Part shown: in pieces, positions 1-58,523 of the stretch
Layout: each line of letters begins with the position of its first letter
Numbering within the stretch: position 1 is the stretch's first letter
NCBI GenBank assembly: GCA_016930295.1
Contig: JAFGHE010000043.1
Coordinates: forward strand, 1 to 58,523
DNA from: Sedimentisphaerales bacterium
GTDB lineage: Bacteria; Planctomycetota; Phycisphaerae; Sedimentisphaerales; SM23-30
DNA length: 58,523 nt
Direction of reading: 5' to 3'
Position numbers and translations under genes: made by a program
The notes under the pieces: generated by a model
What the model was told of the DNA's origin: nothing
Seen by the model: the letters and a program-made list of their open reading frames with translations, nothing else
Databases searched by the model: none

Positions 1-95
1 CAGAACAAAAACGAAAGCGAATTTCCAATTAAACCCTCTTTTGGGCATAGACATAACCTTTCAACCGTTTTGTAAGTATTCCTGTGCCGCTAATT

Positions 96-1775
96 TTAGA
101 AGTGCCTGACAAAATCGACGATCAGCTTTTTGGTCGTCTGCCAGAAAATCCATAGATCCAGCTTGAATGTCAGTTCCCTAACATATTTAACGTCATAATG
201 AATCCATTCCTGGAAATCCTGCCCCTGCTGCCGGGTACGGCAGATCTGCCAGAGCCCCGTGATTCCCGGACGAACGGACAATCTGGCATCCCGCCAGGGA
301 GGACACAATGAATTTTCCGATACCGGTGAGGGTCTGGGTCCGATCAAACTCATCTGGCCCAGCAAGACATTGAAGAATTGAGGTATCTCGTCAAGACAGG
401 TATCACGCATAAATTTACCCACGGTAGTAATACGGGGGTCATCTTCTATTTTGAACTGAGGACCATCCACCTGGCTTATTGCCCTCAGCTTACTCTGTAT
501 TCTGTCAGTACCCGTCATCATGGTCCTGAATTTCAGGCAACTGAATTCCTTGCCATGTAATCCCTGTCGTTTATCCTTGAAAAAAACAGGTCCCGGAGAA
601 GAAAGTTTTACCGCCAACATAAGAATCGGAAGAACAGGAGCAAAAAGCACCACTAATACCAATGCCGCTATAATATCGAAAAATCGCTTGAAGCACCCCG
701 CATAAGAAAATCGCGGCCAGGTACGGAAAACAGTAAATCTATTTTTTTGTCTAAAAGCCTGGGAGGTGATACAGTATCGTCGTAAAACACTTCCCTTCTG
801 CTCCCTGAAATGTTCGCCATTTAATTGGGTATCATCTGTAACAACCCGGTTCCTTATATAGTATTTTTCAGGGACCGTGATATGGGGGCCTATTACGGAT
901 GATTTAACGGTCACTTCGTTTGAAATCTCAACATTGTCACCGATAATGGCCGGACCAACGATTATGACATCCTGACGTATACGGACATTATGACCTAAAA
1001 ATACTTTACCAAAAAAGCGGGCATTTTTGTCAACAAGAATATTATTAGAGCCGAGCAAGCGCATATATTTTTGATGATTACCGGGCCAGATACTATTAAG
1101 ATAAAAATCGATCAAGGCAAGAAAGTCATCCTCTGCCTCCAGGTCCAGCGCCTTACCGGCAATGCTTATGCTGCGCAGAGTCAATGATTTTTTAATACCT
1201 CCGGACAATATCTCTTGAAAATTCAAGGGAAGCATACCATCCACCAGCAGTTCCTTGAGAATATCAATATTAACAAAAAGATGTTGGGGCCAACTATCGG
1301 GAACGGGAAGTTCTTGTGCCGTATCAGAGTACAAGCGACTGAAACCGGCTATATGCTTCTGAGAGGTAATGCGTATTTTTTCTCTGAATGCCGTCAATCC
1401 TGAATCCACATTGACAGATATAACATCAGCATTCAAGTCCGTTAAAATTCCAAAAAGCCATTCGTGATCAATATCAGTGATAAACCGGCCATTGGATATA
1501 ATAAACCATTGATTTCGTTTAGTATTATTTACTCTGTCAAGCTCGACGGCGATATCTTGCTTATAAAAGTTGATACTGGTTTCGGGCAGAGATGTTTCAA
1601 TCTGCCATTCCTTTGGGATTGCTATGAGGGGGGCCTGACTGAAATGATTAAAGGAATTAACACGCGTCAATCCATCCAACAGAAGAGTCGCCAGGGACTC
1701 ACTTGAAAGAACCGAATGAAGAATACCACTACGGCCTGGTGCGAAATTTTCCCTATGAATAACAATAAGCTGCAT
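96..1775 (-). CDS. Initiating polyprenyl-phosphate sugar phosphotransferase (bacterial sugar transferase, WbaP/EpsB type) with an N-terminal degenerate nucleotidyltransferase-like + hexapeptide-repeat module
   Basis: The C-terminal ~200 aa has one TM ('FFDIIAALVLVVLFAPVLPILMLAV') and family blocks 'SPGPVFFKDKRQGLHGKEFSCLKFRTM', 'DEIPQFFNVLLGQMSLIGPRP' and 'RPGITGLWQ'. The N-terminal ~350 aa is NTase-like but lacks the GGxGTRL loop. It is followed by hexapeptide repeats 'VRIRQDVIIVGPAIIGDNVEISNEVTVKSSVIG'. Confidence 0.85.
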   Translation of the reverse strand: MQLIVIHRENFAPGRSGILHSVLSSESLATLLLDGLTRVNSFNHFSQAPLIAIPKEWQIETSLPETSINFYKQDIAVELDRVNNTKRNQWFIISNGRFITDIDHEWLFGILTDLNADVISVNVDSGLTAFREKIRITSQKHIAGFSRLYSDTAQELPVPDSWPQHLFVNIDILKELLVDGMLPLNFQEILSGGIKKSLTLRSISIAGKALDLEAEDDFLALIDFYLNSIWPGNHQKYMRLLGSNNILVDKNARFFGKVFLGHNVRIRQDVIIVGPAIIGDNVEISNEVTVKSSVIGPHITVPEKYYIRNRVVTDDTQLNGEHFREQKGSVLRRYCITSQAFRQKNRFTVFRTWPRFSYAGCFKRFFDIIAALVLVVLFAPVLPILMLAVKLSSPGPVFFKDKRQGLHGKEFSCLKFRTMMTGTDRIQSKLRAISQVDGPQFKIEDDPRITTVGKFMRDTCLDEIPQFFNVLLGQMSLIGPRPSPVSENSLCPPWRDARLSVRPGITGLWQICRTRQQGQDFQEWIHYDVKYVRELTFKLDLWIFWQTTKKLIVDFVRHF

Positions 1776-1795
1776 ATTTTTTAATTTGATTCCGG

Positions 1796-4066
1796 TTACG
1801 AAGTAATTTCCTCTGTATTCTCATTCTTTGACTGGAGTGACGGCAATAATGCCTTATATGTCCTTCTTTTACCATTGCGTCTGGATTTGCCGGCCGTTTC
1901 GTAGTAATCATAACCGTAACGATTGTAGCTGTGCCGGGCCGATACATTACTCAACACGTTGCCCAGAATCCTGATATTTAACTGTCCCAGACGATCCAGG
2001 GTTTCCTTCAGATCCGAACCGATGGATTGACCGGCCAGGCTGCTCAGAATCACGGCATCGGCCATTTTGGCCCACAATAAGGCATCCGGAACAGCCAGTA
2101 CCGGCGGAGTATCAATAATGACATTGTCATAATTACGGCTCATTTCAGTAATAATATTTAATGATTCAGGATTCGACAAATGTTCAATCGCTGCGGTATT
2201 TTTTCTTCCATCAGAGGTCAACACGTCCAAGCCGGTTAATCCTAAAGAATGAATAACGTCTTCTATTCGTTTACTCCCTGACAACACCTCAGATAAACCC
2301 AACGAATTCACAGGAAGGTTCAGCAGACGAGCGATATCGGGTTTCCGTAAATCACCGTCGATCAACAGAACCTTATTGCCTGCCTGGGCCAGACTCGAAG
2401 CCAGATTGATTGCCAGAGTGGTTTTTCCTTCTGCCATCCTGGGGCTGGTAACCACAAGAATCCTGGGCATTTTGCCATCGTTTAACAATCTCAGGTTGGC
2501 TCGAATTGTTTGATAGTCATGAGCAATATGTTCTAATACATCCGCTTTGTCTATGTGTTCCAGCCTGGTCGAGGTTCCAATGACGGGTACGCCAATACTC
2601 CGGATAACGTCATCCGGAGTATACATACTTTTATCGGCTTTATCTCTTAGAAATGCCAATAACATACCAAATGCCAGTGACCCAAAGGTTGCAGCCGCAA
2701 TCAGTTTTTTTCGTTTGCTGGGGGCTGGCGCCACTGAAGCCGGGTAGGTTGTGATTCGGGGATCTCTGTTCTGTTCCATTTCCAGCATCTGAATACGCCG
2801 CCTGATATTATCATAGGTTTCTTTAATGATAGCCAGTTGCTCCTGTTCCTCTCCGATGTCCAGGTGTTTACGACCGATACCTATGGTCTTACTATTCTCC
2901 TCATCTAATTTTTCTCTTATGATATCTTCGCGTGTTATTAAACTCTCCAGTTCCGCTTTGGCAGTGGCAAGTTCGATGGTTTTGTTTTCAGAGGCCTGCT
3001 GAGCGACATCTTCTTTAAAAGTTTTTTCAAGATATTCGCGGCGTTTTTCAAGTTCCGTTCTGAATTGTTCCAGAAGTTCGGCTTTTACCTTCAGTTCAGG
3101 ATTACCTTCTGCCAGGGTTTGTTTGGCGCTAATAAGATCCTCCTGTATCTGTGCGATGCGCTGTGTCAGGGATTGTATCAAAGGATCGTTTTGAATAAGC
3201 ATCTGATGTCTCTCCAGTAAATCCCCGGGGACAACGGGGCGATCCATGGTTTTTTCGAGAAATGCTATTCTGGCCTCCAGGGTAAGCTTGGAAGCTTCCA
3301 GTTGCGTTAGCTGATCTTGTAAGAAAGCAACGCTGCGCAGCATCATCTCTTCGCGCGGCGTCAATTCAGTGCTGCCGAATTCCTCCGCCATCTGTCGTAT
3401 CTTATCTCTCTGGCGTGCCATTTTGTCGGCATACTGTCTGCGTTCATCTTCTAATAATTGCAGTTTTCGATCACGCCCCTGGGTTATTTTGTTACCTTCA
3501 ATTGCCATGAACGCTGAAAGAAACGCATTGGCAATCAATTCAGCTTCTTTGCCGGATTCACTTTGAACAGAAACCTCAATCAATTCACTACGACTTTGCG
3601 GAGCAATCCTGATAACATTACTATCAATTGCCCGTCTTAGTATTTCTATCGGTCTCAAAGGCTTTTGAGAAATAATATCTTTTTTGTTGAAGAAATTCAG
3701 TTCTTCAACCGCCAGGGAATCAACCACTTTCTCGAGCACCTGATCTCTCGTGAGAAGAACCGCTTGATCGGCCAAATTATTCCGGACAGCCAGTTCACCT
3801 GTTTCAGCATCGCTAAAAAGAACGGGGGAGACCGCCGATGCTATCTGAATTATTGCCGTCGCCGTATATTGGGGTTTAATTGCATACCACACGACTGGTA
3901 TGACTCCCCCACACATCACCACAAAGGTTATCAGCACAATATACCAGCGACGTAATATACCCTGAATCAAATCAGGTGAGGATGGATCTGATTGCCCCGG
4001 GAATTCTTCATAAGGGACATAATGATTCTGTAATGGCTGGGGCCGGTGTTCTACTAGATCGTCCAT
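1796..4066 (-). CDS. Polysaccharide co-polymerase (Wzz-type chain-length determinant) fused to a BY tyrosine autokinase (Wzc/GumC-EpsG-like)
   Basis: An N-terminal TM, a long coiled-coil periplasmic region and a second TM precede the kinase. Kinase motifs are Walker A 'SPRMAEGKTT', Walker A' 'LLIDGDLRKP', Walker B 'VIIDTPPVLAVPDA' and a C-terminal Tyr cluster 'YNRYGYDYYE'. A GGAG sits 10 nt upstream of the ATG. Confidence 0.9.
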   Translation of the reverse strand: MDDLVEHRPQPLQNHYVPYEEFPGQSDPSSPDLIQGILRRWYIVLITFVVMCGGVIPVVWYAIKPQYTATAIIQIASAVSPVLFSDAETGELAVRNNLADQAVLLTRDQVLEKVVDSLAVEELNFFNKKDIISQKPLRPIEILRRAIDSNVIRIAPQSRSELIEVSVQSESGKEAELIANAFLSAFMAIEGNKITQGRDRKLQLLEDERRQYADKMARQRDKIRQMAEEFGSTELTPREEMMLRSVAFLQDQLTQLEASKLTLEARIAFLEKTMDRPVVPGDLLERHQMLIQNDPLIQSLTQRIAQIQEDLISAKQTLAEGNPELKVKAELLEQFRTELEKRREYLEKTFKEDVAQQASENKTIELATAKAELESLITREDIIREKLDEENSKTIGIGRKHLDIGEEQEQLAIIKETYDNIRRRIQMLEMEQNRDPRITTYPASVAPAPSKRKKLIAAATFGSLAFGMLLAFLRDKADKSMYTPDDVIRSIGVPVIGTSTRLEHIDKADVLEHIAHDYQTIRANLRLLNDGKMPRILVVTSPRMAEGKTTLAINLASSLAQAGNKVLLIDGDLRKPDIARLLNLPVNSLGLSEVLSGSKRIEDVIHSLGLTGLDVLTSDGRKNTAAIEHLSNPESLNIITEMSRNYDNVIIDTPPVLAVPDALLWAKMADAVILSSLAGQSIGSDLKETLDRLGQLNIRILGNVLSNVSARHSYNRYGYDYYETAGKSRRNGKRRTYKALLPSLQSKNENTEEITS

Positions 4067-4104
4067 TTGATTTAATCTCCAACTTTACTGATACGATAAT
4101 CATA

Positions 4105-6099
4105 TCATTGTCTGGAACGAATGACCAGTACGTCTTCTTTATGATGATCTACCGGAACAGTAATTATTCTCGTCAATACCCATAATTCAAAAACAACAAT
4201 CGCCAGTGCCAAAGGCATCATGGCATATCCACCAAAATCATGAAACAGCTTTTCCCAGAATTCACCTTGAAGTATGGTAAAGGCGATGGATGTAAGGGTT
4301 AATCTTATCGTGTTGCAGAGCAGAGCAATCGGCAACGTAGAAAGTAAAACTATCAATTTCTCCCACCACTCCCGTTTCACCAGAAAAACCACAAAACCGC
4401 TGATTACGAAAAAAGAGGTTACCATTCTCAATCCGTTACAGGCCTCGGCGACGGCGACGCTTGTCTGGCCCAAATGGATAATATTGCCTTCTGTAGTCAC
4501 TTCATAGGCTAACATTTCCAGAGAGAATACTGCCGATGAGGTAGCCAGGCTCTGCAAGGGCAGCGTTATTCTGGCTTCAAACGACTTGGGTAAAGGAAGC
4601 ATCAGGAGTAGAAATAACAGTATAGTCAATGATTTACGAAAAACCTCCCTGCCAAACAACAGGAAAACCAGGGCAGCTATACTGACAACCAGGGAAAACC
4701 GTTCGGCCGATCCATACATAAAAAATAATCCAAAAAATCTTAATCCCTGCGCTGCCAGAAACACGGGTATTCCCCATAGCGAAGGCTGGATTCGACATCG
4801 CCTGATTTGCTTCCGTCGTGACCAGGCAATGTAAATAGCCATGAAAGGGACAAGCAGCCCGCAGGAATACTCATCACTTCTCGCCCATATCTGCCAGAGT
4901 TCGGCAATAGTACGCCAGTATGACCAGATAAAAGCAACCATAACTGCGCATACCCCAAGCCAGGGAAAATTGTTTTTTTCAGGGTACTCTCCCGGCTGTA
5001 TCCAACCAGGAATACTCTGATTCCGATTATTCTTCCGCAGTTGTATGAATGATTTGATCTGTTGAATTATCTTACGAATAAATTCGATGATTTTGGTAGT
5101 TATGCCTGGTGATATCGCGTTTCCTTTGACATGGACAAGCTCGTTTTCCAAAACCGACCTGTCACGTAGAATTGTATGATAATCCAGCAGGCATTTCTGA
5201 ACTTCACAATTCGCACCAACACGTGCATTATCCCAGAGAATACTTTCAGATATCATAGCCCCCCGGCCAATAGAAACATTACGGCCGAGGATTGTCGGGC
5301 CTATAATCACAGCATTCTCCGCAATGACCGCCCTATCCATGATGATTACCGGACCATAAATCCGTACGGTTTCATCAATGTCAGCCTCAGGACTGATCCA
5401 GCTGTTTTTTCCGTCAGCGGATTTACGGACAGGCATATCAATCTCTGTTTTATCGGCACTTTCAAGCCAGGCAGAGACCGCACGCATATATCCATCCCAA
5501 TCGCGAAAACCTTCCACTGATCGAGCAAGTCTTGTCATCGAAACTATCCTGCCGGCTCGCAAAAGAGACGGTACCAGAGTTTCCTTTATATCACAGTATC
5601 CTGTTTCAGGAATGAATTCTAAAACTGACGATTCACACAGGTAAACTCCCGCCGCTTCGCTATCCATATCCTCGGCGTTAATTTCCGGATGTAAGACCAC
5701 TGTCATGTCTGCCTGAGCATATCGGTGCTCTTCCACTAATTTATCGATATTGGGCGGACATATCATGTTAGCATGAAGAACCAGGAGTAATGATCCATCA
5801 TCGCCCTGTATCACATGCCGGATACTTCCCGCCGTGCCCAACGGTAACTGTTCCTCGACGAATTGCAACTGCATCCCATCCGGTGTGCCGATACTATCAC
5901 GCAGTTGATCCATTTCACCATACAAACAACAAATAATCGCCTGCGTCATTCCCTGGTGGGACAACCTACGCAGCAGACGTTCCAGTACGGACTCGTTTTC
6001 AATCGGCCACCGTGCCGGAGGACGCTCTGCTGCCAGAGGACATCGGCCAAATTCCCGATTACCGGCAAGTATTATCACTTTGACTTTATCTTTGCTCAT
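4105..6099 (-). CDS. Exosortase (EpsH/Xrt family) fused to an N-terminal nucleotidyltransferase + left-handed beta-helix domain
   Basis: aa ~375-664 form a multi-TM exosortase core with 'DEYSCGLLVP' entry, 'AEACNGLRM' (Cys), 'CNTIRL' (Arg) and 'HDFGGY' (His). aa 1-~330 have an NTP-transferase fold ('KVIILAGNREFGRCPL', 'LPLGTAGSIRHV') followed by hexapeptide repeats ('IYGPVIIMDRAVIAENAVIIGPTILGRNVSIGRGAMISESILWDNARVGANCEV'). It is one uninterrupted ORF. Confidence 0.8.
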   Translation of the reverse strand: MSKDKVKVIILAGNREFGRCPLAAERPPARWPIENESVLERLLRRLSHQGMTQAIICCLYGEMDQLRDSIGTPDGMQLQFVEEQLPLGTAGSIRHVIQGDDGSLLLVLHANMICPPNIDKLVEEHRYAQADMTVVLHPEINAEDMDSEAAGVYLCESSVLEFIPETGYCDIKETLVPSLLRAGRIVSMTRLARSVEGFRDWDGYMRAVSAWLESADKTEIDMPVRKSADGKNSWISPEADIDETVRIYGPVIIMDRAVIAENAVIIGPTILGRNVSIGRGAMISESILWDNARVGANCEVQKCLLDYHTILRDRSVLENELVHVKGNAISPGITTKIIEFIRKIIQQIKSFIQLRKNNRNQSIPGWIQPGEYPEKNNFPWLGVCAVMVAFIWSYWRTIAELWQIWARSDEYSCGLLVPFMAIYIAWSRRKQIRRCRIQPSLWGIPVFLAAQGLRFFGLFFMYGSAERFSLVVSIAALVFLLFGREVFRKSLTILLFLLLMLPLPKSFEARITLPLQSLATSSAVFSLEMLAYEVTTEGNIIHLGQTSVAVAEACNGLRMVTSFFVISGFVVFLVKREWWEKLIVLLSTLPIALLCNTIRLTLTSIAFTILQGEFWEKLFHDFGGYAMMPLALAIVVFELWVLTRIITVPVDHHKEDVLVIRSRQ

Positions 6100-6207
6100 G
6101 ATTTTTGCGGTACTCGATCAAGGCCCTATATCATAGAAGATTAAAATTACATAAGGTATAGATGTTTTTATGGTTTGTACTCCTGGGGATCAAATAATCA
6201 TCAACCA

Positions 6208-7197
6208 TCAATAACTAATTTCATCCACCGGCTCCACCAGAAGGGGCGGAGCATGCAAATATTTTGTAGTATTTCGTTTATTATCAATATCATGGAATAC
6301 CCGTTCCACCTGATCCGCCGTCAGGTCCGCGGCGGCAGCGATCTCACTTATGGAAATTCCATTATTCTTGCCATACAGACAAAGGTCCATTTTATCATAG
6401 GGCACTGAGAAATAAAATTCCGTCTGACTTTGGGGCATGGAATAGGTATCGGTTGTAGGAGGACGGTTACATATTTCCTCAGGAACACCCAGATACTCCG
6501 CAATCTGATAAACCTGAGTCTTGTATAAATGGGCAACAGGTTTTATATCCGCTGCTCCATCACCCAGTTTGACAAAAAAGCCCTGATCATATTCCTGGCG
6601 GTTCGGCGTGCCGGTCACGGCATAATTTAGACAATCAGCATGATAATATTCCAGCATTTTTCTCACCCGCTGCTTAAAGTTTGTAGCGGCTACAATACCC
6701 AGATACGCGCTGGGTGTCAGTCGGGCTTTGGTAATCCTGCCGTCTGGAGCCTGCACGATGACCGAGAAAATCCTGTAAGTATCCTCATCCATGACGCCGG
6801 GCAAGACAATCTTGGATTTATAGGCCGAGGTATATTCAGGAACAACGCTGCGAATAGCCTCATCCCGGCGCCGATAGCAGCCTACCGCCTCGAGAATTTC
6901 CGAGATATCCTCATGAACTACTGATATCCCCAATGTATCGGCAAGATGACGGCTAATGCGCAGAGTGTCTGAGGAAGAATCTTTTTCCGGCATCAAAAGC
7001 CCAAAGACTTTATCCTTGCCTAAAGCATGTACACTTAAGGCTGCCACCGCGCTGCTATCGATACCACCCGACATGGCGACTACCACGCCCCGTTTCTTAA
7101 ACTGTATGAGCGAATCACGCATCACTTTTGATATTTTTTCAACTTCCTGAGCATAATCCAGCTTTAGCGTATCCAGCGAAAAAGTCTGACTTGCCAT
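6208..7197 (-). CDS. NAD+ synthetase-like PP-loop ATP pyrophosphatase (NadE-family paralogue 1), probable amidoligase in EPS tailoring
   Basis: It has the PP-loop 'VVAMSGGIDSSAVAAL' and a NadE-like block 'VTGTPNRQEYDQGFFVKLGDGAADIKPVAHLYKTQVY'. An SD-like GGAAGGA lies upstream of the ATG. Confidence 0.75.
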   Translation of the reverse strand: MASQTFSLDTLKLDYAQEVEKISKVMRDSLIQFKKRGVVVAMSGGIDSSAVAALSVHALGKDKVFGLLMPEKDSSSDTLRISRHLADTLGISVVHEDISEILEAVGCYRRRDEAIRSVVPEYTSAYKSKIVLPGVMDEDTYRIFSVIVQAPDGRITKARLTPSAYLGIVAATNFKQRVRKMLEYYHADCLNYAVTGTPNRQEYDQGFFVKLGDGAADIKPVAHLYKTQVYQIAEYLGVPEEICNRPPTTDTYSMPQSQTEFYFSVPYDKMDLCLYGKNNGISISEIAAAADLTADQVERVFHDIDNKRNTTKYLHAPPLLVEPVDEISY

Positions 7198-7231
7198 TGA
7201 TATTCCTTCCTGAAATTAACAAAAGTAAAAT

Positions 7232-8776
7232 CTAATTGTACACATTTTCTTCTTTAAGTTGAGTTTTCATGATTTTTCCGGCCTCATTTTTTGGCAGTGA
7301 ATCCCGGAAAACTATATATTTTGGGGTTTTATATTGAGGTAACAATGTTTTCAATGCCTTTTTAACTTCATCTTCAGTTAGTTGAACTCCGTCACGGAGA
7401 ACAATAAAAGCCTTAATGGCTTCACCGAGTACCTGATCAACCACACCTACTACTGCAACTTCGTGTACTGCGTTAATGCTTAAAATAGCTTCTTCCACTT
7501 CCCTGGCACTGACGCGAAAACCACCGGCTTTGATAATATCCTTGGAACGGCCTATCACAAAGATATAACCATCTTCATCGGCCTGCCCTAAATCGCCGGT
7601 GAAATACAGGTTATTTTTCAATACCTGTGCCGTCCCGGCAGGATCGTTCCAATATCCTAACATGATATTTGAACCCCGGGCCACAATTTCACCTTTCTTA
7701 TGGGGCGGCAGTTTATTCCCATCGCTATCAGCAACAAACAAATCCACGTTGGGAATCGCCCTGCCGATAGAGCCCCATTTCTGGCTGAGCATCTCCGGTT
7801 CTATGTAAGACAGCCTTGGTGATGCCTCAGTGGCACCGTACATTATATATAGTTTTGCCGGGGAGAAAACTTCTGCCACTTCCTTCTGGATCGTCGGCGC
7901 CATAGAACCACCGGCCTGGGTGACATAACGCAATGAATTAAACGTAAATTTACGCACCGCTGATTTATTTAACAATATTAAAAAGGTGGACGGCACACCG
8001 GCAAACCCCGTAACCCCGGTTTCCTGCATAGTCTGCAATATTACCTGAGGGAAAGTAAAACGGTTATCCAACACGACAGAGCCACCTACACAAAAATGCG
8101 TGTTAAGCAGTGATTTGCCATAAATATAGTAAAATGGCAAAACAACCATAATACGATCGTCTGACGTTAATTCCAGGTACTGCACTATCGACTTCGTATT
8201 GCTGACCATATTGAGATGCGACAGGGTTACGCCCTTGGGCTTACCGGTACTGCCGGACGTATAAACAATCGAGGCCACATCTATATCAATACATCTTACA
8301 TCCGGATGACAATCCCGGCCCTGCTCATAAATCTCAGGCAGGCTAACAGAGTGACAATGCCCAATCTCCTTATAGTCATCCAGATTTTCCTGGTCAATAA
8401 TGACATACTTCAAAGCCGGTGTCATCCTCAGGGCCGGTATCAGAAATCTCGAATATTTTTCTGTGGTTATTATGGCCCGAGCCCCGGAATCATTAAAAAC
8501 ATAGGTTAACGACTCAATAGTGGTATCGGTGTTAAGCGACACGGTGATAGCACCCGCTTTAAGAGCCGCGTAATAGGATATAACATAGTCAAAGGAATTT
8601 TCGTACAGAATAGCAACTCTGTCACCTCGAGCAATACCAACGTCTTTTAAATAATTGGCCAACCTGTTGGAGCGCAGATCTATCTCGCCGTAAGTCATCC
8701 AGTTGTTTTTATACCACAGCGCCTGCTTGTCAGAATATTTCTGGGCTGAATTTTCCAGGAAATGATTAATCAGCAT
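7232..8776 (-). CDS. AMP-dependent synthetase/ligase (acyl-CoA/acyl-ACP ligase family)
   Basis: Adenylation motifs are present: 'VYTSGSTGKPKGVTLSH', 'YGATEA', 'YFTGDLGQADEDGYIFVIGRSKDIIKAGGFRVSAREVE' and a C-terminal 'GKIMK'. Confidence 0.9.
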   Translation of the reverse strand: MLINHFLENSAQKYSDKQALWYKNNWMTYGEIDLRSNRLANYLKDVGIARGDRVAILYENSFDYVISYYAALKAGAITVSLNTDTTIESLTYVFNDSGARAIITTEKYSRFLIPALRMTPALKYVIIDQENLDDYKEIGHCHSVSLPEIYEQGRDCHPDVRCIDIDVASIVYTSGSTGKPKGVTLSHLNMVSNTKSIVQYLELTSDDRIMVVLPFYYIYGKSLLNTHFCVGGSVVLDNRFTFPQVILQTMQETGVTGFAGVPSTFLILLNKSAVRKFTFNSLRYVTQAGGSMAPTIQKEVAEVFSPAKLYIMYGATEASPRLSYIEPEMLSQKWGSIGRAIPNVDLFVADSDGNKLPPHKKGEIVARGSNIMLGYWNDPAGTAQVLKNNLYFTGDLGQADEDGYIFVIGRSKDIIKAGGFRVSAREVEEAILSINAVHEVAVVGVVDQVLGEAIKAFIVLRDGVQLTEDEVKKALKTLLPQYKTPKYIVFRDSLPKNEAGKIMKTQLKEENVYN

Positions 8777-8802
8777 AATTGTTTACCATTTTTTAAAGTA
8801 TC

Positions 8803-9780
8803 TTAAGAAACATCTCCATCCAATGAGTAAGCCGGCACTCGCAAGTGGGCCGTGGCATGGTTCTTTGAAGCAAAGTCTTTAAACGCTCTTTTGACTGCTT
8901 CATCAGAGATATCCAGCACCTTTGAAGTCTGTTCTACCGGTACTTGATGTTCCCATGCATAAAGGAGAAAATCAAGCTTATCAAAAGGAATGCGGAAGAA
9001 GAATTCCTGGTCATTCACCGGAAGGCTGAAGGTGTCCGGGCTTGGCGCTCGATCAATAATCTCCGAAACCACAGCGAGATGGTCGGCAAGCTGATATATC
9101 TGGTTCTTATAAAGGTGTGCAAGTGCTTCTATGTCGGTACCACCATCACCATACTTGCAAAAATCACCCAGAATGAACTCAGTTCGATTGGTAGTGCCGG
9201 CAACAATCAGGTTGCGTCGTTCGGCTTCCGCGTATAAATGAATCATACGAGACCTGATCTTGATATTCGCAAAAGAAGTAATGGTTCGAAATTCTTCCAG
9301 GTTCAAGCGCTTCTTTTCCAGGGTGCCGTCAGGCAGCTTTACCTGGAGTACATAGAAATTAAAAGAAGCGCGATCAAGAAGGTCCGTGGGTAATGTTATA
9401 TTATATTTGCATCCAGGAGTGTAACCCGGGATCAATTTCCTGATAAATTCGTCACGCTGACTGTAGGAAGCTACACTATCCACGGTAGGGGTAATATCGA
9501 TTTCACGAAATTCTATCCCGAGTTCCTTCGCATGACTTACCGCATACTGACTGCTTACCGGATTCGATTCCCGCTCAGGCAGAATCAGGCCGACCACTTT
9601 ATCCTTCCCTACCGCCTCCACCGCAAGAGCACACATGACCGCAGAGTCAATGCCGCCACTCAGTCCGACCACTACCCCTTTCCTCCGGTAACCCTTTGCC
9701 ACCTGTTCAGTAACAAATTGGGTGACTCTTTTGGTTTCCTCAGCGCAATTAATCTTCAAGACATCGAGATTAAACTGCAT
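8803..9780 (-). CDS. NAD+ synthetase-like PP-loop ATP pyrophosphatase (NadE-family paralogue 2)
   Basis: It is a paralogue of 6208..7197, with 'VVGLSGGIDSAVMCAL' and 'AGTTNRTEFILGDFCKYGDGGTDIEALAHLYKNQIY'. I place the start at ATG 9780, which has GGGAGG 6 nt upstream, rather than the ORF-track start at 9807. Confidence 0.75.
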   Translation of the reverse strand: MQFNLDVLKINCAEETKRVTQFVTEQVAKGYRRKGVVVGLSGGIDSAVMCALAVEAVGKDKVVGLILPERESNPVSSQYAVSHAKELGIEFREIDITPTVDSVASYSQRDEFIRKLIPGYTPGCKYNITLPTDLLDRASFNFYVLQVKLPDGTLEKKRLNLEEFRTITSFANIKIRSRMIHLYAEAERRNLIVAGTTNRTEFILGDFCKYGDGGTDIEALAHLYKNQIYQLADHLAVVSEIIDRAPSPDTFSLPVNDQEFFFRIPFDKLDFLLYAWEHQVPVEQTSKVLDISDEAVKRAFKDFASKNHATAHLRVPAYSLDGDVS

Positions 9781-10036
9781 AACTGGCCTCCCTGTCAATA
9801 AAAACATGCTCCCTGATTCTGTATCGAAAGTGATATAAAATTAACTTTTCCCTGCCTTATTCTTTTTTTTCGATTTCGTCCAGGTATCCATGGATAAATA
9901 TACCCGCGTCTTATCAGGCCCACGACAACATAACCGGCCCATCATCTACCTTAAAGCGCATATCATTCGGTCCAACCAAACAGTTAATTGTGGCTACTTC
10001 ATACACAGTCTAACCTTAAAATGAGATAAGCAGATA

Positions 10037-10309
10037 TTATTTTCCCTCCTCTTTGGGAACGGACATACCATCGAGTTTCTTATCCAGAAACGCCGAGATA
10101 TTCATGAGGCTATCAAGGTTTTCCGGAACCAGCTCATCGTCATCGATTTTAACTTTATAGTTTTCTTCGAGGAAAGTAATCATTTCCAGAATTCCCGTGG
10201 AATCAATAATGCCGTTTTCCAGGAACGACATTTCATCTGTAAGTTGCGCGCTGTCTCCAAAAAGAAAATTCTCAACCACAAATTCACGTATGGTATCGAT
10301 ATTACTCAT
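10037..10309 (-). CDS. Acyl/peptidyl carrier protein (ACP paralogue A)
   Basis: This is a 90-aa acidic protein with the phosphopantetheine Ser motif 'GIIDSTGILE'. A GGAGGG SD lies upstream. Confidence 0.85.
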   Translation of the reverse strand: MSNIDTIREFVVENFLFGDSAQLTDEMSFLENGIIDSTGILEMITFLEENYKVKIDDDELVPENLDSLMNISAFLDKKLDGMSVPKEEGK

Positions 10310-10409
10310 TTAACACACACCCTCCACCAAAAAATAATCAGCAACTATGTCAATCAAAGCAAACATTACGATTTTATGGTATAGGAATAATAACAAAACG
10401 CACTATGAA
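10310..10409 (-). promoter_or_regulatory. Conserved leader upstream of ACP paralogue A, homologous to 12830..12924
   Basis: Read on the coding strand, both leaders share 'gttttgt', 'cgtaat(a/g)tttgcttt', 'ttattttttgg' and 'agggt' in the same order before the ATG. This copy also contains a TTGACA hexamer. Confidence 0.35.
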
Positions 10410-12425
10410 TTAATCAGCATTTTTTACACCGACATAATCCGTTTTATTTTTTCGATCAAAGATGACAGTCCTGGGCAGTTTATCAATAACATTTTCCGTT
10501 CGGGAGGAAAAATCATCTATATAATCTCTGGCTACCATCTGGCTGGACAAAATGCCAACCAGGGCCATATTATCCGTTTCACTGGCTTCCCCGCCATTGA
10601 TTAATTTATTTTTCAATCGATTAACCTTTGCCGGATCAAACAGTCCGGCATTGCTTAACGATGTTTCCGAGAGCATATCATGGACGGATTCCAAAGCCTT
10701 GCCGCTAAACAAACTTTGTTCGATCGGAGCCCGATAAGGATGTTTGGCCCTGTTAACGATATCATCCGGCAGAATTCCCTGGAAAGATTTCTTCAAGATA
10801 TGCTTTTCATTTAAACCCAGAATTTTCCATTTAGAGGGAACACGTCCCATAAATTCCATCAGACGAGGATCCAGATAGGGCAACCTGATTTCTATAGAGT
10901 TTGCCATCGCCACCCGATCCCCCTGTGATGAAAGCAGGTAATTACTTAAAAACAGGGATGTTTCCAGATATTGGGCCCTGGATAATGTATCCCAACCGGC
11001 ATAGCCGTCAGGTAAGGACTCTTTAACCTGTTCGTATCCGTCATACGACCCGATGGCCGCCTTAAGCTCATCAGAAAAAAAGGTTTTGATTTTACCGGTA
11101 TTTTCCCATCGAACAAGATGCGAAAATAACGGATCATCAAACTGATCCAATCCCATGCCAAAAAATGACTCCAACATCCGTTTGAGCCGGGGATTGTCAA
11201 ATATATAAGGATAGAGCTGGCCAATCAGTCCCGGTCGCATCGTGGAATCCGGCTGGCGGGCCCAGAAACGCCTCACTTTGGTCTCCCGAAATATATTATA
11301 TCCCCCAAATATTTCATCCGCACCTTCACCGGTCAGGACAACTTTGATGCCGCTCTGGCGGACCAGTTTTGAAAGCAAAAACAGCGGCACCGGCGCAGTT
11401 CTCAAAAGAGGTTTTTCACAATGCCAGATAACATTATTTAATGATTCGCCGATTTCGTCATTAGTTGCCATGATCTCTTTATGATTGGCCTTAAGGAAAA
11501 ATACCATTCGATTCTGGTATTTACCTTCGTCAAAAGCATCCTCTTCAAAACGAATCCCAAAAGTGCGTACATCACTGTTAAAATTCTGCACGACCAGAGA
11601 CGTCACCCCAGAGGAATCCAGCCCGCCACTTAAATAAGCACCCACCGGCACATCGGCCCGAAGCCGGATTCTCACGGCATCCAGCAGCAACTCATGGATC
11701 TTTTCGCTAATTTCTGCCGGCGATAAATCCACCTGCTCATGACGAGGATAAAAAGGAATATCCCAATATTTATTAATTGATACCTTGCCATGTGCCGCAC
11801 GCAGATAATGACCAGGGGGCAATTCGCAGATATCCTTGAATATCGACACTCCCGGCAAAGTAGTCCAAAACGTAAATATCTGATCCATAGCAACAGGATC
11901 AATCTGGCGCGGAATCTCATCCACCATAAAAATTGATTTAACTTCCGAAGCAAAAATCAAGGTATCCTTATACCGGGTATAATACAAGGGCCTGATTCCG
12001 ATCCGATCCCGGGCTAAAAATAATTCCCTTTTCTTGCTATCCCATATCGCCAAGGCAAATTGCCCATTTAAATCATCCAGGCAGGCAGGCCCTTTCTCCT
12101 CGTACAAGTGCAGAATCACCTCCGTATCACTGGTCGTATAAAATGTATGGCCCTTTTGTACGAGTTTTTCCCTCAGTTCAGGGTAATTATAGACTTCTCC
12201 ATTGTAGATAATCCACATGGTTTTATCTTCATTGTGAATCGGCTGTGTCCCCGAACAAAGGTCAATAATACTCAGGCGCGCATGGCCCAGTCCGACAAAC
12301 GAATCTATATAGATACCTGCTTCATCCGGACCACGGTACTGCATGACCGCCGTCATCCGTTTGAGGGTATCTAAAGACAGAGTATCAGAGCCATTAAACG
12401 AATAAATGCCGGTTATTCCACACAT
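10410..12425 (-). CDS. Asparagine synthase family glutamine amidotransferase (AsnB-like, exosortase-system-type amidotransferase)
   Basis: It has the N-terminal nucleophile 'MCGI', a GATase-2 domain, and the synthetase PP-loop 'YLSGGLDSS'. At 671 aa its size is typical of EPS-associated AsnB paralogues. Confidence 0.9.
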   Translation of the reverse strand: MCGITGIYSFNGSDTLSLDTLKRMTAVMQYRGPDEAGIYIDSFVGLGHARLSIIDLCSGTQPIHNEDKTMWIIYNGEVYNYPELREKLVQKGHTFYTTSDTEVILHLYEEKGPACLDDLNGQFALAIWDSKKRELFLARDRIGIRPLYYTRYKDTLIFASEVKSIFMVDEIPRQIDPVAMDQIFTFWTTLPGVSIFKDICELPPGHYLRAAHGKVSINKYWDIPFYPRHEQVDLSPAEISEKIHELLLDAVRIRLRADVPVGAYLSGGLDSSGVTSLVVQNFNSDVRTFGIRFEEDAFDEGKYQNRMVFFLKANHKEIMATNDEIGESLNNVIWHCEKPLLRTAPVPLFLLSKLVRQSGIKVVLTGEGADEIFGGYNIFRETKVRRFWARQPDSTMRPGLIGQLYPYIFDNPRLKRMLESFFGMGLDQFDDPLFSHLVRWENTGKIKTFFSDELKAAIGSYDGYEQVKESLPDGYAGWDTLSRAQYLETSLFLSNYLLSSQGDRVAMANSIEIRLPYLDPRLMEFMGRVPSKWKILGLNEKHILKKSFQGILPDDIVNRAKHPYRAPIEQSLFSGKALESVHDMLSETSLSNAGLFDPAKVNRLKNKLINGGEASETDNMALVGILSSQMVARDYIDDFSSRTENVIDKLPRTVIFDRKNKTDYVGVKNAD

Positions 12426-12553
12426 AATGTTATCCGATCAAAAAGCACGCCATTCATTCACCTGCTTTTGCCGGACCATCGCGGACGGCCCAGCTGCTTT
12501 GTGTTAACTCAATGGAATAACTCAGGTTAAATACAAATTGCCATACACCTAAA

Positions 12554-12829
12554 TTATCCTACATGTCTTTCCTGAGAATCCGGCACCAGAGCCAGCTTAT
12601 TTTCTACAAAAACAGCTATATTATTTATACTATCCAGATTCTCAGGAACTAGTTCATCATCCTGGATGGAAATACCATAGGTTTCCTCCAGGAAAGAGAT
12701 CACTTCCAAAATCCCCGTGGAATCAATAATACCGTTTTCCAGAAACGACATATCATCCGTAAGCTGCTCGCCGTCTCCAAATAGAAAGTTCTCAACAACA
12801 AACCCACGAATTGTTTCGATATTACTCAT
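12554..12829 (-). CDS. Acyl/peptidyl carrier protein (ACP paralogue B)
   Basis: This 91-aa protein aligns along its whole length with 10037..10309 ('MSNIETIRGFVVENFLFGDGEQLTDDMSFLENGIIDSTGILE'). It shares the same Ser motif and a GGAGGG SD. Confidence 0.85.
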   Translation of the reverse strand: MSNIETIRGFVVENFLFGDGEQLTDDMSFLENGIIDSTGILEVISFLEETYGISIQDDELVPENLDSINNIAVFVENKLALVPDSQERHVG

Positions 12830-12924
12830 CGATCAAAGACCCTCCAAAAAATAAATAGTTACTAAACACACTGGTTAAAGCAAATATTACGCTTTCACTG
12901 CACAGAAATGGCACAAAACATACA
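12830..12924 (-). promoter_or_regulatory. Conserved leader upstream of ACP paralogue B, homologous to 10310..10409
   Basis: It carries the same ordered sequence blocks as the other ACP leader, so homology spans the whole intergenic spacer. Confidence 0.35.
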
Positions 12925-15069
12925 TTAATCAATATTCGGTACATTAATCAATTTTAATGCTGTCATAAAATTCGTCGCATTGTCACGGGCAATGCCAAAG
13001 TCCAATGCATTAACAAAACGATCCCGGTTGAAATCATACTGATCGTCGATCAAAGCCGGACTGAGAAAATTCCGAGGATGGTCCCGCACTCCGCCGGTAT
13101 CGAAAGCATTCACCTCGGCTTTCGATGGATCATTACCCGTCTCGCCAATGGCGTTACCAAAATAGAATACGTCATTTCCAGTCAATCCTGTGTTTTCGGT
13201 AGCCATAACCACAACCTGCAACCACTGCTTTTCAATAGCGTTATCCGCCCAGATGATGGTCACGCGATCTGAACCATCCACTCCTTCACCGGGTCGTACG
13301 ATAATGTGTTGTGGGTAAGGTGCCATGGACCAGGAGTTTGGATCGTCATTGTTGCCAACACGGAACTCAAAGTCGCCATCGCCAAGGTTTCCCCTATCCG
13401 CTAAATTAGCCATATCCACTATAATCCCATTGATCCCCCGGCAATAACTGGTGTAATTCGCAAAGTGTGCTATCTGTCCTGGTAAAAGTGCCTGCTTGTC
13501 AATACCGATGGCATTATCGTCATCGGCATTGAAGTTTGGATCATTTCCGTCAAAATAAGAGTTATTATAAAAGATATAGCGGCCAACAACATCGCATTGC
13601 GGGCCGGTCACCAGTTCAATACCACTGCCAATACCAAGATTGCGGGAATATTGTTTATCAATGGGATTATTCCAATGTTCATGAACGCCGAGACTCTGCA
13701 ATCTTGTACCATCTCCCTCTGGATCGTAAAACGTACCCGAAGGTGGATTATCGGCCAGAGCAGCTTCATGCAGATAATTATCAGCATTATCCCATAGAGA
13801 CCACTCCATGCGTAAAAAATCCAAGCCCACCGAATCAATCGCCACCGGATCCTGGGAAACAAAAATACTCGAGGGCCAATCGTGATTGAAGGGAGGCGAA
13901 TTCCATATTTGGGGAGGATTGTTAACACGATCACTTCCGTATAAACCATCAATAACATATAACATTGTTTTGGCTCCGATATTGTTACATCCTATTAAAT
14001 CTACGGTGGGGTCATAACTGGCCATCCCTCTAACAAGGCACCGTATAGAGGGATGTAATTCGGAAGGCCCGTAGATAGTACCTAAATTATTTTTACCACA
14101 AAGACTTACTGCTGCTCGTATGTCATGTACTTTTAATATGGCTATATTTATCATATATTCTGCATCAAGTACATATTGGGGTACCCTGCGTGCATTAGAA
14201 TCTGTAATTTCAGCAGAATAAGTAATACTGTCATTGACCCATTGTACACTGGGATTATAATTTACATTTGGAAAGTCCGGATAACAATAATCAGATACGA
14301 GTTCTATTGGTCTTATTGCATCATATATCGTAATTGCCTGTTGATTAATCCCTGCGTCCTGGACTAATTGCTTGAGAAAACCATATACCAGATGAGGCGT
14401 TGCATCAATCTCGCCTTCTTCGCCGCGATTATTCATATTAATTTTGATAACAATCTGTTCTCCTGACTGGTAACCGATATTTCCCTTTCCATTATTTTGA
14501 TTATAATGCCTGAATAGTTCATCCCATGCTAAAGTATCTTCTGTTTGACCTGTCAGCCATCGCAGAGATTTTGATATCATAGCTTCGACCACGTTGGGAT
14601 CTGTATTTGAATATTCATACCAATCGCCATTCAGGCCATCCCAGGACGTGGCGTCCGGATCATGGACCCAAACAACTCTGCCTGGATGAATCCCCCGGGC
14701 TACGCCGATGGGGGAATTATACGGATCCGATGGCACAAAATCTCCCCTGGCGGGTTTCTGCGCAATATGTATAGTAAGCCATGCAGTTGTCAATCCCAGA
14801 AAAACTAATACTGCTGCAATGACCGGATACGATTGTCTCATTTTTTTGTGTGCCAGACGAAACACCCATGCGGTCCCGAAAATTCCCGCTACATAGGATA
14901 CAAAACTTGATGCGATCGGAAAAGCTGCCCGCTGGCATGGATACGCAGCTCGACTGGGCTTTGGAATCACACGGATAAGAAACCACAGTAATGCCAGCAA
15001 ACCGGTGAAGATAAAGAAGAGCCTGGCGAGACAGTAATACAGCCGACTAATAGTATTCCCTGTTTTCAT
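12925..15069 (-). CDS. Membrane-anchored DUF362-like protein with C-terminal dockerin/EF-hand-like loops
   Basis: There are N-terminal TM helices. DUF362-like blocks are 'GEQIVIKINMNNRG..ATPHLVYGFLKQLV' and 'INIAILKVHDIRAAVSLCGKNNLGTI'. The C-terminus has 'DFNRDRFVNALDFGIARDN', which resembles a dockerin-type Ca loop. Confidence 0.55.
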   Translation of the reverse strand: MKTGNTISRLYYCLARLFFIFTGLLALLWFLIRVIPKPSRAAYPCQRAAFPIASSFVSYVAGIFGTAWVFRLAHKKMRQSYPVIAAVLVFLGLTTAWLTIHIAQKPARGDFVPSDPYNSPIGVARGIHPGRVVWVHDPDATSWDGLNGDWYEYSNTDPNVVEAMISKSLRWLTGQTEDTLAWDELFRHYNQNNGKGNIGYQSGEQIVIKINMNNRGEEGEIDATPHLVYGFLKQLVQDAGINQQAITIYDAIRPIELVSDYCYPDFPNVNYNPSVQWVNDSITYSAEITDSNARRVPQYVLDAEYMINIAILKVHDIRAAVSLCGKNNLGTIYGPSELHPSIRCLVRGMASYDPTVDLIGCNNIGAKTMLYVIDGLYGSDRVNNPPQIWNSPPFNHDWPSSIFVSQDPVAIDSVGLDFLRMEWSLWDNADNYLHEAALADNPPSGTFYDPEGDGTRLQSLGVHEHWNNPIDKQYSRNLGIGSGIELVTGPQCDVVGRYIFYNNSYFDGNDPNFNADDDNAIGIDKQALLPGQIAHFANYTSYCRGINGIIVDMANLADRGNLGDGDFEFRVGNNDDPNSWSMAPYPQHIIVRPGEGVDGSDRVTIIWADNAIEKQWLQVVVMATENTGLTGNDVFYFGNAIGETGNDPSKAEVNAFDTGGVRDHPRNFLSPALIDDQYDFNRDRFVNALDFGIARDNATNFMTALKLINVPNID

Positions 15070-15303
15070 GAATAATCCCTCCTTTGCTGGAGATTGGATC
15101 TGATTTTCTGGATATTTTGACTCGTGTATGATACGTATGCCTCTGAAATCATCATTTAATCATCATTTTCTAACATAATCGAATCCCAAGTTAATCCACG
15201 TCACCAATGAATATCGATCAACTTCCATTCCACTTGAACGCTTCCTGACTGAGTAGAATACGGATTATTTTTCATAACATCGAAGCTGCCGGAATATATC
15301 GGT

Positions 15304-15732
15304 TTATTTCTCTTTACTATTCAATCGTCCCGCCTTTGTATCCGTATCAATAAGTTCAATATTTAAACCCTGTTTTGCATAAACAAAAGCAATATTGTTA
15401 TCATTAAAAGCCTCACCGGGTTCAGGTCCATGAAGTTTTCGCATACCTAAACTCTGGAGCCGTTTGAGTTCAGACTCAATTTCATTACATTTGAAACATA
15501 AATGGTGCAAACCACCGCCCTTTTTCGCAAATATATAGATTGGAGAAGTGTCATCGACGGGCTCTATTAATTTAACAGTAAGCGACCCTTTTTTTTCTAA
15601 AAATACCACTTTTACCTTTTGCCTGGAGTTCTCAATGATATTTGTAATTTGCCGGTATCCGAAAGCCTTTTCCCAATGTTCAATACCTTTTTCTACGGAT
15701 CTCACTACAATTCCAATATGATCTATTATCAT
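15304..15732 (-). CDS. VOC-family protein (glyoxalase / methylmalonyl-CoA epimerase-like)
   Basis: The start 'MIIDHIGIVVRSVEKGIEHWEKAFGY' and a 'GGGLHHLCF' metal-ligand block are typical. At 142 aa the size fits the family. Confidence 0.75.
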   Translation of the reverse strand: MIIDHIGIVVRSVEKGIEHWEKAFGYRQITNIIENSRQKVKVVFLEKKGSLTVKLIEPVDDTSPIYIFAKKGGGLHHLCFKCNEIESELKRLQSLGMRKLHGPEPGEAFNDNNIAFVYAKQGLNIELIDTDTKAGRLNSKEK

Positions 15733-15754
15733 TTAACCTTTTCCTGTCCGGATT

Positions 15755-17242
15755 TTACATTTTTCTTCTAATACTATACAGGCCTGCACAACAGGCAAGG
15801 AAGCAAATAAATCCTAAAGCGATTGTATTAATAAGGGGACTCCAATCAAATAAAAATATAAGGATTGCAGCGACAATAACAAATATGGAACTAAAAACTC
15901 CAGCAATGAAAGCTGACAAATACTCCGAAAATGTCAGGGCGATAAGTGTTCTCATCTGAATTACCTGAGATAACAATGTTATCAGGTTAGCAACAAGCAA
16001 TACACCGGCGGCCCCCTCTATACTAAAATATTTAATTGCCGGGTATATAAGTAGCAGGGTTAGCAAGGCTCTCAGGCCTACAAATCGTCTGACATAATTG
16101 GGAAGTCCAAGAGACAACAAAATGGAAACAAAATAGAAGCTTTTTGTTCGAACAAGGATATAGAGAAAAAGCAGATCAAATGCAATATTAATAGATGCAT
16201 AATCAGGCCCAAACGCAATCGACAGTATTTCCTTAGAACATGTCAGTACAAAAACAGCAACGGGAAATGAAATAATGGCCGTCGTCCTTGTCATTATTAT
16301 CAATCCCTTGCATAAAGCGGCTTTGTCGTCCTGTTTTGCGGAAAAAGCGGGTAATAAAACCGGATTGATCACTTTTGAAAATAATTGCCGTGGTATTTGA
16401 GCCAAAAACTTGGCCTGAGAATACATACCGAACATAGCCGGAGCCACGAGTTTTCCCAAAATGATTCCATCCAGTTCCATTGCTATCATAGTCAATACCG
16501 GCATGCCGAGCATTCTTCGGGCAAAGGTAATTAATTCATTAAAGCTCTGTCGTTCGCAGTGAAGACTGGGCATGAACGGACATATTATAAAAGACAGAAC
16601 ACAGCGTATTACAGCTTCAACACTGAATCCAATAACCAGGGCCCAGATATTACATGATATTGTATAAGCGTAAATCAAGGTAATCACAGTTCCCATCAGA
16701 GCGCTGCCCTGCATAATAAGCATCAAACGCCCAAACTGGAAGTTTTTACGAAGAACGTGCGCTCCCGGACTCATAATTCCATTGAATGCAATAGCTAAAA
16801 ATGATATTCTTATCAGAAGGATGAGTTCCTTCTTGTTATACAAATCAAGCATTTCCGGTTTATCATCAAAGTAAAATCCGCAAATCACAGGAGCAAGAGC
16901 ATATGCCAATAAAAATAATCCCATGCCTCGTAGTGTCTGGAACCACCAGGCAACATTCATATATGCGAATTTGTCGCCTTTTTTGTTTTGGATTATTGAT
17001 TGTTTGATACCTACTTCTGTTATTGCTTCACATACTGTCGATATGGCTAATATTATACCCCAAAGACCAAAGTCTTCCTTTAGCAATAACCGTGCCAGGA
17101 TCATTCTGGCCACCAGCCTGAGGAATCGTTCAAAGACGGTACCCACACCAAGCAAGGTTACACCCCTAACGCATTTGGCCTTGGTGCTGCTGCTATTAAG
17201 AAAAGTGATCAGCTTGAAATAGAGTTGTCCGATAATGCTCAT
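15755..17242 (-). CDS. wzx: Polysaccharide flippase (Wzx-like, MOP superfamily)
   Basis: This 495-aa protein is hydrophobic throughout, with roughly 12-14 predicted TM segments. Its N-terminus ('GVTLLGVGTVFERFLRLVARMILARLL') is typical of polysaccharide biosynthesis proteins. Confidence 0.8.
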   Translation of the reverse strand: MSIIGQLYFKLITFLNSSSTKAKCVRGVTLLGVGTVFERFLRLVARMILARLLLKEDFGLWGIILAISTVCEAITEVGIKQSIIQNKKGDKFAYMNVAWWFQTLRGMGLFLLAYALAPVICGFYFDDKPEMLDLYNKKELILLIRISFLAIAFNGIMSPGAHVLRKNFQFGRLMLIMQGSALMGTVITLIYAYTISCNIWALVIGFSVEAVIRCVLSFIICPFMPSLHCERQSFNELITFARRMLGMPVLTMIAMELDGIILGKLVAPAMFGMYSQAKFLAQIPRQLFSKVINPVLLPAFSAKQDDKAALCKGLIIMTRTTAIISFPVAVFVLTCSKEILSIAFGPDYASINIAFDLLFLYILVRTKSFYFVSILLSLGLPNYVRRFVGLRALLTLLLIYPAIKYFSIEGAAGVLLVANLITLLSQVIQMRTLIALTFSEYLSAFIAGVFSSIFVIVAAILIFLFDWSPLINTIALGFICFLACCAGLYSIRRKM

Positions 17243-17326
17243 GACCTGATCAAAATATCCTGGAACCGATCATTTCAGGTATTTATTATTGAGAAACAAT
17301 ACAATTCCAAAAAAGGGAATATGTTA

Positions 17327-18316
17327 TTAAAAAACATCCATATAAAATCGATCCACCGACGTGATATTTAAACGATCAATAAATGGAATATAATACAGAT
17401 TAAATTGCTTTGGCGTTTTATAAAAACCCAAGGACTCAAAAAATTTACTGTCAAAATGCCCCAGGTCGGGAATACAAACGGTATCGATATCCTTCCAATA
17501 AGGATCCAGTAAAATTGTCTTCAGAAAAGACTGGATCTGAATATCAGTCATGCCATCAAAAGCGATTTTTTCCACATACGCATTAATGGTGTCCTTTTCA
17601 CCCAGGAATGATTTCTGAATTATATTAAAAATACCCATAACCTTCGCGTCATTTCTGTATATCCATGTTTTTGTAAGAGGACGATCTTTAAAAACATAAT
17701 CAATGTCAACTTCAGAAATAATTTCCGCCACATCCAATTGATGATTTGCTGAGTTAATAAGTTCCATGCATTGTTGTTTAAACTCAGAAGAATAGGAAAA
17801 GACATTCGGGTCTTCGTCCGCCTGAATACGCCTGCATACCATGCGAGGTAATGCAGCCATCTGTGAAAAATATTTAAGAAATCGAAAAGATTCCTTCAAA
17901 CGTGAATATACAGACTTATTACTCCAGTCGGCAATAGAATTACGATGAGTAACTGTAAAAAGTCCGGCAAAATCCTTGTCTCTTGCTTTGCTTAATAAAT
18001 CTTTATGAAGTTTCAGTGCAATTTCTCGACCCCTGAATTGTTTACTTGCCGTCCACCAGGTAGCGAACACCACCGGATATATTTCATCGTTGACGCTGAC
18101 ACGGTATGGGGCAAAATATTCATATCCTGCGAGCTGGTCGCCGCAATATACTCCCAGGCTTAGTGAAGGATCTCCGGAAGGCCTGTTAATATAACTACTA
18201 AGGACATCCGGCGTATAATCCCAGCGCGGTTTTCCCCAGGTATTTGACATTAAATCTGAAACTTCATCAAGGTCGGGATTATATACAAATTTTTCATCTG
18301 TCTCATTAGTTGACAT
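17327..18316 (-). CDS. Hypothetical protein, possibly a GNAT-fold acyltransferase
   Basis: 'VVFATWWTASKQFRGREIALKLHKDLL' resembles a GNAT acyl-CoA-binding motif. Its start overlaps the decarboxylase stop by 11 nt, suggesting translational coupling. No stronger motif was recognised. Confidence 0.4.
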   Translation of the reverse strand: MSTNETDEKFVYNPDLDEVSDLMSNTWGKPRWDYTPDVLSSYINRPSGDPSLSLGVYCGDQLAGYEYFAPYRVSVNDEIYPVVFATWWTASKQFRGREIALKLHKDLLSKARDKDFAGLFTVTHRNSIADWSNKSVYSRLKESFRFLKYFSQMAALPRMVCRRIQADEDPNVFSYSSEFKQQCMELINSANHQLDVAEIISEVDIDYVFKDRPLTKTWIYRNDAKVMGIFNIIQKSFLGEKDTINAYVEKIAFDGMTDIQIQSFLKTILLDPYWKDIDTVCIPDLGHFDSKFFESLGFYKTPKQFNLYYIPFIDRLNITSVDRFYMDVF

Positions 18317-19646
18317 TTCTTTGTTCTCCTAATTTACTATTCGACCCTAATGGTGCGTCCTGAAAACTATCATTAATGATTTGACTTTCCATGAGACGTA
18401 CAGTCCCATTTTCAGCGATTAATTCAGGCGGCACGGGGTGACTGCGGAAGCCCAGAGGGCTGGCCGAACGAGCGTAAGCACCGGACTGGAAAAAAACAAG
18501 TATATCACCCGTTTCCACCGTCGGCAATTCTACCTCTCTGGCCAGTGTATCCAAAGCACTGCATTGACGCCCGGTAATATCGTACTTATGGGTTTTGTCC
18601 CCGACCAGACGGTTAGCAACAACTATGGGGAAATTACGTTTGATAACATGACCAAGATTCCCCGACGCAGCCAGGTGATGGTGCATTCCTCCGTCAACAA
18701 TAATAAACTGCCTGCCATAACTGCTTTTTTGTCCGATTACACGTGTCACATACAAACCACCTTCTGAAAGAAGGTATCTGCCCGGCTCAATTACCAGCCT
18801 TGCCTGAGACAATCCTTCGTGTTTTTGTACCTGTTTAATAATCGGCCCTAACTGTTGCCCAAATTCATCAATTGCAAACTCTTTTTCATTTGAATAATAA
18901 GGAACTCCGAATCCACCACTAAAATCAATAGTTCTCAGTTTACACCCGCTCATGCTGACTAACTGTTTAGCCATCTCGAAGGCATACTCATAACACCCTA
19001 ACAAGAGTTCTTTGTTCAGGATCTGCGTGCCGAAATAAACATGGATTCCGCATAATTCCAGGTTTTCCGAACAGATAATCTTTTGTGCCGCCTTTCCAAG
19101 GTCAGCCTCGTCAAATCCATAGGCAGCCGCTTTTTCTGCCATCACAATTTTTCCCTCTCTGCATACCTGTCCCGGATTTAATCGAATTGCCACCTGAACC
19201 TTTTCGTCATGCTTTTTTGCCAGAATCGATAATTTCTCGATTTCTTCAATCGATTCGACATGTATTTCACAAACACCGGTTACAATTCCGGCATCCAGTT
19301 CTTTCTCTGTTTTTCCGGCGCCTGCAAGTATGATTTTACCAGGCGGACAATTGCATTTACATGCAAGTATAAGCTCGCCTCTGGTAGCAACATTTAATCC
19401 GCAGCCTTCATCCATTATTATCTGAATAACATCCGGAGCAGGATTTGCCTTCACTGAATAATATATTTCAAATCCAGGTAACGCCCGGGTAACTTTCCTG
19501 ATTTTCATCCTGAATACTTCCGGGCTATACAGATAAAATGGTGTTTCATGACGGCGTACTATTTCGGTTATTGGCAGTTTCCCAATAACAAGCTGACCAT
19601 CGGAGACATCATAATATTCTTTTATTATCAGTTGAGCATGATTCAT
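18306..19646 (-). CDS. PLP-dependent decarboxylase (Orn/DAP/Arg decarboxylase family 2, LysA-like)
   Basis: The PLP-Lys motif 'YYSVKANP' is present, along with 'FSGGFGVPYY', 'EPGRYL' and 'CSALD'. There is a 4-nt ATGA-type overlap with the upstream ligase. Confidence 0.88.
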   Translation of the reverse strand: MNHAQLIIKEYYDVSDGQLVIGKLPITEIVRRHETPFYLYSPEVFRMKIRKVTRALPGFEIYYSVKANPAPDVIQIIMDEGCGLNVATRGELILACKCNCPPGKIILAGAGKTEKELDAGIVTGVCEIHVESIEEIEKLSILAKKHDEKVQVAIRLNPGQVCREGKIVMAEKAAAYGFDEADLGKAAQKIICSENLELCGIHVYFGTQILNKELLLGCYEYAFEMAKQLVSMSGCKLRTIDFSGGFGVPYYSNEKEFAIDEFGQQLGPIIKQVQKHEGLSQARLVIEPGRYLLSEGGLYVTRVIGQKSSYGRQFIIVDGGMHHHLAASGNLGHVIKRNFPIVVANRLVGDKTHKYDITGRQCSALDTLAREVELPTVETGDILVFFQSGAYARSASPLGFRSHPVPPELIAENGTVRLMESQIINDSFQDAPLGSNSKLGEQRNVN

Positions 19647-21172
19647 GAATTATTTCGCTTTTTTAATTCAGGATAATTAATTTTACCGGTTGCTGTTTTT
19701 GGCATCTCATCGATTATTTCAATAAAACGCGGAACCATATAACCGGGCATATGCTGCGAGCAGAAATCAATAATCATGGTTGTTAGTTCGTCTTCGCTGT
19801 GTTTCTGCTCATCTGCCCTTACAATGTAGACTTTGATGACCTGGCCTGCTATTTCATCCGGTATGCCTATCGCTGCCGCTTCTTTTACCAAATTCGTCTT
19901 GAATACTTCCTCTTCTATCTCGCTCGGACTTATGCGATTCCCTGAACACTTAATCATTCCATCATTACGACCGAGAAAATACAAAAAACCGTCTTCGTCA
20001 GTTTTCACTAAATCTCCGGAAAAGACTACTTTTTCATTGCAAATTTCAACACTTCCATCCCACGGATAGGGTTTAAATCGTTCGGCATTGTCTTTGGGAC
20101 GCTTCCAATATCCCAATGACACGGTCGGGCCTCGATGTACCAGTTCACCAATTTCGTTAGGCCCACATAATTTTCCGTCAGATGAAACTACCATTATTTC
20201 TGTATTGGGAATTGCTTTGCCCATGGACGTTGGACGCTTGTCCAGTTCATGAGGAGGCAGATAGGTGGACCGAAATGCTTCGGTCAGTCCATACATTAAA
20301 ACAATGTCCGTTTCAGGCAGATAGCGCTTCAACAGGTCTAAAACCGTCGTGGGAACAGCACCGCCGGAGTTCGAAATATAACGTAGATGCGGTAAGGGAG
20401 TGCGCGACAACGATGAACGAACCAGTATGGCCCATATCGGGGGAATTCCGGCAAAGCCGGTTATCTCATATTTCGAAAGGGCCTCCACAATTTCATTCGG
20501 GTACTTGAAAGTCAAAAACCGATAGGTTCCCCCCAGTGCCAACATGGTAATCAGCTGGTTTAAACCGTAATCGAACGACAAAGGCAATACTCCCAACAAT
20601 CTGTCATTTTCTCGTAAATTGAGATATTCCGATATAATCCAACAACCTGCTGTTAAATTCTTATGAGATATCATTACGCCTTTGGGTAACCCACTGGAAC
20701 CGGATGTGTACAGAATTGCCGCCAGATCGTTTTCAATAACATGACAGGTTCTCTCCAGATGCCGGGCGCCTTTCTGATCGTCAATCAACAACACCTCCGT
20801 AAGATCATCACACGTCTCCAGCACTTCATGTAATGTATCGTATCTGGATTTCGTGGTTATGAGCACCCGGGAATCTGAATCTCGAAGTATATGACCAACC
20901 TGTTCCGGAAATAATAAGGCATTTACCGGCACAAATGCTCCCCCCGCGGCGGAAATCCCCAATATCGACACGGCCTGATGGATGTTGTGATCCAAAAAGA
21001 ATGCGACCCGGTCTCCAGGACGAACACCCGCTTGTGTCAGCCTCTCAGCAATAAATCCTGCTTTCTCTGAAAGCTGACTGTATGTCAACGTCGTTTCGTC
21101 GTCTGAAATCGCTTCCTTATCCGGAACGCGGTTCAGAGAATGAAAATATAAATGATGTAGTAAGTAGTCCAT
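19643..21172 (-). CDS. Acyl-CoA/acyl-carrier ligase (AMP-forming), of the type associated with exosortase systems
   Basis: Adenylation motifs are 'ILYTSGSSGLPKGVMISHKNL', 'YGLTEA', 'FSGDLVKTDEDGFLYFLGRNDGMIKCSGNRISPSEIEE' and 'GKINY'. Confidence 0.9.
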   Translation of the reverse strand: MDYLLHHLYFHSLNRVPDKEAISDDETTLTYSQLSEKAGFIAERLTQAGVRPGDRVAFFLDHNIHQAVSILGISAAGGAFVPVNALLFPEQVGHILRDSDSRVLITTKSRYDTLHEVLETCDDLTEVLLIDDQKGARHLERTCHVIENDLAAILYTSGSSGLPKGVMISHKNLTAGCWIISEYLNLRENDRLLGVLPLSFDYGLNQLITMLALGGTYRFLTFKYPNEIVEALSKYEITGFAGIPPIWAILVRSSLSRTPLPHLRYISNSGGAVPTTVLDLLKRYLPETDIVLMYGLTEAFRSTYLPPHELDKRPTSMGKAIPNTEIMVVSSDGKLCGPNEIGELVHRGPTVSLGYWKRPKDNAERFKPYPWDGSVEICNEKVVFSGDLVKTDEDGFLYFLGRNDGMIKCSGNRISPSEIEEEVFKTNLVKEAAAIGIPDEIAGQVIKVYIVRADEQKHSEDELTTMIIDFCSQHMPGYMVPRFIEIIDEMPKTATGKINYPELKKRNNS

Positions 21173-21392
21173 TTTCTAATACCTCACTGGTTATACTCCA
21201 CCCATATAAAATACCCTATCGTTAGTGTCGTAAATAATTTTTTCATGACTTCAGAACTGGTCCAACAGGATAAAACAGCGATCAATACGTATATCTGCTT
21301 TTGCCAAACAATAGCAGTTTCGATTTTATCAAACATCGGAAAAATCCATCTGATATCCACTTTCAAAACAAAAGGAGAGTTATTTAAATATT

Positions 21393-21659
21393 TTACTGCT
21401 TCTCCAGAGAACGATTGATAAAAGCGGAAATAGTATTAATAGTACTGAAGTTTTCATCTCCCACATCAGTATCAGATACAGTGATTCCATAGGTTGTCTC
21501 AATAAAATCTATAAGCGTAAGCAAATCCAGAGAATCAATAACCCCCCCCTCTAACAGCTTATCCGTCATCGAAAGTGATTTCTGACGGGCCCGGGGAAAT
21601 GTGGTGCGGATAAATTCGTACATAGTGTCGGTCACGTTTTTCTGTTCAATCTCTTCCAA
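21393..21659 (-). CDS. Acyl carrier protein (third ACP, divergent from the other two)
   Basis: This 88-aa protein has the Ser motif 'GGVIDSLDLLTL'. It uses a TTG start preceded by AAGGAG 8 nt upstream. Confidence 0.8.
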   Translation of the reverse strand: MEEIEQKNVTDTMYEFIRTTFPRARQKSLSMTDKLLEGGVIDSLDLLTLIDFIETTYGITVSDTDVGDENFSTINTISAFINRSLEKQ

Positions 21660-21709
21660 AATACTGTCTCCTTAAATATCATATCTGACGAAACATGAAA
21701 CAATAATAA

Positions 21710-22387
21710 TCAACGAATCTGATCGCTGCCATCCAGAGGCTTTTGAAAACTACTTAAATCAGTCTGTAATTCCTCAAACGTTTTTTCCCACCATCGTGAC
21801 GCCAGCAACTCCTCAATTACCTCTTTGGAGAAGCGGTATCGCACCACGCGCGAGGGATTGCCCGTAACAACGGCATAAGGGGGCACGTCCTGATGCAATA
21901 CCGTACCCGCCCCGATTATGGCACCATCTCCAATCGAGGATACAGATGACAATATTATAGCGTTATGGCCAATCCACACGTCATTACCAATTGTCAACTG
22001 GGTCCGATTAAGTAAATCCTTCTCCGCAAAACCCAGTTTGGGATTATAAAAAAACGCATGCGTGGATTTAGTATTCATGGGATGATTGGCATTAAAAGCG
22101 ATTACCGTTTTATATATGGCGGTATATCTGCCAATTATGGTACCCGGTTTGAAATGACCAAGAACAAAACAACCTCTGCCTGAGTACATTCCTACCTCAA
22201 TATCATGATACCGGGAAAATATCTTCCTTATCGTTACCGAAAAAACAGGACCGCCTTCCACTCGCAACACAAGATATCTGATGAGACGGCGTATGCTTCC
22301 CCGTTTAAAAATCCCATACAAATAAAACAGCAACTTCCCTAAAGCCCTGCATTCCTTTCCTTCTCGATTCTCATTCTGGGCGGCCAT
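21710..22387 (-). CDS. Hexapeptide-repeat O-acetyltransferase (CatB/Vat-like)
   Basis: The LbH repeats 'IGNDVWIGHNAIILSSVSSIGDGAIIGAGTVLHQDVPPYAVVTGNPSRVVRYRF' are typical. Confidence 0.85.
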   Translation of the reverse strand: MAAQNENREGKECRALGKLLFYLYGIFKRGSIRRLIRYLVLRVEGGPVFSVTIRKIFSRYHDIEVGMYSGRGCFVLGHFKPGTIIGRYTAIYKTVIAFNANHPMNTKSTHAFFYNPKLGFAEKDLLNRTQLTIGNDVWIGHNAIILSSVSSIGDGAIIGAGTVLHQDVPPYAVVTGNPSRVVRYRFSKEVIEELLASRWWEKTFEELQTDLSSFQKPLDGSDQIR

Positions 22388-22447
22388 TTAAAAATTATCC
22401 TTCTCTGACTTACACATTACGAAAAACATCCATCCGGATTCCCAGGA

Positions 22448-22927
22448 TTAAAGCGATTCCAGGAAATCGCGAATTCGTTCCGCAACCAACCGAACCTGAT
22501 TGTCCCGGGGCCTGGGAATAAAAGAATGCAACTGCTCAATCTTATGCGGCAGTTCATCAGTACTATATGCCACCAGGATATGACCCAGCTGCTCAAATTT
22601 TTTTGCCGTTCCAAGCTGATGATCATTCACGTGTTCGCCATGCTTCTTTAATCTCGGCATGACCAACAATGGCTTATTATGGTCCAGTGCCATAATAATG
22701 GTACCCATGCCGGCATGTCCAATCAACGCTGTAGATCGCGCAAACAGATCGTCATATTCCTGCTTATCCAACACTTTCGCATATTTAATATTTCGAGGCT
22801 CATAATCACAAAAACCTATTTGTGCAAATATTTCTTCACCTTTCAGTTCGTTTATCGCCATTTCATCAATCGCCTGAATCATCCTGTTGAATTGCATCGG
22901 ATAGGTACCAAGGGTCAATAGAATCAT
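22448..22927 (-). CDS. Glycosyltransferase 28 C-terminal-domain subunit (Alg13/PssE/Cps14G-like)
   Basis: At 159 aa with the start 'MILLTLGTYPMQFNRM' and 'GHAGMGTI', it fits the family. It forms a 4-nt overlapping pair with the Alg14-like gene. Confidence 0.75.
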   Translation of the reverse strand: MILLTLGTYPMQFNRMIQAIDEMAINELKGEEIFAQIGFCDYEPRNIKYAKVLDKQEYDDLFARSTALIGHAGMGTIIMALDHNKPLLVMPRLKKHGEHVNDHQLGTAKKFEQLGHILVAYSTDELPHKIEQLHSFIPRPRDNQVRLVAERIRDFLESL

Positions 22928-23403
22928 ATAATTGCTCCGGCGTATTCCACCTTGTCATATTCTTCAGCCAGTTCAGGCCATTGCGTTAAAAATAAATCAG
23001 CAATATGTCGCATTAAACGACCACTCAAGGAAAATCGCTCTGTATTGGCAATACTGTCTATCCACACTACCTTCGTACCGAACAACTTCGACACTATACA
23101 GACCATGGCAATCGGCATTGAACCGGTCGTAATAACCACATCAGGGCGTTCCTTGAATATTATTTTAAATCCCCGAATTAATATCATCAGGGCCTTTAAC
23201 GGGTGATGTCGATTACATTCGCCCACCACATAAACAGGGCCCTTCTTTTCAAGTTTACGTGCCAGTTCAGGCATTGTAGTAATATAGAATGCCGGCAACG
23301 AAGGCCAGGACTCGGCATGATTCAGCAATCGAAGCAACTGATTCATATGGCCACCCGCCGATGCACCGACACCTATTTTTATTTCCCTGTTTTTTTTCAT
23401 CAA
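22924..23403 (-). CDS. Alg14/PssD/Cps14F-like glycosyltransferase partner subunit
   Basis: This 159-aa protein has 'IGVGASAGGHMNQLLRL' and 'VVITTGSMPIAMV'. It sits directly upstream of, and is coupled to, the Alg13-like gene. Confidence 0.75.
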   Translation of the reverse strand: MMKKNREIKIGVGASAGGHMNQLLRLLNHAESWPSLPAFYITTMPELARKLEKKGPVYVVGECNRHHPLKALMILIRGFKIIFKERPDVVITTGSMPIAMVCIVSKLFGTKVVWIDSIANTERFSLSGRLMRHIADLFLTQWPELAEEYDKVEYAGAII

Positions 23404-23514
23404 AAACTCAACTTACACAAAATTACAGCTATCCAATTCCAAACCAGGAATACGCCATCTGAATCTCACACAGTTTCTGTCTGGGCCGCGTATCACAACC
23501 TGATCTGAAATAAA

Positions 23515-24372
23515 TTATACAGAATCATAATGCTCAATCAACTCCTTGGTATTTAGTATGTTCGTCCTTGACGAAGCCCCAAATACAATTGATTCTATTT
23601 TTAATCCACATACATATTCCAATGCTTCCGCAGGAGGTATGGCGCCAGAAGCAAAAACCGACATGGCAATAGGTCTGAACCTGCGCTGCTCAATAACCTT
23701 TTCATATGCTTCTCTTCCGCCACACATCCTGAATCCAATCTTGTTAATAGAACTGCATATTATCGGATTTTCTATCCCGCAATCTTCCAAAACATCTAAT
23801 AACAACGGAAGATTCATGGTAAAAAAACCCGGTTCAGCATTATATTTCTCCCTGATATACCTGGCATACTCAATAAATATCTTTCGCAGATCAAGTCCTA
23901 ATAATAAATCCACCAAAACATTCTGCAGGAATATCACATCCGTACTAAGACCTTCAAACATCTTCATTTCCGCATCAATAAGCAACTTCATAAGGCCTAT
24001 AACATCTTGGGTGGCAATGGCTTTTCCTCCTTTGGCAATAGCGCCAAGCATACTTCCTGAAGTAAACTTCTTCAATGCTCCCAGGACGCCTTCTTCTGTC
24101 ACGGCATTGGCATATTTATGTGCATAGGGCATGCCGGGATAAAATTTAAAATCCGCATAATGCGCCGGGTTACTCCTGACAATATTACATATTTCTTCAA
24201 TACGATCATGGGTAGTACACATGAAGGTCCTGATCCCGGCGTCATTGGCAATATCAAGCACGTTCATTATTGACTGGACATCCTTGAACCGCATTGACTG
24301 CGATCTCGCTTTTTCCTCTGACATATGATTAACACCAAAAAACTGATTATCACCAAATAATATTCGATCCAT
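23515..24372 (-). CDS. Hypothetical protein (285 aa, no recognisable motif)
   Basis: It is a clean ORF on the operon strand between the Gfo/Idh/MocA oxidoreductase and the Alg14-like gene. The alternating hydrophobic pattern could fit an alpha/beta barrel. I recognised no family. Confidence 0.5.
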   Translation of the reverse strand: MDRILFGDNQFFGVNHMSEEKARSQSMRFKDVQSIMNVLDIANDAGIRTFMCTTHDRIEEICNIVRSNPAHYADFKFYPGMPYAHKYANAVTEEGVLGALKKFTSGSMLGAIAKGGKAIATQDVIGLMKLLIDAEMKMFEGLSTDVIFLQNVLVDLLLGLDLRKIFIEYARYIREKYNAEPGFFTMNLPLLLDVLEDCGIENPIICSSINKIGFRMCGGREAYEKVIEQRRFRPIAMSVFASGAIPPAEALEYVCGLKIESIVFGASSRTNILNTKELIEHYDSV

Positions 24373-24387
24373 TCCTTAAATCCCCTT

Positions 24388-25398
24388 CTAATACCGGGCA
24401 TCTTCCAATAACATATCAATAATCATGTCCGTTTTATGCGCACTTTCAAATGAATTCACATTTTCCTCTCTTCCCTCGCTGATACACTTTATAAAATAAT
24501 CAATTTGAGCTGAATACTCCTCACCTCTTAAATAAAACCATACTGGTTTTGTCAATTCCGTTGTATATAGAATATTCCATCCCTTTTCCAGACCATCATC
24601 ACCGTTTTCCCTCAAAAATATCTTACACTCCTGCCTTTCAACCACGATTTTACCCTTTTTGCCAAATATGGTAATCTGGATCGACATTTTACGATAAGAT
24701 TCATCGCTCCAGTTAATGGCCAGCTGGCCCGATATCCCCTGTGGAAACAATAACGTAGAATATACCGCATCCTCTACATCATGAGAATATATTTTTTTCA
24801 ATATCGTCCCTGATACGGCTTCAGGCATACCCACATAATAAACTAATAGGTCAATCACATGAGAGGCATAATCATGCAGGCAGCCACCGCCCTCGGATTT
24901 TTTTGATCGCCAGGTTGATCCCTTTGGTTTTAATACCACCTGTCCATAAGCTTCGCCCGTAATATGATAAATCTCACCAATGGCATTTTTTTCTATGACC
25001 TCCCTGGCTTTATTGAATGCACCCACAAATTTATTATGAAACCCAACCTGATTTATAACCTTCTTTTCCAAAGCCAAATCAACCATCTCCCGGCCATCCG
25101 CAATATCAAGAGAAAATGGTTTTTCCACAAAAACATGCAGCCCTCTTTCCAGACAATCACATACAATTTTCTTGTGCGAAGAAGTTGGAGTTGCGATCAT
25201 CACACAATCAAGCGAACAGGCATCAAGCATCTTCCGGTAATCATTATAATACCGGGCATCAGACAGTTTGCCCAGACATCCTAACATAAACTTGGAAGAA
25301 TCACATACACCAACCACGTCGACATCAGGATGGGTGTTTAATATTGAATAATGGGAAATTCCCATTTTACCTAAACCAATTACTCCTGCTTTTATCAT
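24388..25398 (-). CDS. Gfo/Idh/MocA-family NAD(P)-dependent sugar oxidoreductase
   Basis: The N-terminal Rossmann motif 'IKAGVIGLGKMGISH' and 'HVFVEKPF' are present, and the C-terminal alpha/beta domain has the expected length. Confidence 0.88.
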   Translation of the reverse strand: MIKAGVIGLGKMGISHYSILNTHPDVDVVGVCDSSKFMLGCLGKLSDARYYNDYRKMLDACSLDCVMIATPTSSHKKIVCDCLERGLHVFVEKPFSLDIADGREMVDLALEKKVINQVGFHNKFVGAFNKAREVIEKNAIGEIYHITGEAYGQVVLKPKGSTWRSKKSEGGGCLHDYASHVIDLLVYYVGMPEAVSGTILKKIYSHDVEDAVYSTLLFPQGISGQLAINWSDESYRKMSIQITIFGKKGKIVVERQECKIFLRENGDDGLEKGWNILYTTELTKPVWFYLRGEEYSAQIDYFIKCISEGREENVNSFESAHKTDMIIDMLLEDARY

Positions 25399-25413
25399 AT
25401 TAATATCCTGTAA

Positions 25414-26316
25414 TTATTCATTGACTTTATCGACATCAAGAACATGATTAAACCTCAATAAACGTCTAATCTGTTCCTTACGAATAAAATGTATTACGTC
25501 ATCAGGTATTTGCCGTTTCTCCTGTAAACAAAAACCATACGAATACCCGATAATCCTTGCCATTCCACCAATTAGAAACGGCCGCTCCTTAAAGCACCTT
25601 CTCAATGATTTGACCAGCAAGAACAATGGATGCATTGCCAATCCGTACTCACTCAGGCCATGTCGGAAACGTATCTTCAGTAGGTTGGTAGCGTGCCCTG
25701 TCCCTACCGGCTTATTATGCACTACGCATAGATCAGGAAACGACCATGTCTTCCAGCCTTTCAACCGTGCCATAAAACAGGCACAGGTGTCCTCGCCACC
25801 ATATTTCATAGGTACAAATCCACCAATCGCTTCGAAACACTCACGCCGAAACACCATGATCGCCTTGGGTGTTGATCGCCGGTCATTGAGAATCTTGCGC
25901 AACTTGCCATCGACCAGATCCATATAGACGCCGCTGGCAATCCCCAGCTTCTCTTCCCTGGCAAATCGGGAAAATATCTCCTCATAATAATCCTCAGGCA
26001 GCGTAATATCCGCGTCAAGAATAGCAAGAAAGTCAAACTGTTCCTTCTCTATTGTTTTGTATCCACGCTGTATCGCATAAACATTACTGCCGTAATAGGT
26101 CTGCCCCGGCTCCTTTTTACGATATAAATACTGTATCCAATTGTGTTTCCGGACATAATCCTGAATGATTTTTGCCGTCTCATCAGTAGAACCGTCATCC
26201 ACTATTACCCACATCAACGGTTGAATTTTCTGGGCAATAACACTTTCTATCGTCTTGCTGATATAGGCCGCCTCATTGAAAGCAGGTGTGATAATCACAT
26301 AAGAAATTGTTTTCAT
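25414..26316 (-). CDS. Family 2 glycosyltransferase
   Basis: 'SYVIITPAFNEAAYISKTIESVIAQ', 'VDDGSTDET' and 'ILDADI' (DXD) are typical. I chose ATG 26316 ('MKTISYV') as the start because the longer ORF-track start at 26421 would overlap the upstream gene by 86 nt. Confidence 0.85.
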   Translation of the reverse strand: MKTISYVIITPAFNEAAYISKTIESVIAQKIQPLMWVIVDDGSTDETAKIIQDYVRKHNWIQYLYRKKEPGQTYYGSNVYAIQRGYKTIEKEQFDFLAILDADITLPEDYYEEIFSRFAREEKLGIASGVYMDLVDGKLRKILNDRRSTPKAIMVFRRECFEAIGGFVPMKYGGEDTCACFMARLKGWKTWSFPDLCVVHNKPVGTGHATNLLKIRFRHGLSEYGLAMHPLFLLVKSLRRCFKERPFLIGGMARIIGYSYGFCLQEKRQIPDDVIHFIRKEQIRRLLRFNHVLDVDKVNE

Positions 26317-26335
26317 CTTTAACTTAATAACCTGT

Positions 26336-27373
26336 TTATGCCTGAAATCGCTTAGCAAACTTAAAGGCTTTTTCGCCACTGGTGACCAATATCCGTTTAA
26401 AACCATCTGGATAATACTCAAACGGACCCGGAACGGTAATATCTTCTCCCCCCATCCCTTTCTTGAAACTATAGACTCCCGGATTATTGTCGGGATCTAT
26501 TCCTCCCAGGTCATACCATTGACACCCCTGTTCATGAGCCCGGAGGACACCGTTCCATTGTATCCGATAGGACACTCGGCTGGACAAGGCGGCTTTTGTA
26601 TTAGCCCGAAATAAATTTACCGCCGTATCACCAAGAAGACTGGAAACATGTCCCGAAATCAATACACCATCGTGTTCACATAACGCCACAACCATCCTCT
26701 CGGACTCCGATAACATCCGCTGAACTTCAATATAAAATTTTGGATCCAATTCCACATCAAATTGCTTGTTTTCCCGAAACGTGTCATATAACCCGGAAAA
26801 CCGAACAAGTGATTCCACAGAACAATCACTCTCGATAGGCTGGGTTCCAGCCTCTGATCTTTTTAAATTGTTGCGCCATTTTTGTGACAGGTTTTTACGA
26901 ATATCATCCAGAGAACGATCCATATCAAGTAATAATGTCCGGTAGGGTTTGATTGTTTTTGATATTGAAAATCCGCAATCTCGAAATGTATCATGGATCA
27001 TACTGTTCCATGACTCCATACCAATAGTGGGTTTGATTCTTAGTAATAAACCTTTTGTATGAACATATTGATTAACCAGGGCATTCAGACATGTCCTCAA
27101 CCGGTCACGATCATCCTCTCTGCCTCGACGAATCAGCGGGCCACCGGTAATATAAGCAATACCCGTCTTGAAAAAAGGAACTAATTTAATGCGGACGTCC
27201 ATCATTCCAGCAATTTCTGCTCCCTCATAAACAGCCATATGCTCACTGACTGCATCCAATCGGTTTGCACAGGCTATTCCAAAGTCCCATAACTGGCGGT
27301 AGTTATAATCTTTAAAGAGCGGAGCAAGCTGCTGCCACGCATCCCGATCAATAGGCTTTAAAGTCACTGGCAC
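26336..27373 (-). CDS. FemAB-family (GNAT-fold) aminoacyl/acyl transferase of the PEP-CTERM-system-associated type
   Basis: Its size (345 aa), its N-terminal pattern 'DAWQQLAPLF..YRQLWDFG' and its position beside a polysaccharide deacetylase match the FemAB-like family described for exosortase loci. I judged this by motif resemblance only. Confidence 0.65.
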   Translation of the reverse strand: MPVTLKPIDRDAWQQLAPLFKDYNYRQLWDFGIACANRLDAVSEHMAVYEGAEIAGMMDVRIKLVPFFKTGIAYITGGPLIRRGREDDRDRLRTCLNALVNQYVHTKGLLLRIKPTIGMESWNSMIHDTFRDCGFSISKTIKPYRTLLLDMDRSLDDIRKNLSQKWRNNLKRSEAGTQPIESDCSVESLVRFSGLYDTFRENKQFDVELDPKFYIEVQRMLSESERMVVALCEHDGVLISGHVSSLLGDTAVNLFRANTKAALSSRVSYRIQWNGVLRAHEQGCQWYDLGGIDPDNNPGVYSFKKGMGGEDITVPGPFEYYPDGFKRILVTSGEKAFKFAKRFQA

Positions 27374-27379
27374 TTGAAA

Positions 27380-28258
27380 TCATTTCCTGGATCGAATAAT
27401 CAAGTTTCTAACTCGACGGATAAACCATCGCCACGGAGACAACCAGACATATGCCCCGGCACAGGTTAACATAAACTCATACTTCCAAACGTCCGGCGAC
27501 ATCGAAAATCGCCCCATGATCGTATCATTAGACTCAAAATCGACCGGCCTGGGATCAAGAGTATATATTCGTTTATATCCTACATCCTGTGCAATTGTCA
27601 ACACATCGTCATTATATCGACCATGCGGCAAAGCAAGATCCTCAACCGGACAACCCAGCAGAGTTTCAAGTTGCCTTTTGGAATCCAATAATTCCGCTCT
27701 GACCTGATCACTTGAAATGGCGGTCAAATCCGGATGCGTTAACGTATGTGATCCAATACTCACCAGAGAATTCCTGCTTAACGTTACCAGTTGATCTGAG
27801 GTCATTATAGATTCAGATGCCTCCGGATGCTCCGGTGAAATCGCCCATCCAGGCCTTCGACCAAGGTTCCCGGGAACCGCAAAGATAACCGCAGGAATCT
27901 GATAACGATCCAGAACCGGCACGGCATTTTCCAGCAAATTTTCAAATGCATCATCAAAAGTAATGCGGACAGAAGGGAATGCCCAGAATTTAGACCCTTT
28001 TTTCAGCCGCTTCCCTAATCGGATCATCTGCTCTTGAAACCGTCCTGCCTGATCGGAGGCAATCCCATGATAACACAAAATAATTGTTTTACGAGAAAAT
28101 AACGAACTGATTTCAATCAATAACCATGAAATCCACGCGCATAAAAAATATGATATTCTCACGAGAATACCGTGCCGGGCATAGGGACCTCTTGTTACAC
28201 TGGAATTCATACCGCTCACGTTATATGTAATTTCTGTATGTTTCCATACGATTGACAA
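27380..28258 (-). CDS. Polysaccharide deacetylase (NodB homology domain)
   Basis: After an N-terminal TM it has 'RITFDDAFEN', 'IGSHTLTHPDL' and 'LPHGRYN'. Confidence 0.85.
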   Translation of the reverse strand: MSIVWKHTEITYNVSGMNSSVTRGPYARHGILVRISYFLCAWISWLLIEISSLFSRKTIILCYHGIASDQAGRFQEQMIRLGKRLKKGSKFWAFPSVRITFDDAFENLLENAVPVLDRYQIPAVIFAVPGNLGRRPGWAISPEHPEASESIMTSDQLVTLSRNSLVSIGSHTLTHPDLTAISSDQVRAELLDSKRQLETLLGCPVEDLALPHGRYNDDVLTIAQDVGYKRIYTLDPRPVDFESNDTIMGRFSMSPDVWKYEFMLTCAGAYVWLSPWRWFIRRVRNLIIRSRK

Positions 28259-28269
28259 TACTCATGATA

Positions 28270-28893
28270 TTAGGCCGCCTGGCGTTTGCATCGATTCCAA
28301 AGAATCCAGACATGCTCAAATAAAACCATACGAACTGCTTTTCCGACTGGAATAAATCCTGCCTTCTGAATCCCGCGAATAGAGGCTGTATTCCAGGATT
28401 TACAGTCAATATACACATTGCAGATTTGATCCCGGCTTAACAATGTATTGACCATCGTCTCAAGCATGCTTGGATAAATCTTCCTTCCCCGAAAGACCGG
28501 CAATACAAAACAACTCAGAATTGTGGCATCGCTTTCTTCCAAAGGGACAAAATAATCACTCCTCTTTTTACGACTGCAGGACCAGCAGATCCCTGCCAAC
28601 TTGCCATCCAGTTGTCCCATCCACAACTCACATCCCCTTGAAAACAATTTATTTACTTCCCGAACCATTTCGTCGCCTCGGGTCATTTTAAGAATATCGT
28701 ATACTTCCATATCGACTTCCGCTTGAGATGAATATCTTTCTACCGTCAAGCCGGGAACTTTACAGAAATTTGATTTTGCATTCTTTGTATAAACCAAACT
28801 GACATGAACTGGAAACTTGGAACGAAAAACATGTCGAATCAGACCCATCGTTCCATGTTCCTGCCAGGCTCTGCAGATTCTTCGAAGATTCAT
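28270..28893 (-). CDS. GNAT-family N-acetyltransferase
   Basis: The acetyl-CoA motif 'FVLPVFRGRKIYPSML' and the terminal 'NTASIRGIQKAGF' are typical of GNATs. Confidence 0.75.
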   Translation of the reverse strand: MNLRRICRAWQEHGTMGLIRHVFRSKFPVHVSLVYTKNAKSNFCKVPGLTVERYSSQAEVDMEVYDILKMTRGDEMVREVNKLFSRGCELWMGQLDGKLAGICWSCSRKKRSDYFVPLEESDATILSCFVLPVFRGRKIYPSMLETMVNTLLSRDQICNVYIDCKSWNTASIRGIQKAGFIPVGKAVRMVLFEHVWILWNRCKRQAA

Positions 28894-28925
28894 TCAGTAA
28901 GACCTTGTATTCAGCAACAGGAATA

Positions 28926-29852
28926 TTAACGACCAAAAGAAAATGAAGTCTTTAACGCCTGACGTACTTTTTGAGCACTGATCATACGCGTCTCTCCGAA
29001 GCTAAAAATCCAACGGCATCCCCAGTATCCTAAACGCACTAATCCACTAACAAAAAATAAATATCGGGCAATATACATGGCAAAAAGTCCCTGCCGCTTC
29101 TTGATAAAGTACAAAAAGCTCTTTTGCTGTGCTGCTCGCATCTCAACAGGATTTTGGGCAGCGGACATCCCGCCATAATGAATAATCCTGGCGTCGGGAT
29201 AATATAAAATCTTCCAGCCCGCCTTCTTAAACCGCCAGCACCAGTCCATCTCTTCGCCGTACATGAAGTACGCCTCATCCATCATACCTGCCCGGTCAAT
29301 CGCTTCACGCCGTACCAGCATACAACAGCCGGCTACGACATCCACTTCTCGAACCGACTGATAATCCCACCATAATAAACGTTCCCGTCCAAAAAAACGA
29401 CTTTGGGGAAACAATCGGTGTAAACCCAAACTGGATATTATCAGATTCTGGACACTGGCAAATTGAAAACAGTTTTTTATTAGCCTGCCGCCCGGCCGGT
29501 CATTGCGTATCCCGATCACCGCCACTTTGGGATGCTGCTCGGCAAAAATAACTGTCTTCTGTATCGCTCCCTCCAGTACGATTGTATCGGGATTTAAGAG
29601 TAACACATATCGCCCCCGGGCAATCTCCAATCCCTGGTTATTCCCCGCCGCAAATCCGCGATTATCTGCATTCTCAATCAAGATGATCTGCGGAAATTCT
29701 GTTCTGATCATCTGCACCGAATTATCGGCGGAAGCATTGTCAACCACTATCACTTCAAACGTAATGTTACGGGTCTGCGCATAAATCGACTTTAAGCAAT
29801 CCCGCAGGATATCCCGTGTGTTCCAGTTAACAATAATTATTGTTACATCCAT
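28926..29852 (-). CDS. Family 2 glycosyltransferase (rhamnosyl/galactosyl-transferase-like)
   Basis: 'VTIIIVNWNTRDILRDCLKSI', 'VVDNASADNS', 'LLLNPDT' and 'YGEEMDWCWR' are typical. Confidence 0.9.
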   Translation of the reverse strand: MDVTIIIVNWNTRDILRDCLKSIYAQTRNITFEVIVVDNASADNSVQMIRTEFPQIILIENADNRGFAAGNNQGLEIARGRYVLLLNPDTIVLEGAIQKTVIFAEQHPKVAVIGIRNDRPGGRLIKNCFQFASVQNLIISSLGLHRLFPQSRFFGRERLLWWDYQSVREVDVVAGCCMLVRREAIDRAGMMDEAYFMYGEEMDWCWRFKKAGWKILYYPDARIIHYGGMSAAQNPVEMRAAQQKSFLYFIKKRQGLFAMYIARYLFFVSGLVRLGYWGCRWIFSFGETRMISAQKVRQALKTSFSFGR

Positions 29853-29856
29853 ATAT

Positions 29857-31122
29857 TCAGCATTTCACTCCGATTAATCTCTTGCGATTGCCCGGCAAGT
29901 AACTGCTGCTTAATGCAAATAATATAAAAAGAAAATTGCATGCCTGACCAAATAAAGAAACTGAATTCATCGCAAAAAATAATCCGAGCAGAGTAGCCCC
30001 CATGCACCATCGTTGCCAGATCTCAATTCTGTTGGTCAGAGAAGGCATATCATTATAAATATTTTTCAACGAATACCAGATCAATCCCATGAAAGGAATA
30101 AATCCCAAAAGTCCAAATTGGCACAAAACCAATAAATAATGATTGACCATGTCGGTATGATCGCGACCATCAATTTTATCACACCACATGGGATCGTTAC
30201 CATACCCATATCCAAATAACCAGTGATCCGACATGCCGCCTTCAAAAAAAGCCACTTCAATAAGCCGGGTTCGATACCAGGCTGTCTGTGAATTGAGGGC
30301 AAATCTATCAATCACATTATAAAAATGCCTGTTACTAAGCACCTCCACTACCAAACACATTGCCAGCGCCCCCACCAGCATTTGCTTCCAGTAATTTCGT
30401 ATTTTATAAAGACATATAATACTCATTATGGTAATAACACATAACCAGCCCCCACTGGACAAACTGGCAAAAATACCGGATAATATCACTAATATACAAA
30501 AACTACTGATTACTTTTGGAAGTCTGGGCCAAATGGACATCCCCACCCCAAATATCATTGACAAAAAAACTCCAAAATATATGGGATGATCAAAACTGGC
30601 CCTGGCTCTCTTGAGTCCCCAACGTGGAGCTATTTCAGCGACATTCCTTCCAAAAAGAAGGCAATTGTAATCCGTAATCATCTCAACCAGGCCGAAAGCC
30701 GCCAAAGGAGTCGTTATAAACACTACCGCTTTTAAAAATCTTTCCAAAGAATGCCTGTTCGTTATCAAAACTCGAATAAGTATAAAAGGCATAAAAACAT
30801 CGAAGAAAAAACCGGACCGGTTTATAATAAGAGTCATAAAATCAGTAGTAAATATACCTGATATTATCTGACAGACAAAATAAGCTATCATGAACTTATC
30901 CAGAGGAATAATCGTATATCCCCGCATAAGTTTTTTGTTCATTAACACCCGGATAAACAGAACACAGCACACTATCCTCGATACTGAAAAATCAAGGGTG
31001 GCAACTTGTACCGTATTGCTCGACGGATACCATATAAGCGAGGCATAATATATTATCAGTGCATGAAATGGTTTTAACAACACACAAAGTAATGAACATA
31101 TTGAAGCAATTGCCAGAGTCAT
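29857..31122 (-). CDS. O-antigen ligase/polymerase-like membrane protein (Wzy-like)
   Basis: This 421-aa polytopic membrane protein has a central loop ('SFDHPIYFGVFLSM') like the Wzy_C/O-antigen ligase families. It sits inside the EPS operon. Confidence 0.7.
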   Translation of the reverse strand: MTLAIASICSLLCVLLKPFHALIIYYASLIWYPSSNTVQVATLDFSVSRIVCCVLFIRVLMNKKLMRGYTIIPLDKFMIAYFVCQIISGIFTTDFMTLIINRSGFFFDVFMPFILIRVLITNRHSLERFLKAVVFITTPLAAFGLVEMITDYNCLLFGRNVAEIAPRWGLKRARASFDHPIYFGVFLSMIFGVGMSIWPRLPKVISSFCILVILSGIFASLSSGGWLCVITIMSIICLYKIRNYWKQMLVGALAMCLVVEVLSNRHFYNVIDRFALNSQTAWYRTRLIEVAFFEGGMSDHWLFGYGYGNDPMWCDKIDGRDHTDMVNHYLLVLCQFGLLGFIPFMGLIWYSLKNIYNDMPSLTNRIEIWQRWCMGATLLGLFFAMNSVSLFGQACNFLFILFALSSSYLPGNRKRLIGVKC

Positions 31123-32376
31123 CTAACTGATAGTGAGTGGCTTATACCACCTCCTCATTAATATTCGCTTAATGGTAGATAATATCGCTTTATTTTTTTC
31201 TTTGATAGTCAGTTGTTTCCAATTATTCTTAAGGTTAAATCCTTTATAACCCGGAACGGGAATACAAAATAGTTTCATAATCAATAGCCGCCCCCTCAAT
31301 TGTCGGCGACGTTGAAGAACTGATTTTTGTGATTTTGGCAGCACCTCTGAACCAGCATCTTCCAGTGAGGCAAAACCGGTTTCTATCGCTCTCAACAGAT
31401 ACTCCATACCTTGAGGAGTTCGTACTAGCACCAAAGAGAGACCCTTTTCACCCGGTGTCACTTCCCTGTGCCAGGGATCACCACAGGAGATGTCTGCAAA
31501 CTCCCCGGTTGGATCGGGACACAAACGACAACGCAACTGGCCATACTTGCTTAAAATGCCGCCCCAGGTCTCTGCGTAAGTCAATTCAAACGTTTTATCA
31601 CTATGTAACAACTGAGCCTTTGCCATGCCGGGCCAGCCATTCCCTCGATAATTGAATGATTTGACTTCAGATTCATCTTCCACCCCCATTGCCTTAAGCA
31701 CCGCCAGTGTACCCGCTGTGCTCGGAGTGCCGGCACAGAAGATGCTAACCGCCAGACCTACGTTACTATCCAGTTTCGGATCCATCTTTTGAGCTTTTCG
31801 CAGGGCCGCTACATCGCATGGCTTACCGATGAACATGCAGGGACCGGATGCCTGTTTAATATGCTCAAACGCCTGACATGGAGATGCCGGTGCGTATCTT
31901 GATCCTGTCGTCTGCTCTAACTCATCACGGCAGGTACTGAACGTCGGAATGTTCTGGAGTGGATTATCAGGATCGGCCTTTATATGCAGAACACCCGAAT
32001 AACCAGCCTGTTCAACAGCATACAATGCCAGGGCCGTTGCAATCCCTCCGGAAGATCCGGAAAACCGTATTTCTTCATCGCCGGCATATCCCTCATATAA
32101 AGCCGATATGGGTCCCCAGGACTGCTTCAAAGCCTGATCGATATCTTCTGGAAAATGGCCATGTTCAAGCTTAATACCAGGACAAATCTCAACACACTTG
32201 CTACACTGCTCACATTTATTTTCATCTATTATCGGGCGAATACCGGTATCAACAATGTTCTTCAGCGATATTGCAGCATTCGGACATGCCCATTTGCATG
32301 CACCACACCCCATGCAAAGCCGCCAGGCGGCAACTTGATCGGCACGGTCCATTTTTTTAGATTTCGATGCCATCAA
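31123..32376 (-). CDS. Coenzyme F420 hydrogenase/dehydrogenase beta-subunit-like (FrhB family) iron-sulfur flavoprotein
   Basis: It has two ferredoxin-type motifs, 'CMGCGACKWACPNAAI' and 'CEQCSKCVEICPG', followed by FrhB-like N- and C-terminal domains. It abuts the Wzy-like gene (stop 31123, next start 31122). Confidence 0.75.
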   Translation of the reverse strand: MMASKSKKMDRADQVAAWRLCMGCGACKWACPNAAISLKNIVDTGIRPIIDENKCEQCSKCVEICPGIKLEHGHFPEDIDQALKQSWGPISALYEGYAGDEEIRFSGSSGGIATALALYAVEQAGYSGVLHIKADPDNPLQNIPTFSTCRDELEQTTGSRYAPASPCQAFEHIKQASGPCMFIGKPCDVAALRKAQKMDPKLDSNVGLAVSIFCAGTPSTAGTLAVLKAMGVEDESEVKSFNYRGNGWPGMAKAQLLHSDKTFELTYAETWGGILSKYGQLRCRLCPDPTGEFADISCGDPWHREVTPGEKGLSLVLVRTPQGMEYLLRAIETGFASLEDAGSEVLPKSQKSVLQRRRQLRGRLLIMKLFCIPVPGYKGFNLKNNWKQLTIKEKNKAILSTIKRILMRRWYKPLTIS

Positions 32377-33673
32377 ATAATGATAAAACTTTCTCGTTTG
32401 TTAACGGAATTATTTTATTTAATCCGGCCTTTATCGCATGCCTTTTATTAAAGATGTTTTTTATCTGTTCTAACAACTCGGCATTAGAGGTGTTTCTCAT
32501 ATCTACTACATAATCTGGAATACCAACAGACTCAAACACTCCGATAAACTTTTTACTGTATGCCATTCCAATAGCTGGGATGCACTGTGATATCGCAGCA
32601 ATGCAGGAATGCATACGTGCACCCATAAAAAAATCACATTGTCCTATTATATATTTTATCTCACACTGGTCAAATACTCCAGATGGCAGAATAACACTCC
32701 TTTTGACCTCCGGAGAAAGACCGTCACATATTTTTGCACATGCATAAGGGTCACTTTCCACAGCCAGTCTATCATCCGGAAAAACATGAGGTACCAACAT
32801 AACATATGTATTTGTCTGGGAAGAAAAGTGTTGAATAATATCCCTTACAAGTTCTGGATAATCTGTTTTCAATTTAAATTCATTTTTACCGGTATATCCA
32901 CCATTATACAATAATCCGCTGACATTGAGACCGATCACGCTTTGACCCTGTTGTTTTACTGCATGCAACTTTTCGGTAACAGGATTGTCCGGCTTACGGG
33001 AACCAAGTGCAAACGCTATATCAGGCGACAGTCTGGTTTTCTCGTTTTTTCCGATAAGCATTTCCACAACCAGCAAGCTTTCCCTGTCACGCGAATATAT
33101 TTCATCGGAATATCGAAGAATTCGCCCGGCCATCATTTTTGAAAGTTTACTTTTAAATGGTCCATATGTCTGAGGAAGCATAATAAATGGCCTGCCATTC
33201 AATTGACATAATCTTTTTTTCAGATATCCACGTATAAAACGTTTCATCCCATATATATCACTGAAACTATCACCCCCAGTAATATCAGCAATAAGATCGG
33301 CCCTGCACAAAACTCCAATTGTGTCATTTCTTAAACCTAGTTTACGCTTAATAATATCACTATTAAATATCCTTAACATCACCATAATAAACAACAATTT
33401 AATATAATGGTTTTTCACAAAAATATTCGGACACACTCGTATCGGAAAGGACTTAACCAAAAATGGCCTACCCTCAATATCTATTACGGTCTCCGACTGT
33501 GAACGGCCTGCCCCGATTATTACTATCTCAGCATCCGGCCAACTATGCAAAATACATCTTATACTGGATTCCGCTAAAGCACTAACACCCAGGTTACCAG
33601 TATCAAAAGAAGCCCCCATCAACCCGATTGTAATAGACCTGGATTTATCTGGCCGCTCTTTAAATATCGTCAA
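32357..33673 (-). CDS. Polysaccharide pyruvyl transferase (CsaB/WcaK family)
   Basis: 'IADITGGDSFSDIYG', 'LPQTYGPF' and 'FMGARMHSCIAA' are typical. Its 3' end overlaps the FrhB-like start by 20 nt. Confidence 0.8.
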   Translation of the reverse strand: MTIFKERPDKSRSITIGLMGASFDTGNLGVSALAESSIRCILHSWPDAEIVIIGAGRSQSETVIDIEGRPFLVKSFPIRVCPNIFVKNHYIKLLFIMVMLRIFNSDIIKRKLGLRNDTIGVLCRADLIADITGGDSFSDIYGMKRFIRGYLKKRLCQLNGRPFIMLPQTYGPFKSKLSKMMAGRILRYSDEIYSRDRESLLVVEMLIGKNEKTRLSPDIAFALGSRKPDNPVTEKLHAVKQQGQSVIGLNVSGLLYNGGYTGKNEFKLKTDYPELVRDIIQHFSSQTNTYVMLVPHVFPDDRLAVESDPYACAKICDGLSPEVKRSVILPSGVFDQCEIKYIIGQCDFFMGARMHSCIAAISQCIPAIGMAYSKKFIGVFESVGIPDYVVDMRNTSNAELLEQIKNIFNKRHAIKAGLNKIIPLTNEKVLSLFDGIEI

Positions 33674-34250
33674 TCTCTATCTCTCTCACTGATATATGAA
33701 TATCTATATAAAAGGTCAATTCTGACTCTTTCATATACATTATCAATATCAGCGCCCTAGCTTCCACGTAGTGTTAAATCTAAATGGAGGACTGGACGTA
33801 ACTATGCTTGTCTATATGTTGATCCTTACTGCTTCTGAAATTGATCCCGGCCTTACCGAATGCCATGCCCGGTCCCAATTGCACAACAAAACGAATGGTC
33901 CGGGTACACCTTTGAATACTCCCTTGATCCGAAAAAACAACCCGGACCGACCATCATTCAAATCCTGCTAATGTTGGCTAATTGGTTCCGCCCAGATATT
34001 ACATCATGATTCGTGATCATTAGCGCAATTCATGGCAAGATTATTTTCTGTCCAGACACACTCCGTCCCCGTGGGTTACATCGTAATTTTCATGTAATCT
34101 CTTTAATCAAAAATACTTAACTACAAAAAGCTTAAAGCACAAAGTAGTTAATATTTCTGTTAAATATCATCGATTTAAATTATTAGACTACTTATATTTT
34201 TTATAAAGTTTAGTTGCTATAAACTTCATTCCGTCCATCCGGTCATCTTG

Positions 34251-34997
34251 TCAAAATTCATTTTCCTCTCCAGATTTTCCAAGTTCAGCCGCTTTGACAA
34301 TGCCGTTCTGGTCCGGTAAATAATCAAGAATTAAATTACTAAAATCCCTGGTAGCCGAACGGACTGAATTTTCTGAGACGGAGCTTAACTGGACCTGGGC
34401 CACATACCGGGCCGGATCGCCGGCTATATTAGGAGTACGCCAGCCTACCCCGGAAAATACACTCTCATCATCTGTTAACCTGCCGTTAACTATATAAAAA
34501 TTTAGTACTACCAGCTCTTCGTATTCAGGTACTGGCAGATGGAAACGGTGTAGAAGGCATGGTATCTCCAAGCCACTATTGGAAAACTCCACCGCCTGGT
34601 CGGTCCTATTTAATATCCACCCTTGGGCCGGATAACATATCTGGGGCTGATGGCCTATCATAGTCCGCGGCCGGGCAGTAAAGGCAATGTATATATTGAT
34701 CCATTGGTTGGTTCCCCTCTTTATATATATGCGACTTAAAAAATCATCATTTTTGGCAACCTCCTGAATATTTATAGGTATCGGAACTTCCTTACCGATC
34801 CATTGGCCTATCTCCATAGGAAACTCATTCAATGCCATAGGCAAGGTTATAATATTTTCGTTAATGCCTTGCAGATAGCCGGCTACTGAGCGATAGGTAG
34901 CGCCTGAAAATATCAATAACAGGACCACAACCGGCCATATCCATTTACCAGATTTCGGTGGATCTGTTTCTAAAGCCATATTGGTAAAATTTTCCAT
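34251..34997 (-). CDS. epsI: EpsI-family exosortase-associated protein
   Basis: After an N-terminal TM it has 'MIGHQPQICYPAQGWIL', matching the family's H-x-P-x-x-C-[YL]-P-x-x-GW core. The 'YVAQVQL' tail and 248-aa size also fit. Confidence 0.75.
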   Translation of the reverse strand: MENFTNMALETDPPKSGKWIWPVVVLLLIFSGATYRSVAGYLQGINENIITLPMALNEFPMEIGQWIGKEVPIPINIQEVAKNDDFLSRIYIKRGTNQWINIYIAFTARPRTMIGHQPQICYPAQGWILNRTDQAVEFSNSGLEIPCLLHRFHLPVPEYEELVVLNFYIVNGRLTDDESVFSGVGWRTPNIAGDPARYVAQVQLSSVSENSVRSATRDFSNLILDYLPDQNGIVKAAELGKSGEENEF

Positions 34998-36379
34998 AAT
35001 ATCTATATTTAACCTAAACCATAAATTTTTTTATTTGTTAGTTACCAGCCCCGAAGGGTACACTTGAATCGCTTTAAATAAATCAGATACTGACATATCA
35101 GTACCAGAATTATTATCTATATTCACTATTTTTTCTATAAATAGTATGCCTCTATACTTACCTGTTTGTTTTAAGTCTTTTCCAAAAATATATTTATAAT
35201 TAAACCTTTTACATATATACCCTATCAGAATTCTAATCTGTTAATATATAATGAATTACAAAATCATCATATCAACTCATATATCCTGATGAATTACTAC
35301 CATTATAAACTTTTTACTCAATATAATTGTATGCATGTAATCATACAGCAGGGGCCAAAATATAATAAATTGAGGTCGCTAAATCAATATAAATGGCCAT
35401 ATAAAGAATAATCGCCTCTTTATTATATCTTCTTGATGCCAACCCGCATTTTTCTTGGGGACCTGTGACACACTGTGGCAAGGACCAAAACCAAATATGT
35501 TAACCTTCCGATAATAAAAAGGTTAAAACTTGATAGGAATTTCAGTCTTTTCATATTATTTGAATTATACAACTAAATTTCACTGAAACTATAGCCGCCG
35601 ATAACCTTGCCAAGTATAATCACTATAATATGATATATCCTACTAATCAACCATCAATAACCCCGAAGTGCCCTACACAGCCATCGGCCGCAACCTAAAA
35701 ATTAATCATAAATTTAAAATTAGAAAACAGTTAAACCAGAGAAATGCATGTAATCCATGGTTCAAAAAGAAGTTATAACAAATAGCTATTTTGTATAAAC
35801 ATAACTTTTGGAAATATTAACATAAACACAAAAAAGCCTTTTTTATTGCAATTATCACTAAATATTTCGATCAACATAGTCCGATAAGATTTATTTTAAA
35901 TTAGCATTCCTAACAATTTTATTATATCCAGACCTGTTTATAATTTATTTATTAATTCAAATTTATCTAAACTATGTAAAATAACAAGCTTAACTCTAAA
36001 TTCCTCTTAGGTCCACAATTAGTATATTGTCATGAATTTCTGGATAGGTATTTTCTCTTTGAGTGATTAGTGGCTGACATAATCACCTAATATATTGTAA
36101 AAATTGGAGTTATTGATAATTTAATGTTATCCCGGATAAAAAAAAACGAGTCAATCCATGATAAAAAATAAACAATCGAATTTGCCAACACATGATTTGT
36201 ATGTTAAATTGGATAAGTGAAGTAATATAGGAAATTATGGGTACCCGAAGAATATTTCTTTATTTGAAACAGTAATACTAATTTCACTGAGATTTATACA
36301 ATCTCAACCTAACATCGTATCTACTGTTTAAAATAAGTTACAACTATGAAATAAAGTCCGTCAAAAATGGAGACAAGAA
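34998..36379. promoter_or_regulatory. 1.4-kb AT-rich non-coding divergent region between epsI and the giant gene
   Basis: No ORF of 60 aa or more occurs on either strand. Hand counts of two 60-nt lines (35881.. and 35941..) give 15/60 and 9/60 G+C, against about 24/60 for a typical coding line. A GGAG lies 7 nt before ATG 36380. Confidence 0.5.
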
Positions 36380-39300
36380 ATGCATCCCGTCCAAAATAAG
36401 TTTCCACGTCAGACCACTATTCTATTTCTGATATCACTTGTTATCTCATTATTGTTTACCCAGCAGCTTTTAAGCGAAGTTGGAAGTAATTATATAGAAC
36501 AATTTGGTATTACCTGGACTTTCAACAAAAATATCACAACAGATGGTAGTGGGGATACCTATCAATATGGAACATTTGTAAATGGCGACTACTGGGTTGT
36601 TGGACCCGTAGTTCTTATAGATATTAGTCCAAATTCAACTATGCAAGAGACATATGATAGAGTTATAAATGGATCCATGATTAATCCTGATCCATTAGAT
36701 CAGAGTTCACAAGGCTATGACAGTGAAATGTATGCCTGGGCTAGTACAACTACTAGAAATCATCCTGAATGGAGAAGTTATAGTGAAGCAAAAAATGTAG
36801 CCAGAAAAAATAATGCTCCAATTAATGCAACCAATCCATTAATAATTCAACAAAATTCTTCCCTTGTTTCCGCAATAAGCAAAACTAATCCCGATAGAGC
36901 CATTCTGCAAACAGCAGCAATTCTTACGATTCTTGAATCTGTTCCACCTGATAATAGCTTTCGTCCTTCTTACTCCAGTACCGATAAATCAATTCCACAT
37001 ACACTCTCCGATATCAATTATTCAGCTCTCAGAACCTTAACTCCGACGGCACATGCCATGTCTTTCGCAACGGCTGAAAGGCATATTGAACGACCCTGGA
37101 TTGATCATATACCTGATTTTCGCGCCCGTTATCATCACCCAGAAGATAATATGGAGGATTATTCCAGAGATTTCTCTCAGGTCGCTGGAGATATTGCTTT
37201 ATTATTGAATCTAAATTATTCAAATGCACAGAAACAAACTCTATTGATTAGGTTCCTCCAATTAGGAATAGATAATTATGCTGTAAGTCTAGCAGGAGCA
37301 TCATTATCTGGAGGGCAATGGCCAGGACGTGAAGGGCAAAATATGGGTAGAAAACTGCCCATAGTTTTCGCGGGAAAAGTCTTTAATGATACTGATATGC
37401 TCAACATTGGGACATGGAAACAACAGGGAGATCCTACATTTCAGGAAGATGTGCAATTCTGGGTCGTATCTCAAAGTGATGTCGGAAGAAATCTTGTTGG
37501 GGTAAATACAAGTAATCCTGTTGAATACACAGCAGACCTTGTCGGATTCCCTGAGTGGGGGTCAAGACATCTGGGACCCGATGCTGACATCTCCCGTGAT
37601 AATGCTGATATAAATGCCAGTTATCGAGATATTTGTGCCGTAGGATTAAATGCTCACGCATTAGTTGCACTGATAATGGACTTTAAGGAAGAATGGGACA
37701 ACGACACATTTTTCGATTACATGGACAGATGGTACGGATGGACACATGGAGTCGGGGGTACTCAAGTATCAACTGTTTTTACCAGAGAAATGTGGGACCA
37801 ATATCGTGCGGATTATGGTCCTGTTTGGCCTGATACAACCTATTCTCCACCCTCACTGAATATCACCATAAATGGAAACGGGTCCGTTACTAAAAATCCC
37901 GACCAATCTGAATATAATCCTGGAGATAATGTTACCATTGAAGCACTTCCCGAGCAAGGTTATATTTTCAGTTCATGGAGTGGAGATCTATTCAGTAACA
38001 ACAATCCCGTAACTCTGACTATGAATTCGACCATGAATATTACGGCAAGCTTTGTAGCTCAAACAACTGATTCCTTAGTCGGGCACTGGCCTCTCGATGA
38101 AACAACCGGAACGGTTGCAGCTGATCTTTCTGAGTCAAATAACCACGGCATCCTCCTGAATGGAGCTGGCTTTGATGGAACCCCGGGTATAATTAATAAC
38201 GCATTACGTTTTGATGGCAATAATGATGCCGTACAAATTTCAACAGTAAATTGGAATCTTTACAGAGGTACCATCTCCTTGTGGGCCTATGCCGATAACC
38301 TGACGGGTACTCTGTATCTTTTTGGCCATACCATAGGTTCCTGGAGCAACAGATTACAGCTTTATATGGATGATGGACATCTGGGCCTGGGACTCGGTGA
38401 CTCACACACTACTGCTACAGATATATTCAACATGGTAACTCATCAATGGGTCCACATCGCTTTGGTGTGGAACGGTACGAATTATATCGTTTATGTTAAC
38501 GGAACGGCCCGCGCTAATGGTACGTATACCGGTTTAACAAGTTTTGAAAGCTATGCCGATATCGGAAATAACGGGAATAATACCGACCGTGCCCAGGCTT
38601 TCAACGGCCTTATAGATGAAGTGCGAATTTATAACCATGTTCTGGATAACAGTGAAATCCTGGCTCTTTACGAGCAGGGGTCATCAACGACCACCTATAC
38701 CATATCCGCGTCTGCCGGACAGGACGGCTCGATATCACCCTCCGGCACGATGTCGGTAACAGCAGGTGAAGATAGAACGTTTACCTTTACACCCGATACG
38801 GGTTATCATATTGAGAATGTTGTCGTAGATAATGATCCCCAGGGTGCTATATCCAGTTATACCTTCAATAATATTAATGCTAATCACACAATTTCTGTCA
38901 CGTTTGCAATCAATACGTATAGCATCACAACCACTGCCGACGCCGGCGGAATTTTCTTCCCCAACGGTGACATCGTCGTTGACCATGGAAGTAATCAGCC
39001 CTTTACCATTATTCTGGACGATGGTTATTATATCACCGATGTGCAGGTGGATGGTGTCTCACAGGGAACCATTAGTAATTATACATTCTACAACGTTACT
39101 GCCGATCATACGATTTCCGCAACGTTTGCCAGCGCATCTTACACGATTGCCGCCTCCGCCGGTAATGGAGGAAGCATCGATCCAAGCGGCGAAATAAATA
39201 TTGCGCATGGAGCTAATCAGCCCTTTACCATTGCCGCTGAAAACGGTTATTATATCGAAGAAGTAAAGGTAGATAATATTCCACTTGACACAGTTCCTCA

Positions 39301-42300
39301 AAATGCGACAGGCTTTGACTATATATTTACTAATGTCACGGCCGGACATACGATTACAGCCACCTTTGAAGCGGTTACATTTACAATCACACCGCTGATC
39401 AATACCGGGGGTACGACAAGTCCGTCCGATGCCATATCGGTAAACGCCGGAAATGATTTCACCTTTACCTTTACACCTGATACCGGGTATTATATTACCG
39501 AGGTTTTAATCGATGGGGTATCGCAGGGGCTTCTAAGCAGCTATACCTTCAATAATGTCAATTCCAATCATACGATTGAAGCCCGTTTTTCTAACATGCA
39601 TACTATCCGAACCATGCAGGATAATGGAGTCAGTATATCACCCGCCGGTATCATAAATGTAAGTGCCGGCTCCAGTGAAACATTTACTATCGAAGCAAAT
39701 CCGGGCTATCGCATCAGCGACGTTCTGGTTGATGGTCAGTCACAGGGACCTGTCTCCGGCTATACATTTGACAATATAAACGAAAATCATATTATCCGGG
39801 CTATATCTGCCGAGGCGAGCTATACGATTTCTGCCACTGCCGAGGTAGGTGGCAATATTGATCCTGCAGGTCAGGTTCCGGTTAATGCCGGCTATAATAT
39901 ACCTTTTACTATTACTCCAAATACAGGTTATGATATTGACAACGTATCGGTTGATGGAGTCTCACAGGGCGCTATATCCAGTTATACATTTAATAATGTC
40001 AACGAAAATCATACGATTACAGCCGACTTTACTATCAGGAAATATACTATTACCCCCCATAGCGACGGGAATGGAACCATCTATCCCAATAGCGCCGTTG
40101 AAGTAAATCACGGGGGCTCTCGGGCATTCACTATTGCTCCTAATACCGGCTATCGTGTTGACGACGTAAAGGTTGACGGCGTTTCTCAGGGAAGCATAAC
40201 CAGCTATACCTTCAATAATGTTACTGCCAATCACACCATTTCAGTAACATTTACCTTAAAAACCGTGACTATTATCGCCAGCGCCGGCAACGGGGGATCG
40301 ATTGATCCCAGCGGCTCGATAGAAGTACCGTACGGCTCCCCGTATACATTTACTATTAGTCCCGACACAGGACAATCGATTGTAAAAGTAGAGGTAAATG
40401 GTGTCTCGGTCGGTAATGTGTCAACCTATACGTTTGAGAATATTATCGAAAATCAGACCATTACCGCCTTCTTTGATAATAATACGTATACTATCTCTGC
40501 CCAGGCTGAGGTGGGAGGCAGTATCACCCCGGCCGGCTCTGTATTCGTTACCCACGGCGAAGATAAGACGTTTAATATTAATCCGGAAAACGGCTTTAAA
40601 ATCGCTAATGTCAGAGTAGACGGTACTGCTCAAGGCGCCGTTAGCAGTTACACGTTCAATGATGTCACGGCCAGTCATACCATCCTGGCATTGTTCACAC
40701 CGGACACCTATTCCATATCCGCCAGCGCCGGTGCCGGAGGATCGATTTCTCCTGAAGGGACAATCCAAAGCGAGAGCGGCTCTAACCGATCTTTCAGCAT
40801 AACACCGGATAATGGTTATCATATTGAGAATGTTGTCGTAGATGGTATTTCTCAGGGAACTCTGACGAGTTATACCTTTAATAACATTAATGAAAATCAT
40901 ACTATTACTGTCAGTTTTGCCAAAAATACCTATACTCTTACCTCAATTGCCAGCGATGGTGGTACGATCTCACCTTATCCCACGATCGTAGTGGATCATG
41001 GAGTAAATCAAACCTTTACCTTCGCAGCATACAACGGCTATCATATCTCGGATGTAAAAGTGAACGGTATCTCACACGGTACCATCACTACCGGCACGTA
41101 TACATTTTACAATATTACGAATAATCAAACTATCGAAGTCCATTTTGCCAAGAATGTTTACACTATTAACGCTAATGCCGGTGATGGTGGAATGATCAGT
41201 CCCAGCGGGACACTGGAAGTCCTGTATGATACCGATAAAGCCTTTACTATTACACCGGATTCTGATAGAAATATTCTGGATGTAAAGGTTGATGGCGTAT
41301 CCCAGGGAATTATCACCTCGTATACCTTCAGTAATATCTCTGAAGATCACACCATTACAGCTATATTTGAACTGCAAAGCTATATCATTGACGCTCACGC
41401 TTCCTCGGGCGGAACTATAACACCGGCCGGTTCCGTACCCGTCAGCCACGGTACCGATCAGTCATTCAATATTACTCCAAATACGGGACACCATATTACC
41501 GATGTTATTATTGACGGGAACTCCCAGGGAGCTATCAGTAGTTATACCTTCAACGACGTAACTATAGATCATACCATTGAAGCCGAATTTACTATTGATA
41601 CGTACACGATTACCGTCTCCAGCAATGATGGTGGTCACATTTCAGAGGAGGGTTCCATACAAGTGGAATACGGAGCCAGCCCGACGTATACCATTATCCC
41701 TGTTGACGGATACTTCATTAGTGATGTCTTAATCGATGGAGTCTCTCAGGGTGCTATAAACATCTATAGCTTTAGTAATATCAGTGATAATCACTCACTG
41801 GCGGCATCTTTTGCTGTGAATCAGTATACGATTAATGCCCAGGTGAATCCCTTGGGTGCCGGCTCTATTGATCCCAGCGGTGAGACTCTCGTCGATTACG
41901 GCCAGAGTCAAACATATACGATCTCTCCTGCGGCGGGGAGTATCCTCCTTGATGTTCAAATCGATGGTACTTCCGCGGGACCCGTTAGTCAATACACCTT
42001 CTCAAATGTGAAGGCGCCCCATGATATTGTTGCTATATTTACACAAAACACGTACAGTATTTCTGCAAATGCCGGGCAGGGAGGAACTATCTCTCCCAGC
42101 GGCGTTGTATCGGTCGTCCCCGGTGAAAGCCAGGTCTTTAATATCACAGCCGAACCCGGCAAACAGATTGTCGATGTCCTGGTTGACGGCGTTTCCGTGG
42201 GACCGGTTAACAGTCATAGTTTTAACCATGTCAACAGCAACCATACTATTTCAGTCTTTTTTACCAGTGATTCCTATAACATAACGGCCAATGCCTCTCC

Positions 42301-44479
42301 CGGAGGTAAAATTGCACCGGCCGGAGTGGTTCAGGTTGAATCGGGCTCACAGCGGATCTTTACCATAACACCCGATACCGGATATCAAATCAAACAGGTA
42401 TGGGTGGATACTACCGATCAGGGTAATGGCTCTACTTATACGTTTACTAATATCACTGCTAATCATACAATTTCGGTTATCTTTGAATCCATCCCGGTAG
42501 AACCCCAGGACCTGACCGCTCCGGAAATTGAAACTACCGTACCCAAACCGGATGCCATTCAGGTGCCGTTGAATTCTCTGCTGGTCGTGGACCTGACAGA
42601 CTCTGAATCCGGTATTGATCCTGCTACCGTCGTCATTTCTCTGGATGACAATGTTATTTATCAGGGAGACCTCCCTGAATGCTTGACCGAATGGGGTACC
42701 TGCCGACGGACTGGTAATAATAATAATTACACCTATACCTTCCAGGCACTTCAGTCGTTTAAATACGATCAAAAAATATCTTTGACTGTTACAGCCGCAG
42801 ACCTGGAATCCAACCAGATGACTCCATATACCTTTACCTTTACCACCGAGATGTACTCCTTTGGCTTCCCTCGAATAATAGACACCGGTAATATCGATCC
42901 GGACAGCGAGATCGTCAGCGTCCAGGACACCGAAGGTAACCTCTGGATCGCCTGGGCCGAGGGAGACGCAGGTCAAAGAGATATTTATATCACCAGAAAA
43001 TCCGCAGATACCGGATTATTCGATACACCCATCAATATAACCAATGATGCTGATACGGATCAGTGCTGCCCGGATATAGCTATGGACGCTCAGGGTACAT
43101 TACTCCTGACCTGGCAGTCGCAGGATAACAGCGAAGGTAACTGGGAAATTTATTTTGCCACTTCAACCGACGGAACCCATTGGTCTCAAACCCAGGTTGA
43201 TGTTGACAACCAGGACGCCAATCAAACCAATCCTGTTATAGTTGTGGACAACAACTCGCCGGCACAGGTTTATATTGCCTGGGAAGATGATCGCTCCGGA
43301 AACCAGGATATTTTCCTGGCATCATCGAACAATAATTTCCTCACGCAGACCATTATCCCGGTCACGAACAACTCTGCCGATCAAACCGATCCGGTCATGG
43401 CCGTTGATTCCGTCAATGGCGGCGTATATCTGGCCTGGACGGACACGCGTAATGGTAATCTGGATATCTATGGCGCCGCTTCCAGTGACCTGTGGCAAAA
43501 TATACCTCTGGTCACCAAGCCCGGCGACCAATTTGAGCCGGACCTGGCATACTCCCCGCTGGAGAACACCCTGCATATGGTCTGGGTGGATAATTCCAAT
43601 GGCAATAACGATATCTTCTATGGAACCGGCAGCGGCGGCCTGCCCGCCGCCCCTATCCAGGGAATCAATATCGTAGACGATAGCTCCGATGCCGACCAGA
43701 CAGCCCCGGCAATCGTTCTGGCCGGAACAGAAAACGACACCAGTGTCTTCGTGGCCTGGCAAGATGACAGAAATGTACCTTTTAGTGGGGATAGTGACAT
43801 CTATATGGTCAACCCCACTTCCGACACCAACACGAATATCCTGGTAACCAATGATCCCTCCCATAATAATCAGACGTGTCCGGTTATCGGAACCAATGAA
43901 GAAAATCAACCTTATCTCATCTGGATTGATGAACAAGATGGAACCGAAAATATTTCTTATACCGAAACGGCCGGCCGGGAAGGTACGCTTATCGCGTCCA
44001 ATAATATTACAGCTACCCAGGGGGGAATCGTCGGAGCCGAAACTATAACCGGTGTTGATGATGTTCGTGTGGAAGTACCCGCCGGAGCGTTCTGGACGGA
44101 TGTAACCCTGACTATTACAAAAGTGGATAATCCCCCAACATCACCCGCGTCGGCACTGGAATTCATCTCTTCTTATGAATTCGGACCCAGCAGCGAACAG
44201 GAATTCTCCAAACCGATTACAATCACTATACCTTATGAAGTGGATGAATCTGCTGATGGCACCTCTATTTACTGGTACGATCCTCAAACCGGAGATTTCA
44301 GTCAATACGGAATCTCTAATGTGGAGCATGTCGTGATAACTCCGACATTACATGCCATTCGCTTCCAAACCACCCACTTTACCCAATACCTGATTAGTAA
44401 AGAACCTCAAGTTAATACAAAAAAATCGCCACCTGGCTTAAACAAGGAGAAACCGCCAAAAAATCCCAAGGACCGATAA
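36380..44479 (+). CDS. Giant secreted multidomain repeat protein (2699 aa)
   Basis: Domain order along the protein:
- Signal peptide ('TILFLISLVISLLFTQQLL').
- ~455-aa N-terminal domain that I do not recognise.
- One InlB-B-repeat-like unit (37853..38059).
- LamG/concanavalin-like domain ('LVGHWPLDETTG', 'NALRFDGNNDAVQI', 'GLIDEVRIYNHVL').
- 17 tandem ~74-aa units.
- Ig-like domain.
- 7-blade propeller.
- C-terminal beta-rich domain with a Lys/Pro tail. Confidence 0.9.
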   Translation: MHPVQNKFPRQTTILFLISLVISLLFTQQLLSEVGSNYIEQFGITWTFNKNITTDGSGDTYQYGTFVNGDYWVVGPVVLIDISPNSTMQETYDRVINGSMINPDPLDQSSQGYDSEMYAWASTTTRNHPEWRSYSEAKNVARKNNAPINATNPLIIQQNSSLVSAISKTNPDRAILQTAAILTILESVPPDNSFRPSYSSTDKSIPHTLSDINYSALRTLTPTAHAMSFATAERHIERPWIDHIPDFRARYHHPEDNMEDYSRDFSQVAGDIALLLNLNYSNAQKQTLLIRFLQLGIDNYAVSLAGASLSGGQWPGREGQNMGRKLPIVFAGKVFNDTDMLNIGTWKQQGDPTFQEDVQFWVVSQSDVGRNLVGVNTSNPVEYTADLVGFPEWGSRHLGPDADISRDNADINASYRDICAVGLNAHALVALIMDFKEEWDNDTFFDYMDRWYGWTHGVGGTQVSTVFTREMWDQYRADYGPVWPDTTYSPPSLNITINGNGSVTKNPDQSEYNPGDNVTIEALPEQGYIFSSWSGDLFSNNNPVTLTMNSTMNITASFVAQTTDSLVGHWPLDETTGTVAADLSESNNHGILLNGAGFDGTPGIINNALRFDGNNDAVQISTVNWNLYRGTISLWAYADNLTGTLYLFGHTIGSWSNRLQLYMDDGHLGLGLGDSHTTATDIFNMVTHQWVHIALVWNGTNYIVYVNGTARANGTYTGLTSFESYADIGNNGNNTDRAQAFNGLIDEVRIYNHVLDNSEILALYEQGSSTTTYTISASAGQDGSISPSGTMSVTAGEDRTFTFTPDTGYHIENVVVDNDPQGAISSYTFNNINANHTISVTFAINTYSITTTADAGGIFFPNGDIVVDHGSNQPFTIILDDGYYITDVQVDGVSQGTISNYTFYNVTADHTISATFASASYTIAASAGNGGSIDPSGEINIAHGANQPFTIAAENGYYIEEVKVDNIPLDTVPQNATGFDYIFTNVTAGHTITATFEAVTFTITPLINTGGTTSPSDAISVNAGNDFTFTFTPDTGYYITEVLIDGVSQGLLSSYTFNNVNSNHTIEARFSNMHTIRTMQDNGVSISPAGIINVSAGSSETFTIEANPGYRISDVLVDGQSQGPVSGYTFDNINENHIIRAISAEASYTISATAEVGGNIDPAGQVPVNAGYNIPFTITPNTGYDIDNVSVDGVSQGAISSYTFNNVNENHTITADFTIRKYTITPHSDGNGTIYPNSAVEVNHGGSRAFTIAPNTGYRVDDVKVDGVSQGSITSYTFNNVTANHTISVTFTLKTVTIIASAGNGGSIDPSGSIEVPYGSPYTFTISPDTGQSIVKVEVNGVSVGNVSTYTFENIIENQTITAFFDNNTYTISAQAEVGGSITPAGSVFVTHGEDKTFNINPENGFKIANVRVDGTAQGAVSSYTFNDVTASHTILALFTPDTYSISASAGAGGSISPEGTIQSESGSNRSFSITPDNGYHIENVVVDGISQGTLTSYTFNNINENHTITVSFAKNTYTLTSIASDGGTISPYPTIVVDHGVNQTFTFAAYNGYHISDVKVNGISHGTITTGTYTFYNITNNQTIEVHFAKNVYTINANAGDGGMISPSGTLEVLYDTDKAFTITPDSDRNILDVKVDGVSQGIITSYTFSNISEDHTITAIFELQSYIIDAHASSGGTITPAGSVPVSHGTDQSFNITPNTGHHITDVIIDGNSQGAISSYTFNDVTIDHTIEAEFTIDTYTITVSSNDGGHISEEGSIQVEYGASPTYTIIPVDGYFISDVLIDGVSQGAINIYSFSNISDNHSLAASFAVNQYTINAQVNPLGAGSIDPSGETLVDYGQSQTYTISPAAGSILLDVQIDGTSAGPVSQYTFSNVKAPHDIVAIFTQNTYSISANAGQGGTISPSGVVSVVPGESQVFNITAEPGKQIVDVLVDGVSVGPVNSHSFNHVNSNHTISVFFTSDSYNITANASPGGKIAPAGVVQVESGSQRIFTITPDTGYQIKQVWVDTTDQGNGSTYTFTNITANHTISVIFESIPVEPQDLTAPEIETTVPKPDAIQVPLNSLLVVDLTDSESGIDPATVVISLDDNVIYQGDLPECLTEWGTCRRTGNNNNYTYTFQALQSFKYDQKISLTVTAADLESNQMTPYTFTFTTEMYSFGFPRIIDTGNIDPDSEIVSVQDTEGNLWIAWAEGDAGQRDIYITRKSADTGLFDTPINITNDADTDQCCPDIAMDAQGTLLLTWQSQDNSEGNWEIYFATSTDGTHWSQTQVDVDNQDANQTNPVIVVDNNSPAQVYIAWEDDRSGNQDIFLASSNNNFLTQTIIPVTNNSADQTDPVMAVDSVNGGVYLAWTDTRNGNLDIYGAASSDLWQNIPLVTKPGDQFEPDLAYSPLENTLHMVWVDNSNGNNDIFYGTGSGGLPAAPIQGINIVDDSSDADQTAPAIVLAGTENDTSVFVAWQDDRNVPFSGDSDIYMVNPTSDTNTNILVTNDPSHNNQTCPVIGTNEENQPYLIWIDEQDGTENISYTETAGREGTLIASNNITATQGGIVGAETITGVDDVRVEVPAGAFWTDVTLTITKVDNPPTSPASALEFISSYEFGPSSEQEFSKPITITIPYEVDESADGTSIYWYDPQTGDFSQYGISNVEHVVITPTLHAIRFQTTHFTQYLISKEPQVNTKKSPPGLNKEKPPKNPKDR
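38069..38683 (+). other. LamG / concanavalin-A-like lectin domain of the giant protein
   Basis: 'DSLVGHWPLDETTGTVAADLSESNNHGIL', 'ALRFDGNNDAVQI', 'WVHIALVWNGTNYIVYVNG' and 'FNGLIDEVRIYNHVLDNSEI' form the classic Laminin_G_3-type pattern. Confidence 0.8.
38696..42496 (+). repeat. 17 in-frame tandem units (~222-234 nt, ~74-78 aa) of an InlB-B-repeat-like beta domain
   Basis: Each unit follows the pattern 'Y[TS]I.A.A..GG.I.P.G...V..G....F.I.P..GY.I.DV.VDGVSQG...SYTF.N[VI]...HTI...F'. I delimited 17 units by eye from aa 773 to 2039. The DNA copies are diverged, except for a 30-nt identity between units 1 and 10. Confidence 0.85.
42497..42850 (+). other. Ig-like (SbsA/Big-like) domain of the giant protein
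   Basis: The opening 'DLTAPEIETTVPKPDAIQVPLNSLLVVDLTDSESGIDPATVVISLDDN' followed by beta-strand periodicity is typical of bacterial Ig-like surface domains. Confidence 0.5.
42851..43966 (+). repeat. Seven propeller-like sequence repeats in the giant protein
   Basis: Seven repeats of ~50 aa each end in W-x-[DEQ]-x-x-x-G-N-x-[DE]-I-[YF]:
- 'LWIAWAEGDAGQRDIYI'
- 'LLTWQSQDNSEGNWEIYF'
- 'VYIAWEDDRSGNQDIFL'
- 'VYLAWTDTRNGNLDIYG'
- 'LHMVWVDNSNGNNDIFY'
- 'VFVAWQDDRNVPFSGDSDIYM'
- 'PYLIWIDEQDGTENISY'. Confidence 0.65.
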
Positions 44480-44917
44480 ACTTATTGGGTAGCTTCAAAG
44501 GAACGGGGCCCGTAAAGAATATTAAAGCACTGAAGTTGTAACAAAAAAATGGTCAATCATATCATATATGACTGACATATAATTACTTATTTAAATCGAT
44601 AACGATGAAATCATCCGAAAAGGCCTCGTAGGGACTATATGGTTTTTAAGATTGTTTTTATCTTCCAATCTCTCGTCCTTCAACTTAAACAAACAATACT
44701 GATAAGAAACTTTTTATCGGTCGCTACTGTAAAAATACCGGTTTTATCTCTGGTAATATAAGAAAACAACGGTATTCAATGCAACATTAACCTAAGTTCC
44801 ATAGATATAGTAATTAAACTATTCGACAACCCATGGAATCCCTCTCAAGTCGGCTTTAACACAAGGCGATAATTTTCATATAGATATGTTATATCCAGAC
44901 GAATCGGAGTCATTATA

Positions 44918-45823
44918 TTGGATAAACGAAAATTATTATTAGCCGGCAACTTGTCTTTGATTTTGATAGCCATCCTGGTGACTGTTAAAATCCTTGTTCT
45001 CATTTCTACAGATAATTATACGGACTTCCCCTTATCCGCTCAGGCCGATAGTTCTCCCCCTGATTCCGGCCCTGTCAATGTCTCCTCTGATAATAAAGAT
45101 TATACGGACATCCTCAAAAAAAATAATATATTCGACCATTCTTACGGCCCTGGTGGAAGTGATGGAGATCTCTATCCGGAGTATCTTAACAACGAAAACG
45201 CCTCTTCGCCTGCCTGGTCCGAACTTGAAATAGAATTACAGGGAACCATTGCCGGCCCGACAACGATTGCACGCGCCATTATCAAAGACCTGGCCACCGA
45301 TACGACGAATACCTATAAAATCAATGATCCGGTCAAATTCGCTCGATTGGCCGAGATTAATAAAACCTCCGTATGTCTTACCATGAACGGATACCGTCAT
45401 ATCTTAAGACTAAACAGCAAGGGACAGGATACCTCAAAAAATCAAGTGCCGGCACCATCTTCCCCAACCCGAAATAATCAAAACAGTTCTCCAGAAAATA
45501 TCGCTCCCGTCGATAACGCGGTAAAATTATTCGATACCATTCTCAGTCGGGCTGAAGTTATCACTGCCAATAGTGAACAGGAACCCGAGGGTTTGCGCCT
45601 TGCCAACCTGGAAGAACTCGGTATATCTCCGCTTACAGGCTTGAAAAATGGAGACATCATACAGGTAGTAAACGGCCAGAAACTGACCTCCAGGCAGAAA
45701 GCGTATCAGGTTTTCCAAAAAGCAAAAACACAGCCCCGCCTGGAAATCGAAGTATTGAGAAATAATAATATAATAACTATAACCTTATCCCAAAACGTAA
45801 TTGCTGATAATTATTCTGAATAG
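44918..45823 (+). CDS. gspC: Type II secretion system protein C-like (TM + HR-like domain + PDZ)
   Basis: It has an N-terminal TM 'LLLAGNLSLILIAILVTVKILVLI' and an HR-like block 'LELQGTIAGPTTIARAIIKD..YKINDPV..ARLAEINKTSVCLTMNGYRHILRL'. The C-terminal PDZ is 'GLRLANLEELGISPLTGLKNGDIIQVVNGQKL'. It uses a TTG start with GGAG 8 nt upstream. Confidence 0.75.
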   Translation: MDKRKLLLAGNLSLILIAILVTVKILVLISTDNYTDFPLSAQADSSPPDSGPVNVSSDNKDYTDILKKNNIFDHSYGPGGSDGDLYPEYLNNENASSPAWSELEIELQGTIAGPTTIARAIIKDLATDTTNTYKINDPVKFARLAEINKTSVCLTMNGYRHILRLNSKGQDTSKNQVPAPSSPTRNNQNSSPENIAPVDNAVKLFDTILSRAEVITANSEQEPEGLRLANLEELGISPLTGLKNGDIIQVVNGQKLTSRQKAYQVFQKAKTQPRLEIEVLRNNNIITITLSQNVIADNYSE

Positions 45824-45828
45824 CCAAA

Positions 45829-48156
45829 ATGATTAATAACTATAAAAATTGCCTGTCATTCACGATGATAAAATGTCTCATACTCATAGTCTGCCTGGCA
45901 GCCCTGCTCCATGCCGGCTGCCAATCACAACCTCAATCCGCTACAGCCCCTGACCACAAGGACCTGACTGTATATACTCCGGAAAACTCCCAAACCAGAA
46001 TCATTGATGAGGAAACGGCCCGTATCCTTAAACGCCATTCAGTTGAATATAAGGACTGGCGCTCACAGACCTCTGAATCTTCTGATGAGACCATGACCCC
46101 CGACGATACCCTTATGCCCGACACCAATCCTCAGATAACGGACGAGAATCTTAACGGCCCGAAAATTACACAGGCCACCGATACACCCGTCTTCACCGAG
46201 AATATTGTCTCGTCCGCCCTGGCCCAACCGGATGAATCTTCTCTCCGTCAAGACCAGGACACACCAGATCGCTTGTTTCAGGACGTTACCACTGCCGTTC
46301 CGGCCTTAAGTGATCCGCAAACCGCCGATCAACTCATTTCCGTAAATTTCGACCAGGCGGATATCCGCTCGGTCATTAAAACCATAAGTGAAATAACCGG
46401 AATCAACTTCATTGTGGATGAATCCATCAAAGGCACGGTTACCGTCTTGTCGCCCACCGAATTACGACTGGGAGAAATTTACCATTTCCTGGAATCCATA
46501 CTTACGGTGAAGGGATTTGCCGCCGTGCCGGCCGGGGACCATGTCAAAATCGTGCCCCGTACCGAAGTCAATAAACACAATCTGAGAATACGAATCGGTT
46601 GTAATCCGGCTGATATCCCTCAGGATGATTCTATTGTAACCCAGATCATGCCCCTGAAATATGCAAACGTGGATGAAATAAGCCGCATCATTAACTCTCG
46701 ATTATCTGCGGGAGCCAATTTGGCCACCTACGAATCGACCAATACACTTCTCCTTACCGATACCTCGGCCAATATTTATCATATTGCCAAAATCATATTT
46801 CAACTGGATGTACCGGGGTCTAAAGAAGAACTCACGGTCATCCCCCTACAATACGCCTCCGCGCAAATGCTCGCTCGGCAAATTACGGACATCCTGGAGA
46901 ATGAGGAATCCTCCACCTTGCGCTCACGACGGACCGGACAACAAATGAAAATTTCCTCAAAACTCCAGATCCAGCCCAATGAAAGAACCAACTCATTGAT
47001 CGTTATAGCCAACCAGGATGATACCCGCCTGATTAGAGACCTGGTCCGCCAACTGGATGTTGAACGACCGACCGGCGCCTACGATGTACATGTTGTACCG
47101 CTCAAAAACGCTCAAGCCGAAAGTATCGCAAAATCTCTATCCCAGGCTCTGGCAAACCGAAAAGCGTTCGACGAATCGGGCAATCAGCTCCCGATTCAAA
47201 TTACTCCCGACCCGGGTACGAATGCTCTTATTATTCATGCCTCTAGCCAGGATTTTAAAGTCATCTCTGATATCATTGAAAAACTCGATATCGCTCGGGA
47301 GATGGTCCTGGTCGAACTACTGATTATAGAAATATCCGAAGAAAACCTGCGCGAAATTGGCGTGGACTGGGCCACCCTGGACCAGGCCGTTTCGGATAGT
47401 ATTCGTGTTTTCGGTAACACCAATTTCGGCGTCAGAGTCGATTATATCAATGGTGATACTTCCGGACTAAGTGTCGGAGCCTTCAAAGATATAGGCGGCG
47501 ACGTGAAAATCGGCTCCATCCTCAATGCCCTGGAAAACGTCTCCGGGGTCAATATCCTCTCCACGCCGCATATTCTCACCTCCAATCACAGTGAAGCCAA
47601 CATCCTGGTGGGTGACAATATCCCCTATGTGGTCCAGTCAAAAATTACTGAAACCGATCCCGCTACTCCCACCGTGATTAAAACGGTCGATTATAAGGAT
47701 GTGGGGGTCAGCCTGAAAATTACACCCCATATCAGCCAGAGCGGTATAGTGCGCCTGGCTATCTATAGTGAGTTCACTAAACTGATTGAAAGTGTAACCG
47801 GACTCTCGTCCGATACACCCACCACCGCCAAACGTCAGATCGAAACTGAGATCGCCATGGCCGACGGCGCCACCGTGGTCATCGGAGGCCTCATTCGCGA
47901 TGATAAAATTACTATCGAAAACAAGATCCCGCTCTTAGGTGACCTGCCCCTGATCGGCGGCCTGTTCAAATTACAACGCGACCGCCTGCAGAAAACCAAC
48001 TTACTGCTTTTCATCACGCCCTACGTACTCAAAGACCAGCCTGATATGGCTAGGATAACACAGAAAAAACGCGAAGAAATCGCCCCTGAACTGGGCCAAC
48101 GGACCAAAGATGAAAACCTGGAAAATATCGATATCCTGGAATCCATCTGGCGCTGA
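45829..48156 (+). CDS. gspD: Type II secretion system secretin GspD, probable lipoprotein
   Basis: The N0 start is 'LISVNFDQADIRSVIKTISEITGINFIVD'. The secretin domain has 'VVIGGLIRDDKITIENKIPLLGDLPLIGGLFK' and 'LLLFITPYVL'. The signal peptide ends in a lipobox-like 'LLHAGC' (Cys31, nt 45919..45921). Confidence 0.92.
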   Translation: MINNYKNCLSFTMIKCLILIVCLAALLHAGCQSQPQSATAPDHKDLTVYTPENSQTRIIDEETARILKRHSVEYKDWRSQTSESSDETMTPDDTLMPDTNPQITDENLNGPKITQATDTPVFTENIVSSALAQPDESSLRQDQDTPDRLFQDVTTAVPALSDPQTADQLISVNFDQADIRSVIKTISEITGINFIVDESIKGTVTVLSPTELRLGEIYHFLESILTVKGFAAVPAGDHVKIVPRTEVNKHNLRIRIGCNPADIPQDDSIVTQIMPLKYANVDEISRIINSRLSAGANLATYESTNTLLLTDTSANIYHIAKIIFQLDVPGSKEELTVIPLQYASAQMLARQITDILENEESSTLRSRRTGQQMKISSKLQIQPNERTNSLIVIANQDDTRLIRDLVRQLDVERPTGAYDVHVVPLKNAQAESIAKSLSQALANRKAFDESGNQLPIQITPDPGTNALIIHASSQDFKVISDIIEKLDIAREMVLVELLIIEISEENLREIGVDWATLDQAVSDSIRVFGNTNFGVRVDYINGDTSGLSVGAFKDIGGDVKIGSILNALENVSGVNILSTPHILTSNHSEANILVGDNIPYVVQSKITETDPATPTVIKTVDYKDVGVSLKITPHISQSGIVRLAIYSEFTKLIESVTGLSSDTPTTAKRQIETEIAMADGATVVIGGLIRDDKITIENKIPLLGDLPLIGGLFKLQRDRLQKTNLLLFITPYVLKDQPDMARITQKKREEIAPELGQRTKDENLENIDILESIWR

Positions 48157-48161
48157 ATATC

Positions 48162-49901
48162 ATGCAAACGGAATCGATCGGACAAATATTATTACGCGAT
48201 ACCAGCCTGACACCGGAACAACTGGATTCGGCGCTCCGCCTCCAGCAGACACGCCGACCCTGTCCCGAACTGGGCCAGATCCTTATCGAAAAAGGATATA
48301 TCAGTCCCGATCAACTCTGTCACGCTCTGGCCCAACAGTGGAATATTCCCTACCTGGACACCATTACCCCGCAACAGCTTAAACACAACAGTGTACGAAA
48401 ACTTCCTCTCGACTTTCTAAAAAAACAACAGCTTCTGCCAATCATCGATCAAAATCAACACCTGATGATTGCCATGGCCGACCCCTTAAACATCGAAGCC
48501 TATGATGCCGTACTCAATATCCTCCGGACGTACTGTCCACGCATACTATGCCCACCAACAGAAATTGATAAGGCAATCAGCCGGTGTTATTATCAAGAAC
48601 TCGGCGGGGCGGACCAAAAAAATCACAATAATAATCCTGAGACAGACTCCCCCACTCCGAAAGACCCGCATGAGGACCTGCTCAATATCTCCGGACATGC
48701 CCCCATCGTCAAACTGGTTAACACCATCCTGTTCAAGGCCATTAACAGCCGGGCCAGCGATATCCATATCGAACCCTATGAACAGGAAGTAAAGGTTCGC
48801 TATCGGATCGACGGTGTCCTCCATGACAATACCTCTTTGCCGCCGGACCATGTGGCTCCGCTGATTTCACGATTGAAAATCATGGCCAATCTCAATATCG
48901 CTGAAAGACGCCTGCCCCAGGACGGCCAAAGCCGTATCAAAATCGGTGATAAGGAACTGGATATCAGGGTATCCATTATCCCCATCTCAGGAGGTGAACG
49001 TGTAGTGCTCCGCCTGCTCGACAAAGGCGGCCCGGACTTGAATATGAAAAAATTAGGATTCGCCGACGATTGCATGAATCAATTCCATCAACTCATTCAT
49101 TCTCCACATGGCATCATCCTGCTCACCGGCCCGACCGGCAGCGGGAAAACCACCACCCTGTATTGCGCTATTAATGAACTCAACCGTAACGAATGCAATA
49201 TCCTCACGGTGGAAGACCCGATTGAATATCAACTGCCCGGCGTCGGGCAAATGCAGGTAAAACCAAAAATAAATCTCACCTTTGCCAATTGCCTGCGACA
49301 TATCCTCCGCCAGGACCCGGACGTTATCATGATCGGCGAAATCCGCGATGTCGAAACCGCCGAAATCGCCATTCATGCCTCACTGACCGGCCATCTGGTG
49401 TTCAGCACCCTGCATACCAACGATTCAGCGTCCGCCATTACCCGACTGATCGATATGGCTATCGAGCCCTACCTGATTTCTTCATCGCTCACGGCTGTCA
49501 TGGCCCAGAGACTGCTGAGAGTTATATGTCCCCACTGTAAAACCCCCTGCCGGACAGAGTATAATATAAGCGAACTTGCCGATTATGCCACCCGCCAAAG
49601 TCCCTGGGAGGGTCAGGTATTTATCGGCTCCGGATGTAACCAGTGCAGCCATACCGGCTATTGGGGCAGAACCGCCATCGCGGAATTACTCATCATCGAT
49701 GACACCATCAGGGAATTGATCATTAAAAGAAGCCCGGCCCATAGCATCAAGGAGCAGGCCGTAAGTCACGGCATGAGAACCCTGCGCCAGGATGGACTGC
49801 GCCAGGCATTGACCGGTCAAACAACCATTGAGGAAGTTCTGCGGGTCACCCAGGACTGTATCCCTGTTAATACTACCAATAAAGAAAATGTGGAAATCTA
49901 A
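48162..49901 (+). CDS. gspE: Type II secretion ATPase GspE
   Basis: It has Walker A 'GPTGSGKTTT', 'ILTVEDPIEY', 'IMIGEIRD', His box 'LVFSTLHTND' and the tetracysteine 'CPHC...CNQC'. A T2SSE_N-type N-terminal domain is present. Confidence 0.95.
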   Translation: MQTESIGQILLRDTSLTPEQLDSALRLQQTRRPCPELGQILIEKGYISPDQLCHALAQQWNIPYLDTITPQQLKHNSVRKLPLDFLKKQQLLPIIDQNQHLMIAMADPLNIEAYDAVLNILRTYCPRILCPPTEIDKAISRCYYQELGGADQKNHNNNPETDSPTPKDPHEDLLNISGHAPIVKLVNTILFKAINSRASDIHIEPYEQEVKVRYRIDGVLHDNTSLPPDHVAPLISRLKIMANLNIAERRLPQDGQSRIKIGDKELDIRVSIIPISGGERVVLRLLDKGGPDLNMKKLGFADDCMNQFHQLIHSPHGIILLTGPTGSGKTTTLYCAINELNRNECNILTVEDPIEYQLPGVGQMQVKPKINLTFANCLRHILRQDPDVIMIGEIRDVETAEIAIHASLTGHLVFSTLHTNDSASAITRLIDMAIEPYLISSSLTAVMAQRLLRVICPHCKTPCRTEYNISELADYATRQSPWEGQVFIGSGCNQCSHTGYWGRTAIAELLIIDDTIRELIIKRSPAHSIKEQAVSHGMRTLRQDGLRQALTGQTTIEEVLRVTQDCIPVNTTNKENVEI

Positions 49902-51117
49902 GCAAACAACCGGAAAAGACCTGGAAGAGATATCGTCAACACCGGGTGATACCTATAACTACCCTGACAGTGACACGGATTCTCTGATAGCTGCGCCACC
50001 GGCCGATTATGACGACCCGACGCACAACAGTAATCCTCACACACCCGCATCATCAGACAAAAAAAAGAATTCCGATTATATTCTTCATATAAAACCTTCC
50101 GATCTCTGCACTGCAACCCGCCAGTTGGCAACTCTAATCCGGGCCGGCATGCCGCTCCTGGAGGCTCTGGCCGCCTTAGCGGAGCAGTTCCAGAAGCATC
50201 CGCTCGCTGAGGCCTTCTCGGATATTCACGAACAGGTAAAAACCGGACACAGCCTCGCCGCTGCTTTAAGTAATTATCCCACGGTCTTCTCGAATTTATA
50301 TGTCAATATGGTCAAGGCCGGCCAGGAAAGCGGCACGCTCGAAGATATCCTCTTTAAACTGGCTCAATATCTCTACCGACGATCCCGCCTTACCAGTAAA
50401 ATCAAGGCCGCACTGACCTATCCCCTCTTTATGAGTATCGCGGCCCTAAGCGTGATTATATTCCTCATGACCTTTGTCATCCCCGGCATTACCCGGATAT
50501 TCCTGGATATGAATCACCAGTTGCCCTGGCCGACCACCTTACTGATCACTATCAGTGATTTTTGCAGCTCACATTTCCTCTTTATCATCATAGCACTGGG
50601 CGCCGCCATTGTTTCAGCCTCATTCTACCTGAAATCAGAATCCGGAAAAATCAACTGGGACCGATTCTCTCTCAAACTGCCCTTGTTCGGCAGCCTGATG
50701 CTCAAAACCGAAATGATCCGATTCTGCCGGACTCTCGGTATCCTGCTCTCCAGCGGTATTACCATGACCAGGGCCATCCTGATTGTCAGGGCCGTTATAC
50801 AAAATACGTTTATTGCCGATAAAATCAGCCTGATAACCGAAGATATTAACAAAGGACTGAACCTGTCATCAGCCATAAAAAAACTCGGCCTGTTTCCCCC
50901 TATTCTTTATCATACTCTCTCCATCGGGGAAAAAAGCGGAAACCTCGAAGAACAACTCAGTAACTTCGCCGAGTCCTGTGACGAAGAAATAGAAATCCAG
51001 ATCCGCGCAATCACGTCACTGATTGAACCGGTCATCTTATTATGTATGGGTTTTATTATCGGATTTATCGTTCTGGCGCTGCTACTTCCCATTTTTGAAA
51101 TCAATCAGATGCTTTAA
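49888..51117 (+). CDS. gspF: Type II secretion inner-membrane platform protein GspF
   Basis: It has two T2SSF repeats ('LATLIRAGMPLLEALAAL', 'LSIGEKSGNLEEQL') and three TM segments. I placed the start at ATG 49888 ('MWKSKQ'), which overlaps the gspE stop by 14 nt; the ORF-track start is 49828. Confidence 0.9.
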   Translation: MWKSKQTTGKDLEEISSTPGDTYNYPDSDTDSLIAAPPADYDDPTHNSNPHTPASSDKKKNSDYILHIKPSDLCTATRQLATLIRAGMPLLEALAALAEQFQKHPLAEAFSDIHEQVKTGHSLAAALSNYPTVFSNLYVNMVKAGQESGTLEDILFKLAQYLYRRSRLTSKIKAALTYPLFMSIAALSVIIFLMTFVIPGITRIFLDMNHQLPWPTTLLITISDFCSSHFLFIIIALGAAIVSASFYLKSESGKINWDRFSLKLPLFGSLMLKTEMIRFCRTLGILLSSGITMTRAILIVRAVIQNTFIADKISLITEDINKGLNLSSAIKKLGLFPPILYHTLSIGEKSGNLEEQLSNFAESCDEEIEIQIRAITSLIEPVILLCMGFIIGFIVLALLLPIFEINQML

Positions 51118-51129
51118 GGGAGAATAATC

Positions 51130-51555
51130 ATGAAAAAAACTCAAAATTACAAAGGATTTACCCTATTGGAACTTATGATCGTTATCGTTATCCTCGGACT
51201 CCTGGCCACTATTATCATGCCCAAAATCCTGGGCCGGCCCGAACAGGCCCGGCGCGCCGTCGCTGAAATCGAAATTAAAAACCTGGAAGCGACCCTGGCT
51301 CTCTTCAAAACTGACACCGGCCGGTTCCCTACCACCTCCGAAGGACTGGGTGTCCTGGTCAATAATCCCGGTATCTCCGGTTATGCACCCGATGGCTACC
51401 TGGATAAAACACCCAAAGACCCCTGGGGTAATAACTATATCTATATCTGCCCCTCAGTGCAGGGTAAATACTTTGACCTGGAATCCTATGGAAAAGACGG
51501 CGAAGACGGCGGCACCGGCGAGGACGCCGACATCGAAAGCTGGAATATCGAATAA
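51130..51555 (+). CDS. gspG: Major pseudopilin GspG
   Basis: The prepilin motif 'KGFTLLELMIVIVILGLLA', 'DPWGNNYIY' and the Ca-site-like 'SYGKDGEDGGTGEDADI' are all present. AGGGAG lies upstream. Confidence 0.95.
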   Translation: MKKTQNYKGFTLLELMIVIVILGLLATIIMPKILGRPEQARRAVAEIEIKNLEATLALFKTDTGRFPTTSEGLGVLVNNPGISGYAPDGYLDKTPKDPWGNNYIYICPSVQGKYFDLESYGKDGEDGGTGEDADIESWNIE

Positions 51556-51562
51556 ATACCCC

Positions 51563-51988
51563 ATGAAAAAGCACCCCTCAAAAAAAAAGGCTTTCACCTT
51601 CATCGAAGTGCTGGCCGCTCTGGCTATTGTAGCCATGGCCCTGGTGGCCCTGATCCGATTGCAGTTGGTAAGTATCGACATCACCGATAAAACCGACCTG
51701 GCCAATCACGCGGCGTTGCTGGCCGATGAAAAAATCTCCCAGTTCCTGACTCATAACATTCTTGAACCGGGAACCACCCGTGGCTCCACGAATTATAAAG
51801 AACACGATTTTCATTGGCAAACGGAAGTCTCCAGTGTCATTCCATCTGAAATGGATCCAGACGACATGGACCGGCTCCACCGCCTGCGCGTGGATGTCAA
51901 CTGGCAGCAGGGACGCCATAAAAAATATTTCAACCTGACAACATACACCCTGAACCATAATACCCATGAAATCAAAACCCGGAAATAA
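51563..51988 (+). CDS. gspI: Minor pseudopilin, GspI-like
   Basis: 'KKAFTFIEVLAALAIVAMALVAL' is a prepilin-type leader. Its 142-aa size and the blocks 'ANHAALLADEKISQFL' and 'LHRLRVDVNWQQ' resemble GspI. I placed the start at ATG 51563; the ORF-track start at 51350 overlaps gspG. Confidence 0.7.
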   Translation: MKKHPSKKKAFTFIEVLAALAIVAMALVALIRLQLVSIDITDKTDLANHAALLADEKISQFLTHNILEPGTTRGSTNYKEHDFHWQTEVSSVIPSEMDPDDMDRLHRLRVDVNWQQGRHKKYFNLTTYTLNHNTHEIKTRK

Positions 51989-52646
51989 TGCCTTTACTCT
52001 CCTGGAGATTCTGGCCGCCCTGGCCATCATGATGATCGTTATATCGATCGTCTATGGTACCTTTAAGGCGGCCTCACACTCGGCCCAACAGGGTAAAACA
52101 ATTATTTCCGATATCCGACAGGGACAATCTCTTTTGGAGAAAATGACCCGGCAAATTCGCTGTGCTTACGCCGACTCCATACCCATAGAAACCGAACCTC
52201 ACTCAGCCGGGGACGAAATACAACAGCAATCGCCTGTATTTTTCTACGCCAATAACCGTGCCCCGGACGACGTGGTGTTGAAATTTATCACCACCGCCCC
52301 TTTATTCAATGACCCTGAATTACCCCGAGGGCTCTTTAAAGTCGCTTATCGATACCAGAAGGATAAAGAGGGCGGCTCCTTATATTATGCCCAGCAGCCC
52401 TGTTTCGAGCTCTCAGAGGATAATCCCCGGCAGGACACCTGGCACCCTCTGGCGCAAAATATTTACGCTTTGCAATTAAGTTTCTTCGATGAAAATAACT
52501 GGCACGATACCTGGCCCGATAAAAATCAGAGACTCCTGCCCCATGCCGTAAAAATCAGCTTAGAGCTGGGGCCCGACAATACGACAACCCGGACTTATAA
52601 CACAATTGTCACCACAAATTGCTATCATAATCCACATGAAAATTAA
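51966..52646 (+). CDS. gspJ: Minor pseudopilin, GspJ-like
   Basis: 'NAFTLLEILAALAIMMIVISIV' is a prepilin-type leader. Its 226-aa size and position between the I-like and K-like genes fit GspJ. Confidence 0.7.
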   Translation: MKSKPGNNAFTLLEILAALAIMMIVISIVYGTFKAASHSAQQGKTIISDIRQGQSLLEKMTRQIRCAYADSIPIETEPHSAGDEIQQQSPVFFYANNRAPDDVVLKFITTAPLFNDPELPRGLFKVAYRYQKDKEGGSLYYAQQPCFELSEDNPRQDTWHPLAQNIYALQLSFFDENNWHDTWPDKNQRLLPHAVKISLELGPDNTTTRTYNTIVTTNCYHNPHEN

Positions 52647-53664
52647 AATAAAATATCATCCGGCCAAAGGATTCGTCCTGATAACTGTCCTGTTCATCAT
52701 TGCCCTGCTGACGGCACTGCTGGTAGAGTTCAATTACGCCTCTCGTACCAGTGTCCATCAGGCGGACAACTTTCGTGCACGCCTCCAGGCCCTCTATTGC
52801 GCCCGGGCCGGCCTGCAAATCGCCATCGCCGTCATCAATCAGAATCCGGATATCCAAACCAATGAAACACTCCGGAAAATGCTCTCTGATAATAAACAGA
52901 TCGATATCGACTCCGGACAATGCCACATTACTATTCTTGATGAAAACGGCAAACTAAATCTGAACCACCTCAAAACCGGCGTCAATCAGTTCGACAAAAT
53001 ACGCGTGGACCAGGTCCTCCGACTCCTGGATCATCTCAATAGCCAATACTCTACCGAGGTTCCCTTCAGCTATTCTCTGGTACCGGCCGTCATCGACTGG
53101 ACCGATAAGGATGATCTTATTACCATGTTACCTCATGTCAGCCATCATAATATGGGCGTCGAGTCCGCCTGGTATGAAAATGAATCCAGAATCGGCTTTT
53201 GTAAAAACAAACCCCTGCAGACCGTGAATGAACTGCTGCTGGTAAAAGACGTAACCCCTTTCCATCTCTATGGCGATTCCATGTCTAACCATAACAGACC
53301 GGACCCACGCCCCGGACTGGAACAATTTGTAACCGTGTACGGCAACGGCTTGATCAATATCAATACCGCACCCAGACTCGTTATCCAAAGTCTGGCCGAT
53401 TTCATGGACCCGGCCCTGACGGAAATCATTTTAAACAGACGCCAACTGCAACCCTTCGCTTCCCTGGATGAACTGGTCCGACTGCCCGGCCTGTCATTAG
53501 CACGGATTTCAATCCTCAAACAATATCTCACGACCAAACCCGACGAATACTATTATAAAATCACGGCCCGGGGCAAGGTCGACTCCGGAATCATAACCAT
53601 TGAAGCTGTTATTAAAAAAACCTTAAACCGTGAAGCGGAAATAATACTCTATCACGAAATATAA
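52636..53664 (+). CDS. gspK: Minor pseudopilin GspK-like
   Basis: It has a non-canonical leader 'KGFVLITVLFIIALLTALLV' with no Glu at +5, as in GspK. 'GKLNLNHL', 'INTAPRLVIQSL' and the HhH-like 'FASLDELVRLPGLS' also fit. I placed the start at ATG 52636. Confidence 0.8.
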   Translation: MKIKIKYHPAKGFVLITVLFIIALLTALLVEFNYASRTSVHQADNFRARLQALYCARAGLQIAIAVINQNPDIQTNETLRKMLSDNKQIDIDSGQCHITILDENGKLNLNHLKTGVNQFDKIRVDQVLRLLDHLNSQYSTEVPFSYSLVPAVIDWTDKDDLITMLPHVSHHNMGVESAWYENESRIGFCKNKPLQTVNELLLVKDVTPFHLYGDSMSNHNRPDPRPGLEQFVTVYGNGLININTAPRLVIQSLADFMDPALTEIILNRRQLQPFASLDELVRLPGLSLARISILKQYLTTKPDEYYYKITARGKVDSGIITIEAVIKKTLNREAEIILYHEI

Positions 53665-53804
53665 ACACCCGGAACGGGAACCCCGGCCAGACCCATACCG
53701 GAATCCTGCTTAAAGTGATTATAGAAATGTCCGATATATATAATAAACAAGGATTTACACTAAAAGAACCTTTTGCGAAAAGATCGCCGAGAGTTCAAAG
53801 GTTA

Positions 53805-53822
53805 CCCCTTTGCAGAAAGGGG
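53805..53822 (+). terminator. Weak hairpin in the gspK-gspL spacer, a possible attenuator or internal terminator
   Basis: The stem is CCCCTTT-GCAG-AAAGGGG (7 bp, 4-nt loop), followed by CTTTAG. The U-tract is poor. Confidence 0.3.
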
Positions 53823-53913
53823 CTTTAGCGTGTTATAAAATCTAATGTCTGATAATGTCATAGATTCTTTTATTCGCAATCCTCTACGCATAATATAAAA
53901 AGGAACGTATCGG

Positions 53914-55380
53914 ATGACCAAACGAGCAATTGGTATTGATATAAATTCTGATAAAATGATTGCCGTGCAGATGGCCCGGCGGGGTGATACCCTCTGCCTG
54001 GAAAAAACCTGCACCCGCCCCTCACGCAGGGAAGAAGACACTCCTTCGGAATTTATAGCCAACCTGTTCACCCAACACGGGTTTGACCGGAGGGCCGCTG
54101 CCGCTCTGGCTATGCCCCATAACCAGATATTTTTCAAAACCACAGACTCATCCGCTCCCGAACAAGATAAAATCAGCGATAACCCGGACTCTCCATATCA
54201 GAACGATTTTCCCGTATTATCAGACCAACGATTACTCGATTTCGGCTCTGACCGGCAACTCGATAATAAACATAAATCGCTGGTTACCGCCACCAGCCAA
54301 TCCTCCCTCAAAGAGCTTCTGGAAACAACACGAGTCAGTGGGTTTCGCTACGAACTCATCGAGGCCCCTGTTTTCGCCCTGGTCGCTGCGGTCAAAACCA
54401 ATCATCCCGATATCACCGCTGATTATGCCATCATTATTTTCAGTGATTCTTCCCATGTTATCATTACTATTACTCATAAAAACGAGATTATCACAGTTAG
54501 AAATATACCCCAATGGGATACCCCGCCCGCCGAAAACCAGAATGAACACAACAATTATGATAACCTTATACGCGAAATCGAAATGACCTGGCGCTCGGAA
54601 ATGGGCCGTAAAATCCCCGATAACACTCCGTTAGTACTCGCCGGCCAACATACAACCTCTCCTCAACTCCGGAATATCCTGAGGGATAACCTGAATTGCC
54701 AAATCATTCTGTATGATCCGCTGGTACACATTCAATGTAATGATAACAAACATATCGAACCGGAAATCTGCATCGCTCAGGGACTGTCCCTGCGCTACTT
54801 ACATCCGGAAAAATATCCCGGCGCTAATTTTATCCATACCCTCAAAAAAGACAGCCGAAAATGTGTTAATGCCAAAACTCAGAAATATCTAGGACTGTTC
54901 CTCATAACCACAATAGCCCTGGTCTATCTCACCGGATTACTCATCCAAAAAAATCGGCTGGAGGGCCAATATCAGAAAATTAAAAACGAAATAAAACAAA
55001 CGTTCCACCAGGCCCTGCCGCAGGAGAAGAATATTGTTAACGAACTGGCCCAACTCGATGCCGCCCTGGCCAGTCAGCGCAAGGCATTCGACCTGTTCGA
55101 AGCCTCTGCCATAAATTCCGTAAAACCGCTGGATATCCTGCATACGATCTCTGCCCATACTCCGGAACAGCTTAATCTCAGGATCAACAATATTCTTATC
55201 ACTCAGCAGGCAGCTCAGTTATCCGGACAATGTGCCTCGTCAACCATCGCTTACAAATGGCAAAGGATATTACAGGAAATCCCCGGCTTCGATAATGTTA
55301 ATGTGTCCGGACTCGAAAAACTACCTGACTCGGATGAAGTACAGTTTTCCGTTTCCCTTACCCTGAAGTCAACGTATTAA
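53914..55380 (+). CDS. gspL: GspL-like assembly protein (PilM-type actin-like cytoplasmic domain + TM + periplasmic domain)
   Basis: It starts like PilM ('AIGIDINSDKMIAVQMARRGD'), has a single TM 'YLGLFLITTIALVYLTGLLI', and then a coiled-coil and ferredoxin-like tail. It sits in the canonical L slot. Confidence 0.7.
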   Translation: MTKRAIGIDINSDKMIAVQMARRGDTLCLEKTCTRPSRREEDTPSEFIANLFTQHGFDRRAAAALAMPHNQIFFKTTDSSAPEQDKISDNPDSPYQNDFPVLSDQRLLDFGSDRQLDNKHKSLVTATSQSSLKELLETTRVSGFRYELIEAPVFALVAAVKTNHPDITADYAIIIFSDSSHVIITITHKNEIITVRNIPQWDTPPAENQNEHNNYDNLIREIEMTWRSEMGRKIPDNTPLVLAGQHTTSPQLRNILRDNLNCQIILYDPLVHIQCNDNKHIEPEICIAQGLSLRYLHPEKYPGANFIHTLKKDSRKCVNAKTQKYLGLFLITTIALVYLTGLLIQKNRLEGQYQKIKNEIKQTFHQALPQEKNIVNELAQLDAALASQRKAFDLFEASAINSVKPLDILHTISAHTPEQLNLRINNILITQQAAQLSGQCASSTIAYKWQRILQEIPGFDNVNVSGLEKLPDSDEVQFSVSLTLKSTY

Positions 55381-55489
55381 GAGACTCACGTTAAAAGGTG
55401 ATATATACAGCTAAAAACATTGCTTCTGACCCGGAATCAACGGTCTATAACACCTTTGACGCCGGCGTCAAAATAATCAGGAATTATCC

Positions 55490-56011
55490 ATGAGAAAAAT
55501 TACCCGCAGAGAACATCGTATCATAGTGTTTCTGGCAGTCCTTGTCTGTCTCTGGTCACTCTATGGATTTCTGATCAGCCCTGTCCGCACCCGAATTGAA
55601 ACATTAAACCGGGTCATCCCCGAAAAAATCCAGGCCCTGGACAAACTCAAAAGCCAGACAAAACAATACCTGGACCTGGAAAATCAATTCAGCCAAATCC
55701 ACGCAAAAATAGCCTCTCAGCCGGCTGATTTCGACCTGATGCCCTTTCTGGAAAACCTTACCGCCAATTCCCGGCTCGCACCGCCGCCCATGACCCAGCA
55801 AAGTCATGATTTAAACGATAACTACACCGAGACCGTGGTTTCCATGGAGTTAAAAAACATCACCTGGGAGCAGCTTATCCAATTCCTGCTCCCCCTGAAC
55901 TCGGCCCAGGCCTTCATTAATATCAAGTCCATGAATATCCAGAAAAACATGGAAAATCCCGACCTCCTCAATGTCAGCCTGCATATAGCCCACATCAAAA
56001 AAACCATCTAA
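55490..56011 (+). CDS. gspM: GspM/PilO-like assembly protein
   Basis: This 173-aa protein has an N-terminal TM 'IIVFLAVLVCLWSLYGFLI', a coiled coil and a small alpha/beta domain. It is the last gene of the gsp row. Confidence 0.55.
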   Translation: MRKITRREHRIIVFLAVLVCLWSLYGFLISPVRTRIETLNRVIPEKIQALDKLKSQTKQYLDLENQFSQIHAKIASQPADFDLMPFLENLTANSRLAPPPMTQQSHDLNDNYTETVVSMELKNITWEQLIQFLLPLNSAQAFINIKSMNIQKNMENPDLLNVSLHIAHIKKTI

Positions 56012-56020
56012 AACGGGTGG

Positions 56021-56053
56021 CATGCCTACACGAGCGCAGCGAGTTTAGGCATG
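56021..56053. terminator. Hairpin between the convergent gspM and isomerase genes
   Basis: An 8-bp stem (CATGCCTA ... TAGGCATG) encloses a 17-nt loop and is followed by TTT on the + strand. The large loop makes it only a moderate candidate. Confidence 0.4.
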
Positions 56054-56079
56054 TTTGGCTCACACCTCTCTTTGTCCTG

Positions 56080-56943
56080 TTATTGAAACGCCGCCAGCAC
56101 CCCCCTCACATAGCCTACTGATTCCGCCAATCCTGCCAAAGGATCTTTCGGGTCTTTTTCATATTCGAACGATGCAACCCCCTTATACTTAATATCTAAT
56201 AATGTCCGCAAAAATAGGGGAATATCGATTACCCCCCGTCCGATCTCCACGGTCTGACCCTCTGCCCTGGCCGCCGAGACATCCTTGATATGAATATCCA
56301 GCAGCCGGTCGGCATACTTTCGTGCCGCGTCCGATGGGTTCACCCCGGCCCGTTGCGTATGCCCGATGTCAATACATAAACCCATCCGCTTATCCAGGTC
56401 CTTTATCTTTTCATAAGCACTCCCGGGCGTAGGATATAATGCATCGCCCGGCCCGTGGTTATGAATGGCAACCTTAATATCCGTCTCCTGTACCTTCTGC
56501 TCAACCAGCTTCAGCAGGTCAGGGTGTGGAACCCCGATGATGACCTCCATCCCCGCGGTCCGGGCATACTCAAAGGCCTGCTGCACTTCCTTCTCCGTAC
56601 TCATATAAATCACCCCCCCGCCATAGAGTTCCAGCCCGGCTTTATGCACTTTATCCACAACCGATCTGATGGTATCAGGAGAACTGTCCAGCGGTAGATG
56701 AAAACTCTTGAACACGATATACTTCAAACCCAGACGTTGCGTCATGGACAGGGTCTCGTCCAGATCGAATTCCTTAAAGGTGTATGACGCTAATCCCAGA
56801 CGTATATTACTTTTAAGAGGTTTGCTATCCTCTGCCGTGCCGGCCTGAGCCAGGGATAACCCGGCGCCTGTAAAAGATCCCGCTGCCGTGCCTAAACAGG
56901 CCAATTTAACGAATTCTCTCCGCGTTTGATGTTCCATAGTCAA
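56080..56943 (-). CDS. Sugar phosphate isomerase/epimerase (xylose isomerase-like TIM barrel) with a Tat signal
   Basis: The twin-arginine leader is 'TRREFVKLACLGTAAGS'. 'IHNH', 'CIDIGH' and 'FEYE' are metal-ligand blocks typical of the AP_endonuc_2/xylose isomerase-like family. Confidence 0.85.
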   Translation of the reverse strand: MTMEHQTRREFVKLACLGTAAGSFTGAGLSLAQAGTAEDSKPLKSNIRLGLASYTFKEFDLDETLSMTQRLGLKYIVFKSFHLPLDSSPDTIRSVVDKVHKAGLELYGGGVIYMSTEKEVQQAFEYARTAGMEVIIGVPHPDLLKLVEQKVQETDIKVAIHNHGPGDALYPTPGSAYEKIKDLDKRMGLCIDIGHTQRAGVNPSDAARKYADRLLDIHIKDVSAARAEGQTVEIGRGVIDIPLFLRTLLDIKYKGVASFEYEKDPKDPLAGLAESVGYVRGVLAAFQ

Positions 56944-56975
56944 TTTCCAAATAAAATACTCGTATAGATATCTAT

Positions 56976-57002
56976 AAAAAAGGCGACCCCAACGGGTCGC
57001 CC
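56976..57002 (-). terminator. Rho-independent terminator downstream of the GntR-family gene
   Basis: On the minus strand the sequence reads GGCGACCC-GTTG-GGGTCGCC followed by TTTTTT: an 8-bp GC-rich stem, a 4-nt loop and a U-tract. It lies 35 nt after the stop codon. Confidence 0.7.
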
Positions 57003-57036
57003 CATACTTTCATCCTTTTCTTAGATTAAAAGGGGG

Positions 57037-58422
57037 TTATTGCAATTCTCTGAACCGATGGCAGATACTATCAACATTATCCAGACCCAGCCACAGTTCC
57101 AGGAACAGGTTATCGACTGCCAGTTTGTAATCCAGGCTCACCGGCAAATTGGCATTATGGAAGTTCTGTGCCTCCCGGATGAACAGTGTGGCCACCTCGT
57201 GGGGGATATCCATGGCTGAGTTCAGCGCTTCCGGAGTCAGAAGGTCACTGCGCACCGGAAGTCCACCGCCCACCTGGGCGACGATCTGCTGGGTTTTTCC
57301 GCTTAACAGGGCACGTAACATATCATCCACCGGCTGGAGGCTTTCCAGCCCCTGCATGGCCAGCAGAGCCAGTCCACTACTGATCCGGCCGCCAATCGCA
57401 TCGCCGGGCAGCCGCGTCACTCCCAGATCATCACCTAACTTGCTACGATAGTTATTATACATCTCAAATCCGTCCATGGCCATGGCACAGCGACGCTGTG
57501 CAAACAGATTAATCTGATCCGCTTTCGCCAGTACCGGTGAAATCCGCCGATTGTAAAGCATATCATGGATAAACCGAACCGTCCATTCAAACGATTCGGC
57601 AGTCTGGGCCGCGAGCTTGCCGTCGTGCAGATACAACTCATTGCCACGCCGTGACATAATGCTGGAAAGATGACTGAACGTCGGCCGGAATTGAAAACCA
57701 TACGTTCCTACATGAGGAAAATGCCCGGCATTATCGATCAATTGGTCCCAGTTCCATCCTTCATGGGGATGTTCCCGCTGGTGCTCTGAGAACATGGCTT
57801 TATTGTAATAAAGCACCATCGGAGAAACACTTAACGGCACCGCCTGACATCTGCCCTCCGCACCATAAAATTGAACCAGGCTTTCGTGCATACTCGCATC
57901 CGTGGCCAGATGCTGGTCCACGCCACAAAATACATTCGACTGATTTTTTAGACAATTGACATGCTCCAGGTCACATATAAATACATCCGCACTGCTGGCC
58001 GGCTGGCCTATAATCTGGGACATCACCCCATCTTGTTGCAAATCAAGCATTTGCAACTGGCACCGAGGCGGCAAAAGCTGCATGTCCGCCATACGACGGA
58101 ACAGGCTCAACACCCGCTGTGAACCGCAGGCAATCCGCAGATAAGGAGTTATATCACGTCGAATAGTCACTACCGCACTGCGACGGTCACGCCGGGTTAT
58201 CAAACCGGCCTGTTCCAAATGCTGCAATGCCGTGCGTACTGTAGCCCGCGACGCACTGTATCGCTGGGCGATACGACGTTCCGAGGGTAACTTCTGACCG
58301 GGCTTTAGCTCTCCTGCTGTCACCTGATTAGTCAAATTCTCCGCAATCTTTCTGTGCAGAGGCATTTGCGCTACATCTGTTCCTGGATTATGATTGCTCT
58401 CTATATGTTCACTCATGGCCAT
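57037..58422 (-). CDS. GntR-family transcriptional regulator fused to a solute-binding-protein-like sensor domain
   Basis: The wHTH is 'LPSERRIAQRYSASRATVRTALQHLEQAGLITRR'. The remaining ~380 aa look like a periplasmic-type sugar-binding (SBP family 1-like) fold. GGAG abuts ATG 58422, so ATG 58416 (6-nt spacing) may be the true start. Confidence 0.85.
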   Translation of the reverse strand: MAMSEHIESNHNPGTDVAQMPLHRKIAENLTNQVTAGELKPGQKLPSERRIAQRYSASRATVRTALQHLEQAGLITRRDRRSAVVTIRRDITPYLRIACGSQRVLSLFRRMADMQLLPPRCQLQMLDLQQDGVMSQIIGQPASSADVFICDLEHVNCLKNQSNVFCGVDQHLATDASMHESLVQFYGAEGRCQAVPLSVSPMVLYYNKAMFSEHQREHPHEGWNWDQLIDNAGHFPHVGTYGFQFRPTFSHLSSIMSRRGNELYLHDGKLAAQTAESFEWTVRFIHDMLYNRRISPVLAKADQINLFAQRRCAMAMDGFEMYNNYRSKLGDDLGVTRLPGDAIGGRISSGLALLAMQGLESLQPVDDMLRALLSGKTQQIVAQVGGGLPVRSDLLTPEALNSAMDIPHEVATLFIREAQNFHNANLPVSLDYKLAVDNLFLELWLGLDNVDSICHRFRELQ

Positions 58423-58448
58423 CTCCTTTCGGAAGAACGTATTTGTAT

Positions 58449-58489
58449 GATAATTATAATTGCTTCTTTATAGGCACAATTGTAATGCC
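58449..58489. promoter_or_regulatory. Palindromic elements upstream of the GntR-family gene, a candidate -10 box and operator
   Basis: There are two perfect 8-mer palindromes, ATAATTAT (within 58450..58460; it contains TATAAT on both strands) and ACAATTGT (58476..58483, flanked by GGCA/TGCC). The function is not established. Confidence 0.25.
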
Positions 58490-58523
58490 TTTTCAAATAA
58501 TTTCAATTCAAATGGGATATTTA

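Follow-up and report, generated by a model that had tools for sequence, protein, structure and literature searches.

Exosortases came to light because their genes are associated with exopolysaccharide loci, and the mechanistic tie of protein sorting to polysaccharide synthesis has been a standing question since 2006 (PMC1569441). The EpsH fusions named in Haft et al. 2006 involve EpsI and CAAX-protease-like domains only (PMC1569441). On the polysaccharide side, the N-terminus and the catalytic domain of monotopic PGTs lie on the cytoplasmic side, and accessory cytosolic domains of PGTs serve dimerisation and nucleotide sensing (PMC10942596).

The window analysed here (the whole stretch of DNA, 58,523 nucleotides) carries a gene for a three-part protein: an N-terminal head (aa 1-320) with a nucleotidyltransferase (NTase) fold and a left-handed beta-helix (LbH), then a helical linker rich in basic residues, and last a complete exosortase core (Table 1). 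The protein shares with XrtA/EpsH (PMC1569441) the core family, the invariant Cys/Arg/His and a polytopic membrane topology, and its EPS locus also has Wzc, a PGT, a PrsT-like TPR protein, an AsnB-type amidotransferase, ligase_PEP_1 and EpsI. It differs from XrtA/EpsH in its score of 140 against the XrtA model (cutoff 208) and in a cytoplasmic N-terminal extension of ~375 aa, and the candidate substrates in related loci have V/I-P-A-P, not PEP. XrtD and XrtW are also fusion exosortases and were the best-scoring named models (157 and 154 bits), but the scores were far under their cutoffs (400 and 425). Moreover, their EpsI domain is C-terminal, whereas here EpsI is a separate gene and the added domain is an N-terminal cytoplasmic NTase/LbH.

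The neighbouring PGT is similar to WbaP (PMC10942596) in that the monotopic PGT core follows a non-catalytic cytosolic domain, to which dimerisation and nucleotide sensing have been assigned in WbaP. It is also similar to the 'Bi-PGT' fusions, as a small core with an N-terminal fused domain. Unlike in WbaP, this domain is an NTase+LbH pseudo-enzyme instead of PF13727, and there is no four-helix TM bundle.

A search of the literature, which did not extend to Haft 2012 (J Bacteriol) or O'Toole 2021 (PNAS), gave no description of the head-exosortase architecture. No paper was found on exosortase, nucleotidyltransferase and fusion together, and the literature on exosortases in Planctomycetes or Phycisphaerae (at title and abstract level, with Haft 2006 in text) contained nothing on an NTase/LbH-exosortase architecture.

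A conserved fusion of a degenerate head and an exosortase

The earlier note had described a single ORF at 4105..6099 that joins an NTase fold, an LbH and an exosortase core. The ORF is present with 664 aa; its position was given correctly, while its strand (minus) was absent. Head and core are in one uninterrupted frame in 80/80 species-representative genome loci, and the same domain set occurs in at least 120 protein clusters with 47-65% identity and ~100% query coverage. Locus counts refer to the species representatives inspected, with 301 further related genome stretches left out, and residue conservation in the fusion family refers to an alignment of 120 members. The carriers are records named Phycisphaerae, Sedimentisphaerales and similar, and the database label of the fusion proteins is just "exosortase". 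The gene belongs to a conserved exosortase subfamily of uncultured Planctomycetota that as yet has no name.

The fusion ORF is genuine. That assembly, a frameshift or a missed stop had joined two genes is vanishingly improbable, and such an artefact was ruled out by the single ORF in the 80 independent loci and in the clusters. The only observation in its favour comes from one MAG (L002), in which head and exosortase are separate adjacent genes in unchanged order. A separate stop codon, 134 nt of spacer, a new start and an unrelated N-terminal stretch mark the split in L002 as a natural one, so it is no evidence of a frameshift in the window. The earlier note had asked for the junction to be compared with orthologous loci, where two separate genes would have pointed to such an error; the junction held in this comparison, and two genes were seen in that one MAG only, which leaves the window unaffected.

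Table 1. Features of the fusion gene, its neighbours and associated genes in the window
Feature	Position	Strand	Evidence
Whole fusion gene, 664 aa: pseudo-NTase + LbH head, linker helix, exosortase core	4105..6099	-	ORF translation, Pfam/NCBIfam, full-length homologues, 80/80 intact loci
NTase-like (Rossmann/GT-A-like) domain, aa 1-215, catalytically degenerate	5455..6099	-	PF00483 match 9-138, AF2, Foldseek, substituted catalytic positions
Family-specific motif IILAGNREFGRCPL (aa 9-22) in place of NTase G-loop GGxGTRLxPL	6034..6075	-	Indel-free alignment to VTC1/Leishmania GDP-MP
LbH, aa 230-320 (GMPPB_C / eIF2B-epsilon type)	5140..5412	-	PF25084, PF00132, PF24894; AF2 strands; homology to PGT LbH
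Basic linker with long helix (aa 321-377), cytoplasmic	4969..5139	-	AF2 helix 331-357; family charge counts
Exosortase core, aa 378-664, eight predicted TM segments, N-in/C-in	4105..4968	-	PF09721 388-642, TIGR02602, TIGR04178, helix + loop charges
Codon of Cys554 (AEACNGLRM), putative catalytic Cys, outer-leaflet end of TM helix	4438..4440	-	Invariant 120/120; topology
Codon of Arg599 (CNTIRL)	4303..4305	-	Invariant 120/120
Codon of His620 (HDFGGY)	4240..4242	-	Invariant 120/120
Wzc-type polysaccharide co-polymerase, bacterial tyrosine-kinase domain, Tyr cluster HSYNRYGYDYYE, 38 nt downstream of fusion gene	1796..4066	-	Pfam Wzz + AAA_31, TIGR01007 above cutoff
PGT head (aa 1-330), paralogous, more degenerate NTase + LbH	786..1775	-	hhalign, AF2, Foldseek, full-length homologues
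Monotopic PGT catalytic domain (aa 355-559), re-entrant helix, DEIPQ dyad	96..713	-	PF02397 363-552; WbaP/PglC-type PDB matches; motif check
First 16-18 codons (MSMPKRGFNWKF...) of PrsT-like giant TPR gene, cut by window edge	1..54	-	Match to L001 TPR protein N-terminus
Acyl-CoA ligase, 'exosortase A system-associated' type (ligase_PEP_1)	19643..21172	-	TIGR03098 596.3 vs cutoff 592.35
Separate EpsI-family (DUF3485) gene, usual exosortase partner domain	34251..34997	-	PF11984 56.8 bits vs 26.1; TIGR02914 35.7 vs 42.8

Pfam placed NTP_transferase at residues 9-138, LbH_EIF2B at 234-333 and Exosortase_EpsH at 388-642. The core scored 195.7 bits against PF09721 (cutoff 25.7), and in NCBIfam it exceeded the cutoffs of the generic exosortase model TIGR02602 (145.2 vs 105.55) and the exo/archaeosortase signature TIGR04178 (53.5 vs 23). 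No cutoff of the named subtypes (XrtA, B, C, D, J, N, T, V, W and the cyanoexosortases) was reached; the best scores against cutoffs were 156.8/400 for XrtD, 154/425 for XrtW, 140.1/208 for XrtA and 107.1/313 for XrtV. All peptides quoted in the earlier note were found, both those of the exosortase core (AEACNGLRM at 551-559, CNTIRL at 595-600, HDFGGY at 620-625) and those of the head (KVIILAGNREFGRCPL at aa 7-22, LPLGTAGSIRHV at aa 85-96). AF2 helices and loop charges predict 8 TM segments with Cys, Arg and His on the outer-leaflet side. The linker has on average 10.5 K/R and 3.4 D/E per sequence across the family, and positive-inside analysis supports a cytoplasmic head, as had been expected.

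An NTase fold followed by an LbH was found in the head by Pfam, PDB sequence matches and Foldseek. The Foldseek matches were tlr0611, VTC1, GMPPA/B, eIF2B and AGPase, with E values from 1e-13 to 1e-9. The NTase-like domain was modelled by AF2 at a pLDDT of about 75-88, and short strands at 251-318 were seen in the LbH; the full-length model of the fusion is of moderate confidence (mean pLDDT 65.9; LbH 57-71). HMM, AF2 and Foldseek thus agree with the assignment of this region that had been made from the sequence alone.

In NTases, the G-loop, a Lys and two Asp residues hold the NTP phosphates and the metal. An indel-free alignment to the active VTC1 and Leishmania GDP-MP was used to compare the catalytic site. 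The head does not have the G-loop GxGTR(L/F)xPLT; it reads GNREFGRCPLA here, and the family has AGxRDFGRC for GGxGTRL. Residues 16-20 are strongly conserved among the 120 members (Asp in 111, Phe in 111, Gly in 113, Arg in 102 and Cys in 104), so that the Thr of the loop is replaced by Phe in 111/120 and the Arg by Gly in 113/120. The equivalent of the PKPL Lys (aa 29) is Ala or Thr in the family, with Ala in 102/120. The equivalent of the LNSD Asp is Ser, Gly, Asn or Ala and that of the WMDIG Asp is Asn or Ser; at both metal-binding positions, no Asp is among the four commonest residues listed for the 120 members. The EKP-bearing segment is lost, with ~24 residues missing between profile positions 145 and 152 compared with VTC1 143-174. 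With these losses at the G-loop Thr-Arg, at the PKPL Lys, at both Mg-Asp positions and in the EKP segment, the head is, by sequence, a pseudo-enzyme without the residues for nucleotidyl transfer. The earlier doubt about catalysis was borne out, with losses beyond the G-loop, and full catalytic motifs, which would have made the protein a bifunctional enzyme, are not retained in the alignment. In contrast, two motifs are kept, PxGTAG (P86, G88, A90, G91) and DIKE (170-173), with residues near-invariant or invariant across the 120 members. In the alignment with active GMPPs, both fall on segments of the nucleotide/sugar pocket. Conserved cysteines (C20, C57, C155, C298, C303) and invariant tyrosines (Y153, Y204) are also present in the head.

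The gene cassette and the head of the PGT

The fusion gene is the first of a cassette of five genes, followed by a Wzc-type tyrosine kinase, a headed PGT, a PrsT-like TPR protein and a LuxR/GerE-type regulator. Wzc is directly downstream of the fusion gene in 79/80 loci, and the headed PGT was present in synteny in 63/64 evaluable loci. After the PGT, the TPR gene was found in 58/58 evaluable loci and GerE in 56/58. The TPR protein of L001 scored 295.4 against the PrsT model (cutoff 312.2). The exception is L077, where no headed PGT lies within 10 kb of the fusion; the next gene there is a 451-aa ORF whose match to the Wzc query is confined to the query's N-terminal half. The intergenic gaps of 38, 20 and 41 nt suggest co-transcription; a promoter/terminator scan of 1..7400 gave sites no commoner than in shuffles. 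The context of P0260 was a 1-kb contig, and the gene list of P0340 has Poly_export as a neighbour.

The PGT had been described in the earlier note as similarly headed, and this was confirmed. Its head was modelled by AF2 at a pLDDT of 80-92, Foldseek aligned ~350 columns to ST0452, VTC1, GMPPA/B and eIF2B, and the structure matches of the two heads are the same NTase+LbH proteins. Pairwise BLASTP between the heads reached the LbH only, and comparison of a profile with a single sequence extended the likeness to residues 199-316. It took a profile-profile comparison to show that the homology runs on through the NTase fold's second half: hhalign matched the two head family profiles at 98.9% with an E value of 1.7e-17 (A1 83-317 vs A2 74-325). 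Judged by these profiles, the exosortase head and the PGT head are paralogous. The N-terminus and the catalytic domain of the PGT face the cytoplasm, so both heads are predicted to be cytoplasmic.

Among inter-protein pairs, the distances of the two heads gave the highest correlation (r = 0.695). When core and kinase distances were removed, the partial r was 0.34 (permutation p ~0.0005), although in such mirror-tree comparisons fast-evolving domains may track phylogeny better than slow cores and yield a similar signal. The partial r of the exosortase head with the Wzc periplasmic domain was -0.13. Thus the heads may co-vary beyond shared phylogeny, but fast-evolving domains could give the same signal. 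The earlier note had suggested that the head associates with the headed PGT and trimerises the enzyme. Paralogy, synteny and co-variation are in line with the association. LbHs of the GMPPB_C/eIF2B type make dimer-type contacts, not GlmU-type trimers, and since the short LbH is of this type, trimerisation is not specifically supported.

More distant relatives (L087, L088, L089, L090) encode a standalone head, followed by Wzc and then a headed PGT. In these four loci, no exosortase was found in the 5.8 to 10 kb of sequence that flank the head gene on either side. The standalone heads carry the same degenerate signature as the fused head and have tyrosines at similar positions (Y156, Y207). They are annotated as mannose-1-phosphate guanylyltransferases or NDP-sugar synthases, yet their catalytic residues are missing; dead standalone heads labelled as active sugar nucleotidyltransferases are a widespread annotation problem. 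L089 also has a separate conventional NTase gene. Because the free head occurs in Wzc/headed-PGT triads without an exosortase nearby, its primary partners look like polysaccharide-initiation proteins and not the exosortase.

Possible roles of the head

Pseudo-enzymes of this fold pair with paralogues, as in GMPPA/GMPPB, eIF2B-gamma/eIF2B-epsilon and GlgD/GlgC. The head resembles these systems in its two-domain fold and degenerate site, and here a paralogue is in the operon. The known systems are soluble and regulate an active NTase or GEF, whereas both paralogues here are dead and each is on a different membrane enzyme, and their pairing is one that we infer. By this analogy, we give about an even chance to the reading that the head is a polysaccharide-initiation subunit that pairs with the PGT head, and that the fusion docks the exosortase onto the PGT/Wzc complex. 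Without catalytic activity of its own, the head would serve the initiation machinery as a subunit for assembly or regulation, most likely pairing with its paralogue on the PGT like other NTase+LbH pseudo-enzymes that have paralogues. A periplasm-facing PEP-CTERM-type sorting enzyme would be docked onto the cytoplasmic face of the complex, and sorting would thereby be placed and timed with polysaccharide initiation. The retained PxGTAG and DIKE would leave space for an additional ligand-sensing role. In a further-reaching version, which we regard as rather doubtful, the dead heads would form a cytoplasmic platform similar to eIF2B-gamma/epsilon, possibly with the Wzc kinase ring, that joins PGT, co-polymerase and exosortase in a single machine of the inner membrane, and the exosortase would be a protein-to-glycan transpeptidase. 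PEP/PAP-CTERM proteins would then be passed to a locally made acceptor, either an undecaprenyl-linked glycan or nascent polysaccharide. If this were true, the acceptor supply of the exosortase would be hard-wired by the fusion.

The head might instead be a nucleotide-sugar sensor that, once bound to an NDP-sugar or NTP, would switch the exosortase allosterically across the membrane. This would be analogous to GMPPA, which senses GDP-mannose, and compatible with a scaffold. The conserved PxGTAG and DIKE pocket segments favour a sensor, and the strong conservation of the degenerate site AGxRDFGRCPL itself argues for a retained function at the pocket. However, GMPPA keeps its G-loop, unlike the head, which has substitutions at the G-loop Thr-Arg, at the Lys and at both Asp positions and lacks the EKP segment. 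The accessory domain of WbaP is a precedent for nucleotide sensing in the pathway (PMC10942596). The earlier proposal of nucleotide-sugar-gated protein sorting is not supported as stated, since the head is also free in four loci without an exosortase nearby, and thus control of sorting cannot be its general role; we consider such a sensor unlikely. Alternatively, the heads could dock on the Wzc ring or accept phosphate from it as adaptors or substrates of the BY-kinase, and Wzc phosphorylation would control both PGT and exosortase. No gene neighbours the head more constantly than that of Wzc, in the fused, split and standalone lineages alike. Wzc has, by sequence check, the Tyr cluster of an active BY-kinase, and the head has the invariant tyrosines described above, with counterparts in the standalone heads. 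There is also a precedent in CapM, a small PGT activated by a BY-kinase (cited in PMC10942596, PMC12802240). On the other hand, the conserved tyrosines may be structural, and the head did not co-vary with the Wzc periplasmic domain, a comparison in which the kinase domain served as control. This kinase-dependent role is quite improbable.

It is highly unlikely that the protein is a bifunctional enzyme, with an NTase or LbH acyltransferase of unusual site that supplies or modifies precursors beside the exosortase. What speaks for it is an intact fold that is under purifying selection, and five conserved cysteines that could form another active or metal site. However, all or nearly all of the 120 members have lost the canonical NTase catalytic positions, by which an active bifunctional NTase was ruled out, and a conventional NTase gene is separate in a related locus (L089). 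Hexapep repeats are present in the LbH, but no invariant or near-invariant His was found at aa 230-330 in the family, which ruled out an LbH acyltransferase.

An exosortase head with a sister head on the PGT suggests a physical link of protein sorting to polysaccharide synthesis. The subfamily is a natural Rosetta-stone case, in which a component of the initiation module is fused to an exosortase in the 80 inspected genomes and separate in related lineages. Therefore, the exosortase head, the PGT head and the Wzc kinase domain are concrete candidate partners. These are soluble, expressible domains, so tests are possible without a cultured host. Furthermore, monotopic PGTs gain a new class of accessory domain, the NTase+LbH pseudo-enzyme.

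Sorting markers and candidate substrates

By its gene content, the EPS locus is related to the XrtA/PEP-CTERM system and is not the canonical gene set. In addition to the EpsI-family and ligase_PEP_1 genes in Table 1, other XrtA/PEP-CTERM markers were detected below their cutoffs (amidotransferase 471.8/816.9, TyrKin 107/230.65, ChnLen 68.7/278.85). Two scans found no PEP-CTERM-type tails in the 58.5-kb window, and the matches that came up, a spurious antisense ORF and the C-terminus of Wzx, were rejected. Tails with V/I-P-A-P-G/S-A, a TM segment and RRR were found in the flanks of the related loci L013, L023, L074 and L079 and in L004, and such candidate tails scored 15.9 and 14.1 against PEP_CTERM (cutoff 16).

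Fusion protein and its head

The ORF list and translation confirmed a 664-aa fusion ORF on the minus strand, and every peptide quoted in an earlier note, made from the sequence alone, was found in it. With NCBIfam models the protein scored above cutoff for generic exosortase (145.2 vs 105.55) and the exo/archaeosortase signature (53.5 vs 23), and below cutoff for each named exosortase subtype; XrtD (156.8/400), XrtW (154/425), and XrtA (140.1/208) scored highest. Among 5.8 billion clustered proteins we found at least 120 full-length relatives (47–65% identity, 620–690 aa). Nearly all share its Pfam set (Table), NTP_transferase itself being listed in about three quarters. They are present in public databases under generic names only: the few named ones are called "exosortase", and their source MAGs are labelled Planctomycetota, Phycisphaerae, or Sedimentisphaerales. 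Among species-representative genomes we found a relative on 381 stretches, and the best 80 of these, all MAGs or SAGs, were used for locus analysis (79 from named Planctomycetota lineages or unclassified, one labelled Lentimicrobiaceae). A single unbroken frame spans head and core in all of these best 80 loci. With this and the many full-length relatives, the head–exosortase join is not the artefact that the earlier note had wished to exclude.

Coordinates of the features discussed (window positions unless a related genome locus, L001–L090, is named)
Feature	Position	Detail
Fusion gene	4105..6099 (-)	
NTP_transferase, partial	aa 9-138 of fusion protein	Pfam
LbH_EIF2B/Hexapep	aa 234-333 of fusion protein	Pfam
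Exosortase_EpsH	aa 388-642 of fusion protein	Pfam, 195.7 bits
Wzc-type kinase gene	1796..4066 (-)	
Headed phosphoglycosyl transferase (PGT) gene	96..1775 (-)	
Start of TPR gene	54..1 (-)	cut by left window edge
NAD-synthase-like, ligase, AsnB-type genes	6208..12425 (-)	
714-aa protein	12925..15069 (-)	DUF362, aa 206-417
XrtA-type ligase group	17327..21172 (-)	
Fe-S protein and pyruvyl transferase	31123..33673 (-)	
2,699-aa protein	36380..44479 (+)	
Type II secretion operon	44918..56011 (+)	
TPR protein	L001 16152..20727	
Spacer with direct repeat	L002 2377..2509	
Locus without headed PGT	L077 9980..13360	
Wzc-like kinase with PilZ	L087 3529..6090	
DUF362 protein	L087 11400..13001	
V/I-P-A-P-tailed protein	L004 2813..3589	
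V/I-P-A-P-tailed protein	L013 21143..21853	
V/I-P-A-P-tailed protein	L023 5061..5762	
V/I-P-A-P-tailed protein	L074 21216..21854	
V/I-P-A-P-tailed protein	L079 21323..21931	

The AF2 model of the fusion protein has a mean pLDDT of 65.9 (NTase about 75–88, LbH 57–71, TM bundle about 70–80). All 50 Foldseek matches listed cover the head, and none of them is an exosortase structure. The matched structures are solved NTase+LbH proteins, including tlr0611, Arabidopsis VTC1, human GMPPA/GMPPB, eIF2B subunits, and AGPase (E 1e-13 to 1e-9), which bears out the first reading of the N-terminal region. Catalytic positions were read from the family profile aligned without indels to the active enzymes VTC1 and Leishmania GDP-MP, where 'ikaiilaGsrDFGRCPLasrlPtalWP' lies opposite the G-loop/PKPL region. 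Among the 120 members, the G-loop Thr position is Phe in 111 and the Arg position Gly in 113, and Ala replaces the PKPL Lys in 102; the LNSD Asp position holds Ser, Gly, Asn, or Ala, and the WMDIG Asp position Asn or Ser. Between two aligned blocks the head family has a gap of about 24 residues, the stretch that carries the EKP motif in GMPP sequences. In the same members PxGTAG is near-invariant, D170-I-K-E173 occurs without exception (120/120), and conservation is also strong in the replacement motif AGxRDFGRCPL. Catalysis had been doubted from the G-loop, and the further losses at the PKPL, LNSD, and WMDIG positions and of the 24-residue segment uphold that doubt; judged by these residues, the head is a pseudo-enzyme. 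An acyltransferase role for the LbH is unlikely, since no conserved His was found in the LbH of the fusion family. Five head cysteines (aa 20, 57, 155, 298, 303) are conserved in 104–118 of the 120 members and could form a metal or redox site. They include a C-x4-C pair in the LbH and C20 within the replaced G-loop (FGRCPL), a residue that standalone heads conserve as well.

Across the family, the linker ahead of the first TM helix has 10.5 K/R vs 3.4 D/E per sequence, and alternating loop charges fit eight TM segments with both termini inside. Residues 505–529 are weakly hydrophobic, 530–550 are a predicted periplasmic hairpin, and C554, R599, and H620 are predicted at the outer-leaflet side. 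Thus, the head is predicted to be cytoplasmic, as had been proposed, and across the membrane from the exosortase active site. The protein represents a conserved exosortase subfamily with a dead NTase+LbH head on the predicted cytoplasmic side.

Conserved cassette and free heads

The main new result is the neighbourhood of the fusion gene. The gene between the fusion gene and the PGT gene encodes a Wzc-type co-polymerase/tyrosine kinase, in which an SYxRYGYxYY cluster is conserved. The PGT has a monotopic core (PF02397, WbaP/PglC-type matches, DEIPQ dyad, re-entrant helix), and in the 330 residues ahead of it Pfam detects LbH only. Profile–profile comparison matched the two head families across the latter half of the NTase fold and on through the LbH (98.9% probability, E 1.7e-17; 83–317 of the exosortase head vs 74–325 of the PGT head), and the confident PGT head model (pLDDT 80–92) shares about 350 aligned columns with ST0452, VTC1, GMPPA/B, and eIF2B. 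Profile match and model thus mark the two heads of this operon as paralogues, the PGT head being more decayed; the earlier note had likewise called this PGT similarly headed.

Downstream of the fusion gene in the best 80 of 381 loci, with evaluable loci as denominators, we counted the Wzc-type kinase in 79/80, the headed PGT in 63/64, after it a TPR protein (about 1,390 aa, N-terminal TM helix) in 58/58, and then a small GerE/LuxR regulator in 56/58. The five genes form a rigid cassette. In the window only the first 16–18 codons of the TPR gene, encoding MSMPKRGFNWKF..., remain. For PrsT, an XrtA/PEP-CTERM protein, the cutoff is 312.2, and the TPR protein of L001 reached 295.4. The one evaluable locus that lacks a headed PGT downstream is L077; there, a 451-aa ORF after the fusion gene matches the Wzc query only over the query's N-terminal half. 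Two MAGs carry two full cassettes each (L024 and L037 in VRUL01, L047 and L055 in DAOWID01), whose exosortase/PGT copies diverged in parallel (82%/75% and 58%/58% identity, respectively); these are either cassette-level duplications or mixed bins.

In nature the head also occurs split from the exosortase or as a free protein. By exhaustive search with the head only, we obtained 116 representatives at E ≤ 1e-30, including fusions and proteins of about 320–430 aa; some short ones are truncated fusions and others stop exactly after the LbH. In L002, a 321-aa head gene with its own stop is followed by a 134-nt spacer, an exosortase gene (346 aa, different frame), and Wzc. In L004, a standalone head is divergent from an exosortase fragment, and then comes a protein with a VPAPAS-TM-RRLRRR tail. 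The gene order in L087, L088, L089, and L090 is standalone head, Wzc, and headed PGT, with Wza-type exporters next in L088–L090; the 9.7 to 21 kb analysed from each contig contains no called or otherwise detected exosortase gene. Head, Wzc, and headed PGT are thus the constant module, and the exosortase is a lineage-specific fusion partner. These standalone heads bear the same degenerate signature as the fused ones (AGGQEFGQCPL...PRALWP, PRGAAG, D-x-K-E). Dead standalone heads (proteins P0391–P0471) are publicly annotated as mannose-1-phosphate guanylyltransferase or NDP-sugar synthase with the catalytic residues absent, which looks like systematic misannotation.

The L002 spacer contains a direct repeat, AACCGGCAAGTG..., which may be a trace of how the head and exosortase genes came apart, or of a state in which they were still to be joined. 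The Wzc-like kinase of L087 has an extra PilZ domain, which hints at c-di-GMP input into the module. The last 25 or so residues of free heads are conserved and W/R-rich (WWxRxW...RP), and may be a membrane-binding amphipathic tail whose position corresponds to that of the basic linker helix in the fusion protein.

Possible role of the head

NTase+LbH pseudo-enzymes pair with a paralogue in GMPPA/GMPPB, eIF2B gamma/epsilon, and GlgD/GlgC, and both head models matched GMPPA/GMPPB and eIF2B structures of this pairing family. By analogy, the exosortase head would pair with the PGT head as a non-catalytic subunit of a polysaccharide-initiation complex, our best reading, to which we give about even chances, and the fusion would dock the exosortase onto that complex. 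The distance correlation between the two heads was the highest of any inter-protein pair (r = 0.695, 65 loci), and partial r was 0.34 (permutation p ~0.0005) with exosortase core, PGT core, and kinase domain regressed out; the Wzc periplasmic domain, which evolves just as fast, gave −0.13 with the exosortase head. This co-variation is supportive only, since residual phylogenetic signal could contribute.

Three other readings are compatible with pairing. The retained pocket, with PxGTAG and D-I-K-E kept and catalytic residues lost, might sense a ligand, as in the nucleotide-sugar gating of the earlier note; we regard this as rather doubtful. It is unlikely that the head is an adaptor or substrate of the Wzc kinase, its constant neighbour with the periplasmic domain that shows no positive correlation. 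A novel enzymatic activity of the head seems highly improbable. For PGTs, both accessory domains with regulatory roles and control by a kinase have published precedents (PMC10942596, PMC12802240).

The head–exosortase fusion is not a new kind of system. The fusions named in the 2006 exosortase paper are EpsI and CAAX-protease-like only (PMC1569441). Full-text search found no paper with an exosortase–nucleotidyltransferase fusion, and among the papers listed for exosortases in Planctomycetes/Phycisphaerae no title or abstract concerned this architecture; earlier mention elsewhere is possible. As a clean natural fusion, it makes the old exosortase–polysaccharide connection directly testable via soluble domains.

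Candidate sorting signals and other genes

Tail scans found no PEP-CTERM-type tail encoded within the 58.5-kb window. Small proteins (about 200–260 aa) with V/I-P-A-P-G/S-A, a TM helix, and WLRRRR-type ends flank the fusion loci L013, L023, L074, and L079. Two of five tails tested (L004, L023) register with the PEP_CTERM domain model just under its cutoff (15.9 and 14.1 vs 16), and the other three have weak matches to PEP-CTERM protein-family models only. These tails suggest a PAP variant of PEP-CTERM ('PAP-CTERM') as a plausible candidate for the cognate signal of the subfamily.

The window also carries a separate EpsI-family gene and AsnB-type, FemAB-like, deacetylase, Wzx, and Wzy genes. 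Its second acyl-CoA ligase scores above the 'exosortase A system-associated' cutoff and is followed by an XrtA-associated PLP decarboxylase below cutoff (373.6 vs 478) and a weak GNAT match, the same trio as in XrtA loci. Two paralogous NAD-synthase-like (PRK00876-type) genes flank another acyl-CoA ligase, with an AsnB-type amidotransferase adjoining; in about 6 of the 80 loci (e.g., L013, L022, L067, L071, L073, L086), similar NadE-like, ligase, and AsnB genes are found upstream of the fusion gene. The 714-aa protein matches DUF362 only, with no NCBIfam match, and a DUF362 protein is also present in the standalone-head EPS locus L087. The 2,699-aa protein has InlB-type B-repeats and a LamG/pentraxin-like domain, and no C-terminal sorting tail was detected on it. 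Directly downstream is the type II secretion operon (GspC, D, E, F, J, K, L, and M matches and a pseudopilin), and the 2,699-aa protein may be its dedicated cargo or an adhesin. The Fe-S protein inside the EPS locus is F420-hydrogenase-beta-like, and its partner is a polysaccharide pyruvyl transferase.

What the first reader, a model, noticed from the sequence alone, without database searches (positions are those of the whole stretch)
34251..56011. Candidate integrated envelope system: exosortase-EPS locus, giant repeat protein and a dedicated T2SS in one block
The giant gene is transcribed divergently from epsI. After a 438-nt spacer it is followed on the same strand by a complete colinear gspC-D-E-F-G-I-J-K-L-M set. 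No unrelated genes intervene across ~56 kb. The giant protein has only a Sec signal and no known OM-translocation or anchoring signal, and a T2SS exports folded periplasmic proteins. This makes it the obvious candidate cargo of that T2SS, with the tailored EPS as the matrix that holds it. Gene-adjacent, single-cargo T2SSs are known; the Hxc system of Pseudomonas aeruginosa with LapA is one example. A cargo of this size and repeat architecture, physically coupled to an exosortase EPS locus, is not a described system to my knowledge. The exosortase could alternatively act on a non-canonical signal in this protein.
Basis: inference. Interest (0 to 1): 0.7.

Follow-up and report, generated by a model that had tools for sequence, protein, structure and literature searches.

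The report
Tagless giant protein beside T2SS
The 2,699-residue protein belongs to a widespread planctomycete family of surface proteins usually encoded between a polysaccharide/exosortase locus and the type II secretion operon, but this copy has lost the C-terminal anchoring tag and the neighbouring protease gene, so it is probably secreted rather than tethered.

Summary
The window holds an exosortase-type EPS locus (96-34997, minus strand, ending in epsI), a divergent 8.1-kb gene (36380-44479), a 438-nt spacer and gspC-D-E-F-G-I-J-K-L-M (44918-56011). The contig is from a Phycisphaerae/Sedimentisphaerales-like planctomycete.

The layout is conserved. Among 80 related genomes, 23 of 39 loci with enough flank show EPS genes/epsI, then divergently a large protein, a ~250-aa CPBP protease of the myxosortase family, and the same T2SS operon.

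The large proteins share the giant's C-terminal 650 residues (Ig-like domain, sialidase-like propeller, beta-sandwich ending THF[TS]) under variable heads. In about 79% of homologues a sorting tag follows: Gly-rich linker, invariant Cys, LPY 16 residues later, TM helix, basic tail.

The window copy ends 31 residues after THFT, with no tag, no CPBP gene and no remnant. Its sister lineage and L132 are also tagless; L004 shows decay.

The giant's N-terminal domain family is otherwise encoded inside orthologous EPS operons.

Best reading: a T2SS-exported, EPS-directed protein that has lost its tether. A dedicated single-cargo T2SS is not supported. All mechanism is inferred.

The parts
96..34997 (-). 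Exosortase-type EPS biosynthesis locus. Contains a priming transferase, Wzc, NTP-transferase::exosortase, two NadE-like genes, two acyl-CoA ligases, AsnB, DUF362, Wzx, PLP decarboxylase, an ACP-like ORF, acetyltransferases, PssD/PssE, glycosyltransferases, a deacetylase, FemAB-like, Wzy, FrhB-like, a pyruvyl transferase and EpsI.
   Evidence: NCBIfam and Pfam scans. No Wza/OPX gene and no PEP-CTERM-like ORF were found in the window.
4105..6099 (-). Exosortase fused to an N-terminal nucleotidyltransferase plus a left-handed beta-helix domain (664 aa).
   Evidence: PF09721 195.7 bits; TIGR02602 145 bits against a cutoff of 105.6. The best subtype models (XrtD, XrtW, XrtA) are below their cutoffs.
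34251..34997 (-). EpsI (DUF3485), the exosortase-associated periplasmic protein, divergent from the giant gene.
   Evidence: An epsI homologue lies on the minus strand upstream of gspC in 25 of 39 related loci.
34998..36379 (.). AT-rich (about 28% GC) divergent intergenic region, presumed to be a shared control region.
   Evidence: No Rfam match, no ORF of 50 aa or more, and only short repeats. Its function is untested.
36380..44479 (+). Giant secreted protein, 2,699 aa, 291 kDa, pI 4.2.
36380..36472 (+). Sec-type signal peptide (aa 1-31): basic n-region, hydrophobic core, then LLS|EV.
   Evidence: Read from the sequence. The AF2 model shows a helix at residues 10-30. No signal-peptide predictor was available.
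36473..37849 (+). N-terminal 'head' domain (aa 32-490). It belongs to an uncharacterised, widespread secreted family. The fold is a beta-sandwich followed by an alpha-helical domain.
   Evidence: 702 homologues, carrying T9SS, dockerin or InlB-B tails. AF2 pLDDT 85. No PDB sequence or fold match. Stand-alone copies lie inside orthologous EPS operons and in a row of GH44, Pel9A-like and GH123 genes.
37856..38659 (+). One InlB B-repeat (aa 493-560) and a LamG/concanavalin-like lectin domain (aa 612-760).
   Evidence: Pfam PF18998 and PF13385.
38726..42505 (+). 17 tandem InlB-B-like repeats of about 74 aa (aa 783-2042).
   Evidence: jackhmmer self-search; PF18998.
42506..44407 (+). Conserved C-terminal 'chassis': an Ig-like domain, a six-bladed sialidase/BNR-like beta-propeller and a beta-sandwich C-domain ending ...RFQTTHFTQY.
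   Evidence: Homologous to 33, 42 and 44 of 45 T2SS-adjacent large proteins respectively. AF2 pLDDT 88. Foldseek matches to sialidases at E about 1e-10.
44408..44476 (+). Disordered Lys/Pro-rich tail (aa 2677-2699). It occupies the place where about 79% of homologues carry the Gly-linker/Cys/LPY/TM/basic sorting tag.
   Evidence: pLDDT about 30. The tag HMM matches only positions 3-75 of 131. Comparison with homologues.
44480..44917 (.). 438-nt spacer at the position where most relatives encode a ~250-aa myxosortase-family CPBP protease. No remnant is present here.
   Evidence: Three-frame translation. No CPBP HMM hit anywhere in the window. No plus-strand terminator-like site in the spacer.
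44918..56011 (+). Type II secretion operon gspC-D-E-F-G-I-J-K-L-M. GspD has a lipobox and GspE has an MshEN c-di-GMP-binding N-terminus.
   Evidence: The same gene order occurs in 80 related genomes.

Best explanation
The giant gene is this organism's copy of a modular surface-protein family conserved across Phycisphaerae. I call the shared C-terminal part the 'chassis'. It consists of an Ig-like domain, a sialidase-like propeller and a beta-sandwich ending THF[TS], carried under variable glycan-directed heads.

How the family probably works (inferred):
1. The protein is exported by Sec.
2. It is held in the inner membrane by a C-terminal tag: a Gly-rich linker, an invariant Cys, LPY 16 residues later, a TM helix and a basic tail.
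3. The tag is processed by the adjacent myxosortase-like CPBP protease, possibly together with EpsI/exosortase.
4. [quoted passage not shown] The 291-kDa protein is therefore most likely still exported by the adjacent T2SS, but released or held non-covalently. Candidates for holding it in the EPS are its LamG domain, its 17 repeats, its propeller and its head domain. The head domain belongs to a family that is otherwise encoded within the same type of EPS operon.

The T2SS is the lineage's general system with a conserved flagship client. It is not a private one.

Shown here: orthology, synteny, presence or absence of the tag and the CPBP gene, and the domain folds. Inferred: every transport, processing and EPS-binding step.
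For: Synteny:
- gspC-M keep the same order in 80 GTDB species-level Phycisphaerae loci.
- A full CPBP gene lies immediately upstream of gspC in 51 of 69 loci.
- A tag-bearing chassis gene lies upstream in 37 of 65 loci.
- epsI lies on the minus strand upstream in 25 of 39 loci, and all three features occur together in 23 of 39.
- In L013 and L021 the tag protein and the CPBP gene lie together at the 3' end of the T2SS operon; L018 has only the CPBP gene there and L022 only the tag protein. Proximity therefore survives rearrangement.

Orthology:
- The giant's Ig-like, propeller and C-domains hit 33, 42 and 44 of 45 of these proteins.

Tag:
- The Cys-to-Pro spacing is 16 residues in 16 of 19.
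- 110 of 140 representative homologues carry the tag.

CPBP protease:
- PF02517 match. Best NCBIfam models are MrtP, Mrt_core, MrtC, MrtS and MrtJ.
- The EExxxR, FxxxH and HxxxN motifs are conserved.

Loss in the window lineage:
- No tag or CPBP gene in the window.
- L004 has a stop right after THF, a Cys-to-Tyr change in the tag remnant, and CPBP fragments.
- The sister lineage L082 is tagless and lacks the CPBP gene but still sits next to gspC.
- L132 repeats the whole window layout with a tagless protein.

Precedent from the literature:
- MYXO-CTERM and GlyGly-CTERM proteins need the T2SS.
- TraA variants lacking the tag cysteines are secreted to the medium (PMC11980579; 10.1101/2023.06.07.544157).

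EPS link:
- Stand-alone head-domain genes lie inside orthologous EPS operons in L086, L088 and L089.
- Other chassis heads are Pel9A-like beta-helices or LamG domains.

Assembly:
- The 8.1-kb ORF is intact.
- A separate Logan contig is identical over 44865-49156. By coordinate arithmetic it should start near window position 43104.
Against: - No experiment exists for any member. T2SS dependence is argued from neighbourhood and from analogy with other phyla.
- Sampling centred on the chassis rather than the T2SS shows the adjacency is not obligatory. Among the loci with at least about 1.2 kb downstream, 12 tag-bearing genes had neither a CPBP gene nor a T2SS nearby, 4 had a CPBP gene but no T2SS, and one tagless gene (L091) had no T2SS.
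- The window's sister lineage L082 has no EPS locus or epsI beside the gene.
- From my own knowledge, 291 kDa is far larger than any documented T2SS substrate.
- NCBIfam's Mrt and Cys-CTERM models do not reach their cutoffs. JDVT-CTERM scores only E = 0.005.
- Four loci pair the tag with EpsI plus an exosortase instead of a CPBP protease. The processing enzyme is therefore uncertain.
- Loss of the tag could equally mean loss of function.
Confidence: 0.5

Rival explanations
1. The family's tag is mainly an exosortase/EpsI signal, that is, a PEP-CTERM-like variant with LPY at the start of the helix. The conserved epsI neighbour is then the sorting factor. The CPBP protease and the T2SS are accessory or coincidental. 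In the window, EpsI and the exosortase serve other substrates, because the giant has lost the signal.
For: - In L113, L118, L119 and L120 a tag-bearing chassis gene is directly adjacent, on the same strand, to EpsI plus a stand-alone exosortase, with no CPBP gene.
- epsI is the divergent neighbour in 25 of 39 T2SS loci.
- LPY sits at the TM boundary, where PEP sits in PEP-CTERM.
- NCBIfam already holds models for CPBP proteases associated with exosortase systems (TIGR03008 and the XrtE fusion TIGR04162), and the neighbouring CPBP proteins hit them weakly.
Against: - No PEP-CTERM or VPLPA-type model hit the tags at E <= 1.
- The CPBP gene is a more frequent neighbour than epsI (51 of 69 against 25 of 39).
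- The invariant Cys is typical of CPBP-processed signals (10.1101/2023.06.07.544157).
- This reading does not explain the conserved T2SS adjacency.
Confidence: 0.2
2. The neighbourhood is inherited gene order without functional coupling. The T2SS is a housekeeping system, and the giant is an adhesin or enzyme that reaches the surface by another route or stays periplasmic.
For: - The T2SS operon occurs without the chassis gene in many relatives, for example L002, L012, L014-L016, L034, L043, L065 and L081.
- Many chassis genes lie away from any T2SS.
- The protein is very large for a T2SS substrate (my own knowledge).
Against: - The order persists at only 48-66% GspD identity.
- The pair relocates yet stays beside the operon (L013 and L021; partly L018 and L022).
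- The window holds no alternative export signal: no T1SS-, T5SS- or T9SS-type C-terminus.
- Related Cys-tag systems are T2SS-dependent (PMC11980579).
Confidence: 0.15
3. The T2SS, or its secretin, is next to the EPS locus because it helps to export the polysaccharide. The giant is only an EPS-processing enzyme encoded between the two.
For: - No Wza/OPX exporter gene is present in the window.
- Secretins of T2SSs are reported to be necessary for slime secretion in myxobacteria and cyanobacteria (PMC12475490).
- GspE carries a c-di-GMP-binding MshEN domain.
Against: - The contig ends right after the priming transferase, so an OPX gene may lie beyond it.
- EPS adjacency is absent in the sister lineage L082 and in 14 of 39 loci.
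- The most consistent neighbour of gspC is the CPBP protease, which is a protein-sorting enzyme.
Confidence: 0.08
4. The locus is decaying. After losing its tag and protease, the giant is a non-functional relic.
For: - L004 shows pseudogenisation of the tag and the CPBP gene.
- The tail is a short disordered stretch.
Against: - The 2,699-codon ORF is intact.
- The tagless state is shared with a sister lineage at only 66% GspD identity, which also keeps a 1,553-aa ORF.
- 18 further tagless clusters were found among 140 representatives, 19 counting the window's own.
Confidence: 0.07

Closest known systems
MYXO-CTERM / myxosortase MrtX / T2SS pathway of Myxococcus xanthus (Haft 2023 preprint 10.1101/2023.06.07.544157; PMC11980579)
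   Same: - Relatives of the giant carry a tripartite C-terminal signal with an invariant Cys, a TM helix and a basic tail.
- A CPBP (Rce1-like) protease whose best models are myxosortases is encoded next to them.
- A T2SS is implicated.
- In that system tagless variants are secreted rather than anchored, which parallels what I infer for the window copy.
   Different: - Here the phylum is Planctomycetota.
- There is one adjacent client rather than about 35 dispersed ones.
- The Cys is separated from the helix by a fixed spacer of about 16 residues ending in LPY.
- All Mrt models score below their cutoffs.
- The protease and the client lie physically beside the T2SS operon and beside epsI.
- The window copy lacks both the tag and the protease.
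JDVT-CTERM / MrtJ two-gene cassette (10.1101/2023.06.07.544157)
   Same: - One client gene is immediately followed by its CPBP protease.
- The tag has a Gly-rich run before a single Cys and a conserved residue inside or at the helix.
- The JDVT-CTERM model hits weakly (E = 0.005).
   Different: - The hit is below the cutoff (16.5 bits against 27).
- The conserved motif is LPY rather than DP.
- No T2SS or EPS linkage is described for JDVT-CTERM.
PEP-CTERM / exosortase (EpsH) / EpsI systems in EPS loci (PMC1569441)
   Same: - An exosortase and EpsI are embedded in a large EPS locus with XrtA-associated acyl-CoA ligase, decarboxylase and amidotransferase.
- Some family members sit next to EpsI plus an exosortase.
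   Different: - No PEP motif and no PEP-CTERM model hit.
- The tag has an invariant Cys.
- The window's exosortase is fused to a nucleotidyltransferase.
- The giant has no signal at all.
GlyGly-CTERM / rhombosortase / T2SS (VesB of Vibrio cholerae; PMC3237569, PMC12889589)
   Same: A C-terminal tag is processed by an intramembrane protease before T2SS delivery to the surface.
   Different: The protease family (rhomboid) and the motif are different.
Hxc T2SS with LapA in Pseudomonas aeruginosa
   Same: - The cargo gene is adjacent to a T2SS operon.
- The secretin has a lipobox, as HxcQ does.
   Different: - Hxc is a second, specialised T2SS alongside the general Xcp system.
- Here the operon is the lineage-wide orthologue and often lacks the adjacent client.
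- Whether a second T2SS exists in this genome is unknown.
Shewanella vesiculosa HM13 P49 cluster (PMC6971210)
   Same: - A single major cargo gene is encoded in one cluster with T2SS-like genes and polysaccharide genes (Wza, WecA).
- gspD2 is needed for correct cargo localisation.
   Different: - That T2SS-like set lacks GspC, L, M, H, I, J and N and is a second system.
- The cargo is 49 kDa.
- No exosortase, CPBP protease or C-terminal tag is involved.

Membership tests
Type II secretion system (Gsp) | Secretin GspD with N0, secretin-N and secretin domains | tested here: met
   TIGR02517 474.5 bits (cutoff 351); PF21305, PF03958 and PF00263.
Type II secretion system (Gsp) | Assembly ATPase GspE, platform protein GspF and major pseudopilin GspG | tested here: met
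   GspE 643.8 bits (cutoff 630). GspG 142 bits (cutoff 89). GspF is the best hit at 368.8 bits, below its cutoff of 424.
Type II secretion system (Gsp) | GspC, GspL, GspM and the minor pseudopilins I, J and K | tested here: inconclusive
   Each is the best-scoring family but below its curated cutoff (GspC_delta 92 against 150; GspL 28; GspM 21). Order and positions are conserved in 80 relatives. gspH, gspN and gspO are absent from the window.
Dedicated (Hxc-like) single-cargo T2SS | A separate general T2SS elsewhere in the same genome, with this one serving one adjacent cargo | not testable with these tools
   The window is the whole 58.5-kb contig. The operon is the orthologue found once in each of 80 related assemblies and often lacks an adjacent client. 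That argues against a dedicated system but does not test it.
Exosortase / PEP-CTERM EPS system | Exosortase (EpsH family) and EpsI within an EPS locus | tested here: met
   PF09721 195.7 bits; TIGR02602 145 bits (cutoff 105.6); DUF3485 56.8 bits (cutoff 26.1).
Exosortase / PEP-CTERM EPS system | The substrate carries a PEP-CTERM-type signal (motif, TM helix, Arg cluster) | tested here: not met
   The giant ends in a disordered Lys/Pro tail without a TM helix. No ORF in the window has such a C-terminus. Tags of relatives give no PEP-CTERM model hit.
Myxosortase-type Cys-CTERM sorting (MYXO-, JDVT-, Synerg-, CGP-CTERM) | Tripartite C-terminal signal with an invariant Cys | tested here: not met
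   Absent from the window protein. Present in 110 of 140 representative homologues and 37 of 65 T2SS-adjacent loci. Known models are at or below threshold (JDVT-CTERM E = 0.005).
Myxosortase-type Cys-CTERM sorting (MYXO-, JDVT-, Synerg-, CGP-CTERM) | Cognate CPBP/Rce1-like glutamic intramembrane protease | tested here: not met
   No CPBP HMM hit anywhere in the window. Present upstream of gspC in 51 of 69 relatives with catalytic motifs intact; Mrt_core scores 69-86 bits against a cutoff of 100.
Myxosortase-type Cys-CTERM sorting (MYXO-, JDVT-, Synerg-, CGP-CTERM) | T2SS-dependent delivery to the cell surface | not testable with these tools
   Only gene adjacency is available.
Phycisphaerae 'chassis' protein family (defined here) | C-terminal Ig-like domain, sialidase-like propeller and beta-sandwich ending THF[TS] | tested here: met
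   phmmer E-values of 1e-20 to 1e-98 against 33-44 of 45 homologues. AF2 pLDDT 88 and Foldseek sialidase matches at E = 1e-10.

The most novel reading that the evidence does not exclude
Phycisphaerae have an undescribed surface-display pathway. A single polymorphic, glycan-directed protein carries a new Cys...LPY C-terminal signal. It is handled jointly by EpsI/exosortase and a myxosortase-like CPBP protease. It is exported by the general T2SS, and its head acts on or binds the EPS made by the adjacent locus. The window and its sister lineages are natural tag and protease deletions that convert the tethered form into a released, matrix-embedded 291-kDa T2SS substrate.
Probability: 0.3. Interest if true: 0.8.

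Novelty: new variant of a known kind. Interest (0 to 1): 0.62.

Why it matters
- Planctomycetes are major polysaccharide degraders, and their protein export and cell-surface biology are poorly known.
- A conserved locus joins an exosortase/EpsI EPS system, a myxosortase-like protease, a new Cys-containing sorting tag and the T2SS. It would connect three sorting systems so far studied separately, in a phylum where none has been tested.
- The naturally tagless lineages (window, L082, L132, with L004 as a decay intermediate) act as built-in genetic controls. They predict tethered versus released forms of the same protein.
- The uncharacterised head-domain family has 702 hits below E = 0.001 among the 8,000 candidates scored and sits inside EPS operons. 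It is a candidate new EPS-processing enzyme family.
- If a 291-kDa protein does pass through a T2SS, it would extend the known size range of T2SS substrates.

Tried and rejected
- Riboswitch or other known RNA in the 1.38-kb AT-rich intergenic region or elsewhere: none at gathering thresholds, and none in that region at E <= 1.
- Hidden small gene, tag remnant or CPBP remnant in the 438-nt spacer: none in any frame and no HMM hit.
- PEP-CTERM-like substrates in the window: none.
- PDB relatives of the giant by sequence: none.
- PDB relatives of the N-domain by profile or fold: only chance-level hits.
- Exact-protein look-up of the window's GspC and of P0452: not on record. P0452 turned out to be an N-terminally truncated call of the window protein itself, so it is not independent evidence.
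- Exact DNA search for the tagless junction in JGI metagenomes: no match.
- Counting T2SS loci per genome: not possible with one contig and one genome scan.
- A first regex-based tag classification was too strict and was replaced by an HMM-based one.
- The last contig look-up was made with only a 1-kb flank. The independent Logan contig could therefore be compared only over 44865-49156 and not across the junction.
- Literature search for a prior description in Planctomycetota or Phycisphaerae: nothing found in the searchable library.

Full report
**1. What is in the window**

The minus strand from 96 to 34997 is one long exosortase-type EPS locus. Its genes are:
- a priming glycosylphosphotransferase and Wzc;
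- an exosortase fused to a nucleotidyltransferase/LbH module (4105-6099);
- two NadE-like proteins;
- two acyl-CoA ligases, one above the cutoff of the 'exosortase A system-associated' model;
- a PLP decarboxylase and an AsnB-type amidotransferase;
- an 88-aa ACP-like ORF;
- Wzx, Wzy, several glycosyltransferases, a deacetylase, a FemAB-like protein, an FrhB-like protein and a pyruvyl transferase;
- EpsI, at the end of the locus (34251-34997).

After a 1,382-nt intergenic region of about 28% GC, the plus strand carries a 2,699-codon ORF (36380-44479). A 438-nt spacer follows, then gspC-D-E-F-G-I-J-K-L-M (44918-56011). GspD homologues place the contig in Phycisphaerae/Sedimentisphaerales-like Planctomycetota. 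The best identities are 59-66%, and the window is the whole contig.

**2. Anatomy of the giant (291 kDa, pI 4.2)**

| Residues | Feature | Evidence |
|---|---|---|
| 1-31 | Sec-type signal | |
| 32-490 | N-domain with no Pfam or PDB relative | |
| 493-560 | One InlB B-repeat | |
| 612-760 | LamG domain | |
| 783-2042 | 17 tandem InlB-B-like repeats of ~74 aa | |
| from ~2043 | Ig-like domain | |
| to ~2530 | Six-bladed propeller; Foldseek matches to sialidases at E about 1e-10 | |
| to 2676 | Beta-sandwich whose last strand is THFTQY | |
| 2677-2699 | 23 disordered Lys/Pro-rich residues | |

There is no TM helix, no PEP-CTERM and no Cys tag at the end.

**3. Synteny centred on the T2SS**

A scan of one genome per GTDB species with a GspD profile returned 80 loci, each from a different Phycisphaerae assembly. 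All have the same gspC-M order.

Calling ORFs upstream of gspC showed a recurrent pattern: EPS genes and epsI on the minus strand, then on the plus strand a 1,100-2,200-aa protein, a ~250-aa protein and gspC. HMM-based counts are:
- a full ~250-aa gene directly upstream of gspC in 51 of 69 loci with enough flank;
- a large protein with the conserved C-terminus and tag in 37 of 65;
- epsI in 25 of 39;
- all three in 23 of 39.

In L013 and L021 the large protein and the small protein lie together at the 3' end of the T2SS operon. L018 has only the small protein there, and L022 only the large protein. Genes beyond epsI are Wzx-like flippases, deacetylases and acetyltransferases.

**4. What the neighbours are**

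The ~250-aa protein is a CPBP/Rce1-like intramembrane protease (PF02517). Its best NCBIfam models are the myxosortases MrtP, Mrt_core, MrtC, MrtS and MrtJ, all below their curated cutoffs. The EExxxR, FxxxH and HxxxN motifs are conserved.

The large proteins are orthologues of the giant over its last ~650 residues. The Ig-like, propeller and C-domains hit 33, 42 and 44 of 45. Their heads vary:
- the giant's N-domain in five;
- Pel9A-like beta-helices;
- LamG;
- He_PIG, Big_9 and PKD arrays;
- InlB-B repeats.

After the shared ...ALRFKTTHF[TS] strand they carry:
- a Gly-rich linker;
- GGGC[SA]xS;
- a spacer;
- (E/Y)F(L)LP(Y/F);
- a hydrophobic helix;
- an Arg/Lys-rich end.

The Cys-to-Pro distance is 16 residues in 16 of 19. 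This is the tripartite architecture of Cys-containing sorting signals. Only a weak JDVT-CTERM hit (E = 0.005) links it to a described model.

**5. The window copy is a tagless derivative**

Its ORF stops 31 residues after THFT. The tag HMM aligns only through the C-domain. No CPBP match exists anywhere in the window, and the spacer holds no remnant in any frame. Relatives show the same state or its onset:
- L004 (GspD 63% identical) is an intermediate. It has a stop codon right after THF, a recognisable tag remnant with Cys replaced by Tyr and a second stop, and CPBP fragments.
- In a GspD+GspE neighbour-joining tree the window's sister is L082. Its 1,553-aa protein ends HFSQYVLAR*, with no CPBP gene and gspC 756 nt downstream.
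- L132 repeats the entire window layout: frhB, pyrT, wzx and epsI on the minus strand, then a tagless 1,871-aa protein, 256 nt, and gspC onward.

In an exhaustive profile search, 140 of the best 150 representatives have the C-domain. Of these, 110 carry the tag, 19 are tagless with short tails (one is the window's own protein), and 9 have other C-terminal extensions. Lengths reach 3,682 aa, so the giant is not the largest.

An independent Logan contig is 100% identical to the window over 44865-49156. By coordinate arithmetic it should begin near 43104, which argues weakly against a mis-join at the junction.

**6. Caveats from sampling centred on the chassis**

Searching metagenome contigs with the C-terminal region, rather than with GspD, gave a less tidy picture. 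The counts below are for loci with at least about 1.2 kb downstream; five tag+CPBP loci and four tag-only loci had too little flank to judge the T2SS:

| Tag | CPBP | T2SS nearby | Loci |
|---|---|---|---|
| yes | yes | yes | 8 |
| yes | yes | no | 4 |
| yes | no | no | 12 |
| no | no | yes | 2 |
| no | no | no | 1 (L091) |

The family therefore probably has paralogues away from the T2SS. In L113, L118, L119 and L120 the tag-bearing gene is directly flanked on the same strand by EpsI plus a stand-alone exosortase. The tag may thus also be, or instead be, an exosortase substrate. The conserved epsI neighbour may be a sorting factor rather than an EPS enzyme.

**7. Link to the EPS**

The giant's N-domain family has 702 hits below E = 0.001 among the 8,000 candidates scored. 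Most are ~550-aa secreted proteins with InlB-B, T9SS or dockerin tails.

In three planctomycete contigs the stand-alone gene lies inside an EPS operon with the same repertoire as the window's. That repertoire is FemAB-like, deacetylase, GT2, GT1, Alg14/GT28C (PssD/PssE), a hexapeptide acetyltransferase, an ~87-aa ORF, NadE-like, AMP-ligase and AsnB. In an Anaerolineae contig it sits among GH44, Pel9A-like and GH123 genes. This supports a glycan-directed role tied to this EPS type. No activity can be assigned.

**8. Mechanism**

Published work shows the following (10.1101/2023.06.07.544157; PMC11980579):
- MYXO-CTERM proteins are cleaved by the CPBP protease MrtX and need the T2SS to reach the surface.
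- GlyGly-CTERM proteins likewise need the T2SS.
- Synerg-CTERM co-occurs with a divergent T2SS.
- JDVT-CTERM clients are encoded next to MrtJ.
- TraA variants without the tag cysteines are secreted to the medium.

By analogy, the family is probably anchored by its tag after Sec export, processed, and moved out by the T2SS. The tagless window protein would then be exported but not tethered. Its LamG, repeat, propeller and head domains could hold it in the EPS.

Every step here is inference. The enzyme that reads the tag is unresolved (CPBP protease, exosortase/EpsI, or both).

**9. What is not supported**

The T2SS is not shown to be dedicated. It is the orthologous operon of the whole class and frequently lacks the adjacent client. 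The genome's T2SS count is unknown. The giant's size is not unique. No paper in the searchable library describes this arrangement in Planctomycetota, and NCBIfam release 20 has no model reaching cutoff for the tag or the protease.

**10. Verdict**

The 'integrated envelope system' idea is largely borne out at the family level, but with a different and richer mechanism than proposed: a lost sorting tag and protease, and a general rather than private T2SS. I rate it a new variant of known C-terminal sorting/T2SS systems, with interest of about 0.6.

Noticed in passing
window 45829-46340 (GspD aa 1-171): GspD starts with a lipoprotein-type signal (LLHAGC|Q) followed by a low-complexity, probably disordered linker of about 140 aa before the N0 domain. 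This makes it a liposecretin-like protein. The AGCQ motif is conserved in the consensus of 26 relatives.
   Followed up: partly
window 48162-48600 (GspE N-terminus): GspE carries an MshEN-type c-di-GMP-binding domain (NF053729 47 bits, cutoff 38; PF05157), with two recognisable 24-residue motifs. This suggests c-di-GMP control of secretion. Relatives L082 and L084 also have MshEN.
   Followed up: partly
window 4105-6099 and 96-1775: The exosortase is fused to an N-terminal nucleotidyltransferase plus a left-handed beta-helix module. The priming glycosylphosphotransferase also has an LbH-like N-terminal region (aa ~240-320).
   Followed up: no
window 36473-37849; loci L086, L088, L089, L090: The giant's N-domain defines a large uncharacterised secreted family. 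It has no Pfam model and no PDB fold match, despite an AF2 pLDDT of 85. It is repeatedly encoded inside planctomycete EPS operons and next to glycoside hydrolases and lyases, so it is a candidate new glycan-active enzyme family.
   Followed up: partly
window 44375-44386 (THFT, aa 2665-2668) and all homologues: A near-invariant H-[FY]-[ST] closes the last strand of the C-domain, and Pfam ZU5 hits that domain weakly in L007 and L040. It resembles the HFS autoproteolytic site of ZU5/Nup98-type domains. The L004 ORF stops exactly after THF.
   Followed up: no
L113, L118, L119, L120: Tag-bearing chassis genes are directly adjacent, on the same strand, to EpsI plus a 312-344-aa stand-alone exosortase with no CPBP gene. 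This looks like a dedicated exosortase/substrate cassette for the same tag.
   Followed up: partly
L061 (C-terminus), L133, P0482: Some chassis proteins replace the tag with a different Cys-containing tail, GGGGGGCFIATAAYG...LRxFRD, which continues for a further ~90-110 residues. It may be a different sorting or attachment module.
   Followed up: no
window 34998-36379: The divergent intergenic region is 1.38 kb at about 28% GC. It is longer than the roughly 300-900 nt typical of most relatives. It has no Rfam hit and no ORF of 50 aa or more, only short palindromes and an 18-nt direct repeat (36129-36171).
   Followed up: partly
window 96-34997: No Wza/OPX-type outer-membrane polysaccharide exporter is encoded in the window. 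The contig ends just after the priming transferase.
   Followed up: no
L012, L013, L018 (upstream of gspC): Loci whose full CPBP gene is elsewhere or was not found keep a short ORF upstream of gspC that matches only the C-terminal third of the CPBP model (HMM positions ~164-249).
   Followed up: no
window 56080-58422: Downstream of the T2SS, on the minus strand, lie a xylose-isomerase-like TIM-barrel protein and a GntR-family regulator fused to a solute-binding domain. They appear unrelated to the system.
   Followed up: no
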